Assembly (NCBI GenBank): GCA_028534125.1
Contig: JAPYYK010000045.1
Coordinates: forward strand, 248,001-312,000
Source: Lama glama
Taxonomy: Eukaryota
DNA: 64,000 nucleotides
Reading direction: 5' to 3'
Shown: positions 1 through 64,000 of the stretch, piece by piece
Layout: every line of letters begins with the position of its first letter
Numbering within the stretch: the stretch's first letter is position 1
Notes under the pieces: model-generated
What the model was told of the DNA's origin: nothing
What the model saw: the letters and a program-made list of their open reading frames with translations, nothing else
The model's database searches: none
Position numbers and translations under genes: made by a program

Positions 1-3000
1 CCTGAGGTCCCAGAAGGGGTTTCACAGGTCTGGACGGTGATGCATGACCTACAGTCACTGCAAACAACGGTGACTACGTCTGCTTTACATTCACTACCAA
101 TCGTAAACAACCTTCACCCTCTTATCCACACTGTTTTTACAAATAAAAACTCAATTGATTTGAATGTATTTACTTCTTTCTCTTTTCATGTTTTAACTAC
201 AAATCCCCAAGAACAGACAAGAAGGAAGAGGAGAAACCAAGGGTGGACGACCTCTGGGGGCCCCAGGGACAGTGTGTGTGGACATGTCACATGCATGACA
301 GCCCCACGCCTCAGGTGGCTTAAGAGCCGGGGGACAGCACCACAGCCCAAGGGACGGACCCCACCCCCCCCACACACAGAAGCACACACACCACACACAC
401 CTACACCCACTTTTAAAACCACGCTGTTGTGAGAGGCTTCCCTAAAATTCCCTCATCTGTGACTGGGCCACTATCTTCTTGCCGGTTACACCCTCAGTGC
501 CGGCAGGGCCAGAAGGTGACAAGTGCTGGAGAGACATGGACCCGAATGGCTCCTGGTCCTGGGAGCTGTGTGATGTCTGATGGCGGGGGCCTGGGCTGCA
601 GCTTCTGCTCTGACATCTTCTCGCCATGTGACCTTGGGCGCACAACCACACGCTCTATGGGGAACCTCAGGTGACAGTAGGGAGGGGGATGTCCTTCCTG
701 CCCCCCACTTTCCAGCCGTGGAAGCATCACTGGCTGCTGGTGTGGGTGCGAGTGAGTTAGCTCAGGATCTTTGGGCGGGAACTGGGCTCACAGTCACCCA
801 AACCAAAGGACGACCTCAGGGATCTTGGCTCTCGCCGCTTCTGGGCAGCACAGCCTTTCCCAACTGCTCACCCACGCGGGAGAACTGTCCTGGACAGGCT
901 CTCCCAGGCCTGGAACACGGCCTGCATCCCACTAGGCCTCCAGCCTGTGGCATGGTTTCCTTCTCCCGCGAAGCGCAGGCCTGCGGGAAGCGGGGTGCAG
1001 ACCAGGCCCGAAGGCCGACAGAGCACCTGTGCCTGACCTGCAGGCTCTCCCAGAAGGTGCCTAAACTCCTCCCTGAGAGTCTCTTCGTTGGGGGACTCAG
1101 CCACGTCGCCAGCTCCACGTCCTGCTGTGTGGACCCTGAAAGCCGCCTCTACAGGGAAGAGATGCCCTCTGCCCACTTCTGCCAGATGCCAAGCTCGGCC
1201 ATGGCACACGCGCTCACTCCCGGGCTGACTCCACGAGTGGGGTCTGGACCAGCCCTGCTTGTCTGGAGCCACGGACGCCCCGTCTCAGGCAGGATCATGT
1301 TCTGCACGGCCTCTGCTGAAGGAGCCGATGCGACATGGGGACAGTACAGACTTAGAAGTGCAGAGCACAGGTAAGCACTGCCACCCAGCACTCAAGCAGC
1401 TCCCAGGCTCCCCCGGGACAGGAAAGGGCAGGCCACAGAGGGCTTCCTCGGGCGCCGGCCTGTGGGGAGAGGTGTGTACGCGGTGCTCGAACCTGCACCG
1501 GCACAGCAGGGGGCGCGGAGACACACCGAGGGGCCCAGGACACACTCCTGCTCCTCCTGGCAGAGTGACCGCAGGCCATCAGTCTGCTGTCTGGTGTCTT
1601 CAGTCGTCTTACTAGTCGTGTCATCGGTTTCTTTTGGGGTGAACGTTTGTTGAGAGGTGTGGTGATGAAGGATCCAGAGATAAGACAGTGCCCATCACCA
1701 GACCGAGGCAGCCCTCGGTCCTTGCTCACTACTTCCAGCCCCACCCCACCAAGCTTCCCCCTGACTCTTGGAGCTTCTGGAGCCCTTGGGCCTCACACTG
1801 CTGACTTCAAAGGCCAGCCTGAGCTACTTTCCGAGAAGGTCTCTGCCCGAGCAGGAGAGGGGAGCTGGACCTCACAGGAGGGGTGGGTGCTGCCGAGGTG
1901 ACACAGGCCCTGTGACGCACACGGTGTTGTTTCAGAGAAGGAAGATGCTGGGATTTCTAAAGGAGAGGAAGTTCTCATTCTAACAGGAGTCAGCTAAGAA
2001 AAATGCTCTTAGAGGCTGGAAGGCAGGCTGGGGTTTAGGACCCAGCTCTCTCCGGTGTTTGGATCGTGCTTCCAGAAACGCCTGCTTTGCTTGGCTTCTT
2101 GATGCCCTTGATAACCCACTGTTCCATGAAAACACTGCTCAGGTTCAGGCAGAGAGAAGAGTTAGGGCTCATGGGTAAAAGGCACAGAGCTGCTGGACTG
2201 GTGACACTTAACTTCAGCTCTTCCCCTCCCCCCGCCCCGCTGTCACTCACACTACGCACGGCTTGCTGTGACCTGGACACGCGTCTCACTCCAGAAAGCG
2301 GGCTGCCGTCCCCATAGGGAGACTACCGAGTGGGTCCGCAGGGCAGGAGGTGAGGCAGGGGCTTGCCTGAGGGTCTGCGGGCCAGCAATGAGTGAGCACT
2401 TGAGGCCAGGGCCTCTCACGGGGTCCCCCAGGGACACGTGGGCAGGTCAGCGGAGTGGCAGCAGTGCGGTGTCCTGGAGGCCAGACTGCAGGCCCCTCCT
2501 GCCCCCGTCGGGGAGTGACCCCATCTTTGCGGGCAAGCTCTCTCAGCACAGAGCAGCTCCTCTCACTCTGCTCTGGAAGCCGGGTCTGGACGGCTCGCCC
2601 TCATTTATCTTAGAGAAGGTGAGCGTTCTGTCTGCCATGCGGCTGACGCACAAGGGAGACACGGCCTCTGCTCCGGGGGTCTCAGGAGGAAGCTCTGCTG
2701 CTCCACCTGCACCTGAAGACGACAGATGAGGCCACCAGGGCGGGACCCCCTGCTGAGCCCGAACCAGACGACAGCTGCTCAGAGAGGGAGTTACTCCACA
2801 GCCCGTGTGGCCCAGCCAGGGGCCGTGGACACTGTGCACGGGGCTGGAGCAGCAGGGACTGGAAGTTGCTCAGAAAGCAGAAGAGAAGCCGGAAGGACGA
2901 GCAGCCAGACAGACCACAGTTTAAGGTGCGCCAGGCTGACAAGCGGCTCCTTGCCGTCGTCCCTCCTGAGGTCCCCCACGACACCCCGCCGGCTGGGCCT

Positions 3001-6000
3001 GCTCCTGGCAAAGGGCCGGAGTGCAGATGGCCGCTCACTCAGACGGCGCAGCCAGTCTGACCGCGAGTTGCGCCGGGCTCGCAGAGCACCACAGACCCGC
3101 TTAGGGAAAGCCCCATGAAAGCCCTTAACTTGATGCTACTGGGAGCTCAGGAAGGCGCATAATTAAAACCGAACTCTTGTGACCAAGTCTGAAATCAAGC
3201 CGTGGCTCCGGAGAGCTGGGCCCACCGAGGGCCGGAGCGCATCACGGGTCAGCGCTGACGGAACCAGCTCCAAGGGCTCCCTGGGCTCAGGTTGCGACCG
3301 CAGTGACGGGAACGGCCCCGGCTTACTGCCCCGAAGAGGCCGAGCGGAGGGAGCGTCCCGTCTTGTTCTCCACACCCCAGCCTCGCCCTCCCGCCCCAGA
3401 AGGGGCTGGGGTCGTGGCCCTGGAAGACCTGCAGGGACTGGAAAGCACTTCTGAGTCTAAGAACCACCCCCTTGGGGCATCTCAGAGACACGGCTGCTGG
3501 GCCTTCTACCTCTGAGGAGGAGCACCTGCCGCGGCTCTGACGGCGGGGGTCTCGGGGGACGGAAGGCACCTTCTGAGGCTGCACTTCCAGGAACATGTCG
3601 GGGGTCCTGAATGATCTGGATGTGCACATGGGGAGTGTGGAATAAACTAAAGGTTGACACAAAGATGTGGCCAAGGGACAGTGACGACGAGGCCTGGGCC
3701 AGCACCCCCATCTGAAAAGGCAGCACCCCCTTAAGAGCACCAGGTCCTCCCTAGACACCCTCCACTCTCTAGACACCCCTGCCCCCCACACCCGCTGCCC
3801 CTTCGGTCGTCGGCCCAGCAAGCTCTCGGCTCTCAGGGCTGCCTGGTTACATCAGGCCCAGCGGGAAGCATCGCACTGCGTTTACACACCCTGGGGGTCG
3901 GGCCAGAACTCCGTGGGGGAGCAGGTCGGGAATTCTTGCCAGCACGAGGGTCCCCTCAAAACCACGGTCTAGTTTATCCACAAACCCCTCAAAGTAAGAG
4001 ACACCCACGGCACACGGCCAGGCAGCTGCGGCCAAGTGGGTACTAGGCTGAGTCAGAGCAACGCTGAGGGCGCGGCCCCTGCTGGGGAGTGAGCGTCCGC
4101 TGGGCAACGGCCAGAGGGCCCCTCCAGGCCCAGTGAAAGTAGTGAACCACATCCAACTTCATCTTATCTCACTCCTCAGTGTGTCTCTACCAAGAACTCA
4201 GCACACGTGGAACAAAAACAGGAAAGGTCAAGAGACACAGCACGTAACTTGGGTTACACTGTAAACACCCCCAGAACCTCACTGCCAGCTGGTGGCCTGG
4301 CGGGGCAGGTGCGAACGGACACAGCAACGCCACTGCGCCTGCTCCGGTCCATCTCACTCCACCTCACACGGCAGGGGACCCATGCTTCTCTGCGTCCACG
4401 GACCGTGCCGCCTGGACGTCCCTGGGAGCACACCCCCCGTCCTCCGTGCGGTCCGCGCCTCCTCGTGGGTTTTCCAGCTCCTGAGGAGCGTCTGTGTCTT
4501 TTGAAACTCACACAACACATACTTACTGCAGAAGGAAAGACACAAATACACTAGGGCTTCCCTACAACGTCCAAGGCAAGCCCACAAAGCCACGTGCGGA
4601 CTTGGTCCCGAGCCCGGCGACAGAACCAAGGAGACCGCACTGCCCCACACGTGGGCACCGGCACGGGGCCGCGCTTCCCGCGTGTCCTGCCTGCTCTCAC
4701 ATTCCCACAGCTCAGCATTTAGGTCCACACGGTGTGCAGGCCCCATGAAGTAAACTCACGCAGATGATTCAGAACACAGGCTCAGAGCGCGTGGCAAAAG
4801 CGGCCTGACTGCTGGCCCTGAGGGCCATGCACACAGGGAAGCAGCCACCAGCCCCGCACCGACCAGCCCTCCCAGGCAGTCACTGACCACCGGTACACCT
4901 CTTCTGCGCCGAGCTCCCAGGTCCGCAGCCTGCAAAGAGGTGGGTTTTTTTTTTTTACATGGTAAACATCACTGTCCAGCAGCCAACTTGGGTAGCAATT
5001 ATTTTAATTTTATTAGCAATAGGTTATGAATCAAAACCCTTGCAAAGGGGTTCGTGGGGCTCCCTGGACCTCACATCTCAAGAGCAAGTAAATGCTCAGA
5101 ACTAACAGAGGAAAACTTTTACCTCTAAGTAGGTTCCACACAGTTAGGGACTTGTTCTGTTCTCATTCTTTCCTCTTTCTGCTGCTAAAGAAACCCCAAT
5201 GCTGACGCACGTCCTTCCCAGCCCCCAACATGTCACTGACTGCAGCCACCAGCAGCCTGCGAGGCCCGCAGAAGGCGGCACGGCCGCCCCTCCCACGCCC
5301 CAGGCAGGAGCAGAGGGCAGAGCTGGGCCACGGCATCCCCAGCGTGCCCACTCTGTGAGGGGTCTCAGGGGGCAGAGGGGACACTGCCGCCAGGTCTCAA
5401 AGAGCCCCGCCTCAGGGAGGAAGATGCAGAGTGACGAGCCGAGTGTGACCACATGCAGACGGTCCGGACACTCAGTCTGCGCAAGGGGCGACCAGGAGAG
5501 AGACCAGTGCCGACAGAAGGTCCTGATTCGGCTTCCTGGAGGCGTGACCCACGGCGGCACCAGCCTGAAATGGGGGTCGAGAAGACCTGCCTCGGGTGAC
5601 CACGAGACCCTGGCTCGAGGTCGAGTCTTCAGACGCGGGATCTTTGGGTCTAGGGGTTAAATTTTGCCCCTAGAGCAAAACAGGTGTTTTAAAAGCGTAG
5701 CTCTTTGGGAGAGGGGACACATGTGCAGAATGCTTGGTTTTGCGGGTGAGAAGGGTCCCTCAGTTAGAAACACCTCAGAAATTCAGGCTCTTCTAATTCA
5801 GGACTTTGACAGGTTCTGAGTTCAAGCGCACCTTCGTACCATCTGCTTGAAATTATTTTACAAGTAAATTACCAGCAGAAAAAAGATAAGAGAAAGGCCT
5901 TACTTAAAGCACCTGTGTTTGACCACCGACAGACGGCTTCAGAGTACTGCTTCTGCCCAAGGCACTCACCGAAAGCAGTCTTAGACCACAGCCTTCAAGG

Positions 6001-9000
6001 CTACAGCACACCTTCTCTCCTGAGCAAGTTTTAACACAGGTGATTAAAAATAACAAAAAATACACCTATTTTAAAGTGATGCGAAATTCCAACTTTAACT
6101 TGACTCACTTCTTCCTAAACTACTCTGAGGTTTTTCCTCCTTTCTCGAAACAGGTTTCATTATCACCATCTCTCTTCAAGTAGACTCAACGGCCAGGGAT
6201 ATTAGCAACGATCTGGGAGCTGCTTAACGAGACAGCAGTCACCCTGCACTGGCTCCACAGCTCACTGCTGGCCCCGCACCTGCTTGTTATGTGATCACAG
6301 GGAAGGCCTGGCTTCCCCCTGCTTCAGTGTCCTCCGTAAACTGGGTGTGCAAGGCTCTCAGAAGCCCTGAGTGGGACCGCAGGTGCAGGGCCTTGCCCAG
6401 CACACACCACACAAGCTCCGGTCTCTGTCCCCTTGGCCAGGCTGGGGCTTGCCGTCTACCGGGGGAGCGAAACGAGCAAACGCTCACACTCATGTAAAGG
6501 GTTTTGATTATTTATAGGTTGGATTACCCAGGCTAATTCCTACTCACCCTGTGTAACCTACAGACATGTGAGGCTGTTATTTTACTGAACAGCCATGTCT
6601 CTCCCAGATAACCAACTGCATGTGGCTGATTTCAGACCCACAGACGGGACAGAAACAGGCAGGGGTCAGAGTCCAGATGCGTTTCCAGTGTCTTCACCTC
6701 ACCATCCTCTTGGTGGGACCCTGCTGCTCTGTGTCACCAAGGCAGGCGGCTGGGCTCTGGGCTGTGATGGGAACAGAGCCCAGTGTGGACTAGCCACCGC
6801 CCAGCGTGCAGCACAGACCAGAAAGAGGAACAGAGCTCCGACTGTGACCTCAACCCCCTGACTGCGACCCACGCACCGTGAGACTGAGCGGAAGGGAGAA
6901 TCAAAGCTGAGTAAGCTGGGAGCCTTGCCACAAGTGGAACCGCAGCCCCGCTGGCAGCACTGGCAATGCGCTGAAAACCCCCAGCCCAGATGCCCCTGAG
7001 CCGACCCGACGTCTCCGGACTCTCTGGGACGCATCCCTGTAACCCAAAGGTCACCACAGCACCCGCAGGCAGACAGCAAGGGGCATGGCCCTCGTCTTCT
7101 CGCACACGGGTCTGGTGTCACCGCGGAGGAAAAGGCTGGGAGAGTCAGGCCCCGCCATCTGCTTGCTGTTACCTCCTGACACCTGCTCCCTAGACGAGCC
7201 TGGCACCCCATGGCTTTAGTCATAAACACAGGTGTGCTCAGCTCCCACCTTTCTCCCCGGCTTCAGACCAGCTACTTTCTGGGTGCCACTATCTGAACAT
7301 TCCCAAGCACCTCGGCGTCAGCTCACCCCCAGTGAGGCCACCGCCTCACGCACACCCCCGCCCTCCACGTCCGCCCGAAGCTGCCAACTGCCACCTTCTG
7401 CCAATCACCTAGACTTGGGACCCACTGTCACCGCTGACTCTGCCCCCCTCCGCCCCCAGCAGCCCTTTCCACTGCTCCAAGTCCTGCCAGCTCTTCTAAG
7501 CAGCAGGATGCTGTCTGCCTGCTGGAGAACACCCCTGTTCAGGCCCTGTCACTTCCCACCAGAGGCCCGACCTTCCACCCCCAGCCACCACGATCCACAC
7601 GGCCCAGGAGATTCTCTTGTGAGCAGCTCTGGTCACAGCGCCTTGACTCCAACCTTCCAGCCCTGCACCTACGGGGCAACTCTGCAGAGCCTAGAGGGAC
7701 GCCCCGTGGCCTGGCCCGTGCCTCCGCCTCTACGTCCTGCCTCACGCCAAAAGGGCCCTCTGCCCACGCTGGTCTGCAGCTCTCCAAGCTCTCCACGTGG
7801 GGCACACGTGCTCACGCTTTCCTCCTTTGTTGTGCACGGCTCACGCCCACCCCACTGTGCTTTCCACTAGCTGAGCACCTCCCACTCAGCTCACCTCCCA
7901 CAACAAAGCACCTTTATTAGGCGGTTTACCTCCCTTCACCATAATCCTTGATTTTCTTTTTTATTTCCCCAATGAGACTATCAGTCGTTGCAGGCAGGGA
8001 CTGTGTCCTTCCTGGGACACTAATTGTGGGCGGGTAGGTGGCTTTGATAAACCACTCACGGTGGGACCAGTGTCCCTGGTCAGCAGACGCGTCTCTTCCA
8101 CGGCTCAGCCGGTCCGGAATCTTCCAGGACGCGTGTAACGCGCCCAGGGCTGCTTTCCTGCTGCAGGTTCGACCACTCCAGCTTCTGAGGAAGATTCTTT
8201 GGGCTGAAGAGTTACTGCTTGCTGGCTTTTCTTGAGTGGAATTGGAAAACAAAACCAAACCCAATACACTGGTGGTTTAATTAGAGGGAAAAATGGTTAA
8301 CAGATTGCACCCTTAATCAGCATCATTCACCCAGACCAACGTTTCTCACCGTGACGAGGGATTAGAAAGTGCAGTGAAACACGGACTCCAGCTTGGCAGT
8401 GCCCGGATGCAGGAGGAGAGGCGCGGAGGAGGAAACAACGCACGGAAGGGCTGCGTGGTGCTGGCCACGGGCGCGCACCCAGGCTGCGCAGGGCAGTGTC
8501 CCCGACACCCGGGCACCCGGGGCCTGGGGGCGGGCGCTGCCCACAGCCCCCCCGAGGGCAGCCCCCGCCCTGCTGCTCACCAGAGGCGCTCTCCTCAGCT
8601 CAGAGCTGGTCACCCGGCTGGGCCGGCTGATCAGCTGTTCCCCTACGACGTAGCGGCCGGGGTGAGGAGCGCTATGTAAGGACTGCACTTTGTGCGGAGT
8701 CGGCTGGAAGGAGCAGCAATCCAGGCTAAGCGGGAACAGCGCTACTGCTCTGGGTTTACAGACGCAGGTCAAATCCTACCGTCACAAACACCAACCGATC
8801 CAGCGAAAATCTGTCCAATTAAAAGGTTCCCAGGCTTCAGCTGACGGCCCACTTACTTCAGGACCATCTAGCACAGCAAATGCCGGCGAAGCACCACAAG
8901 GTGGACACTGCCAAGTACGTTATCATCTCTGGATGAGCCCCACACTGAAGAGCAAGTAACCATGCGAGAACACTGACCGGAGATTGCCTGGTTGTTGCTT

Positions 9001-9980
9001 TCAAGGTGATTTAAAAATACTGAAGTATCTAAACTGGCTGGTTTTTAAGTTAATAAAATTTATAAACTTGAGACCCAGCAGCGTACACAATGATTAAGAA
9101 GCAAGAAAGGGCTGGAGGTGTCTGATGTATCTGCAGTTCAGAATTACTGCTTTTTCAGTTGGAAAATCTACATCGAAAGGAAGCTCTGGTACTAACTGTG
9201 TGGACGTGGGACCTCGTGTGGTTGCTTCGCAGGGAGACGGGGCTGAGCTCTAAAATCTCAGGAGTAAACACCCGGCGGGGCCCACCGGCCTTGAGCGTGG
9301 ACCCCAAGTTGCTCTGCTTCCCTGGGTACGAACTCAGAGGTGAACAGAGCTGTCTGCCGCTCAGGGAGAAAAGAGAGATGCCCAACTAGTGTGAACCTAG
9401 TGTGAAAGCCAAAAGGATTGTTTAAAAAGAATTACTTCACTATTCAGCGTCAAAAGAGACCAGCTCTCGTGGGGCAAGGGTGGGGTGCCGAGAGGAGGGC
9501 GGTGGGTGCTTTCCTCACGGAGTTTTAGCAGACGTGTTAGTAGCAGAGACTTGTGTCCAGAGAATGGAAAGTGTTACTTTTAAAATACAAACTAGAGGAA
9601 GTAAACAAACCCTTGGCTGCTGAGGACACGCACCATCTTCCGCATGGAAGTGCTCTTCCTTTGGGAGGACGGCAGTTGCACAATCCCTGGGCAAACCCTG
9701 GATTCTTATGTTACTCAGAAAGGGTCACAGTTTTACCGAGGACAGACATACTGAGTTACATAACACTGGAAGCATCAGATGCTCCTGGGAGCTCAAAAGC
9801 AGGGTAAGATAGTTTCAGTTTCTAGCTACTGAAAAATCCCCCTACACTTCCTTCCTCAAGTTAAAACTGACACGAATGCACCGCGGTTCACAGGCCTCCT
9901 GAACGTCTGACCAGGAGGAAGGTGTCCAGAACGTTCCCCCCACGTGAATGTTACTTTAAAACTCCCTTGGAGGACGTTCT

Positions 9981-9990
9981 CCTTATATGG
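9981..9990. promoter_or_regulatory. Consensus CArG box (SRF site) CCTTATATGG
   Basis: Perfect CC(A/T)6GG about 2.2 kb into the first intron of the smM20 isoform. Function is inferred, not shown. Confidence 0.5.
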
Positions 9991-12005
9991 AAGCGTTGGG
10001 TACTTGGCCCTTCTACCAACGCCCAGGAGAATCACAAGCTGCGTCCCCCGGCCGGAGCTTCTGGTGCTCTGACGCGGAGAACGCGGTGTGGCGGCCGCGC
10101 TCTGGGTCCCAGTGCGGAGGACGGCTGTGCAGGGGTCACACACGTCCGGGTGGGGAGAGGAGAGCTGCTCCCACAGCCGGTGCCCAGCGCCTTTGCTGAG
10201 GGAGGTGCAGGTGTCCCTGCCTCTCCAGGCTCCGAGGTCCAGGCGTGTGGGGTTCGGGGGGAGCCAGGCTGCAGACCCAGCCTCCCTCCCCGCAACTGCA
10301 AGTCCCCACGTCCCGACCTGAGATTTTGAGCCACCTAAGCTCTTAACTGTCACTTTGAGCCCAGCATGTCCTCAGCGTGCAGAGGTACTCGGGTGTGCTC
10401 CCGTGTAGCCGGCGGGTGTGGACAGACCAGCTCTGCCCTCACGGCTGAGCTGGAGAGTGAGCACTTCTCTGCGTCCCTGTTCCCTCCCTCGCGGCCCGGG
10501 GATGGCGGTGCTGCACTGGACACAGTGCCCGTGCTGTTGTGTGCGTCAGGCTGTTCAGAACACGGCCCGCTGATGCCTTGCAACAGGGGAGGCACTGACC
10601 CCCACCCGCCTTTAAGCAGCATCAGAGGCAGCACAGTGTGGCCAGACCACGCTTGCAGCCCGAGGGCACGCCAGTGCCAACAGCCCCCCGGCGAGCTGTG
10701 TGTGTCTGTCACTCTGACACCCACTGGATCCCGAGAACATGAGGCCTAACCCCTTGGGCACAGACTCAGGCTGTCTGGACGCTGATGGCCACTGACAGCA
10801 CTGTGGCGGGAGCCTGCACCACTGACACTGGGGCCAGGAAGCCATCTCTCCTTCAAGCCTTCCGTGTTTTGGCTCCCATAATCCAAGTTCTCAAGCTCTC
10901 TCCCACGGCAGCCTCTGTCTAAGGTCAGGGGCTGGGGTGGTGGAAGGAGGGTGGGTGGCAGCTATGAGGACTGAGGTGAGAGGCAGGAGCCCCTCTACAA
11001 AAGGCGCAGGCCCAACAGGAAGAGAAAAGGGTGTCTCGCGCTGACCGGAGCCATGCTATGCTGGGAAAGGCTCCTCACACCAAAAGGTGCCATGGGTCTG
11101 ACGGGAAATGCTGGCCCCGCCTGGGCCCGGGCCCGGGCCCGACAGCACCACACGTACCAGCAGCCGCAGGGAGGCTCACGGCTCTGCAGGGAAGGGCGGC
11201 ACCAGGCCACGTGCTGTAGAAACAAACGCCTGTGCTCGGCGGTGGTGACGCTCCCAGGGCCTCTCCTGGCCTCGCACATTAGGCGGATGAACAGCCGCTT
11301 TATAGAAAGACCTCCTATATTCTGGGGAGCAAACACCTCTGGCTGAGGCCCCAGGCCAACACTCCACACACCAAATGGACCCCACGGTCATTTGCACACG
11401 GGGGACGGACACACAAGGACTCAACAGAGCACAGCACGCCGTTTTGGTTTCCCCTCCTAATAAGGGACCGTGACCTGCCTCTTCCCGCACACGAGCAGAC
11501 ACCCGGCCACTCGCCTGCTCCAGCACGCCGCGGGCGGGTTACCGGCCTCCCTCCCATGGAGGAACTCGGCGTAGCCACTCGCAGTCAGCAGAGAAAGCAG
11601 GGAGAAGCCTCCAGTAGACCTGCCTGGGACGGGAGCGCCTCCCCAGCGCTGCCAGCAGCCAGGAGCTGTCGTCTCTTCGGCTTCTTCAACACGGAACTTC
11701 CCCTGGGCCCTGAGGAGCAGGACCCACGTCCGGGACTCCTGCCCATTTCGCTCTCTCTCCCTCGCTCACCCTCAGACACGGTCAGGGCACACGCAGACCG
11801 CGCACAGCACTGGAGTTAGTGACAGCCTCCCAGCCACTGGGAGACTCCTCTCCTAAAACCTGGTTCTGACCCACGAGCACAGGAAAGGGAGCAGCTAAGA
11901 AGCCCCAGAGACCAAGAGAAGCCGGGAAGACCCCAACGAGGGCGCCGGGCTCACTGCGAGCAGCTGACAAGTGAGGGCCGCAGGGCAGAGGCTGCGTCCG
12001 AAGGC

Positions 12006-12113
12006 CAGGCGCCTCGACCCGAGCCCCACAGCGCGCCCACGGCCCTGCCCGGCCCCCCAGGCGCCTCGACCCGAGCCCCACAGCGCGCCCATGGCCCTGC
12101 CCGGCCCCCAGGC
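12006..12113. repeat. Tandem duplication, two copies of about 52 bp
   Basis: CAGGCGCCTCGACCCGAGCCCCACAGCGCGCCCAYGGCCCTGCCCGGCCCCC starting at 12006 and 12058. Confidence 0.92.
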
Positions 12114-12161
12114 TCCCACACCCCCACCTGACCTGACCCTGCACAAACGCGAGCTGCTTAC

Positions 12162-12263
12162 TCGGAGAGTCCTGGCGGTTGGGGAGGGAGGTGCGGGGGG
12201 CAAGTCTGGCTGCGACTTCCTGCTCCGAGGGAGCTCCTTGCTTCGGGTGTACAGAGAGGACAT
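12162..12263 (-). CDS. PPP1R12B: PPP1R12B alternative first coding exon of the short smooth-muscle M20 (smM20) isoform
   Basis: Encodes [34 protein letters not shown] (34 codons), matching the recalled human short-isoform N-terminus [34 protein letters not shown]. It has a GCCATG start context and a phase-0 GTAAGC donor. It lies on the same strand as, and downstream of, exon 18. Confidence 0.88.
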
Positions 12264-12789
12264 GGCTCCCCGGAGGCAGACAGGCGTGGCCCTGGAGATC
12301 GTTTCACAGAACTGCGCCTCTGAGCTGCGGCAGGACGGCTCTGGACGCGGCTGAGGAAGGACCCAGCCCCGTGAACGGCAGCCCAGTCGCTGGCGTTGGA
12401 GGTGCTGGGTTCGGGGCTGCTGGGCCACCCGCGGGGCTTCTCCCAAGAGGGCACCTCCTACCGAGACCTGCTCCCTGAGAGAACCCGAGTCTAGGTTCCC
12501 GAGACACCAGACCACGTCCCAGGGGACGAGCCTGAGAGCAGCTCCCGTGTCTTTGTCCAGGAGAAAGAGACACACAGCCACCTCTGAGCTGGACTCCTGG
12601 GCTGGACGCGCTTGGAGCTGCCCCTGTGACCAACTGCTGTGATACGTTCAGGCTAAACAGCGTGCAAAACAAAACCTAAAAGCTACAAATAAGGAACCAA
12701 GAGCGGAGGAGAGAGAAGGAGCTCGAGGAAGTGCACCCCGTCCCCCGGACCCGGCTGCTCTCACACACAAGCACGCACAGGCACACGCC

Positions 12790-12837
12790 CCCCGCCCCTT
12801 TCTGACATTCCAAATCCTATTTGCTCAGCGAGGAATG
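12790..12837 (-). promoter_or_regulatory. Putative smM20 internal promoter: GC box plus two M-CAT (TEAD) motifs
   Basis: CCCCGCCCC at 12790-12798, ACATTCCA at 12805-12812 and AGGAATG (CATTCCT on the minus strand) at 12831-12837. They lie about 530-570 nt upstream of the smM20 ATG. Confidence 0.55.
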
Positions 12838-15800
12838 CTGGACAGCCGCCAAGGGCAGAGATTCACTTTCCACTCAGAGTCTGAGTTGGGGCTGCCACTT
12901 GCAGGCGGAGAAGATGGCCTGCCTGCTTGTGGAGACAAAGTGGCCTCCAGGGACAAAGCCCACCAGCCCGCAGTGCCCAACGCCTCAGCTGGCTTCTCAG
13001 GGCACTTCTCCAATCGTGAGAACAGGGTTTTCGGAGGTTTTCAACGTTTGGAGCCCTTACGTCCCAAAGCCCAGACAGACACATCAGTCAAGCACCTTCA
13101 GGGCTCTGACGTCTGGATTCCCGCTCATGGTGGAGCCCCTGCCAGAGAGGAGGAGGCTCCCCGAACCTGAGCCCGGCGCAGCTCTGGGTGCGCAGCTTGG
13201 CAGAGGTTTACAAAAGGCCAGGTCAGGGGTCAGGATTGGGGGAGAGAAGGGTCAGAAATGAGGGAGAAACAGAGGCCGTGCACAGGGGAGCCACCGGCTG
13301 GGGGAATGGTCACCCACAGGGAAATCCAGAGTTAAAAAGACAGGAATTGATCTGCTTGGTGTTGGAGGAGCCTGGATTTGGCCTTGAAACGTCTTGAGTT
13401 TAGCGCTCTGCACTGGGCATGGCCGCCCGCCCAGATCTCTGGTCTGAGGCTCTGAGCCGATGGGCTGACCACGTCACTGGGCTCGTGGGAGCTTCCCGCC
13501 CTCCTTCCCCATGGGTGTCGGTGTCTCTGCCTGTAAGTCCTCCCAGCATACTTTCCCTCTAGTCGTCCTGACGTCTTCTTTGTTCTTATGACCAATATTA
13601 TGAAACCAAATCCAGGGAAACGATCGGCTATTCGGGGGCTGGTTTGAAGAACACAGGTTGAAAAAGTTTATAAAGGGTCCTGATCCACCCGGATGTGAGA
13701 CACTTCCTAGGCAGCTGACCAGCTCCACCACAAACCACGGTCACACCGTGTCCAAGAGGCCGACCACCTCAGCCACCGCCCTGCTCTGCTCCTGGGAGGG
13801 CCGTGCGGCGGTCCCACCGCTGGCAGGCAGGTGAGGACGGGGCTGGGGGCTGCCCCCACTTCCTGAGTCTACTTCTCGGCAGCACCGACACTAGCAAACT
13901 CCTGTAGGTTCCGGGTGTTTCCACAAGCGCTGTCTCAAAGGCTGAGTGAGCGCTTCCACCTCGCAGACAAGGAACAAGCCCCGGGGGCCAGATGCCATGT
14001 CTGAGACCCACAGCCAGCGGGAGGGAGTGCAACACAAGGGCCAGAGAAGTGAGCTCTGAGTGACGGGGGAGGGCCTCAAAGGGCCTGGAAAGACCCACCA
14101 GTGCAGACCCTCCAGGAAGGTGTGAGACACCCACAAGAACACGTCGGAAACAGAGGGTCAGAGACAAATTCTCCAGGAAGTTAAATCCCGGCTCCTTCTT
14201 TTGCTCACGATTCTTCTGTTACTTAGCTCTTCTCCCACTTCTCCTCTCTTACTCAGAAGAGGACGCCCCTGAGAACATGGGCTCTGTCTTACCCTGGTGA
14301 AGACAGAGGTGACCGGGCCCGTGCCCGTGGGTGCACCGAGCTCCGGTCCTACGGCAGCCACGCGCTGCCAGGACCCCCGCGCCGGAGACTGAGACAACCC
14401 ACATCTTCCTTCCGGCCTGACTTCCCAACCCGGGCACACCACGCTCACAACTCAGACGACCGGCGTGGAGGAGCGTCGGGGGACAGGCAGGAAGAGCGAC
14501 CTGCTCCTTTGCTTTCCCAGCTGAGCGTCCAGACCCTCTTTCCCAAGTTAAGGTTAGTAACCAAAGAGTCCACAGAGGACCTCTCAGCCCCAGACCTCCA
14601 CAGGGTGAGCTACGCAAACAGCCACCTGCTTGGAAAATAATTTACTTCAGACAGGATTCATGTTTTACTTCTCGGCAAGACAGAGAAAAAGAGTTTATAA
14701 ACTTCAGGTTACTTGTTATAACTAAACAGAGAACCCCAGGTAGTCAGTGTAACAGACTCTCCAGCAAACTAAGAACCGCTGTGTGCAGGAACCACCGTGT
14801 TGACCTGCCCCTGGGATGAAGTGCATCACCCGTGCCAGGAGCAAGCCGGTCGGTCCTGTGTGACCCCAGCTGCAGGCCTTCCTGACTCAGCTCTCCCGGG
14901 GTCGCCCTCCAGGGCAGACTTCTTAGCAGAGGAAGCTAACAAGCAACTTGAGTAATTTCTAGTTCCTCCTCCTCTATTTTAAACCAGGAAAATTAAACGT
15001 TATGGCCTAAGAGTGATCTGTTTGGTAAAGTGTCCCCCGTGAGGACTCCCAGAGCAGCCAGGCCAACACACGCTGCACACAGAGGAGGCCGGGTGGCCGG
15101 GCTGGAACCCTGCCGGCCTCGCTGACCGGTCAGGCTCTCCTCCCTGAGTCTCGCCTCAGCGGCGGGGAGGAGATGCCACCCCGCAGTCCCACTGTGTGTG
15201 TGTTCAAGGCTAGTTCATCTCCCATGCTGGGCGCGAGGCACGCGTCCCGGGCAGCTGCCTCCACTGAAGCGCTGGGCACACAGCTGCATCAGAGCAGAGA
15301 GCCGGGACTGTGGTGACGCAAACCTGGTCAGGGACACGGCTCCTGGACGATGCCAAGGTCTCCATCCCAGATGCCGAGGGGAGAACCCGGCTTGCCCCGC
15401 CCTCCGGTCCTCCTCTTGTCTGAGAAGAGGGCACGGCCACGAGCAGTGGCGGCTCGTCTCACTGGGGCGGGAGGCAGGCAGGGAAAGTGGGCCAAAAACT
15501 GAAGACGTAGGAGTGAATGTGAGTGTGAATGCGCCAGGACATGCACGGGGGGGGGGGGGCCTGGGAGGAGCACCACCGGGAGAACAGCCCCACGTCAGGG
15601 GCCCCCACTCAGGCAACCAGACGCCCTGAAGGGGCCCCGCGAGTCCTGTGTGGTCTGCGGCCTGCGTGGAGATGCCCTGAAGGTCGCCGAGGGCTTTCAC
15701 TAGAGGGACCAGCACAGCCCTACTGTCACCTCAGGAAAGGCGCACCTGGAATTCCAACTCCTCTGTCCCTAAATTCCCAGGAAAGCGACAGCTCCAGATG

Positions 15801-18800
15801 CGCAGCGTCATCACCACGGGAAGCGGGGGCTGTGGTGCCTCGCTCTTCAGTCTGTGTGCACGCCGCCCAAACGCGCCGTAACCACGACGTCCAGAGACGC
15901 ATTCCAGCTGCTCTGCTTGCTGCGTGAACCACCTGACAGACGACCAGCCTGGAGAAGGGGTCCCGATGCTCACGTGCTTAAAACAAACATGCCTAACACC
16001 TGCACCTAGTGAAGACTGAGGAGGCAAAGACGGGAGAGTTTATGAGGAAGGAGAGAACGCAGAGGCAGGGGGAGCAACAGATGGTGCACAGCCAAACTGG
16101 TTCTCCTCATTTCTGAGGGCAGAGCACACACCTGCAGACGTGCACACACACCTACAGAACTGTGCGCCAAGTAGCACGACTGCCGAGAACAACCCTCACA
16201 GTCCTGTCAGACTGTGAAACCAGAAGGCTTTGTTTTCTTATGCTACATACAAGCTCTTGGAACTGGCTGCTTTCAAAAGTAGAAAGGTCTGTGAGCGCCT
16301 TCTCAGCTCAAGGGTCCCCATCGGCACCTCTCAAGCTCTTCCGGAGCAGAAAACAACATTGACTGCAGAACAAAACTCGGGAATGCTTCCGGCTAAGAGG
16401 ACCGGGAAAGGGCCTCCCCATCAGCCCTCGTGAGGGCCGGAGTGGAGCCGGGGCTGCGAGACGGCCGAGCTTGCGAACAATCGCTCTGTGACTTCAGCCG
16501 GAGCGCAAGACATGGGATCCTCTGAGGGCCCGGACCTGAACCGCAACCCCCTCGCAGTCTGCTTTGGGGCATGCCGCAGGTCCCGCACCACTGCCCGTCT
16601 CCTCAGACACAGCAGGGTGGGGACATGCCTTTTGGAAGGTGAGCCTGGCTTCCAACCACAAGGTCCTCAAGACCCCAGGGGCACTGCTGAAGTCTGGTGC
16701 ACGCTACCAGTTTTTCAGGAATTCTGTGGCTGCTTCCCACATATTAATGTTTTTTGGCAGCTTCGTTAATAAATTTGAGCAGCCACAATACCTGGTGTTT
16801 TAGTTCACAGACCCAGCTTCAAAGGCGGTCCCACAACACGGCTTGAATTGGAAGGCATGGGGCACCCAGACGGCTGCGTGTGTGGACAGAGGTGCGGGCG
16901 GCGTCCACGTGAGGCTCCACATGGCAGAAATGGCGACGGTCGAGGAGGGGTTGCCCTCGTGCAAAAGCCTTCACTTCACGTCCGATCCCGTGCACTCTGA
17001 GAGTCTGTGCTGCCACGGCACAGAAACGATCATGCGAGCAACGGGCTCAGTAGAGAGTCCGGAAGACAAAGAAGGGCAGGAAAGTGCTGTCCGCACGCCG
17101 CCCCTCGTCTCCACCCCCCCAGCAGAGCCAGAGCCGAGACTGGGCTCAGCGGTGACGGTGCCATCCACCCAGGACGTCGCTCGACCCTGGATCCCATGCT
17201 GCCAGCTCTTCAGAGGAAACAGCCCCGAGTGGCCGGCGGCCCAGGAGAGTCGAAGCCAGTGGTGACTGCAGCCTCTGCTGCTGGGGTCCAGTTACTGAAC
17301 TGCCGCCAGAAGGCTGGACCTCCAGGAGGTCTCGAATGAGGGGACCATTCAGACCGCCACACGGATGGTGCCGCCCACAGCAGGTGCACTAGCGTTTCCC
17401 GAATGACTTGCATTCACGGAGCTTCACGCAGAACACACCTGGTGACGGCATTTCTGTAGGGAAGCCTTTTCCCCTCTTTTTTATATTTAGGACTGTTTCC
17501 TAGAGATAGACTTCCAAAAAGGCCAACTTAAGGCTTTTGATGGTTGACCCATTTCACTGTCCTCTCAGCTAAACTGGCCACAATCTTCCCAAATCTGTCT
17601 GCTTTGGGTGGTGAAAAAAATCCTATTTCATTATTGTCCTTTACAGCTTTGAATACCAGTGAGGCGACGTACCCCTCCTTCTATCTGTCAACTACTCCAT
17701 TTTAAAATAGGTTCCTAATAATCCTTACTACCTAAATCAAATTTATCCCTTTAAGCTCAGGTTGCAGTTAAAAGCCCCAACATTTTTAGAAAGTAAGTTC
17801 TGGAAGACACCTTCTTGAAGGAGCTACCCTAGATGCCCAGCAGGGAGCGGCGTGTCCGCTGCGATGTGCTGTCACTGAGGGTGGAGCTGGGGTCACCACT
17901 CCCAGTTTCCGCTCCTTCCTCAGCCCCACCGGCTGCACGACTGCGCTGTCTGCGCTGGTCTTCTGGGGTGATGCTGAGACTGAGGGCAGGCAGAGCTGCC
18001 TTGAGGAAGCCATTCAGTTGAGCCCAGAACCTCTCAAGGCTGTTTCCTATAAAGCCTCCTTAGTTTTCATACTAAGACAGTCTTGGGTGGCTGAGTCAGG
18101 CCCTCTCTCTGAAAGCATCCTGCAAATGAGAAGCTAAACACACAGAGGAAACGGGGGTCTGGACACCGCCGGCTGAGGGCCTGACAGTGACAGGCGGCCA
18201 CACCTCCCCGGCTGGCCCTGCAGCGACCTCTCCCTGGTGACTGGCGGGACGTGTGGCACGGGCTCCGCAGGGCGGACCTTGTGCTTCTCGCTCCTTTGGA
18301 AGGTCCCGCAGGAGCCACAGCGAGGGCAGGCAGGCCTGGCGGGTGGGCGAGGGACGCACAAGCCTGGGTGTCACCACGGCCTCCTGACGGCACAACGGCG
18401 AGACCTGTCTGACCCCTGCAAACCACGGAGCTCGGCCCACAAAGCAGACGCTACTGACTAGACGCTCTCAGCCCCCGTGGGCATCCTGATCACAAAGTGC
18501 AGTCGGCAGGGAGCGAGGTCAGCACCACCCCGACCCGGCCCCCCACCTCCTGAGCACCCCCGCGAGCCGGGCGACGTCCCTGTCCTCCAGGGTGCTGTCC
18601 GCGTAGGGGGCGGCGCAGGGAGCTCCTGGCACCTACTCCCTCCCTACTCTCCTGGTGGCGGGGCTCCCGTGTCCTGCAGGCACCCACCCCACCAGCCCTG
18701 CTACCAGCACTCGCCAGGACCCTCCCAATGGTGTGAAGGCACCATCGTCCCTCCTCGAGGTCACAGAGGACGCAGCAGTGCAGAGGCTCCTGATTTAGGG

Positions 18801-19289
18801 TCGTGACCACCACACTCCACGACCCAACTCAGGACCACCCATCCCCGGCTACAGAGGCTGGTTCAGGGAAGCTCACCCAATCCAGCGAGGGCATTGGACA
18901 CGCAGTCACCAGGACAGAGGGTGCCTCGTCTCCGTGGTCTGCACGAAGGAGATGGCACAGTTGGGATGGCAGCTTCTGCCTCCGGGCGGCGCTGGGCTGG
19001 GGCCACCACGCAGACTCCGAGGTACACGAGCCTTTTCCTTGAACTGCATGACATTGACTTCTGTCACCAGGAGACGCTCAGCAGGGTGACCACAATCCCT
19101 AAGGCTGGTCCCGGTGAGGACAGGGTCATGCACCCTGCAAACAGGTGACTTCCCTGACCACCAACTGCCAGCAGATACTAAGGAATCAGGAACTGGAAAA
19201 ATGCTCACTTACTAAAGAAGTGCTCGAATGGGGAAAAGCAGGTGTTTGAGTCATGCTGACACCAGCAGACACTTTCTGAGTCTGTAACC

Positions 19290-19465
19290 TGGAGCAGAGG
19301 CTTCACCAGCCAGCTTCCGTGAATAAAGTTTTACTGGAACAAGGCACTCCCAGTACGACACACTGTTCACGCAGCAGTGGAGCTGAGTAGTGGTGATGGA
19401 CGGCGTGGCCCAGAGCAGAAGCTACTTAGCACCAGGCCCCTGACGTGGGAAGTCTGCCGAGTCCT
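19290..19465. mobile_element. MER58A-like hAT MITE
   Basis: GAATAAAGTTTTACTGGAACA...GAGCTGAGTAGT...GTGGCCC...GTCTGCCGAGTCCTG resembles MER58A. Confidence 0.55.
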
Positions 19466-19950
19466 GGCCTCTGGGTTACGTGCCACTATGAAGACCGGAC
19501 CGGCCTGCACCACCGCCCCAGCCCGTGCTGCTGGAGAACTGGCGTAATGCCTGCCCTCTCGAGGGATCAGACAGGGCGCTGACTGTCCACAGCCTGCAAG
19601 GGGCCTCGCTGGACACAGGAGAAACGCAAGCCTTGGCACTTGTCAGCACAGACAGTCCCGTGACCTACCCATCTGGCCGAACCCTTCCCAAAGCCCCCAG
19701 CCCGCAGGTAAAGCACCATCGTGAAGCACAGAATGTTTCATTTGGTTACGTGACACCCAAACATGTTATTTCCCTCTTAAAATGCTTCTATGACCTGCAA
19801 AAGCCTCAGAAACAGAAGCAGAGCTGTGGCTCCAAGACCGCACTTAGAGTTTTAGTCTGAGCTGTAAGTTTGCTAAAGGGCTGAGTGTCCCTTCTTCCTG
19901 CCCAGGAGTCAGGGCCGTCGGTGTGCTTCCCGGTATAAGAAAACAGTTCA

Positions 19951-20075
19951 GGGGGAGGGTACAGCTCAGGGGCAGAGTGCGTGCCTGGTACGCACCAGGT
20001 CCTGGGTTCGGTCCCCAGCACCTCCTCTAGTAAATAAATAAATGAATAAACCTAATTACCACCCCCCCCAAAAGA
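19951..20075 (+). mobile_element. tRNA-derived SINE, Vic-1-like (camelid)
   Basis: GGGGGAGGGTACAGCTCAGGGGCAGAG (A box), GGTCCTGGGTTCGGTCCCCAG (B box), a TAAA-repeat tail and a degenerate AAGAAAA(CA)GTT target-site duplication. Confidence 0.8.
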
Positions 20076-22314
20076 AAAGTTTAAAACCTGGGGAAGCAGG
20101 TACTGCAGAGGCGCCCGTGTCGGCATCTAGGGGCTGCACGGGAACCCACCTGGACATAATGTCACGGCTTCCTGATTAGAGAAACCCGTGTCTGTAAGTG
20201 GCTGCTACCTGACTCCTGACCCTGCGGAGGAACGTGGACATGGAGGGAGGAGATGGGGACGGGTCACTTGCCCAATCCCCGACAGCCCAGGACAGCGATG
20301 ACCGTCAGTGCCCCCGCCCCCGTCCTGTGGGCAGGCCTGCAGACAAACCCCACGCTGACGCGGCACCTCAGGCCTGGGGCTGGAAGGCGGACATCAGGGT
20401 GGAGGCGCTCTGGCCATGCCGCCCACGGAGAAAGGAAGACCGCAGTGACCACGGGAGTGCTCGGACCCCACTGAGGGGAGCTAGCCTCCCGGAGGCTGCA
20501 GAGTCCCAGCACAGGACCACTCCCATCAGAGAGCTGAAGCCAGCACTCAGAAGACCCTCCCAGCGCGTCCACGTCGGTGGCGTGTGGACCTGGGGACGCC
20601 CAGCTGGGCAGGACCCTGCTCTTGAGAAAGTCGTCAGCTGTTCTTGAAAAGCACAACTTGGGAAAACCACCAGCAGAAGGCTCAGCAGGATTTCAGCACC
20701 TTCTTGTGCGTGAAGGACGCGGACAATTCTCCCTGCTCTTTAAAGGGGTACGAAGCCCCCGTTGTGACAAGTGTTTTCTGAGACGCCCACCCCAACTGGA
20801 AACGAAGCTCTTACATGAAGTACTCAGCTAAATTTATGCAGAAACAACACTAAAACATGAAGGGGAAACGGAGGGGGAGTGATTCACGAGGAGACAAGTA
20901 TTCCAACGTGTGAAGTTCTGGTCCAGCAACATGAGCAGGCACGACGGAGGAGTCGGGGCTTGACTGGTCAGCAATGCCCAAAAGGCGGAAGCCAGACGTG
21001 GCCCTGGGGGACACGCCGGCTCACGAGGTAGCTACGCAGGGACGGGCACCACTGCGTCACCGCTTCTCCTCCGTTTGCGCGGTGGTTGGATTTTTGGAGC
21101 CACCACTGCCAGAAACTGAGTTTATACAAAAAATCAACTCTTGATTTTGGACTCAGGCCACAGAAAGGTTCCTTCTACGACCACTCAGGGAGACGAGGCC
21201 CAGAGGCTGCAGGACGGTGCGTCACGGGGGGTGCGCCCACAGAGTGCACGCACACCATCCCCGTCGCCGCGGCCCCTGAAAGCACCACCCCCCGAAATGC
21301 TCCTCTTACTCTCCCATACTTCACGCGCTTCCTAAAGCATAACGCGCTACCTCTGTAATCATAAAAAACAAGCTCCAGCAGTTTCGAGCTCACCGGTGTC
21401 CCTCCCACAGAGTCACAGGGTCACAGGCCACTCGCACAAACTGACACCTAGAGGGCAGTCAGAGGCAGAAGGAAGAAACCGGGGTTTAAAAAGAGGTCAA
21501 GAGGTTAACTACCCTACCTTTGGTAGCTGACAAACTTCCCACATCTTTAAATAAGACGTTCAACCCAAGTCCAAACAGATACTCTAAGATCAACTTATTC
21601 TATCTTAAAAAAGATTTCTGACTAAAGCAGAATTCACTGATGTAATGGGACAGTGAGTCCAAAAATTACAGGGTCTCTAAGGAATACACGCGAGCTTTGA
21701 TTACTGAGATTTGCTTGGCAACGGCACGATCTAAAATTAATAGAGTCCTTAAAAGGAAGATGCCAAAAGCAACTTTGTTCTCAGATAGTTTATACAGCTT
21801 GGCCAGAGCAAGGCACAAGAATGACCCAAATATAGAAAACTCAGCATCGCCACATCCTAGGAACCACAGCCGCAAAGCAAGCACAGACATGCAGAGAGGA
21901 GAGACGCGCCAGTGCGCCTGGGGTCTCCGTGTCGGGGGCAGACCCTCCCGGGTCTGGGCAGAGGCAGCTTTCCAGTCCTCCTGTCCCCACCTCCTCCCCA
22001 GACGGCCACCGCTCTGGGGGCTCACGACAGCCCACCCAGTGAACCCGCCCTCCTTTCGTCCTCTGAGCATTATCGTCAAATTTCCCAGACCTCTCAGAAC
22101 CCTCTCACTCTGGGGACAAGCTAAGCCTCTTCTTCTGGCGAAAGATAAAAAAGCTGAGGGAGAAAATCTGCATTATCTTTTCACTCTTTTAAAAGGAGAA
22201 GAAGCTCACTTAAAAAAAAAGAAAAGATTATGATTGTTTACGGTGTTTTGTGAACAATGTTCCTTCTCTACACGAACAACCAGTTCTGACAGCTCACCTA
22301 CCGTGCCTGCAAAG

Positions 22315-22370
22315 TGAGTCAAAGGCTCTCCACACGCAGGCTGGGCCGGGACATACCTTACCATATTAGG
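22315..22370. promoter_or_regulatory. AP-1 motif (TGAGTCA, 22315-22321) plus CArG box CCATATTAGG (22361-22370)
   Basis: The CArG is identical to the c-fos SRE core; the mirror copy lies at 61264-61319. Confidence 0.45.
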
Positions 22371-25300
22371 CCATCGGGCCCCAGAGAGAAGGGAGCACAA
22401 ACCTCCAAGGATTTTACCTAAATGGAGAGTCAAGGACGCCCAGTGGGCGCAGATGGACAGAAGCCCCTGGAGGCCTCCCAGAGAGAGGGAACTTCAGGAG
22501 ATCAGTGACCAGATTAACAATGCGGCAGGAGGGAGCAGGACCCGCCGACGACCAGAGGCAAAGCTGTGGACAATCAGAGCAAAGAGGAAACAGGGCCACT
22601 GCTTACCCAGAGCAGGTGGGGTCGGGGAGGAGGGGGCAGCAAAGAGCCGTGGAGTGAGCCACTGGGAACACCAGGCCTAAAGCGGGAAGCCTGGGGGACG
22701 CGGCCTGCTCCTGCCCGCCCGGCTCCGCACACACCAGGCGCTAAGTTCGGGCGCCTTGCCTTCCTGCCCCGGCAGCCCTCAGCACTTGTCTCAGAGCCCC
22801 GAGCCACTGCCATCCTCTGGGTGACTTAACTTCAAACCCACAAGATGCGATTCCACGGCCAGCGCTCACCCTCGCCCCCATTCAGAAACGACCTGAAACC
22901 CCCGTCCTACAGACCAGGAGAGGGGTGCACCTCCTCCAGAGAGCTCAGGGCCGCTGGGGAGTGCCCGGGGTCTGGTCCCGGGTCACCCCAGAGGGTCACG
23001 GAAGAGGCACGACAGACGGAGAGGCCCTGGTGACCGCGGGCTGCAGGGCAGCCACAGCCACAGCCGGGAGCGCGTCTCCCTGGGCCTCAGCTGGTCTCTA
23101 AAATGAGAAGCTCAGAGTTGTTTCAGTTCCGAAACCCCACGTCCCAACTGCCACTGTGGCCAACTCTGGGTCCTCAGGCCTCCCTGCCTCCACGTGCTCC
23201 CTGGGGGACCCGTCCTGGCTCCCGGCTGGGGCTGGGTTGGCTGCTGTGTGGTTGGCCCTCACCTCTCACCTTGACCCCGCCCTCCTCCTGGACACCACTC
23301 AGATACGTGAAGCAGCGCTGCGAGAGCCAGACCCAAATGCCTGTTTTCCCCACCACACCTGGCCCTCCCAGTCTTCTGCACCTCAGCAAATGAAAACGCC
23401 AACCTCCCAGCTGCCTCAGCTGGAAGGCCAGGTGAGCCTCACCTCACACCCAGTCCAGACACCCTCCCGGTTCCCACCTCAAACCCGTCCAGGACGCGGA
23501 GACATCTCAGCACCTTCCCAGGCGTGGCCACCCTGGCCTGCAGCACCCCATCAGCTCTCCCTGGACCACCTGGACCCCTCACAGTGTGTCTCAGAGCAGC
23601 GGGTAAGGGCCCTTCAGGGTTAAGTACCACCCTGTCTCCTCTGTCCGGAGCTCGACACGTGTCTCCCACGCTCTCAGGACACCAGCCGGAGCCCTCACGC
23701 CCACTGCCGGCATGCTAGCCACTCGTGGTCCCCAGGCACGTCACCTCACAGCCGGGCCAGCGCTGCCCCTCTGCCCACAGCGCTCCGCCCACACACACCC
23801 GCCAGGCCCCCAGCGCACGTGCTCCCAGTCCAGGCTCCAGGGACACCCTCTCACAGGCCTCTCCTGACCCCCACAGGACGCCCCCTACAGGCCCTCACCT
23901 TTCCAGCTGCCAGTGACCCAGCACGTTCCTTCCATCGCTCACCCTCTTCACCATAACCTAACTCGACAAGGGTGGGCTGTGTCAGTGTGACGACACAGGG
24001 TCTGGAAAGCAGGCAGCTCAAAGCACTGGTTCAACAACCACAAGTGGGAAGCAGGTTGTAAAAGAGGCAGCACAGGTGGGAAACACCTCGAGGGCCTCCC
24101 ACACCGAGGCCAGCAGGGGGCGCCACCCGCCCACCCACGGAGTCCGGACGCCCTCAGAAGTTGCCGTTCCAGACGACCTTCCCTTACTCAAGCAGGTGAG
24201 ATGCCACAAGCAAGTCAACTCAGACAGGTAACCGGCTCAGTAAAAACCAGATGGCAGAGGGGGCGGAGGAGGCGTGCCAGCCCCAAGCAGGCCACCCGGA
24301 GGCCCTGGACGCGGCAGGGCCCACCTGGGAGCTTCATGTCCCCACGTGTCCCAGCCCCCCGGGCCACAGCTCTCTTACCTGTGAAAGGAGCTTCGTAACC
24401 CGGGTCATCTCTAAATTCCCTCCCAATTCTAAGACACCCAAATTTAGGAGGCGAGCCACCGTACAGCACCGAACTGGAGACCTCAGTGACTCCCTTGAAC
24501 ACAAGCTGCAGCCCTCTGTTCGCCAGCATCGCCCGTGCTGCCTCTCGGGGTAAATTCAATTACCCAGCAGCTGGCCTGGGACACGGTCTGCCTGGAGAAG
24601 CACGTGGGGGAAACGCCGAAGGCAGCAGGTAACACTCAGGGCCGACCAAAAGGAAAGCAGGCCAAAGACGCAGGTAAAGAAGATGAACAGAACAGAAGGC
24701 CGCCCGCGTGCAGGGCGCCCACAACGCACCTCAGAGCAAACAGCCTGCCACGTGCGCACAAAGGGAACAGAGCACTTGTGACTGCGGTGACCCCCTTCCT
24801 CCACTAGAGGAACTGTTCCACTCAGCAAGACAAGGGCTGCAGTAAGACGCCTGGAGACTGTCAGACAGCAACACGGGCAAACAGACAGGCCCTCTTTGGA
24901 CAGGTCTGCAAGGGGGTGCCGAGAAACCAGACACACACGCTCGGTCTCCCGGCTCGTGGGTCCCCGCGCGCCGGGTTCACACGCGGAGTGTCGGGCCCAA
25001 GCGCTCAATCACGCCTCGGAAACGCCTGTGGCTCTGCCCTCCACCACGCTGCCCACCAGGCGTCAGGGCCGCTCCGGCCACACATCTCGCCCGTGGGTGA
25101 TCGCCAGCTGCGTCTCACCAGCCCAGGCACAAAAGACACAAGAGCTCGGTGACGCCAACGGGGGTTCAGGCTAAACAGCAGGACGGTCCTCCTGACCACG
25201 CTGCTGTCCCTAACACACAGGTGAGAGCCTCAAGAATCTTCCTGTGAGATCTTTGAGGGAAAAACCATTTTCGTTCCGACCTTGACTGGAGACACAAGAC

Positions 25301-25714
25301 ACTGAAGTTCCTTTTCTGCCCTTAAAGTGAGACAGTGTCCCAGACCGAGCCCATGCACGCGGTGTACTAACTCGCGGGCAGGGGTCAGAGATGGTGGTCT
25401 GCGGGTGGTCACACCAGTGTGTACGACTGTCAGAACTCATCAAACGGTGCACATAAGGTCTGTGCAGACACCGACTGGAAACAGTCTCTCAACTGAAAAA
25501 AACATGCCAGAGACGTGGGCAGAGCTAACTTCAACAATGAGAGTGCACCACCTCCAGGGGCAGGCTAAGAGAGGCGGGAGCTGCCGTGACCCGGGCAGCT
25601 GACACAGGCATCCTGCGCCAGACCCGGGGGAGACGGCTGTGCTCCCCGACCGGCAGAGCGGCCTGCCTGGCGGCTCCTCTAGGTCACTGCGGGGGCACAG
25701 GGACGTGGAGGAGA

Positions 25715-25758
25715 AGCCTGGTCCCAGCCTGGTCCCAGCCTGGTCCCAGTCCCTGGTC
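25715..25758. repeat. 11-bp tandem repeat (AGCCTGGTCCC)x3+; mirror copy at 57876-57919
   Basis: Read directly from the sequence. Confidence 0.85.
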
Positions 25759-27351
25759 GGCTGCAGGCAGAGGTGCGGTGACTCGCCGGGACAGGCCTGC
25801 TGCTCTGTGGGCCACGGCAAGGGCACCATGGCGGGCCAGCACGCATCCAGGGAGGAGAGCTGGGGAGAGTTCCACTGACATTGACCAGGGAAGCCTCGCC
25901 CCAGCCCCGGCCCCGTGCTGACCCGGCCAGTCTGTCCTGAGCCACATGGGTGGCTGGGCCTAGTGCCCAGAGCTGCTGGCAACGGTGGGCTGCTCACTCT
26001 CACAGCTCGCCTAGGAGTCCACGTGCCACACGGTAAAAACTAGCAAAGGCCTCGAGCCACAGGATGAGTGCGATATGTTCAGTCTGACTTTATGTCAAAC
26101 ATCGACAGTCTACGTTTCCAGAAATCAGAAATCTTTTTCTATGACTTTAAGTCAACAGTCCTAAAATGTAAGCAGGAAGCCTGGCCCCGTGAGCACTTCA
26201 GCTTCCTCCCGTGGTGCCCGGGGTGTGGGCTCTCCATCAGGTGGAGGCCAGCAGAGACCCCGGACAACCACCAGGCCTTCCTCGCTGTTCCTCCCATGGT
26301 TCTCTTTATGGATCGAAACAGCCCCACAGCCCCTGTGGGGGACGGTCCACTTCCACCTCTGTAATCATGACTGAGATGCTCTCTGCAGGTCTTTCCCACT
26401 CCCCACTACTTTCCTACATTCACTCTTTCGGTCTCTCACCGCCTCTCTAAGCTTGAGGGCTGAAGACGCCGTGCCTGCCCAGGGAGCCCCACGTGGCACC
26501 TGCACCTGCAAGCAGCCCCCGCCTCCACCACCCAGCTCGCCGCGCACCACCACGGGCCTGCGGGCCGGAGGCCACCGCTGACAGCTCTGGATCTGGACTA
26601 GGACACGGGCAGGTCAGCGACAAAACAGGGCATTACTATTTCCTCTGCTGAAAACGGACTAGTTGCTGATTTTTCCGTACGGGTCATTAAATCCATTCTG
26701 AGAGCATTAGGTCATGTGACGGCAGGGAACAGAAAAGGCCATCTTTTTACATAATTTCCAAAGAAATGCACATGTAGCCTCAACTCATTTAGTCAGGACC
26801 AACCCCTTCCTTCCTGAAAAGCGGCAGCAATAAGAAAACCACTGACTTTCCATCACACGTGAGTGGCTCACGAGAGCCCAGGCATCCGGGCAGCCAGCCG
26901 TCTGCCGCGGGGGAGCTGCGGGCCAGCCTTAGGCGTCCGAGTCCCGTAAGAGCTCTGCCTCACTTGAAAGTCAGAGACCAGCAAGCTGTGGACGGTGTGA
27001 TGCTCACACTGCTCACTCCCGCGCAGAGGACGAAGACACTCGTGACTGGGCCAGGGCTTGGCAGCAGGAAGCTTGGTCAAGAGCCTGCCATTGTTACACC
27101 GTTTAAGAACACAGGACGCCCGAAACTTCTGAAGACGGTAAAGCGCTACAGAATTTGAAGACTCTTCCAACGAAAAAAGAACAGAAGAAGAAAGCGGTAC
27201 ACCACCCAGCACTTGGCACATCTCAGAGGAAGTCTGCCTCCAAACTCCCCTTGGGCCAGACCCGCACAGAGCCTGCTCTCCCTGCGACGAAACCTGCGTG
27301 CACACGAGCAGGGCTGAGGCCTCGAGGGACACTCCCAGGCCTGCGACTTAC

Positions 27352-27393
27352 CCACATCTCCTTCACATCGTCAGAGACATCGGCTCCGTCCCC
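27352..27393 (-). CDS. PPP1R12B: PPP1R12B exon 18 (left copy), GDGADVSDDVKEMW
   Basis: 42 nt; polypyrimidine-CAG acceptor and GTAAGT donor; similar to human EDETDGSEEVKETW. Confidence 0.92.
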
Positions 27394-28367
27394 CTGGAGA
27401 GGAAGGAGGGAGAGAAACAAGAGTGTCAGTCACAGCCCCAGGAGCAGCACGGCCCCATAGCCACGTGCCCTGGCAGGGAGTGCTGCCTGCCGGGGGCGCC
27501 GCCCCTGCTGCTCTGAGGGTCGCCACAGGCCGGCTCGGGCCGCCACCTGCAGTCGGAAGCCCAGTGCCCCTGACTGGTGTGGAGCACCTGACGAAAGAGA
27601 CCTGGCTCCACCTCCACAGCCTGGTCCTCCGGCCTCGCAGCGCTTGTCTAACCGTCGCTAATCAAGGGCTGGGACTGTCTCACCTCTGGCCTCGCTAGGC
27701 GGCCTGTCTAGTTTCAAACGTGTCCCTGGTAACCAGGCAACTGTGCTGGCCGCTCGATTACTAAAATGCCCACATGAAGCTGAGCGGGAACAGTGGGAAC
27801 AAGGGGGTGAATCAAAGTCCTGAACGTGTGCTTGCAATCAAGCACTGGAGCGTCTGTCTTTGTTTAAAAGCCGAAGTTAATGTTTTATATCATTTGTTCC
27901 TCTTTTCCTCCAAAGCAGTAAAACTGAGTCAGGGGAGCACGTGAGCCGGGTGAGTGTGCGCTGCTTACAGACCTCCAGGCCCTTCACGTTCTCACCACAC
28001 TCCGGAACATTCAGCTAGAATCTGCTCCGTCGTGTGGGGGTGCTGCTGACCTCATGACTCTCTGGGACCCCGGGAGGAGGGGTGATGTCAGACAAGCTCC
28101 CCCACTCACTATATTTGGCTGTCTGGTAGCTGTGACCGTTCCATGTGCCCACCTTCACCACTGGCTGCTGCCTGCCCGCCCCGCGCTCAGTCCCGCTCCA
28201 GGCCCCAGGACGGCAGGGACCTTCCAAATGAGTCACACCCCAGGTGAGCCTCCCTCTGCTCTGTTCCCGACCACGCAGGATTCAGGGCATGACGGGAACT
28301 CCTGAGCTCCGCATGAGGGCCACGGTCGAGACAGTGTGACCAGTCCTGGCACGGCCTGCCCACTTAC

Positions 28368-28480
28368 ATCCTGTGTCCAGAAATTGATGCCTGTGCCTCT
28401 CCGGCGTTCCCTGGGCCGCCTCCTCTCACGGACGGTCAGCCTGTGGGAGGACGCGTCATCCAACTCTGCCTCCTCACCCT
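28368..28480 (-). CDS. PPP1R12B: PPP1R12B exon 17 (left copy), EGEEAELDDASSHRLTVRERRRPRERRRGTGINFWTQD
   Basis: 113 nt with AG/GT boundaries; contains the MYPT RRRGTGINFW motif (counterpart of the MYPT1 T853 site). Confidence 0.95.
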
Positions 28481-28561
28481 CTGGCCAGAGAGAACACAAG
28501 GCACAGGTCTTGAGAACCTGGGGTGCTGCGGGGGGGCCACACTCCCAGAAGCCCTCCTTAC

Positions 28562-28751
28562 CATTTCTGTCCCTCTCCTTTGCTGTCGCAGCGTCCACAG
28601 TCATCTCTGAACTCCCAGGACCTGGGGCGGAAGGGCTGCTCACCCGGAGCAGAGGGGAACCAGGGCAGAGGGAGGGTCGGGCCTCAGAGGACGACGCTGG
28701 CGTCGTGGGCTTGTCGGGCTGAGCTGGACACCTCAGGCGACGAGAGACAGG
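28562..28751 (-). CDS. PPP1R12B: PPP1R12B exon 16 (left copy), PVSRRLRCPAQPDKPTTPAS...AKERDRN
   Basis: 190 nt, CAG acceptor and GTAAGG donor, phase 0 to 1; RLRCPAQPDKPTTPAS matches MYPT2. Confidence 0.94.
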
Positions 28752-29989
28752 CTGGAATGACCCACAGGACGAGACGTCAGAGGTCACGTCCAGCAAAAGG
28801 GCAGGGACCCAGGCTTTTTGAAAACGGGCTTTTCCACACCCAGAGGCTCGCAAGCAGCAGATGCCCACTGAAGAGCTACCGAGCTGGATAATCGGCCAGA
28901 AAGGAAAGAGCCCCTGGACCCCCGCGCTGGCACCGCCGTCAGGTCGACAGCAGCCCAGGACGGCCATTCCTAAGCAGACCAAAGGGCCCAGGAAGCAGCG
29001 CCCGCCGGGTCATAAAACTTCCTCTGAAGCCGGACGACGTCAGGAGGGAGGGTGCACGGCCTTCTTAAGAGGGGAACCGAAGGGCAAGGCGAACCTCGCA
29101 AAGCAGGAGGCTCAGGAATGGGCAGAAACGGCGTGGGAGCTCTCTGAGAACCAGGTCTGAGCACCCCGCCAACTGCCATAACCAGGCTTGCCGACAGGGC
29201 GCCAGGCGCTCAGAACAGCGCCCAGTGCTAAGCACACAGAAGACAGTAGCCGACAAGCGAGCAAAGTAAGCCACAGAGCCTTGGGCGGGCGCTCTGCAGC
29301 CCAGCCGCCCACGGTTAGAGCAGGGCTTCCTTCTCCTGGAACTATGGTGGCCACAAAATTTATCCTCCCATCGGGGACGTGGCACCGAGCGGAAAGGGCT
29401 GGTGCTGACAGTGCAGAGATGAAAGGTGTAACCAGAGCGTCTGGGGACAACCAGGTGTCGTGTTCGTGAGGTTGGGGCGCACGTAAACTCTTGGGAGAGC
29501 AGCACACCGAGCCGTGGAGGCAGCCTGCCCGCGGGCCGGTGCCTGCGAGCCACCGCGCCACTGCGCAAAACGCCAGCAAGCTACTCTCTCGGTGACTCCA
29601 CTTCCTCACGTTTAAAAAAGGGACGGGAATGTCCACCTCCGAGGACTGTATTCAGAATTAAACGCTTTAACACATTTGACGTGGTTCAACAGCGCCTGGC
29701 ACAAAGCGAACAGCGAGCACTTATGTTTCCATCTGCATTTTATCCTCCAGGACCTCTCCTTCCAGGGCAGAGAGTTCAACTCAGCCACTGAACTCACGTG
29801 GTCATTTCACCGTATACCCACGTACCAAACTGTCCTGTGTATACTCAAAACTAACACAATGTTATATGCCCACCGCATCCCAATAAAACAGGGAAAAAGC
29901 AGGAACCAACGCCTGAGGGGAGAAAGAGATCACACGAGGGTAACGAGGCCAGGCCGATGGGCCCAGCAGGGCAGCGCCAAGCGGCTCAC

Positions 29990-30169
29990 CTCTGCATCCA
30001 GACCCCGGCCCCAGGGCTGCGGGCCCTCCGCGGCCTCCTGCTTCTGGGCGCTGCTCTCAAGGCCCCCGGGGACCATGGGCTTCGGGCCAGGCGGCTCGGG
30101 AGCCTGACGCTCTGCCCGCGACTGGCTGAACGTCCTCTCTGCCTCCTGGAGATCAGTGAGGGTCACACC
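29990..30169 (-). CDS. PPP1R12B: PPP1R12B exon 15 (left copy), GVTLTDLQEAERTFSQSRAERQA...QPWGRGLDAE
   Basis: 180 nt, CAG acceptor and GTGAGC donor; GVTLTDLQEAE is the conserved MYPT motif. Confidence 0.96.
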
Positions 30170-30599
30170 CTGGGAAAGTGTCACAAGGTCAGGAGTTTCA
30201 CTCCGGGAAGAACTCGATGAATGAGCAAGAGTTACTCGAAAAGATCTGACAGCAGCAAATTCCAATAAAGCCCCCCAAACACACAGGGCCATTCGGTGTT
30301 CCTGCCTGGCCCCTGCTGCACCGAAGGCCATGGGACTTCACCTCTCCATGGCAGCGGCGGGCTTCTCAGCCCTCCGTGTGCGTCCGGGCCCTCCTCACCC
30401 CTCCCTGCCTCCCTCCTCAACAGCTTCTCCTGCAGCTCACCCTCCTCCGTTCCCCACCACCATCCAGCAGCCTGCCCCCCACCCCCCAACGACACACGGA
30501 ACACACCCCCTCTGACCACGCCCATCTGTTCTCTGCCTGTGACTTTTACAAAGTGTATCGGATGACTTCTTACTTCAGAGCCTCCCATGGGGATCATTT

Positions 30600-31245
30600 C
30601 TTTTTCTAGTAGCATTATTGAAATATAACCCACGTATCATAAACCCCACACTTTGAAAGTGTACAATGCGCTGTATTTTAGTGTCTTCACAGCCCCACCT
30701 CACCTCAGGACATTTCATCTCCCCAGAGAGAGACCACACACCCTCGCGCAGCCAGTCCCCACCTCCAGCCTCGCAAACCCTAATCCACCCGCTGTCTCCG
30801 GGCGTTTTCATACAAACGGAGCAGCCAGGTCTCTGCCACTCAGCGGCTTGTCCTCACTGCAGCGCTGGCGTGTGTGGGACTCCCGTCTTACTGCAAAACA
30901 GTAACTGCCGGTGGACATGGGACGTTTTGTTTGTCCATTCATTAATCAGTGGAAGTTTGTGGGGTTTTCTGTTAACTGCTTAATTTATTTGCTCTGCTCC
31001 ACGGCCTGGCCTGGCCCTCCACCAGCCCCACGATGCCCACCTCGCTGCTCCAGCAAGCCTGCAAACTCCACACCTAAGTTTGGTCTACACAGCAAGTCAA
31101 CGCTGGCAAGAGATGACACTCAGTTTGTGAATAATACTGTTATAAACATCTGTGTGCATGTCTTTGTACAGACGTGTGCTTCTCTGACTTGAGTAGGGTC
31201 ACACGGCAACTCTACGTTTAACATTCTGAGTTACTGCCAGACGGG
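30600..31245 (-). mobile_element. Ancient L1 (L1MB-like) 3' end fragment; mirror copy at 52389-53034
   Basis: TTATTGAAATATAA...TTTGAAAGTGTACAAT...CATTTCATCTCCCCAG and GTGAATAATACTGTTATAAACATCTGTGTGCATGTCTTTG are typical antisense L1M 3' sequence. Boundaries are approximate. Confidence 0.65.
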
Positions 31246-31500
31246 TCTCCTTCAGGAATTCTTAGGGTTGGCCCCTTAAGCACAAGTGGAATGATGAGTC
31301 TTAGGGAGGAAAGGCAGTAAGCCTTCTCCGAGCCAGGAGGAGCAGAAGTGAGAGTTCACCTGGCCCTGTGTGGCGTGCAGCGTCTGCCAGCGCGGCCGAG
31401 AGCTGCACTGCAGCGGCCGGACTGGGGCACTCGTTTCATCGTTTTCTAATCGGATCCAGTGGCACACAGACAAGTGGCCTTCAAGCAGGGCCACGCTCAC

Positions 31501-31591
31501 CTGAGTAGACCTCCGTGTCTGCCGCGCCTGTCGGGAGCGTGCTTTCCGCAAGGACTCGGCTTCTTCATCCCTTACAGGAGTCAGGTACGAC
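31501..31591 (-). CDS. PPP1R12B: PPP1R12B exon 14 (left copy), SYLTPVRDEEAESLRKARSRQARQTRRSTQ
   Basis: 91 nt, strong polypyrimidine-CAG acceptor and GTGAGC donor; contains the RRST inhibitory phosphosite (counterpart of MYPT1 T696). Confidence 0.97.
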
Positions 31592-31989
31592 CTGCAGAGA
31601 CAGAGAAGGGGAAGCAGGAGTGGGACTGCTGCACGTGCCTGAGGGCCGAGAGGTGACTCGCGCTCGAGGATGAAGCGGGCAGTCAACCTGACCGGGGCTG
31701 CAGTGAGGGTCACAGAATCCACGGCGCACTCTGTAACCTGTCACGCAGCATCACATCACTTCCACCTGTGAAGTGAGAACTTCCTTTCCCCCGTCCCATC
31801 CTCGCGCTTTTTCTTTCCTTGTCTTACTGCTCTGGCCAGGGCCTCGGACGTGTGGAAAGGGACTGAGGACGGCAGGCTTCCCGGCTCCGCTCCTGCCCGC
31901 AGAGCGCGTGGTCGGCACATCATCCCCGGGAAGCCCCCCTGCTCCTCAAACTGAAGCAACTCCTTCCCATCCCTAAGAAAGTGGACTGA

Positions 31990-32590
31990 GGCGCTGCTGT
32001 TACCGGTCTGGTTTCAAATCGTTAGTGTGTGACCTTTACCACACGCTTTCCTTCCACATATACTGAGACGGGTCATTCCCTTCTTTCTTCCGTTAATGTG
32101 ATGAATCACACTGAACCACCTGTGAATGATAAAACAGCACTGAATTCTTGGGATAAGCTCAGCCTGGCCATGATGTATCACCTTTTCATACAGGCTTGCT
32201 TTTCACAGAGGTTCAGTATGATTCACGTTATCATTTCTCAATCCGTGCTCACGCGGCAGTCGTCCTGTAAGCCCCCCTTCTCGCGGTAACCCGGCTGGTC
32301 GGAGAACCAGTTACACGGGCAGGGAGGCGTTTTCTCCTGGCGCGCTCTCTGGGAGCAGCCGTGTGAGGTGGGGGTCCTCTCCTCCCTAAGTCATCGGAAG
32401 AGCTCACCAGTGAGGCCCGGGGTCAGTGCTCTCCATAGGAAGGTTTTAAATAAGAGACTCAGTTTCTCTAATAGAATTAGGCCTATTCAGATTTCCTGTT
32501 TTGGTAACATTTGTTTTTCAAGGAATTTTATCTATATTTTCACATTTAGTGGCACAAAATTACTCCTATCCTTATATTTTAATTGTCATC
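31990..32590 (-). mobile_element. Ancient L1M ORF2 fragment next to Tigger1; mirror copy at 51044-51644
   Basis: GGGATAAGCTCAGCCTGGCCATGATGTATC and GAAGAGCTCACCAGTGAGGCC...GAAGGTTTTAAAT...GGCCTATTCAGATTT resemble antisense L1M ORF2. Confidence 0.55.
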
Positions 32591-32596
32591 TTAATA

Positions 32597-34861
32597 CAAG
32601 TATATCTCAGGGCCACCGCAATAAAGTGGATGTTGCAGTAAAGTGAGTCACATGACATTTCTGGCTTCCTGGTGTGCATAAAGGTTATGTTTATACTCTA
32701 CTGTAGTCTACTAAGTGTGCAATAGCATTATGCCTAAAAGACAATGTTCATACTTTCATATACTTTATTGCTAAAAAATGTTAACCATTGCCTGAGCCCT
32801 CAACGAGGCATGATCTTTGTGCTGGTGGAGGGTCTCGTCTCGACCTGGACGCTGCTGACTGATCAGGGAAGCGGCTGCTGAAGGGGTGACGGGGCCGGCT
32901 GTGGAAGTTCCTCAAGAAAGCAGTGAAGTTGGCTGCACTGATGACTCTTCCTTTCACAAACGATTTCTCTAGCGTCCGTGCTGTCTGACAGCATTTTCCC
33001 CGCAGTAGAACCTCTCTCAAAACTGGAGCCCATCCTCCCAAGCCCTGGGGCTGCTGTCTTTGCAACTAAGTTTGTGGGAGGTTCTAGATCGCTTGTTGTC
33101 CTCCCAGCAGTCTTCACAGCATCTTCACCGGGAGCAGATGCCGTCTCGAGAAGCCACCTTCTCTGCTCACCCACAGGAAGCAGCTCCTCCTCTGTGCCAG
33201 TTCAGCCCGAGGTGGCAGCAGTCCAGCCCCGTCTTCAGGCTCCACGTCTCACTCCCGTTCTCTTGCTGTCTCCACCGCAGCTGCGGTGACATCGAACCCT
33301 CCAAGCCGTCCATGAGGGTTGGAACCAACTTCCTCCAGACCCTGTTAAGGCTGACATTCTGACCTCTCCCCACAAACCACAAGTGTTCTTCGTGCATCCG
33401 GAATGCTGAGTCCTTCCAGAAGGCTTTCAGCGGCCTTCGCCATCGAGGATCATCGTCTCTGGCGGCTGCAGCCTGACAACACGTATTTCTTAAATAATAA
33501 GACCGGAGAGTTGAAATGATGCCCTGAGCACAGACTGGGGCGTGCAGCGGCAGCCGGTGCGGACACAGCGTGGACCTCAGCCACACCTCGGGCTGCACCG
33601 GGGCTCGAGGCTGCCAGGTGCCCTGTCAGTGAGCAGCAACGTTTTGAGAGGAGACTTTTTTCTGAGCAGAAGGTCTCTCATTGGGCTGTAAACCGTGCTG
33701 CAGGCAGATGTACTGTCACCCGGGCCTGCTGGTACGCGTTTAGGGCACAGGCAGAGCAGACCTGGCATCACTCTCGAGGGCCCTGCGACTTCAGGTGGCA
33801 AACAAACCCTGGCTCCACATGAGAGTACCCCGCCGCACCAGCCCGACGCATCAGTCTGTCCTGGGAGGCCCTGGGCCAGCGTTCACGCCTCCCCCTGGCT
33901 GTGGAAGTCCTGACGTCGTCTTCTGCCCACAGAAGGCTGTCCGCCTACGCTGAAATCTGCTGCACAGCGTGGCCGCCTTTGTGCGCGAACCTGGCTGGAT
34001 CTTCTGGGGAACCTGCCACCGTGTCTCCAACAACACTGGCTGGCCCACCTGCCCTGATGTTCTGGAGACGGTGACCCCCTTCAGCCTCGTGAACCAGCCT
34101 CTGCCGACTTCACACTCTCCTCCCGGCTGTCCTGGGGCTGAGGTGGGGCCTGGCTCTGGATGAGGCTTTAACTAGGGGATGCTGTGGCTGGCTTAATTTT
34201 CTACCCAGACACTGAAACTTTCTCCGCACCAGCAATAAGGCTGTTCCACTTTCTTATCATTCGCGTGTTCACTGAAGTAGCACTTAAAATTCCCTTTAAG
34301 AAGTTTTTCTTTGCATTCACGACATGGCTAACTGGCTCGAGATGCCAGCTTCTGGCGTATCTTGGCTTTGATGTGCCTTCCTCACCGAACTTCCTCATTT
34401 CTAGCTTTTGACCTCAAGCTGTGGACGTGTGACTCTTCCTTTCACTTGAGCACTCAGAGGCCACTGTGGGTTATCAGCTGGCCTCACTTCAGTGTTGTCA
34501 TGTCCCCGGGAACAGGGAGGCCCGGGCAGGAGGAGACGGAATGGCTGGTCGGTGGGGTGGTCAGACATGCACATTTACTAAGTGTGTGGTCTCACATGGG
34601 TGCGGTTCATGGCACCGCGAAACATTTACAGCAGTAACATCAAAGAACACTGATCACAGACCACCATAACAGATACGGTCACAATGAAGAAGTCTGGAAT
34701 ATTGCGAGAAATGCCAAAACGTGACAGAGACATGAAGTGAGCAAAGGCTGCTGGGAAAAGGAGAGGACAGACTTACTGGATGCAGGGCTGCTACAAACCT
34801 TCAATTTGTGAAAACACAGTGTCTGTGAAGCTCAGCAAAGCGAAGTCGCTACAATTACCTG
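32597..34861 (-). mobile_element. Tigger1 (pogo-family DNA transposon), near full-length, decayed
   Basis: Terminus TA|CAAGTATATCTC...CCACCGCAATAAAG...GTGTGCAATAGCATTATG. Frameshifted transposase fragments resembling Tigger1/TIGD1: VVNAKKNFLK...NTRMIRKWNSLIA, GIISTLRSYYLRNT, SFERGSTAGKMLS. Confidence 0.9.
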
Positions 34862-34974
34862 CAGCACGGTTCTCAGATGCTTTTGCTCTGAGGGCCCTTC
34901 TACACTTCACCCTTTACCGAGGACCCCAAACAGCTGCTCGTGAGGTGCATCTATCACTATCCACCCTACTAGGC

Positions 34975-35250
34975 ATTAAAACTGGGAAACTAAACAATAT
35001 GCATTTACCGATTCATCTTAAAATGACAGCCCTATAACGTTACTATCAATAACTTACCTTTTGTGGAAAATAATTAAATTTTGCAAAATAAAAAATTTAG
35101 TAAGAGTGTCATTATTTTACATTTTTGTAAATTACTTTAATGCTGGCCTAACAGAGGCCAGCTGGATTTTCACATCTGCTTCTGCTTTCAATATGCTGTA
35201 ATGTATTGCCGTGCAGGATGTGCAGTTGGAAGGGCCTTTTCAGATAATCA
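34975..35250. mobile_element. Charlie1-like hAT transposon fragment; mirror copy at 48384-48659
   Basis: AAATTTAGTAAGAGTGTCATTATTTTACATTTTTG...CAGCTGGATTTTCACATCTGCTTCTGC...CCTTTTCAGATAAT resembles the recalled Charlie1 consensus. Confidence 0.6.
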
Positions 35251-36464
35251 CAGACGTTACAGCCCTGCCCCTCCACTTCCCGCCGATGACCTTGGGTGGA
35301 ATACCCCGTGGGTCGCATACAGTGCTGACACTATCAGCTGTAGCAGGTGTCAGCAGACGGTGGGAGGATTCTCGTGAAGACTGAATGAAAACCCACATGG
35401 CACCCGTGAGCTCTCGGGTGGCGACACCGTGCTCCCGCGATGCTCACCCCGCCAACAGCTCGCACTGGTAACGCAGGAAAGAGTCCAACACCCCGTCTAA
35501 CAGGAGTTGCCCTAAGTTACTTTCCTGCAGGTGGATAATTCACTTGGAGGAGGTCTTGACGCCTTTGAAAATACTCTCCATGCAGGTCCAAAGGGCTGAG
35601 TAAATAAAACATGGCAAAGAAGAGAGAAACGCCCACGGAGAGAACGAGGCTGCTCCCCCGAGCGCTGAGAGGGTAAAACGCTCACCTTGCGCCCACCAGC
35701 AGTGAACTGGGGCTCCCACCCCTAACATCCACACAGAAGGGCGGAGGGGGCCTCAACTCCAGGCAGGGGGACTAAGCTGGGCCTGTGTGTCGTGGCGCTT
35801 GGGGCGCCGGGGCCATCACCACAGACGAGCCGACCGCCATTCTGGGGACGACGTCCTGCGTGTGAGGATACACATGCAGAGTGGTGTGTTTCAGTGATGC
35901 CAGAAGGAACTTTAACGCCAGCCTAGAAGCACACGTGGACAGCCACAGGGGAGGGCATGAGTGAGAGCCATAGGCCAAAGACCTTATGACTTCAAGAAGG
36001 CGCTGGATCTGATTTCAAGATTTGAGGCAGTAAAATTACTCCTACCTTACAGACGAGCTGAAAGGCCTAAGAGTCACGTGCACCCAGGTCATGGTGCAGC
36101 TGGGCCAGACCCAGAGGGGCTGTGACCTGGGCTCCTGCCACCCCTGCAGCCTCTTACCCTCTCCATGACACAGCCTAATCTCCCACCACCACCTTGTCCG
36201 GAGCAACACGTTTCTTGCCTCAAATCTAGTGATATCAGGAGCCGCGGGTAAAGACGTCTCATAGGAAACTTCTAGCATCCCCTGATGTTCTCCACGTCCT
36301 CCACAACCAACACTACTCGCTCCTGGAATCACGCCTCGGGGCTTATCGTCCACGTGACCAAAGCCATGCTGAGCGGGGGCCGGGCAGGCTCCGGGGCGGG
36401 GTCTCCTTGCCAGCTCTAACTGGAAGGGGCGCTCGGGCTGAGGCTCAGTGGGAAGGACGCGCAC

Positions 36465-36560
36465 TTGGGTCTGGTGTCCACTGTGCCACTAACTGCTTTT
36501 GTGACAAGAGAATCATTTAACTTCTGGGACCATAATGTCTTCACTTCCACAATGAGGGCC
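36465..36560. mobile_element. MIR-like SINE core; mirror copy at 47074-47169
   Basis: CTGTGCCACTAACTGCTTTTGTGAC...ATCATTTAACTTCT...AATGAGGG resembles the MIR core. Confidence 0.4.
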
Positions 36561-38689
36561 GAGTCTGCAGTGTTCAAGCGCCCATCTAACTTTACACCAC
36601 AGTAAATCCGTACTCATGCAGGCTCCGGACAAACGGCCTCTAGGTCTGTGCCCCCAGCCGCCTACTCACTGGTCCTGGTCAGACACTCAGTCCCCTGTGT
36701 TCACAGGTCACCTCTTCAACACGGCCAGCAGCACCCTGGTGGTGACGCGGAGCTGCCCACGCAGCCCAGTATACTCACACGTGGCCCGCGAGACTCAAGA
36801 CACGGCTGGTGTGCTGGAGGAACTAACTCTTAAGTTCACTGAACCTTCATTTAAATCGAAGCAGCCACATGTGGCTACCAGCTCCCGCGCCAGGCAGCAC
36901 AGCTGGGCCAGCCCCAGAGTCCAGGTCAGAGGCACCACTCCCAGGCCCTGCTCATGTGATGGGGACCGGACAGACCCAGATCGCCGGCCAGCTCCGTTTA
37001 AAAGCTATCAGTCTCACTGCCCTCACAGGTGAAGCCTCATCTTCCCTATGCTTCTCGGAAGCACTGTCTTTGGAGCCGCACTTCTGACATGGTGCCTGTG
37101 CTGCAGTGGAAGGGCAGGGACCCACTTCCAGACTCACATCAGGCGCCTGCAGAGCTGCTCCCCGCCGCAGCCTCCGCAGGCCCACGTGCCTCCCCCGCCA
37201 CCCTGCCTCCCCTCCGTTACCTCCCTGCGCTGGCCTGCAGGGCAAGATGACGGTCAAAGGCCTCTGGAGATGAACAGCGAGGCAGGTAAGTGGTGGCTGG
37301 GAAGACGGCAGGCTGAAAACCCGGCCTCCTGGGAAACTGTCCCACAAGCAGAGGCAAAGCCTGTAATCTGCTAAGAAGCTGCTGCTGAGAAGGAGGGGAA
37401 GGCCAAATCTTGGGGCTACCAGTTCCCAAAATACGTGCCATTAGCTGCGTATTTCACACCCTGTACCAACCACCAATCCTCCTCCCCGCTTGCAGCAGGG
37501 AAGGAGGACACCCCACCAGCCCGCGGCTGTCCCCCTGCTGCCTCCATCCCAGGGAGCTGTGAACAACGCCCTGCTGGAAGCCGGGCGTAGCCGACCAGCA
37601 ACTGTCAACATAGGAGAAGAGACGGGAAAGGGAAACACACGGCAGACAGACAGACACAGGGACAGACCTCAGACCTGACACAGAGGAGAAACAGCCCTGC
37701 TCAGTCTGGTGTGCTGAGTTCAGGTCAGGAAGACCTGGGCCGAGTATGTGCACGCACTGGGGTGTGACCTGACTACCATCTACCTGTGTTCTAGTCTCAC
37801 ATGCCAGGCCACCCTCTCTAATTCAACACTGAGACCAGAGCCGAAGTTCAAGCAAGGAACCAAAGCTACAGCTCTGCTAACCAGGATGACGCAGAGGGCG
37901 GCGGGTCTCCCCACTAAGCCATGCATTTTCTGCCCCTCTGGACCAGCAATTCTCCACAGGCACAAAGAATCGTTTGGCCCAAGATTTTAACAGCGCCAGG
38001 TCCGCAGTAAAGGGCCACATGGTGGATCCTCGACTTTGCAGGGCTGTCCCATGAGCCTGCCGGAGCACCGGAGGGGCTGGGGCGAGGCGGCCGGGCCGGA
38101 AACCGTGCGGCCCACAGAGCCCAGAAGACACACTGTCTAGGCCCTGCGGCTCCCTGCTCCAGACTCCAAGCCACACGGCACCGAACCACGGCTCGGAGAA
38201 CTCCCTGTCGACGCTGTGCAGACACGGCGAGCCCGGGTTCTCCGCCGGCCTGAGGACGGCGCCTGTTGTCCCGCGCGCTGTGCTTCTGAACGCCGTCCCG
38301 CGGAACACATTCCAGGCGACGAGACTCGACTCGCGCAGGTGGCTCTACAGTTATGCAGGTTCAGCGCGAGCGCTTTGGATCCAGAACGGCAGATTCAAGC
38401 CCCCACACAGGGGTGCTTTACTTCACACCCCGGCCGCGTGCCTCCAGCCGGGCAACTGTGCCAAACACTCATCGCTGATTATGACACACATCAGGTCCGA
38501 GTCAAAGCACCACTGACCTCTTTTAAACAAGAAAATCCAGGAAAGTCAACACACAAACTATTCACGGAAATAACCCAGCTCTCAAACAAACAGGGACAGC
38601 AGTCAGACAGCTTATAGAACACCCACACGACAGAGCACGACCCGGACGCTGTAAGACACCCTGGAGACCACCACAGACGCGTCACCTGC

Positions 38690-39300
38690 CAAATGTTAGT
38701 ATCTAGACTGTACCAAGAACTTACACCAACCAAAAACACCCGCCAAACCCAACAGGAAAACACAGTCAACAAAGCGTACAACCAAGGAATTCACAAACAC
38801 AGGAAAGCCAGAAAGCCTACAAGCACGGGAGGAAAGAGTCAGTGTCACTCGTCGTCATGAAATGCAAGTAAAAACGAGGAGAAACCACTCCATCTTCCCA
38901 AGGTCTGCAAAAACAAAAAGCACTGGCATCTCTAAGCACAACGTGGGCCACAAAGAGCTGGAGACCCGCCTGCTGCAGGGGGCCGGGGTCCCCAGTAAGT
39001 GTGCGCTTGTCCCCACGCCCGACAGCCTCAGCGTCCACTGGGAAACAAACACCCTCGAGAAACTCGCTCATTTGCACAAGGAAACAGGAGTGAGAATGCA
39101 CAGCAGCACCGTTAATACTAGAGGGAAAAGGGAAATGACCCGAGTGTCCACGAGCAGGTAAAAACCGAAACCAAACTGCGGGGCACAGCACACGAGGGCC
39201 TCGAGCGAGCGTCCCCGTGAGAACGTGGGCTTGGGATGGCCGTGTAGACAGTGAGACGGTCCACGCAGACCATCAGAGCATCACTTATCACACGGGGCGG
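38690..39300 (+). mobile_element. Highly decayed L1 ORF2 C-terminus/3'UTR; mirror copy at 44334-44944
   Basis: A-rich; ORF 38862 MQVKTRRNHSIFPRSAKTK resembles L1 ORF2 MQIKTTMRYHLTPVRMAIIK. Confidence 0.55.
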
Positions 39301-40153
39301 TGTGCGTGTCCACACACGAAGCAGTGACAACCAACAGTCTCGAGCGATGCGCACAAGTTCAGGACGGAGGCCACCTCTGGGGAGGGGTTGGGGGTGAGGC
39401 TGGAGACACCAGCATAAACTACGTCTCTCATGTTTTACTTGAAAGGGTGAAGCCAGCACAGCAAGTGCTGGGACGTGACACAGCTGCAGGATGGATACAC
39501 TGGCTGTTGGCAGTAGTAATAATATTCTAAAAGGAAAGACTGTGCACGGTTTGATCTCAAGGCAACTATGACACAGAGACACTGCAGGGACGCTGCTGGC
39601 GGTGAGCGTGCGCATCACCCTTATTTCCTGCCTGAGATTTACGTGCCATAGAAAATGTGATAAACGCCATGGACTCAGACCCCTTGGCTGCGCCCGCCTG
39701 GAACGGGGCTCCAGCGGCTGTAACCGGCCTCCCTCGGGGAGAAGGGCCCTGCGAGCAGGAGGAGCCCCTAACCCTGGTTTTTAACCTTATTCAACACTAG
39801 CCTGTTTTCAACAACCAGACCCAAAATGTCATTTCCTCCCAGGAAAAAGAAAACTATTTATACATAAGGAAATTTTGCCAGCACTTTTGGGGATTTCTGG
39901 ACGTTTCTGAAGCTCAGGTTCAGAAGAGAAGAACCTGCAGGACCCAGCCAGTTACCTTCAGGGGAAAGTAAGTGTGAACAGTGTCTCCTTGAGCCACCCC
40001 CATGCTGCAGAGTCCAACTCCTTGAAGGCTCAGCGGCACTTTTAAAAGTTAGGCTTCCTGAGGAGTAATTCACATACAGCAAAATGTGCCCTGAACTATA
40101 TACAAGTCTAAGAGTTCTGGTAAGTGTGTCACAATCAAGAAACAGAACAGCTC

Positions 40154-40270
40154 GGGGGGAGGGTGTCGCTCAAGCGGTAGAGCACGTGCCTAGCATGCAC
40201 ACTGTCCTGGGTTCAATTCCCGGTACCTCCTCTAAAATAAACACATAAGTAAATTTAATCACCCCCCAAA
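40154..40270 (+). mobile_element. tRNA-derived SINE, Vic-1-like
   Basis: GGGGGGAGGGTGTCGCTCAAGCGGTAGAG...GGGTTCAATTCC, with TSD AAGAAACAGAACAGCTC / AAGAAATAGAGCAGCTC (17 bp, 2 mismatches). It appears to be inserted in an old L1 3'-end fragment. Confidence 0.85.
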
Positions 40271-41667
40271 GAAATAGAGCAGCTCCATCACCGCCCTCTT
40301 GCAGTTAACCTCCCCCGGCCCCTGCCTAAGGGGAGCTGTTTTAATTAAAGAGAAAGCTTCAAAACCACTGAAGGAACACATTGACTTTTTCACTCCCACT
40401 GAAACGCAACACATAAGGCAATGATGACCAGGAGACTGGGTGTGAGCCACTGCACGCAGCCAAGCACACGCAACGCCTGGCCTCCACTCGCTGCCAGCCT
40501 CTCCCGGTCGGGAAGGCGGGCGCCCCAGGGTCCGCACGTCCTTAACACCTGGCACTGTGCCCGCCCTCCACGAGGTGCTCCAAAGCCATCACTGAACTGA
40601 ACTGAGCCGATGCGTGAAATTCAGGGTCTGAGTTGTTACCGTTTTGCCTTTCATTTCTGAAGTCCGGCCAACAGTGTGTTGGTTCCGTCCTTCACTTTCC
40701 TCATTCCATCCGATCCTCCAACCAACTCCTCTGATACATTTTCTGACCCGTCACAGACACTTTATCAAGTGACAGCCTGGTCTCCCGCAGGAGCTTGTGG
40801 GGAAGTTGTACATACAAAGTACGCTCATTGCAATTTATGGCTTAAAAAAAGCCATAAAGAGACAGTGCCTGAGGGGGTCACAAGGAAGGTGACTTGCATG
40901 GAATCGACAGGGAGGAGGGAGAGGCCTCCTAGAAGACAAGAGGGACGCCATCGCTGGGGGTGGCGCTTTGGGCTGTGAAGCAGGAGAGTGAGCTGCGCAG
41001 ACCGCACACTCTGGCCAGTTAGGAGGGACAGGGACGGGGAGGGGGGCGGTTCTGGCGGAAGCCTGCGGGGAGTGACGAGGGCAGGTCACTTCTTGGTGAG
41101 AAGGAAGTTGTCTGGCTCGATCCCCAAGCTGCTCAGTGCGGTGACACTTACGCAGGACCACTGACAAAGACAAAACAGCTAAAACAACGCTCCTTCTTGC
41201 CTTTTTAGGGTCAGAGGGGAGGAAGTGGTTTTGTTTATTTGTTTATATCCTCTTTCTAACTAGGACTCGAGAACTCTTAAGACACACACACCCCTGGCCA
41301 TATTTGAAACAGATGAAGAAACAAGGGGGAAGGAAATGATGGCCAGTTACAGCCACAGCTTTGCAGGGTCCACGCGAAATTACACAGCTCCGCAGAGGAA
41401 TCTGGGCTGGAAATGGAGACGTGGGAGCCAGTGGAGCAGATGAGACCAGTTCGGGAAGGTCCTAGGGGGAGGGAAGGAGGCAGCCTAGGAGGCCCAAGGT
41501 GCCTGCAGGAGAGAAGGGGCTGAACGGGCACCAAGGAGGGTGTGGGGGCTGTGGAGGGGAACAGAGCACCGGGGCGACCGTGTGTGGAGGGCATGGCTCA
41601 GGAAGGCGGCAGCCACACGACCAAAGGCTGCCAGGAGCAATGCTTTCAAGGCTGCGGCGACACAGGA

Positions 41668-41767
41668 NNNNNNNNNNNNNNNNNNNNNNNNNNNNNNNNN
41701 NNNNNNNNNNNNNNNNNNNNNNNNNNNNNNNNNNNNNNNNNNNNNNNNNNNNNNNNNNNNNNNNNNN
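41668..41767. other. Assembly gap (exactly 100 N)
   Basis: Run of 100 N, the usual placeholder for a scaffold gap of unknown size. Confidence 0.99.
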
Positions 41768-41923
41768 CTCCCCTGTCCCCCTGCCTGTCCCCTCCCCTGT
41801 CCCCCAGCCTATCCCCTCCCCTGTCCCCCAGCCTGTCCCCTCCCCTGTCCCCCTGCCTGTCCCCTCCCCTGTCCCCTCCCCTGTCCCCCTGCCTGTCCCC
41901 TCCCCTGTCCCCTCACCTGTCCT
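41768..41923. repeat. 12-bp minisatellite, about 13 units (CTCCCCTGTCCC / CCTGCCTGTCCC / CCAGCCTGTCCC), truncated by the gap
   Basis: Units read directly from the sequence. The plus strand is C-rich and the minus strand reads GGGACAGGGGAG repeats. Confidence 0.95.
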
Positions 41924-43363
41924 GCACACACGCTTGGGCACCCTGCCGCAGCCCCAGTAACCCGGCTCCTGTGTCGCCGCAGCCTTGAAAGCATTGCTCC
42001 TGGCAGCCTTTGGTCGTGTGGCTGCCGCCTTCCTGAGCCATGCCCTCCACACACGGTCGCCCCGGTGCTCTGTTCCCCTCCACAGCCCCCACACCCTCCT
42101 TGGTGCCCGTTCAGCCCCTTCTCTCCTGCAGGCACCTTGGGCCTCCTAGGCTGCCTCCTTCCCTCCCCCTAGGACCTTCCCGAACTGGTCTCATCTGCTC
42201 CACTGGCTCCCACGTCTCCATTTCCAGCCCAGATTCCTCTGCGGAGCTGTGTAATTTCGCGTGGACCCTGCAAAGCTGTGGCTGTAACTGGCCATCATTT
42301 CCTTCCCCCTTGTTTCTTCATCTGTTTCAAATATGGCCAGGGGTGTGTGTGTCTTAAGAGTTCTCGAGTCCTAGTTAGAAAGAGGATATAAACAAATAAA
42401 CAAAACCACTTCCTCCCCTCTGACCCTAAAAAGGCAAGAAGGAGCGTTGTTTTAGCTGTTTTGTCTTTGTCAGTGGTCCTGCGTAAGTGTCACCGCACTG
42501 AGCAGCTTGGGGATCGAGCCAGACAACTTCCTTCTCACCAAGAAGTGACCTGCCCTCGTCACTCCCCGCAGGCTTCCGCCAGAACCGCCCCCCTCCCCGT
42601 CCCTGTCCCTCCTAACTGGCCAGAGTGTGCGGTCTGCGCAGCTCACTCTCCTGCTTCACAGCCCAAAGCGCCACCCCCAGCGATGGCGTCCCTCTTGTCT
42701 TCTAGGAGGCCTCTCCCTCCTCCCTGTCGATTCCATGCAAGTCACCTTCCTTGTGACCCCCTCAGGCACTGTCTCTTTATGGCTTTTTTTAAGCCATAAA
42801 TTGCAATGAGCGTACTTTGTATGTACAACTTCCCCACAAGCTCCTGCGGGAGACCAGGCTGTCACTTGATAAAGTGTCTGTGACGGGTCAGAAAATGTAT
42901 CAGAGGAGTTGGTTGGAGGATCGGATGGAATGAGGAAAGTGAAGGACGGAACCAACACACTGTTGGCCGGACTTCAGAAATGAAAGGCAAAACGGTAACA
43001 ACTCAGACCCTGAATTTCACGCATCGGCTCAGTTCAGTTCAGTGATGGCTTTGGAGCACCTCGTGGAGGGCGGGCACAGTGCCAGGTGTTAAGGACGTGC
43101 GGACCCTGGGGCGCCCGCCTTCCCGACCGGGAGAGGCTGGCAGCGAGTGGAGGCCAGGCGTTGCGTGTGCTTGGCTGCGTGCAGTGGCTCACACCCAGTC
43201 TCCTGGTCATCATTGCCTTATGTGTTGCGTTTCAGTGGGAGTGAAAAAGTCAATGTGTTCCTTCAGTGGTTTTGAAGCTTTCTCTTTAATTAAAACAGCT
43301 CCCCTTAGGCAGGGGCCGGGGGAGGTTAACTGCAAGAGGGCGGTGATGGAGCTGCTCTATTTC

Positions 43364-43480
43364 TTTGGGGGGTGATTAAATTTACTTATGTGTTTATTTT
43401 AGAGGAGGTACCGGGAATTGAACCCAGGACAGTGTGCATGCTAGGCACGTGCTCTACCGCTTGAGCGACACCCTCCCCCC
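43364..43480 (-). mobile_element. Vic-1-like SINE, mirror copy
   Basis: Reverse complement of 40154-40270. Confidence 0.83.
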
Positions 43481-46400
43481 GAGCTGTTCTGTTTCTTGAT
43501 TGTGACACACTTACCAGAACTCTTAGACTTGTATATAGTTCAGGGCACATTTTGCTGTATGTGAATTACTCCTCAGGAAGCCTAACTTTTAAAAGTGCCG
43601 CTGAGCCTTCAAGGAGTTGGACTCTGCAGCATGGGGGTGGCTCAAGGAGACACTGTTCACACTTACTTTCCCCTGAAGGTAACTGGCTGGGTCCTGCAGG
43701 TTCTTCTCTTCTGAACCTGAGCTTCAGAAACGTCCAGAAATCCCCAAAAGTGCTGGCAAAATTTCCTTATGTATAAATAGTTTTCTTTTTCCTGGGAGGA
43801 AATGACATTTTGGGTCTGGTTGTTGAAAACAGGCTAGTGTTGAATAAGGTTAAAAACCAGGGTTAGGGGCTCCTCCTGCTCGCAGGGCCCTTCTCCCCGA
43901 GGGAGGCCGGTTACAGCCGCTGGAGCCCCGTTCCAGGCGGGCGCAGCCAAGGGGTCTGAGTCCATGGCGTTTATCACATTTTCTATGGCACGTAAATCTC
44001 AGGCAGGAAATAAGGGTGATGCGCACGCTCACCGCCAGCAGCGTCCCTGCAGTGTCTCTGTGTCATAGTTGCCTTGAGATCAAACCGTGCACAGTCTTTC
44101 CTTTTAGAATATTATTACTACTGCCAACAGCCAGTGTATCCATCCTGCAGCTGTGTCACGTCCCAGCACTTGCTGTGCTGGCTTCACCCTTTCAAGTAAA
44201 ACATGAGAGACGTAGTTTATGCTGGTGTCTCCAGCCTCACCCCCAACCCCTCCCCAGAGGTGGCCTCCGTCCTGAACTTGTGCGCATCGCTCGAGACTGT
44301 TGGTTGTCACTGCTTCGTGTGTGGACACGCACACCGCCCCGTGTGATAAGTGATGCTCTGATGGTCTGCGTGGACCGTCTCACTGTCTACACGGCCATCC
44401 CAAGCCCACGTTCTCACGGGGACGCTCGCTCGAGGCCCTCGTGTGCTGTGCCCCGCAGTTTGGTTTCGGTTTTTACCTGCTCGTGGACACTCGGGTCATT
44501 TCCCTTTTCCCTCTAGTATTAACGGTGCTGCTGTGCATTCTCACTCCTGTTTCCTTGTGCAAATGAGCGAGTTTCTCGAGGGTGTTTGTTTCCCAGTGGA
44601 CGCTGAGGCTGTCGGGCGTGGGGACAAGCGCACACTTACTGGGGACCCCGGCCCCCTGCAGCAGGCGGGTCTCCAGCTCTTTGTGGCCCACGTTGTGCTT
44701 AGAGATGCCAGTGCTTTTTGTTTTTGCAGACCTTGGGAAGATGGAGTGGTTTCTCCTCGTTTTTACTTGCATTTCATGACGACGAGTGACACTGACTCTT
44801 TCCTCCCGTGCTTGTAGGCTTTCTGGCTTTCCTGTGTTTGTGAATTCCTTGGTTGTACGCTTTGTTGACTGTGTTTTCCTGTTGGGTTTGGCGGGTGTTT
44901 TTGGTTGGTGTAAGTTCTTGGTACAGTCTAGATACTAACATTTGGCAGGTGACGCGTCTGTGGTGGTCTCCAGGGTGTCTTACAGCGTCCGGGTCGTGCT
45001 CTGTCGTGTGGGTGTTCTATAAGCTGTCTGACTGCTGTCCCTGTTTGTTTGAGAGCTGGGTTATTTCCGTGAATAGTTTGTGTGTTGACTTTCCTGGATT
45101 TTCTTGTTTAAAAGAGGTCAGTGGTGCTTTGACTCGGACCTGATGTGTGTCATAATCAGCGATGAGTGTTTGGCACAGTTGCCCGGCTGGAGGCACGCGG
45201 CCGGGGTGTGAAGTAAAGCACCCCTGTGTGGGGGCTTGAATCTGCCGTTCTGGATCCAAAGCGCTCGCGCTGAACCTGCATAACTGTAGAGCCACCTGCG
45301 CGAGTCGAGTCTCGTCGCCTGGAATGTGTTCCGCGGGACGGCGTTCAGAAGCACAGCGCGCGGGACAACAGGCGCCGTCCTCAGGCCGGCGGAGAACCCG
45401 GGCTCGCCGTGTCTGCACAGCGTCGACAGGGAGTTCTCCGAGCCGTGGTTCGGTGCCGTGTGGCTTGGAGTCTGGAGCAGGGAGCCGCAGGGCCTAGACA
45501 GTGTGTCTTCTGGGCTCTGTGGGCCGCACGGTTTCCGGCCCGGCCGCCTCGCCCCAGCCCCTCCGGTGCTCCGGCAGGCTCATGGGACAGCCCTGCAAAG
45601 TCGAGGATCCACCATGTGGCCCTTTACTGCGGACCTGGCGCTGTTAAAATCTTGGGCCAAACGATTCTTTGTGCCTGTGGAGAATTGCTGGTCCAGAGGG
45701 GCAGAAAATGCATGGCTTAGTGGGGAGACCCGCCGCCCTCTGCGTCATCCTGGTTAGCAGAGCTGTAGCTTTGGTTCCTTGCTTGAACTTCGGCTCTGGT
45801 CTCAGTGTTGAATTAGAGAGGGTGGCCTGGCATGTGAGACTAGAACACAGGTAGATGGTAGTCAGGTCACACCCCAGTGCGTGCACATACTCGGCCCAGG
45901 TCTTCCTGACCTGAACTCAGCACACCAGACTGAGCAGGGCTGTTTCTCCTCTGTGTCAGGTCTGAGGTCTGTCCCTGTGTCTGTCTGTCTGCCGTGTGTT
46001 TCCCTTTCCCGTCTCTTCTCCTATGTTGACAGTTGCTGGTCGGCTACGCCCGGCTTCCAGCAGGGCGTTGTTCACAGCTCCCTGGGATGGAGGCAGCAGG
46101 GGGACAGCCGCGGGCTGGTGGGGTGTCCTCCTTCCCTGCTGCAAGCGGGGAGGAGGATTGGTGGTTGGTACAGGGTGTGAAATACGCAGCTAATGGCACG
46201 TATTTTGGGAACTGGTAGCCCCAAGATTTGGCCTTCCCCTCCTTCTCAGCAGCAGCTTCTTAGCAGATTACAGGCTTTGCCTCTGCTTGTGGGACAGTTT
46301 CCCAGGAGGCCGGGTTTTCAGCCTGCCGTCTTCCCAGCCACCACTTACCTGCCTCGCTGTTCATCTCCAGAGGCCTTTGACCGTCATCTTGCCCTGCAGG

Positions 46401-48772
46401 CCAGCGCAGGGAGGTAACGGAGGGGAGGCAGGGTGGCGGGGGAGGCACGTGGGCCTGCGGAGGCTGCGGCGGGGAGCAGCTCTGCAGGCGCCTGATGTGA
46501 GTCTGGAAGTGGGTCCCTGCCCTTCCACTGCAGCACAGGCACCATGTCAGAAGTGCGGCTCCAAAGACAGTGCTTCCGAGAAGCATAGGGAAGATGAGGC
46601 TTCACCTGTGAGGGCAGTGAGACTGATAGCTTTTAAACGGAGCTGGCCGGCGATCTGGGTCTGTCCGGTCCCCATCACATGAGCAGGGCCTGGGAGTGGT
46701 GCCTCTGACCTGGACTCTGGGGCTGGCCCAGCTGTGCTGCCTGGCGCGGGAGCTGGTAGCCACATGTGGCTGCTTCGATTTAAATGAAGGTTCAGTGAAC
46801 TTAAGAGTTAGTTCCTCCAGCACACCAGCCGTGTCTTGAGTCTCGCGGGCCACGTGTGAGTATACTGGGCTGCGTGGGCAGCTCCGCGTCACCACCAGGG
46901 TGCTGCTGGCCGTGTTGAAGAGGTGACCTGTGAACACAGGGGACTGAGTGTCTGACCAGGACCAGTGAGTAGGCGGCTGGGGGCACAGACCTAGAGGCCG
47001 TTTGTCCGGAGCCTGCATGAGTACGGATTTACTGTGGTGTAAAGTTAGATGGGCGCTTGAACACTGCAGACTCGGCCCTCATTGTGGAAGTGAAGACATT
47101 ATGGTCCCAGAAGTTAAATGATTCTCTTGTCACAAAAGCAGTTAGTGGCACAGTGGACACCAGACCCAAGTGCGCGTCCTTCCCACTGAGCCTCAGCCCG
47201 AGCGCCCCTTCCAGTTAGAGCTGGCAAGGAGACCCCGCCCCGGAGCCTGCCCGGCCCCCGCTCAGCATGGCTTTGGTCACGTGGACGATAAGCCCCGAGG
47301 CGTGATTCCAGGAGCGAGTAGTGTTGGTTGTGGAGGACGTGGAGAACATCAGGGGATGCTAGAAGTTTCCTATGAGACGTCTTTACCCGCGGCTCCTGAT
47401 ATCACTAGATTTGAGGCAAGAAACGTGTTGCTCCGGACAAGGTGGTGGTGGGAGATTAGGCTGTGTCATGGAGAGGGTAAGAGGCTGCAGGGGTGGCAGG
47501 AGCCCAGGTCACAGCCCCTCTGGGTCTGGCCCAGCTGCACCATGACCTGGGTGCACGTGACTCTTAGGCCTTTCAGCTCGTCTGTAAGGTAGGAGTAATT
47601 TTACTGCCTCAAATCTTGAAATCAGATCCAGCGCCTTCTTGAAGTCATAAGGTCTTTGGCCTATGGCTCTCACTCATGCCCTCCCCTGTGGCTGTCCACG
47701 TGTGCTTCTAGGCTGGCGTTAAAGTTCCTTCTGGCATCACTGAAACACACCACTCTGCATGTGTATCCTCACACGCAGGACGTCGTCCCCAGAATGGCGG
47801 TCGGCTCGTCTGTGGTGATGGCCCCGGCGCCCCAAGCGCCACGACACACAGGCCCAGCTTAGTCCCCCTGCCTGGAGTTGAGGCCCCCTCCGCCCTTCTG
47901 TGTGGATGTTAGGGGTGGGAGCCCCAGTTCACTGCTGGTGGGCGCAAGGTGAGCGTTTTACCCTCTCAGCGCTCGGGGGAGCAGCCTCGTTCTCTCCGTG
48001 GGCGTTTCTCTCTTCTTTGCCATGTTTTATTTACTCAGCCCTTTGGACCTGCATGGAGAGTATTTTCAAAGGCGTCAAGACCTCCTCCAAGTGAATTATC
48101 CACCTGCAGGAAAGTAACTTAGGGCAACTCCTGTTAGACGGGGTGTTGGACTCTTTCCTGCGTTACCAGTGCGAGCTGTTGGCGGGGTGAGCATCGCGGG
48201 AGCACGGTGTCGCCACCCGAGAGCTCACGGGTGCCATGTGGGTTTTCATTCAGTCTTCACGAGAATCCTCCCACCGTCTGCTGACACCTGCTACAGCTGA
48301 TAGTGTCAGCACTGTATGCGACCCACGGGGTATTCCACCCAAGGTCATCGGCGGGAAGTGGAGGGGCAGGGCTGTAACGTCTGTGATTATCTGAAAAGGC
48401 CCTTCCAACTGCACATCCTGCACGGCAATACATTACAGCATATTGAAAGCAGAAGCAGATGTGAAAATCCAGCTGGCCTCTGTTAGGCCAGCATTAAAGT
48501 AATTTACAAAAATGTAAAATAATGACACTCTTACTAAATTTTTTATTTTGCAAAATTTAATTATTTTCCACAAAAGGTAAGTTATTGATAGTAACGTTAT
48601 AGGGCTGTCATTTTAAGATGAATCGGTAAATGCATATTGTTTAGTTTCCCAGTTTTAATGCCTAGTAGGGTGGATAGTGATAGATGCACCTCACGAGCAG
48701 CTGTTTGGGGTCCTCGGTAAAGGGTGAAGTGTAGAAGGGCCCTCAGAGCAAAAGCATCTGAGAACCGTGCTG

Positions 48773-51037
48773 CAGGTAATTGTAGCGACTTCGCTTTGCT
48801 GAGCTTCACAGACACTGTGTTTTCACAAATTGAAGGTTTGTAGCAGCCCTGCATCCAGTAAGTCTGTCCTCTCCTTTTCCCAGCAGCCTTTGCTCACTTC
48901 ATGTCTCTGTCACGTTTTGGCATTTCTCGCAATATTCCAGACTTCTTCATTGTGACCGTATCTGTTATGGTGGTCTGTGATCAGTGTTCTTTGATGTTAC
49001 TGCTGTAAATGTTTCGCGGTGCCATGAACCGCACCCATGTGAGACCACACACTTAGTAAATGTGCATGTCTGACCACCCCACCGACCAGCCATTCCGTCT
49101 CCTCCTGCCCGGGCCTCCCTGTTCCCGGGGACATGACAACACTGAAGTGAGGCCAGCTGATAACCCACAGTGGCCTCTGAGTGCTCAAGTGAAAGGAAGA
49201 GTCACACGTCCACAGCTTGAGGTCAAAAGCTAGAAATGAGGAAGTTCGGTGAGGAAGGCACATCAAAGCCAAGATACGCCAGAAGCTGGCATCTCGAGCC
49301 AGTTAGCCATGTCGTGAATGCAAAGAAAAACTTCTTAAAGGGAATTTTAAGTGCTACTTCAGTGAACACGCGAATGATAAGAAAGTGGAACAGCCTTATT
49401 GCTGGTGCGGAGAAAGTTTCAGTGTCTGGGTAGAAAATTAAGCCAGCCACAGCATCCCCTAGTTAAAGCCTCATCCAGAGCCAGGCCCCACCTCAGCCCC
49501 AGGACAGCCGGGAGGAGAGTGTGAAGTCGGCAGAGGCTGGTTCACGAGGCTGAAGGGGGTCACCGTCTCCAGAACATCAGGGCAGGTGGGCCAGCCAGTG
49601 TTGTTGGAGACACGGTGGCAGGTTCCCCAGAAGATCCAGCCAGGTTCGCGCACAAAGGCGGCCACGCTGTGCAGCAGATTTCAGCGTAGGCGGACAGCCT
49701 TCTGTGGGCAGAAGACGACGTCAGGACTTCCACAGCCAGGGGGAGGCGTGAACGCTGGCCCAGGGCCTCCCAGGACAGACTGATGCGTCGGGCTGGTGCG
49801 GCGGGGTACTCTCATGTGGAGCCAGGGTTTGTTTGCCACCTGAAGTCGCAGGGCCCTCGAGAGTGATGCCAGGTCTGCTCTGCCTGTGCCCTAAACGCGT
49901 ACCAGCAGGCCCGGGTGACAGTACATCTGCCTGCAGCACGGTTTACAGCCCAATGAGAGACCTTCTGCTCAGAAAAAAGTCTCCTCTCAAAACGTTGCTG
50001 CTCACTGACAGGGCACCTGGCAGCCTCGAGCCCCGGTGCAGCCCGAGGTGTGGCTGAGGTCCACGCTGTGTCCGCACCGGCTGCCGCTGCACGCCCCAGT
50101 CTGTGCTCAGGGCATCATTTCAACTCTCCGGTCTTATTATTTAAGAAATACGTGTTGTCAGGCTGCAGCCGCCAGAGACGATGATCCTCGATGGCGAAGG
50201 CCGCTGAAAGCCTTCTGGAAGGACTCAGCATTCCGGATGCACGAAGAACACTTGTGGTTTGTGGGGAGAGGTCAGAATGTCAGCCTTAACAGGGTCTGGA
50301 GGAAGTTGGTTCCAACCCTCATGGACGGCTTGGAGGGTTCGATGTCACCGCAGCTGCGGTGGAGACAGCAAGAGAACGGGAGTGAGACGTGGAGCCTGAA
50401 GACGGGGCTGGACTGCTGCCACCTCGGGCTGAACTGGCACAGAGGAGGAGCTGCTTCCTGTGGGTGAGCAGAGAAGGTGGCTTCTCGAGACGGCATCTGC
50501 TCCCGGTGAAGATGCTGTGAAGACTGCTGGGAGGACAACAAGCGATCTAGAACCTCCCACAAACTTAGTTGCAAAGACAGCAGCCCCAGGGCTTGGGAGG
50601 ATGGGCTCCAGTTTTGAGAGAGGTTCTACTGCGGGGAAAATGCTGTCAGACAGCACGGACGCTAGAGAAATCGTTTGTGAAAGGAAGAGTCATCAGTGCA
50701 GCCAACTTCACTGCTTTCTTGAGGAACTTCCACAGCCGGCCCCGTCACCCCTTCAGCAGCCGCTTCCCTGATCAGTCAGCAGCGTCCAGGTCGAGACGAG
50801 ACCCTCCACCAGCACAAAGATCATGCCTCGTTGAGGGCTCAGGCAATGGTTAACATTTTTTAGCAATAAAGTATATGAAAGTATGAACATTGTCTTTTAG
50901 GCATAATGCTATTGCACACTTAGTAGACTACAGTAGAGTATAAACATAACCTTTATGCACACCAGGAAGCCAGAAATGTCATGTGACTCACTTTACTGCA
51001 ACATCCACTTTATTGCGGTGGCCCTGAGATATACTTG
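48773..51037 (+). mobile_element. Tigger1, mirror copy
   Basis: Begins CAGGTAAT...CTTCGCTTT...TTTCACAAATTGAAGGTTTG (Tigger1 5' end); transposase fragments at 49236, 50036 and 50460. Confidence 0.9.
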
Positions 51038-52042
51038 TATTAAGATGACAATTAAAATATAAGGATAGGAGTAATTTTGTGCCACTAAATGTGAAAATAT
51101 AGATAAAATTCCTTGAAAAACAAATGTTACCAAAACAGGAAATCTGAATAGGCCTAATTCTATTAGAGAAACTGAGTCTCTTATTTAAAACCTTCCTATG
51201 GAGAGCACTGACCCCGGGCCTCACTGGTGAGCTCTTCCGATGACTTAGGGAGGAGAGGACCCCCACCTCACACGGCTGCTCCCAGAGAGCGCGCCAGGAG
51301 AAAACGCCTCCCTGCCCGTGTAACTGGTTCTCCGACCAGCCGGGTTACCGCGAGAAGGGGGGCTTACAGGACGACTGCCGCGTGAGCACGGATTGAGAAA
51401 TGATAACGTGAATCATACTGAACCTCTGTGAAAAGCAAGCCTGTATGAAAAGGTGATACATCATGGCCAGGCTGAGCTTATCCCAAGAATTCAGTGCTGT
51501 TTTATCATTCACAGGTGGTTCAGTGTGATTCATCACATTAACGGAAGAAAGAAGGGAATGACCCGTCTCAGTATATGTGGAAGGAAAGCGTGTGGTAAAG
51601 GTCACACACTAACGATTTGAAACCAGACCGGTAACAGCAGCGCCTCAGTCCACTTTCTTAGGGATGGGAAGGAGTTGCTTCAGTTTGAGGAGCAGGGGGG
51701 CTTCCCGGGGATGATGTGCCGACCACGCGCTCTGCGGGCAGGAGCGGAGCCGGGAAGCCTGCCGTCCTCAGTCCCTTTCCACACGTCCGAGGCCCTGGCC
51801 AGAGCAGTAAGACAAGGAAAGAAAAAGCGCGAGGATGGGACGGGGGAAAGGAAGTTCTCACTTCACAGGTGGAAGTGATGTGATGCTGCGTGACAGGTTA
51901 CAGAGTGCGCCGTGGATTCTGTGACCCTCACTGCAGCCCCGGTCAGGTTGACTGCCCGCTTCATCCTCGAGCGCGAGTCACCTCTCGGCCCTCAGGCACG
52001 TGCAGCAGTCCCACTCCTGCTTCCCCTTCTCTGTCTCTGCAG

Positions 52043-52133
52043 GTCGTACCTGACTCCTGTAAGGGATGAAGAAGCCGAGTCCTTGCGGAAAGCACGCTCC
52101 CGACAGGCGCGGCAGACACGGAGGTCTACTCAG
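52043..52133 (+). CDS. PPP1R12B: PPP1R12B exon 14 (right copy)
   Basis: ctctgcag|GTCGTACCTG...TCTACTCAG|gtgagc; mirror of 31501-31591. Confidence 0.95.
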
Positions 52134-53464
52134 GTGAGCGTGGCCCTGCTTGAAGGCCACTTGTCTGTGTGCCACTGGATCCGATTAGAAAACGATGAAA
52201 CGAGTGCCCCAGTCCGGCCGCTGCAGTGCAGCTCTCGGCCGCGCTGGCAGACGCTGCACGCCACACAGGGCCAGGTGAACTCTCACTTCTGCTCCTCCTG
52301 GCTCGGAGAAGGCTTACTGCCTTTCCTCCCTAAGACTCATCATTCCACTTGTGCTTAAGGGGCCAACCCTAAGAATTCCTGAAGGAGACCCGTCTGGCAG
52401 TAACTCAGAATGTTAAACGTAGAGTTGCCGTGTGACCCTACTCAAGTCAGAGAAGCACACGTCTGTACAAAGACATGCACACAGATGTTTATAACAGTAT
52501 TATTCACAAACTGAGTGTCATCTCTTGCCAGCGTTGACTTGCTGTGTAGACCAAACTTAGGTGTGGAGTTTGCAGGCTTGCTGGAGCAGCGAGGTGGGCA
52601 TCGTGGGGCTGGTGGAGGGCCAGGCCAGGCCGTGGAGCAGAGCAAATAAATTAAGCAGTTAACAGAAAACCCCACAAACTTCCACTGATTAATGAATGGA
52701 CAAACAAAACGTCCCATGTCCACCGGCAGTTACTGTTTTGCAGTAAGACGGGAGTCCCACACACGCCAGCGCTGCAGTGAGGACAAGCCGCTGAGTGGCA
52801 GAGACCTGGCTGCTCCGTTTGTATGAAAACGCCCGGAGACAGCGGGTGGATTAGGGTTTGCGAGGCTGGAGGTGGGGACTGGCTGCGCGAGGGTGTGTGG
52901 TCTCTCTCTGGGGAGATGAAATGTCCTGAGGTGAGGTGGGGCTGTGAAGACACTAAAATACAGCGCATTGTACACTTTCAAAGTGTGGGGTTTATGATAC
53001 GTGGGTTATATTTCAATAATGCTACTAGAAAAAGAAATGATCCCCATGGGAGGCTCTGAAGTAAGAAGTCATCCGATACACTTTGTAAAAGTCACAGGCA
53101 GAGAACAGATGGGCGTGGTCAGAGGGGGTGTGTTCCGTGTGTCGTTGGGGGGTGGGGGGCAGGCTGCTGGATGGTGGTGGGGAACGGAGGAGGGTGAGCT
53201 GCAGGAGAAGCTGTTGAGGAGGGAGGCAGGGAGGGGTGAGGAGGGCCCGGACGCACACGGAGGGCTGAGAAGCCCGCCGCTGCCATGGAGAGGTGAAGTC
53301 CCATGGCCTTCGGTGCAGCAGGGGCCAGGCAGGAACACCGAATGGCCCTGTGTGTTTGGGGGGCTTTATTGGAATTTGCTGCTGTCAGATCTTTTCGAGT
53401 AACTCTTGCTCATTCATCGAGTTCTTCCCGGAGTGAAACTCCTGACCTTGTGACACTTTCCCAG

Positions 53465-53644
53465 GGTGTGACCCTCACTGATCTCCAGGAGGCAGAGAGG
53501 ACGTTCAGCCAGTCGCGGGCAGAGCGTCAGGCTCCCGAGCCGCCTGGCCCGAAGCCCATGGTCCCCGGGGGCCTTGAGAGCAGCGCCCAGAAGCAGGAGG
53601 CCGCGGAGGGCCCGCAGCCCTGGGGCCGGGGTCTGGATGCAGAG
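53465..53644 (+). CDS. PPP1R12B: PPP1R12B exon 15 (right copy)
   Basis: ttcccag|GGTGTGACC...GATGCAGAG|gtgagc; mirror of 29990-30169. Confidence 0.95.
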
Positions 53645-54882
53645 GTGAGCCGCTTGGCGCTGCCCTGCTGGGCCCATCGGCCTGGCCTCGTTACCCTCGT
53701 GTGATCTCTTTCTCCCCTCAGGCGTTGGTTCCTGCTTTTTCCCTGTTTTATTGGGATGCGGTGGGCATATAACATTGTGTTAGTTTTGAGTATACACAGG
53801 ACAGTTTGGTACGTGGGTATACGGTGAAATGACCACGTGAGTTCAGTGGCTGAGTTGAACTCTCTGCCCTGGAAGGAGAGGTCCTGGAGGATAAAATGCA
53901 GATGGAAACATAAGTGCTCGCTGTTCGCTTTGTGCCAGGCGCTGTTGAACCACGTCAAATGTGTTAAAGCGTTTAATTCTGAATACAGTCCTCGGAGGTG
54001 GACATTCCCGTCCCTTTTTTAAACGTGAGGAAGTGGAGTCACCGAGAGAGTAGCTTGCTGGCGTTTTGCGCAGTGGCGCGGTGGCTCGCAGGCACCGGCC
54101 CGCGGGCAGGCTGCCTCCACGGCTCGGTGTGCTGCTCTCCCAAGAGTTTACGTGCGCCCCAACCTCACGAACACGACACCTGGTTGTCCCCAGACGCTCT
54201 GGTTACACCTTTCATCTCTGCACTGTCAGCACCAGCCCTTTCCGCTCGGTGCCACGTCCCCGATGGGAGGATAAATTTTGTGGCCACCATAGTTCCAGGA
54301 GAAGGAAGCCCTGCTCTAACCGTGGGCGGCTGGGCTGCAGAGCGCCCGCCCAAGGCTCTGTGGCTTACTTTGCTCGCTTGTCGGCTACTGTCTTCTGTGT
54401 GCTTAGCACTGGGCGCTGTTCTGAGCGCCTGGCGCCCTGTCGGCAAGCCTGGTTATGGCAGTTGGCGGGGTGCTCAGACCTGGTTCTCAGAGAGCTCCCA
54501 CGCCGTTTCTGCCCATTCCTGAGCCTCCTGCTTTGCGAGGTTCGCCTTGCCCTTCGGTTCCCCTCTTAAGAAGGCCGTGCACCCTCCCTCCTGACGTCGT
54601 CCGGCTTCAGAGGAAGTTTTATGACCCGGCGGGCGCTGCTTCCTGGGCCCTTTGGTCTGCTTAGGAATGGCCGTCCTGGGCTGCTGTCGACCTGACGGCG
54701 GTGCCAGCGCGGGGGTCCAGGGGCTCTTTCCTTTCTGGCCGATTATCCAGCTCGGTAGCTCTTCAGTGGGCATCTGCTGCTTGCGAGCCTCTGGGTGTGG
54801 AAAAGCCCGTTTTCAAAAAGCCTGGGTCCCTGCCCTTTTGCTGGACGTGACCTCTGACGTCTCGTCCTGTGGGTCATTCCAG

Positions 54883-55072
54883 CCTGTCTCTCGTCGCCTG
54901 AGGTGTCCAGCTCAGCCCGACAAGCCCACGACGCCAGCGTCGTCCTCTGAGGCCCGACCCTCCCTCTGCCCTGGTTCCCCTCTGCTCCGGGTGAGCAGCC
55001 CTTCCGCCCCAGGTCCTGGGAGTTCAGAGATGACTGTGGACGCTGCGACAGCAAAGGAGAGGGACAGAAATG
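54883..55072 (+). CDS. PPP1R12B: PPP1R12B exon 16 (right copy)
   Basis: cattccag|CCTGTCTCT...AGAAATG|gtaagg; mirror of 28562-28751. Confidence 0.93.
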
Positions 55073-55153
55073 GTAAGGAGGGCTTCTGGGAGTGTGGCCC
55101 CCCCGCAGCACCCCAGGTTCTCAAGACCTGTGCCTTGTGTTCTCTCTGGCCAG

Positions 55154-55266
55154 AGGGTGAGGAGGCAGAGTTGGATGACGCGTCCTCCCACAGGCTGACC
55201 GTCCGTGAGAGGAGGCGGCCCAGGGAACGCCGGAGAGGCACAGGCATCAATTTCTGGACACAGGAT
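55154..55266 (+). CDS. PPP1R12B: PPP1R12B exon 17 (right copy)
   Basis: ctggccag|AGGGTGAG...ACACAGGAT|gtaagt; mirror of 28368-28480. Confidence 0.94.
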
Positions 55267-56240
55267 GTAAGTGGGCAGGCCGTGCCAGGACTGGTCACAC
55301 TGTCTCGACCGTGGCCCTCATGCGGAGCTCAGGAGTTCCCGTCATGCCCTGAATCCTGCGTGGTCGGGAACAGAGCAGAGGGAGGCTCACCTGGGGTGTG
55401 ACTCATTTGGAAGGTCCCTGCCGTCCTGGGGCCTGGAGCGGGACTGAGCGCGGGGCGGGCAGGCAGCAGCCAGTGGTGAAGGTGGGCACATGGAACGGTC
55501 ACAGCTACCAGACAGCCAAATATAGTGAGTGGGGGAGCTTGTCTGACATCACCCCTCCTCCCGGGGTCCCAGAGAGTCATGAGGTCAGCAGCACCCCCAC
55601 ACGACGGAGCAGATTCTAGCTGAATGTTCCGGAGTGTGGTGAGAACGTGAAGGGCCTGGAGGTCTGTAAGCAGCGCACACTCACCCGGCTCACGTGCTCC
55701 CCTGACTCAGTTTTACTGCTTTGGAGGAAAAGAGGAACAAATGATATAAAACATTAACTTCGGCTTTTAAACAAAGACAGACGCTCCAGTGCTTGATTGC
55801 AAGCACACGTTCAGGACTTTGATTCACCCCCTTGTTCCCACTGTTCCCGCTCAGCTTCATGTGGGCATTTTAGTAATCGAGCGGCCAGCACAGTTGCCTG
55901 GTTACCAGGGACACGTTTGAAACTAGACAGGCCGCCTAGCGAGGCCAGAGGTGAGACAGTCCCAGCCCTTGATTAGCGACGGTTAGACAAGCGCTGCGAG
56001 GCCGGAGGACCAGGCTGTGGAGGTGGAGCCAGGTCTCTTTCGTCAGGTGCTCCACACCAGTCAGGGGCACTGGGCTTCCGACTGCAGGTGGCGGCCCGAG
56101 CCGGCCTGTGGCGACCCTCAGAGCAGCAGGGGCGGCGCCCCCGGCAGGCAGCACTCCCTGCCAGGGCACGTGGCTATGGGGCCGTGCTGCTCCTGGGGCT
56201 GTGACTGACACTCTTGTTTCTCTCCCTCCTTCCTCTCCAG

Positions 56241-56282
56241 GGGGACGGAGCCGATGTCTCTGACGATGTGAAGGAGATGTGG
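56241..56282 (+). CDS. PPP1R12B: PPP1R12B exon 18 (right copy)
   Basis: cctctccag|GGGGACGGA...GAGATGTGG|gtaagt; mirror of 27352-27393. Confidence 0.91.
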
Positions 56283-59200
56283 GTAAGTCGCAGGCCTGGG
56301 AGTGTCCCTCGAGGCCTCAGCCCTGCTCGTGTGCACGCAGGTTTCGTCGCAGGGAGAGCAGGCTCTGTGCGGGTCTGGCCCAAGGGGAGTTTGGAGGCAG
56401 ACTTCCTCTGAGATGTGCCAAGTGCTGGGTGGTGTACCGCTTTCTTCTTCTGTTCTTTTTTCGTTGGAAGAGTCTTCAAATTCTGTAGCGCTTTACCGTC
56501 TTCAGAAGTTTCGGGCGTCCTGTGTTCTTAAACGGTGTAACAATGGCAGGCTCTTGACCAAGCTTCCTGCTGCCAAGCCCTGGCCCAGTCACGAGTGTCT
56601 TCGTCCTCTGCGCGGGAGTGAGCAGTGTGAGCATCACACCGTCCACAGCTTGCTGGTCTCTGACTTTCAAGTGAGGCAGAGCTCTTACGGGACTCGGACG
56701 CCTAAGGCTGGCCCGCAGCTCCCCCGCGGCAGACGGCTGGCTGCCCGGATGCCTGGGCTCTCGTGAGCCACTCACGTGTGATGGAAAGTCAGTGGTTTTC
56801 TTATTGCTGCCGCTTTTCAGGAAGGAAGGGGTTGGTCCTGACTAAATGAGTTGAGGCTACATGTGCATTTCTTTGGAAATTATGTAAAAAGATGGCCTTT
56901 TCTGTTCCCTGCCGTCACATGACCTAATGCTCTCAGAATGGATTTAATGACCCGTACGGAAAAATCAGCAACTAGTCCGTTTTCAGCAGAGGAAATAGTA
57001 ATGCCCTGTTTTGTCGCTGACCTGCCCGTGTCCTAGTCCAGATCCAGAGCTGTCAGCGGTGGCCTCCGGCCCGCAGGCCCGTGGTGGTGCGCGGCGAGCT
57101 GGGTGGTGGAGGCGGGGGCTGCTTGCAGGTGCAGGTGCCACGTGGGGCTCCCTGGGCAGGCACGGCGTCTTCAGCCCTCAAGCTTAGAGAGGCGGTGAGA
57201 GACCGAAAGAGTGAATGTAGGAAAGTAGTGGGGAGTGGGAAAGACCTGCAGAGAGCATCTCAGTCATGATTACAGAGGTGGAAGTGGACCGTCCCCCACA
57301 GGGGCTGTGGGGCTGTTTCGATCCATAAAGAGAACCATGGGAGGAACAGCGAGGAAGGCCTGGTGGTTGTCCGGGGTCTCTGCTGGCCTCCACCTGATGG
57401 AGAGCCCACACCCCGGGCACCACGGGAGGAAGCTGAAGTGCTCACGGGGCCAGGCTTCCTGCTTACATTTTAGGACTGTTGACTTAAAGTCATAGAAAAA
57501 GATTTCTGATTTCTGGAAACGTAGACTGTCGATGTTTGACATAAAGTCAGACTGAACATATCGCACTCATCCTGTGGCTCGAGGCCTTTGCTAGTTTTTA
57601 CCGTGTGGCACGTGGACTCCTAGGCGAGCTGTGAGAGTGAGCAGCCCACCGTTGCCAGCAGCTCTGGGCACTAGGCCCAGCCACCCATGTGGCTCAGGAC
57701 AGACTGGCCGGGTCAGCACGGGGCCGGGGCTGGGGCGAGGCTTCCCTGGTCAATGTCAGTGGAACTCTCCCCAGCTCTCCTCCCTGGATGCGTGCTGGCC
57801 CGCCATGGTGCCCTTGCCGTGGCCCACAGAGCAGCAGGCCTGTCCCGGCGAGTCACCGCACCTCTGCCTGCAGCCGACCAGGGACTGGGACCAGGCTGGG
57901 ACCAGGCTGGGACCAGGCTTCTCCTCCACGTCCCTGTGCCCCCGCAGTGACCTAGAGGAGCCGCCAGGCAGGCCGCTCTGCCGGTCGGGGAGCACAGCCG
58001 TCTCCCCCGGGTCTGGCGCAGGATGCCTGTGTCAGCTGCCCGGGTCACGGCAGCTCCCGCCTCTCTTAGCCTGCCCCTGGAGGTGGTGCACTCTCATTGT
58101 TGAAGTTAGCTCTGCCCACGTCTCTGGCATGTTTTTTTCAGTTGAGAGACTGTTTCCAGTCGGTGTCTGCACAGACCTTATGTGCACCGTTTGATGAGTT
58201 CTGACAGTCGTACACACTGGTGTGACCACCCGCAGACCACCATCTCTGACCCCTGCCCGCGAGTTAGTACACCGCGTGCATGGGCTCGGTCTGGGACACT
58301 GTCTCACTTTAAGGGCAGAAAAGGAACTTCAGTGTCTTGTGTCTCCAGTCAAGGTCGGAACGAAAATGGTTTTTCCCTCAAAGATCTCACAGGAAGATTC
58401 TTGAGGCTCTCACCTGTGTGTTAGGGACAGCAGCGTGGTCAGGAGGACCGTCCTGCTGTTTAGCCTGAACCCCCGTTGGCGTCACCGAGCTCTTGTGTCT
58501 TTTGTGCCTGGGCTGGTGAGACGCAGCTGGCGATCACCCACGGGCGAGATGTGTGGCCGGAGCGGCCCTGACGCCTGGTGGGCAGCGTGGTGGAGGGCAG
58601 AGCCACAGGCGTTTCCGAGGCGTGATTGAGCGCTTGGGCCCGACACTCCGCGTGTGAACCCGGCGCGCGGGGACCCACGAGCCGGGAGACCGAGCGTGTG
58701 TGTCTGGTTTCTCGGCACCCCCTTGCAGACCTGTCCAAAGAGGGCCTGTCTGTTTGCCCGTGTTGCTGTCTGACAGTCTCCAGGCGTCTTACTGCAGCCC
58801 TTGTCTTGCTGAGTGGAACAGTTCCTCTAGTGGAGGAAGGGGGTCACCGCAGTCACAAGTGCTCTGTTCCCTTTGTGCGCACGTGGCAGGCTGTTTGCTC
58901 TGAGGTGCGTTGTGGGCGCCCTGCACGCGGGCGGCCTTCTGTTCTGTTCATCTTCTTTACCTGCGTCTTTGGCCTGCTTTCCTTTTGGTCGGCCCTGAGT
59001 GTTACCTGCTGCCTTCGGCGTTTCCCCCACGTGCTTCTCCAGGCAGACCGTGTCCCAGGCCAGCTGCTGGGTAATTGAATTTACCCCGAGAGGCAGCACG
59101 GGCGATGCTGGCGAACAGAGGGCTGCAGCTTGTGTTCAAGGGAGTCACTGAGGTCTCCAGTTCGGTGCTGTACGGTGGCTCGCCTCCTAAATTTGGGTGT

Positions 59201-62200
59201 CTTAGAATTGGGAGGGAATTTAGAGATGACCCGGGTTACGAAGCTCCTTTCACAGGTAAGAGAGCTGTGGCCCGGGGGGCTGGGACACGTGGGGACATGA
59301 AGCTCCCAGGTGGGCCCTGCCGCGTCCAGGGCCTCCGGGTGGCCTGCTTGGGGCTGGCACGCCTCCTCCGCCCCCTCTGCCATCTGGTTTTTACTGAGCC
59401 GGTTACCTGTCTGAGTTGACTTGCTTGTGGCATCTCACCTGCTTGAGTAAGGGAAGGTCGTCTGGAACGGCAACTTCTGAGGGCGTCCGGACTCCGTGGG
59501 TGGGCGGGTGGCGCCCCCTGCTGGCCTCGGTGTGGGAGGCCCTCGAGGTGTTTCCCACCTGTGCTGCCTCTTTTACAACCTGCTTCCCACTTGTGGTTGT
59601 TGAACCAGTGCTTTGAGCTGCCTGCTTTCCAGACCCTGTGTCGTCACACTGACACAGCCCACCCTTGTCGAGTTAGGTTATGGTGAAGAGGGTGAGCGAT
59701 GGAAGGAACGTGCTGGGTCACTGGCAGCTGGAAAGGTGAGGGCCTGTAGGGGGCGTCCTGTGGGGGTCAGGAGAGGCCTGTGAGAGGGTGTCCCTGGAGC
59801 CTGGACTGGGAGCACGTGCGCTGGGGGCCTGGCGGGTGTGTGTGGGCGGAGCGCTGTGGGCAGAGGGGCAGCGCTGGCCCGGCTGTGAGGTGACGTGCCT
59901 GGGGACCACGAGTGGCTAGCATGCCGGCAGTGGGCGTGAGGGCTCCGGCTGGTGTCCTGAGAGCGTGGGAGACACGTGTCGAGCTCCGGACAGAGGAGAC
60001 AGGGTGGTACTTAACCCTGAAGGGCCCTTACCCGCTGCTCTGAGACACACTGTGAGGGGTCCAGGTGGTCCAGGGAGAGCTGATGGGGTGCTGCAGGCCA
60101 GGGTGGCCACGCCTGGGAAGGTGCTGAGATGTCTCCGCGTCCTGGACGGGTTTGAGGTGGGAACCGGGAGGGTGTCTGGACTGGGTGTGAGGTGAGGCTC
60201 ACCTGGCCTTCCAGCTGAGGCAGCTGGGAGGTTGGCGTTTTCATTTGCTGAGGTGCAGAAGACTGGGAGGGCCAGGTGTGGTGGGGAAAACAGGCATTTG
60301 GGTCTGGCTCTCGCAGCGCTGCTTCACGTATCTGAGTGGTGTCCAGGAGGAGGGCGGGGTCAAGGTGAGAGGTGAGGGCCAACCACACAGCAGCCAACCC
60401 AGCCCCAGCCGGGAGCCAGGACGGGTCCCCCAGGGAGCACGTGGAGGCAGGGAGGCCTGAGGACCCAGAGTTGGCCACAGTGGCAGTTGGGACGTGGGGT
60501 TTCGGAACTGAAACAACTCTGAGCTTCTCATTTTAGAGACCAGCTGAGGCCCAGGGAGACGCGCTCCCGGCTGTGGCTGTGGCTGCCCTGCAGCCCGCGG
60601 TCACCAGGGCCTCTCCGTCTGTCGTGCCTCTTCCGTGACCCTCTGGGGTGACCCGGGACCAGACCCCGGGCACTCCCCAGCGGCCCTGAGCTCTCTGGAG
60701 GAGGTGCACCCCTCTCCTGGTCTGTAGGACGGGGGTTTCAGGTCGTTTCTGAATGGGGGCGAGGGTGAGCGCTGGCCGTGGAATCGCATCTTGTGGGTTT
60801 GAAGTTAAGTCACCCAGAGGATGGCAGTGGCTCGGGGCTCTGAGACAAGTGCTGAGGGCTGCCGGGGCAGGAAGGCAAGGCGCCCGAACTTAGCGCCTGG
60901 TGTGTGCGGAGCCGGGCGGGCAGGAGCAGGCCGCGTCCCCCAGGCTTCCCGCTTTAGGCCTGGTGTTCCCAGTGGCTCACTCCACGGCTCTTTGCTGCCC
61001 CCTCCTCCCCGACCCCACCTGCTCTGGGTAAGCAGTGGCCCTGTTTCCTCTTTGCTCTGATTGTCCACAGCTTTGCCTCTGGTCGTCGGCGGGTCCTGCT
61101 CCCTCCTGCCGCATTGTTAATCTGGTCACTGATCTCCTGAAGTTCCCTCTCTCTGGGAGGCCTCCAGGGGCTTCTGTCCATCTGCGCCCACTGGGCGTCC
61201 TTGACTCTCCATTTAGGTAAAATCCTTGGAGGTTTGTGCTCCCTTCTCTCTGGGGCCCGATGGCCTAATATGGTAAGGTATGTCCCGGCCCAGCCTGCGT
61301 GTGGAGAGCCTTTGACTCACTTTGCAGGCACGGTAGGTGAGCTGTCAGAACTGGTTGTTCGTGTAGAGAAGGAACATTGTTCACAAAACACCGTAAACAA
61401 TCATAATCTTTTCTTTTTTTTTAAGTGAGCTTCTTCTCCTTTTAAAAGAGTGAAAAGATAATGCAGATTTTCTCCCTCAGCTTTTTTATCTTTCGCCAGA
61501 AGAAGAGGCTTAGCTTGTCCCCAGAGTGAGAGGGTTCTGAGAGGTCTGGGAAATTTGACGATAATGCTCAGAGGACGAAAGGAGGGCGGGTTCACTGGGT
61601 GGGCTGTCGTGAGCCCCCAGAGCGGTGGCCGTCTGGGGAGGAGGTGGGGACAGGAGGACTGGAAAGCTGCCTCTGCCCAGACCCGGGAGGGTCTGCCCCC
61701 GACACGGAGACCCCAGGCGCACTGGCGCGTCTCTCCTCTCTGCATGTCTGTGCTTGCTTTGCGGCTGTGGTTCCTAGGATGTGGCGATGCTGAGTTTTCT
61801 ATATTTGGGTCATTCTTGTGCCTTGCTCTGGCCAAGCTGTATAAACTATCTGAGAACAAAGTTGCTTTTGGCATCTTCCTTTTAAGGACTCTATTAATTT
61901 TAGATCGTGCCGTTGCCAAGCAAATCTCAGTAATCAAAGCTCGCGTGTATTCCTTAGAGACCCTGTAATTTTTGGACTCACTGTCCCATTACATCAGTGA
62001 ATTCTGCTTTAGTCAGAAATCTTTTTTAAGATAGAATAAGTTGATCTTAGAGTATCTGTTTGGACTTGGGTTGAACGTCTTATTTAAAGATGTGGGAAGT
62101 TTGTCAGCTACCAAAGGTAGGGTAGTTAACCTCTTGACCTCTTTTTAAACCCCGGTTTCTTCCTTCTGCCTCTGACTGCCCTCTAGGTGTCAGTTTGTGC

Positions 62201-63558
62201 GAGTGGCCTGTGACCCTGTGACTCTGTGGGAGGGACACCGGTGAGCTCGAAACTGCTGGAGCTTGTTTTTTATGATTACAGAGGTAGCGCGTTATGCTTT
62301 AGGAAGCGCGTGAAGTATGGGAGAGTAAGAGGAGCATTTCGGGGGGTGGTGCTTTCAGGGGCCGCGGCGACGGGGATGGTGTGCGTGCACTCTGTGGGCG
62401 CACCCCCCGTGACGCACCGTCCTGCAGCCTCTGGGCCTCGTCTCCCTGAGTGGTCGTAGAAGGAACCTTTCTGTGGCCTGAGTCCAAAATCAAGAGTTGA
62501 TTTTTTGTATAAACTCAGTTTCTGGCAGTGGTGGCTCCAAAAATCCAACCACCGCGCAAACGGAGGAGAAGCGGTGACGCAGTGGTGCCCGTCCCTGCGT
62601 AGCTACCTCGTGAGCCGGCGTGTCCCCCAGGGCCACGTCTGGCTTCCGCCTTTTGGGCATTGCTGACCAGTCAAGCCCCGACTCCTCCGTCGTGCCTGCT
62701 CATGTTGCTGGACCAGAACTTCACACGTTGGAATACTTGTCTCCTCGTGAATCACTCCCCCTCCGTTTCCCCTTCATGTTTTAGTGTTGTTTCTGCATAA
62801 ATTTAGCTGAGTACTTCATGTAAGAGCTTCGTTTCCAGTTGGGGTGGGCGTCTCAGAAAACACTTGTCACAACGGGGGCTTCGTACCCCTTTAAAGAGCA
62901 GGGAGAATTGTCCGCGTCCTTCACGCACAAGAAGGTGCTGAAATCCTGCTGAGCCTTCTGCTGGTGGTTTTCCCAAGTTGTGCTTTTCAAGAACAGCTGA
63001 CGACTTTCTCAAGAGCAGGGTCCTGCCCAGCTGGGCGTCCCCAGGTCCACACGCCACCGACGTGGACGCGCTGGGAGGGTCTTCTGAGTGCTGGCTTCAG
63101 CTCTCTGATGGGAGTGGTCCTGTGCTGGGACTCTGCAGCCTCCGGGAGGCTAGCTCCCCTCAGTGGGGTCCGAGCACTCCCGTGGTCACTGCGGTCTTCC
63201 TTTCTCCGTGGGCGGCATGGCCAGAGCGCCTCCACCCTGATGTCCGCCTTCCAGCCCCAGGCCTGAGGTGCCGCGTCAGCGTGGGGTTTGTCTGCAGGCC
63301 TGCCCACAGGACGGGGGCGGGGGCACTGACGGTCATCGCTGTCCTGGGCTGTCGGGGATTGGGCAAGTGACCCGTCCCCATCTCCTCCCTCCATGTCCAC
63401 GTTCCTCCGCAGGGTCAGGAGTCAGGTAGCAGCCACTTACAGACACGGGTTTCTCTAATCAGGAAGCCGTGACATTATGTCCAGGTGGGTTCCCGTGCAG
63501 CCCCTAGATGCCGACACGGGCGCCTCTGCAGTACCTGCTTCCCCAGGTTTTAAACTTT

Positions 63559-63683
63559 TCTTTTGGGGGGGGTGGTAATTAGGTTTATTCATTTATTTAT
63601 TTACTAGAGGAGGTGCTGGGGACCGAACCCAGGACCTGGTGCGTACCAGGCACGCACTCTGCCCCTGAGCTGTACCCTCCCCC
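63559..63683 (-). mobile_element. Vic-1-like SINE, mirror copy
   Basis: Reverse complement of 19951-20075. Confidence 0.8.
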
Positions 63684-64000
63684 TGAACTGTTTTCTTATA
63701 CCGGGAAGCACACCGACGGCCCTGACTCCTGGGCAGGAAGAAGGGACACTCAGCCCTTTAGCAAACTTACAGCTCAGACTAAAACTCTAAGTGCGGTCTT
63801 GGAGCCACAGCTCTGCTTCTGTTTCTGAGGCTTTTGCAGGTCATAGAAGCATTTTAAGAGGGAAATAACATGTTTGGGTGTCACGTAACCAAATGAAACA
63901 TTCTGTGCTTCACGATGGTGCTTTACCTGCGGGCTGGGGGCTTTGGGAAGGGTTCGGCCAGATGGGTAGGTCACGGGACTGTCTGTGCTGACAAGTGCCA

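Follow-up and report, generated by a model that had tools for sequence, protein, structure and literature searches.

The sequence represented twice in the window (the whole 64-kb stretch of Lama glama DNA that was analysed) is, by its encoded peptides, the PPP1R12B (MYPT2) orthologue of a South American camelid, with five internal exons in each arm of a large palindrome. The exon peptides follow the same order as in named PPP1R12B proteins, which are also their nearest relatives, and the gene name given in an earlier note on this DNA was right. The first mirrored exon additionally matches the PPP1R12A peptide of PDB 2KJY (E = 6.6e-11). Exon labels 14–18 follow the numbering of that note and were taken over as given. 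The exons lie on the minus strand in the left arm, and their mirror copies on the plus strand. Exon 14 (31501–31591; mirror 52043–52133) has intact AG/GT splice sites and corresponds to alpaca residues 634–663. It is followed by exon 15 (29990–30169; mirror 53465–53644), which is identical to alpaca at 60 of 60 residues, exon 16 (28562–28751; mirror 54883–55072) with 59 of 63, exon 17 (28368–28480; mirror 55154–55266) with 37 of 37 and exon 18 (27352–27393; mirror 56241–56282) with 13 of 13 aligned residues. The four aligned exons other than exon 16 agree with alpaca at all aligned residues. The four amino acid differences in exon 16 are clustered and occur in none of the 29 named camelid proteins that contain this exon. 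In both arms the splice sites and reading frames are intact. Given this and the identity of four of the five exons to alpaca, an old duplicate or a pseudogene was dismissed.

A short PPP1R12B isoform (~186 aa) is also represented. The coding part of its alternative first exon, on the minus strand at 12263–12162, is identical to that of Camelus ferus isoform X22 and sits 7.4 kb outside the visible mirror; its predicted mirror position (71371–71472) falls past the end of the window. With this first exon and the intact internal exons, the locus resembles the short internal-promoter isoform of PPP1R12B (hs-M21 type; hs-M21 is named in PMC10944028, which does not give its exon structure). Unlike the full PPP1R12B, the window does not include the exons further upstream and downstream, and at four residues of one exon it departs from every named camelid protein in the comparison. 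By tblastn, neither the upstream residues with the N-terminal ankyrin repeats (best E = 0.98) nor the C-terminal PF15898 region (best E = 0.18) had a match in the window, and no further PPP1R12B exons were found within it. Most named camelid proteins (29 of 36) run through at least 300 upstream residues into the first mirrored exon. The full-length protein, continuing past the break in our sequence, is encoded in all four named camelid references (alpaca and camel proteins). The earlier note expected annotation to report two 5'-truncated PPP1R12B copies. Annotation of the file would indeed give them, but the mirror seen within the window takes in just the five internal exons and leaves out the short isoform's first exon.

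The Pfam scan covered 84 of the 129 stop-to-stop open reading frames of at least 120 aa, namely those left of the gap (the others are mirror copies or run across Ns), and none of the 84 was matched because the exons are short and of low complexity. The Rfam scan of positions 1–42000 gave two matches, both to tRNA-like heads of short interspersed repeats.

The two arms of the palindrome are related by an exact mirror rule. When coordinate sums from 83620 to 83649 were tried (30 offsets), the arms matched solely at 83634, with 145 of 22,183 pairs mismatched compared to about 16,000 at the other offsets. All 145 mismatches are confined to the central spacer (the 100 Ns and 45 positions within 41768–41816). 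The left arm in its pairable part (19634–41667, plus strand) is joined without Ns to 1–19633, and the right arm (41967–64000, minus strand) is its exact reverse complement. Self-BLAST of the two, an alignment that the earlier note had proposed for counting mismatches, shows 100.000% identity over 22,034 bp with no mismatches and no gaps, so that copy-specific variants are found at 0 of 22,034 positions. A chance match of the arms is excluded. The claim of perfect arms with a sum of 83634 therefore holds, as does the homopolymer pair (A9 at 22212–22220 mirrors T9 at 61414–61422). The centre of the palindrome does not, however, coincide with the gap, which occupies 41668–41767, whereas the symmetry axis is at 41817. 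The outer boundary of the mirror lies beyond the window, making the arm length at least 22 kb; under the self-join described below, an unbroken mirror would be predicted to reach at least position 83,633.

The centre of the palindrome is asymmetric. The spacer consists of the 100-N placeholder gap, which holds the sole Ns of the window, and 199 single-copy bases (41768–41966). Read on the minus strand, this overhang naturally carries the locus on past 41667. It is made up of 44 unique bases and a 155-bp G-rich minisatellite (41768–41922, minus strand; period 12/24, about 13 units) that breaks off at the gap. The minisatellite is the top G-quadruplex-type signal in the window, its score of 2.38 over 100 bp being reached by none of the 41,568 other windows of the scan. 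On the other side, the first N directly abuts the end of the left arm, and the inversion junction has no sequenced base. A true palindrome would show a sequenced spacer joined to both arms; here the left junction is the gap. This is support missing for a palindrome, not proof of its absence in the animal. Nor was a hairpin nucleus for fold-back molecules found at the palindrome tip (z = −0.73; the longest pairs are of 25 nt, 76%, and more than 1.2 kb apart).

For each K from 2 to 1000, we took one copy without its last K−1 bases, added 100 Ns and then the full reverse complement; positions 19634–64000 were reproduced only at K = 200. This fit restates the 199-bp overhang. We consider it quite probable that the palindrome is assembler output, a single stretch of PPP1R12B written twice around a gap, and not a real gene duplication. 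The gap is exactly 100 N, and the left copy is 199 (K−1) bases shorter than the right one, as is expected if an edge of a K = 200 graph is joined to its own inverse. The two copies also adjoin across an assembly gap and share every base, as false duplications do.

The assembler would be of the de Bruijn graph type, such as DISCOVAR de novo or w2rap, working at K = 200 with edges, their stored reverse complements and K−1 overlaps. Short-read coverage may drop out at the G-rich minisatellite that lies 5' of the first mirrored exon, and the contig over the 3' half of PPP1R12B would consequently end within this repeat. Read-pair scaffolding would then link this broken end to the beginning of the same edge in its reverse-complement form, with a 100-N gap in between. 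At output, the first copy would be written without its last 199 bases (K−1) and the second, behind the gap, in full; such trimming before a gap is what we take to be the behaviour of a DISCOVAR-type writer. The self-link might come from a few chimeric or misplaced pairs of the same orientation where normal pairs could not cross the repeat.

Several published properties of these programs agree with this scheme. DISCOVAR de novo is listed with k = 200 (PMC5289110, Table 5) and writes gaps bridged by read pairs as 100 N (PMC4779211); measured on three references, the true median size of such gaps is 192, 185 and 194 bp (PMC4779211, Additional file 5). By our own reckoning, true gaps near 190 bp are what would be expected if about 199 bases were lost at each. 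In w2rap, edges overlap by K−1 and reverse complements are kept independently (10.1101/110999). The value k = 200 was also one of four tried in PMC7216774. The palindrome thus shares with the read-pair gaps of DISCOVAR de novo and w2rap the 100 Ns, K = 200, the doubled graph, the K−1 overlaps and a true gap of about 190 bp. However, those gaps normally link two different edges, and the available parts of these three sources do not describe a self-inverse join. More generally, the literature searched, mostly without subscription papers or the w2rap supplement, contained no account of such a self-inverse artefact in DISCOVAR output, and 10.1101/466292, PMC5411782 and PMC9528984 yielded nothing on self-inverse gap joins.

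Among the mechanisms weighed, the self-join of a graph edge is alone in predicting the 199-bp overhang, although the match of 199 to K−1 was spotted post hoc (rough chance ~0.5%, given a handful of common K values and a range of about 1 kb). The absence of a hairpin at the tip counts against the self-join, since fold-back molecules nucleated there could have accounted for the self-linking pairs. The gap size is less specific, with 100-N gaps being written also by Dovetail HiRise and Supernova.

The earlier note had already favoured one locus represented twice, and this remains the supported explanation. The routes it named (a missed-adapter or fold-back long read, or a duplicated contig joined by the scaffolder) fit worse than the self-join. 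An artefact of that broader kind, which strikes us as unlikely, would consist of two separately assembled copies placed head-to-head by a scaffolder using 100-N gaps, as HiRise does, and polished to identity with the same reads. Such copies could arise where a haplotig is homozygous, where contig ends overlap or where a fold-back long read was later split, and the number 199 would then be a coincidence, not being predicted by this route. At a divergence of 0.07–0.27%, 15–59 differences would be expected between independent haplotypes (P(0) ≤2e-7) unless the region is homozygous or was polished to identity, and barring these conditions two ordinary haplotypes were dismissed. Palindromic chimeric PacBio sequences are on record at 7–17 kb, a size exceeded by the arm of at least 22 kb. 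False duplications do mostly adjoin across a gap, the homotype ones at contig ends and of about read length (10.1101/2020.05.22.110833, Box 1; PMC9516828). The palindrome resembles the homotype cases of the VGP in these two sources in that one locus is present twice, the copies being identical, adjacent and gap-separated and giving false partial genes. In contrast, those cases, produced by overlap-layout assemblers, overlap in tandem over roughly one read length, whereas here the copy is inverted, each arm spans at least 22 kb and the offset is exactly K−1.

Supernova 1.1, built on a DISCOVAR/w2rap-type code base, provides a topological parallel. According to the supplement of PMC5411770, its ZapInversionBubbles step deletes a cell flanked by an edge and the inverse of that edge. 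Such an 'inversion bubble' has the same arrangement as our palindrome: an edge, one cell and the inverse of the edge in a single line. Supernova, though, deletes the cell, puts the edge tail back before the gap and uses K = 48, which would not leave 199 bases, whereas here the join is retained and 199 left bases are missing. Supernova was therefore dismissed as the source.

We give very little credence to a real duplication, in which the 3' half of PPP1R12B was recently copied in inverted orientation on one or more chromosomes of this animal by replication template switching at the G4 minisatellite, and the arms were then merged by a short-read graph into one edge and self-joined via genuine same-orientation pairs. 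G4 repeats are plausible fork-stalling sites, and one lies at the break. The self-link requires support by some read pairs, and the four clustered exon 16 differences could hint at a non-reference copy; the remaining four exons, on the other hand, show no departure from alpaca. A real duplication would further require a breakpoint exactly at the point of sequencing failure and an additional intact copy for the full-length protein encoded in the camelid references; its junction, too, is without a sequenced base. Comparable true palindromes are P4–P8 of the human Y chromosome (10.1101/2022.12.01.518724), likewise with long inverted arms, a short spacer and gene copies inside. Their arms differ by 0.04–0.16% and their spacers are sequenced, as opposed to no differences and an unsequenced junction here. 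If our arms had been assembled independently, identity of the P4–P8 kind (99.84–99.96%) would imply 9–35 differences (P(0) ≤1.5e-4) where none is seen, although a collapsing assembler would mask any divergence between the arms. Such an assembler would give the identical sequence for a true perfect palindrome, and this counts against the self-join reading as well. A PPP1R12BP locus is listed among Y AZFc probes (PMC10638347). Beyond this one table mention, no support for a tie of the window to the human Y PPP1R12BP was found, and the exons in the window match the full-length camelid gene.

Even less credible is the most consequential version, in which a South American camelid would carry a germline fold-back within PPP1R12B, at the G-quadruplex minisatellite, and with it an isoform-specific dosage change in an autosomal palindrome. 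If true, and if the mirror spans the remaining 3' exons, the short heart-type isoform would gain dose through two complete copies, while full-length MYPT2 is not doubled.

Under the preferred self-join of a graph edge, there is probably a single PPP1R12B locus here, the biological weight is most likely nil and the value of the case is as a caution on assemblies. The 5' half of the gene would be cut off and placed on another scaffold, and annotation would also falsely double the short isoform if the mirror continues. Perfect arm identity becomes uninformative on biology because a self-inverse join builds it in. The zero mismatches, which the earlier note had weighed against two haplotypes, would be a software product that says nothing about haplotypes or gene conversion, and a real palindrome would look alike. 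In K = 200 graph assemblies, perfect arms are accordingly no evidence for gene conversion or recent duplication. The fingerprint of such a join is a gap of 100 N at which the reverse complement of the sequence to the left begins at base 200 of the right flank. It is cheap, needs no reads and could flag these joins genome-wide in K = 200 graph assemblies.

The reverse-complementary arms described in the earlier note are exact. Self-BLAST aligned 19634-41667 with 64000-41967 over 22,034 bp (0 mismatches, 0 gaps), and the homopolymer that had been spot-checked agrees in the sequence. Among the 30 mirror offsets tested, the sum 83634 was the only match. The palindrome had also been placed symmetrically around a 100-N gap; here we had to correct the note, as the Ns occupy 41668-41767 and the symmetry axis lies at 41817. 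The off-centre position of the gap turns out to be the decisive point. The left arm ends at the first N, and the spacer consists of the 100 N followed by 199 bases that occur once (41768-41966), 155 of them belonging to a minisatellite (period 12/24) cut by the gap and the other 44 being unique. Taken in minus-strand orientation, the right contig repeats the left one and extends it by 199 bases.

The region 19634-64000 can be rebuilt as a sequence trimmed by K-1 bases (K being the k-mer size of a de Bruijn graph assembler), 100 N and the full reverse complement of that sequence; over K=2 to 1000, this works for K=200 only. The match between 199 and K-1 was noted post hoc. We take it that the DISCOVAR writer trims K-1 bases before a gap. 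A k-mer size of 200 is listed for DISCOVAR de novo (PMC5289110, Table 5), w2rap was likewise run at 200 according to passages of PMC7216774 and PMC5289110, and DISCOVAR de novo writes 100 Ns where read pairs bridge a gap (PMC4779211). Against three references, the median true size of such gaps comes to 192, 185 and 194 bp; the 10th percentile lies at 93-104 and the 90th at 225-1,293 bp (PMC4779211, Additional file 5); we read the sizes of ~190 bp as the trace of 199 bases lost per gap. In w2rap, as an excerpt of its description puts it, edges share K-1 overlaps and each sequence is stored in both orientations (10.1101/110999). The window thus probably contains one graph edge printed twice, through a self-inverse join with K-1 trimming. 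Our literature search turned up no paper that directly describes this artefact in DISCOVAR output; palindrome splitting, covered in PMC9528984, is a different effect. Supernova scaffolds by putting a gap edge between lines (a passage of PMC5411770), and a source routine excerpted in its supplement, commented 'weird inversion bubbles', removes cells flanked by mutually inverse edges, the same topology as that of the fold-back in the window. Supernova itself does not fit as the source because its writer restores the tail before the gap and uses K=48.

The break site is compositionally extreme. Our own implementation of G4Hunter gives the terminal minisatellite a score of 2.38 over 100 bp, the next best score elsewhere is 1.57, and none of the 41,568 windows in 1-41667 attains the minisatellite value. 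GC-rich and structured DNA is known to leave gaps in assemblies built from short reads (PMC9516821). No hairpin was detected at the tip: folding of the terminal 500 bases was no more stable than that of shuffled sequences (z -0.73), and inverted matches nearby are short and imperfect. Some 620 bp before the gap lies a short G-rich segment similar to the minisatellite unit (41021-41049, plus strand); it points the same way as the array does on the natural strand and so is not an inverted seed. Introns in the window have unusually high values for a mammal (GC 0.57-0.59, CpG observed/expected 0.52-0.56), a composition that favours short-read dropouts. In the proposed self-inverse join, coverage would have stopped within the minisatellite and normal pairs would have fallen short of unique sequence on the far side. 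The sole link would then have been a few pairs with both reads facing the same end, either library chimeras or misplaced repeat reads, from which the scaffolder would have joined this edge to its inverse, and the writer would have trimmed the left copy on output. If so, the mirror should continue free of mismatches to at least 83,633 and to the scaffold ends. The K-1 offset provides a read-free test for such joins.

A different false duplication, in which identical contig-end copies sit on either side of a gap, seems unlikely: such copies are reported in VGP papers (10.1101/2020.05.22.110833, Box 1; a passage of PMC9516828) and HiRise also writes 100 N (10.1101/201830), but the 199 bases are not predicted and haplotypes without polishing would differ. 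Less probable still is a real fold-back duplication of the locus. Arm identity cannot refute it, because a collapsing graph would print the same sequence; had the arms been assembled independently, identity at the level of human Y palindromes P4-P8 (99.84-99.96%, a figure in 10.1101/2022.12.01.518724) would give 9-35 differences, versus 0 observed. Three points count against it: its breakpoint must coincide with a sequencing failure, a further intact gene copy is required, and no sequenced base in the window records the inversion junction. Over all artefact readings together, the palindrome is very probably an artefact, and it is most likely not a real feature.

We read the entire non-redundant part of the window for exons. 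The minus strand carries five with AG/GT ends, at 31591-31501, 30169-29990, 28751-28562, 28480-28368 and 27393-27352 (alpaca identity 30/30, 60/60, 59/63, 37/37 and 13/13, respectively), mirrored at 52043-56282; they are presumably exons 14-18, a numbering adopted from the earlier note. For the first exon, a match was obtained with the PPP1R12A peptide of PDB 2KJY. The third, used as a query, retrieved 27 proteins from 113 candidates, every named one being PPP1R12B, with Vicugna pacos (94%) ranking before Camelus (89%) and apes (57-59%). The near-complete exon identity to alpaca places the source among South American camelids. These matches support the gene name proposed earlier, PPP1R12B, and the palindrome warns of false partial gene copies. 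For comparison, we used the 36 named camelid proteins out of 72 cluster members (alpaca, dromedary, Bactrian and wild camel, encoded on sequences of 34-44 Mb). The first mirrored exon has at least 300 residues ahead of it in 29 of the 36 and is absent in 7. In the window, neither the 633 upstream residues of the alpaca protein (best E 0.98) nor those beyond 838 (best E 0.18) have a match. At the protein level, PPP1R12B is seen to extend past the fold-back point in these four relatives, since the 29 proteins join upstream residues that are unmatched in the window; this speaks of other animals and not of copy number.

In a 38-bp stretch of the third exon (28627-28664, mirror 54970-55007), four residues depart from all 29 named camelid proteins holding this exon (T to P, M to V, R to S and D to A), identically in both arms, and the remaining four exons match alpaca fully. 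The chance of such clustering is ~0.0008 in 616 coding bases, a post hoc value blind to silent changes. The cluster adjoins a G-run motif (28654-28681), and the codons imply an A/T-to-G/C change in at least three of the four cases, so the differences may stem from an allele, from GC-biased conversion or from strand-specific read errors. The cluster does not discriminate between the competing explanations.

Two tRNA-derived short interspersed repeats, 74% alike, occur at 19942-20077 and 40146-40274 (mirrors 63557-63692 and 43360-43488) and presumably resemble a camelid-specific family. A decayed DNA transposon at ~32600-34900 (minus strand), which we take to be Tigger1-like, gave a weak CENP-B N-terminal match in one of 10 frames scanned (E 0.011, below the curated cut-off); this frame had no match in PDB.

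A sixth exon, the first coding exon of a short PPP1R12B isoform, lies outside the visible mirror (12263-12162, minus strand). Its 34 residues are identical to the 186-aa isoform X22 of Camelus ferus, presumably hs-M21, the heart-type small subunit, and the exon is conserved among named mammals. The hs-M21 protein is named in a passage of PMC10944028. If the mirror reaches 71,472, this exon would be falsely doubled. About 50 bp inside the following intron begins a 52-bp unit present twice (12005-12113), which carries G-run motifs on its minus strand.
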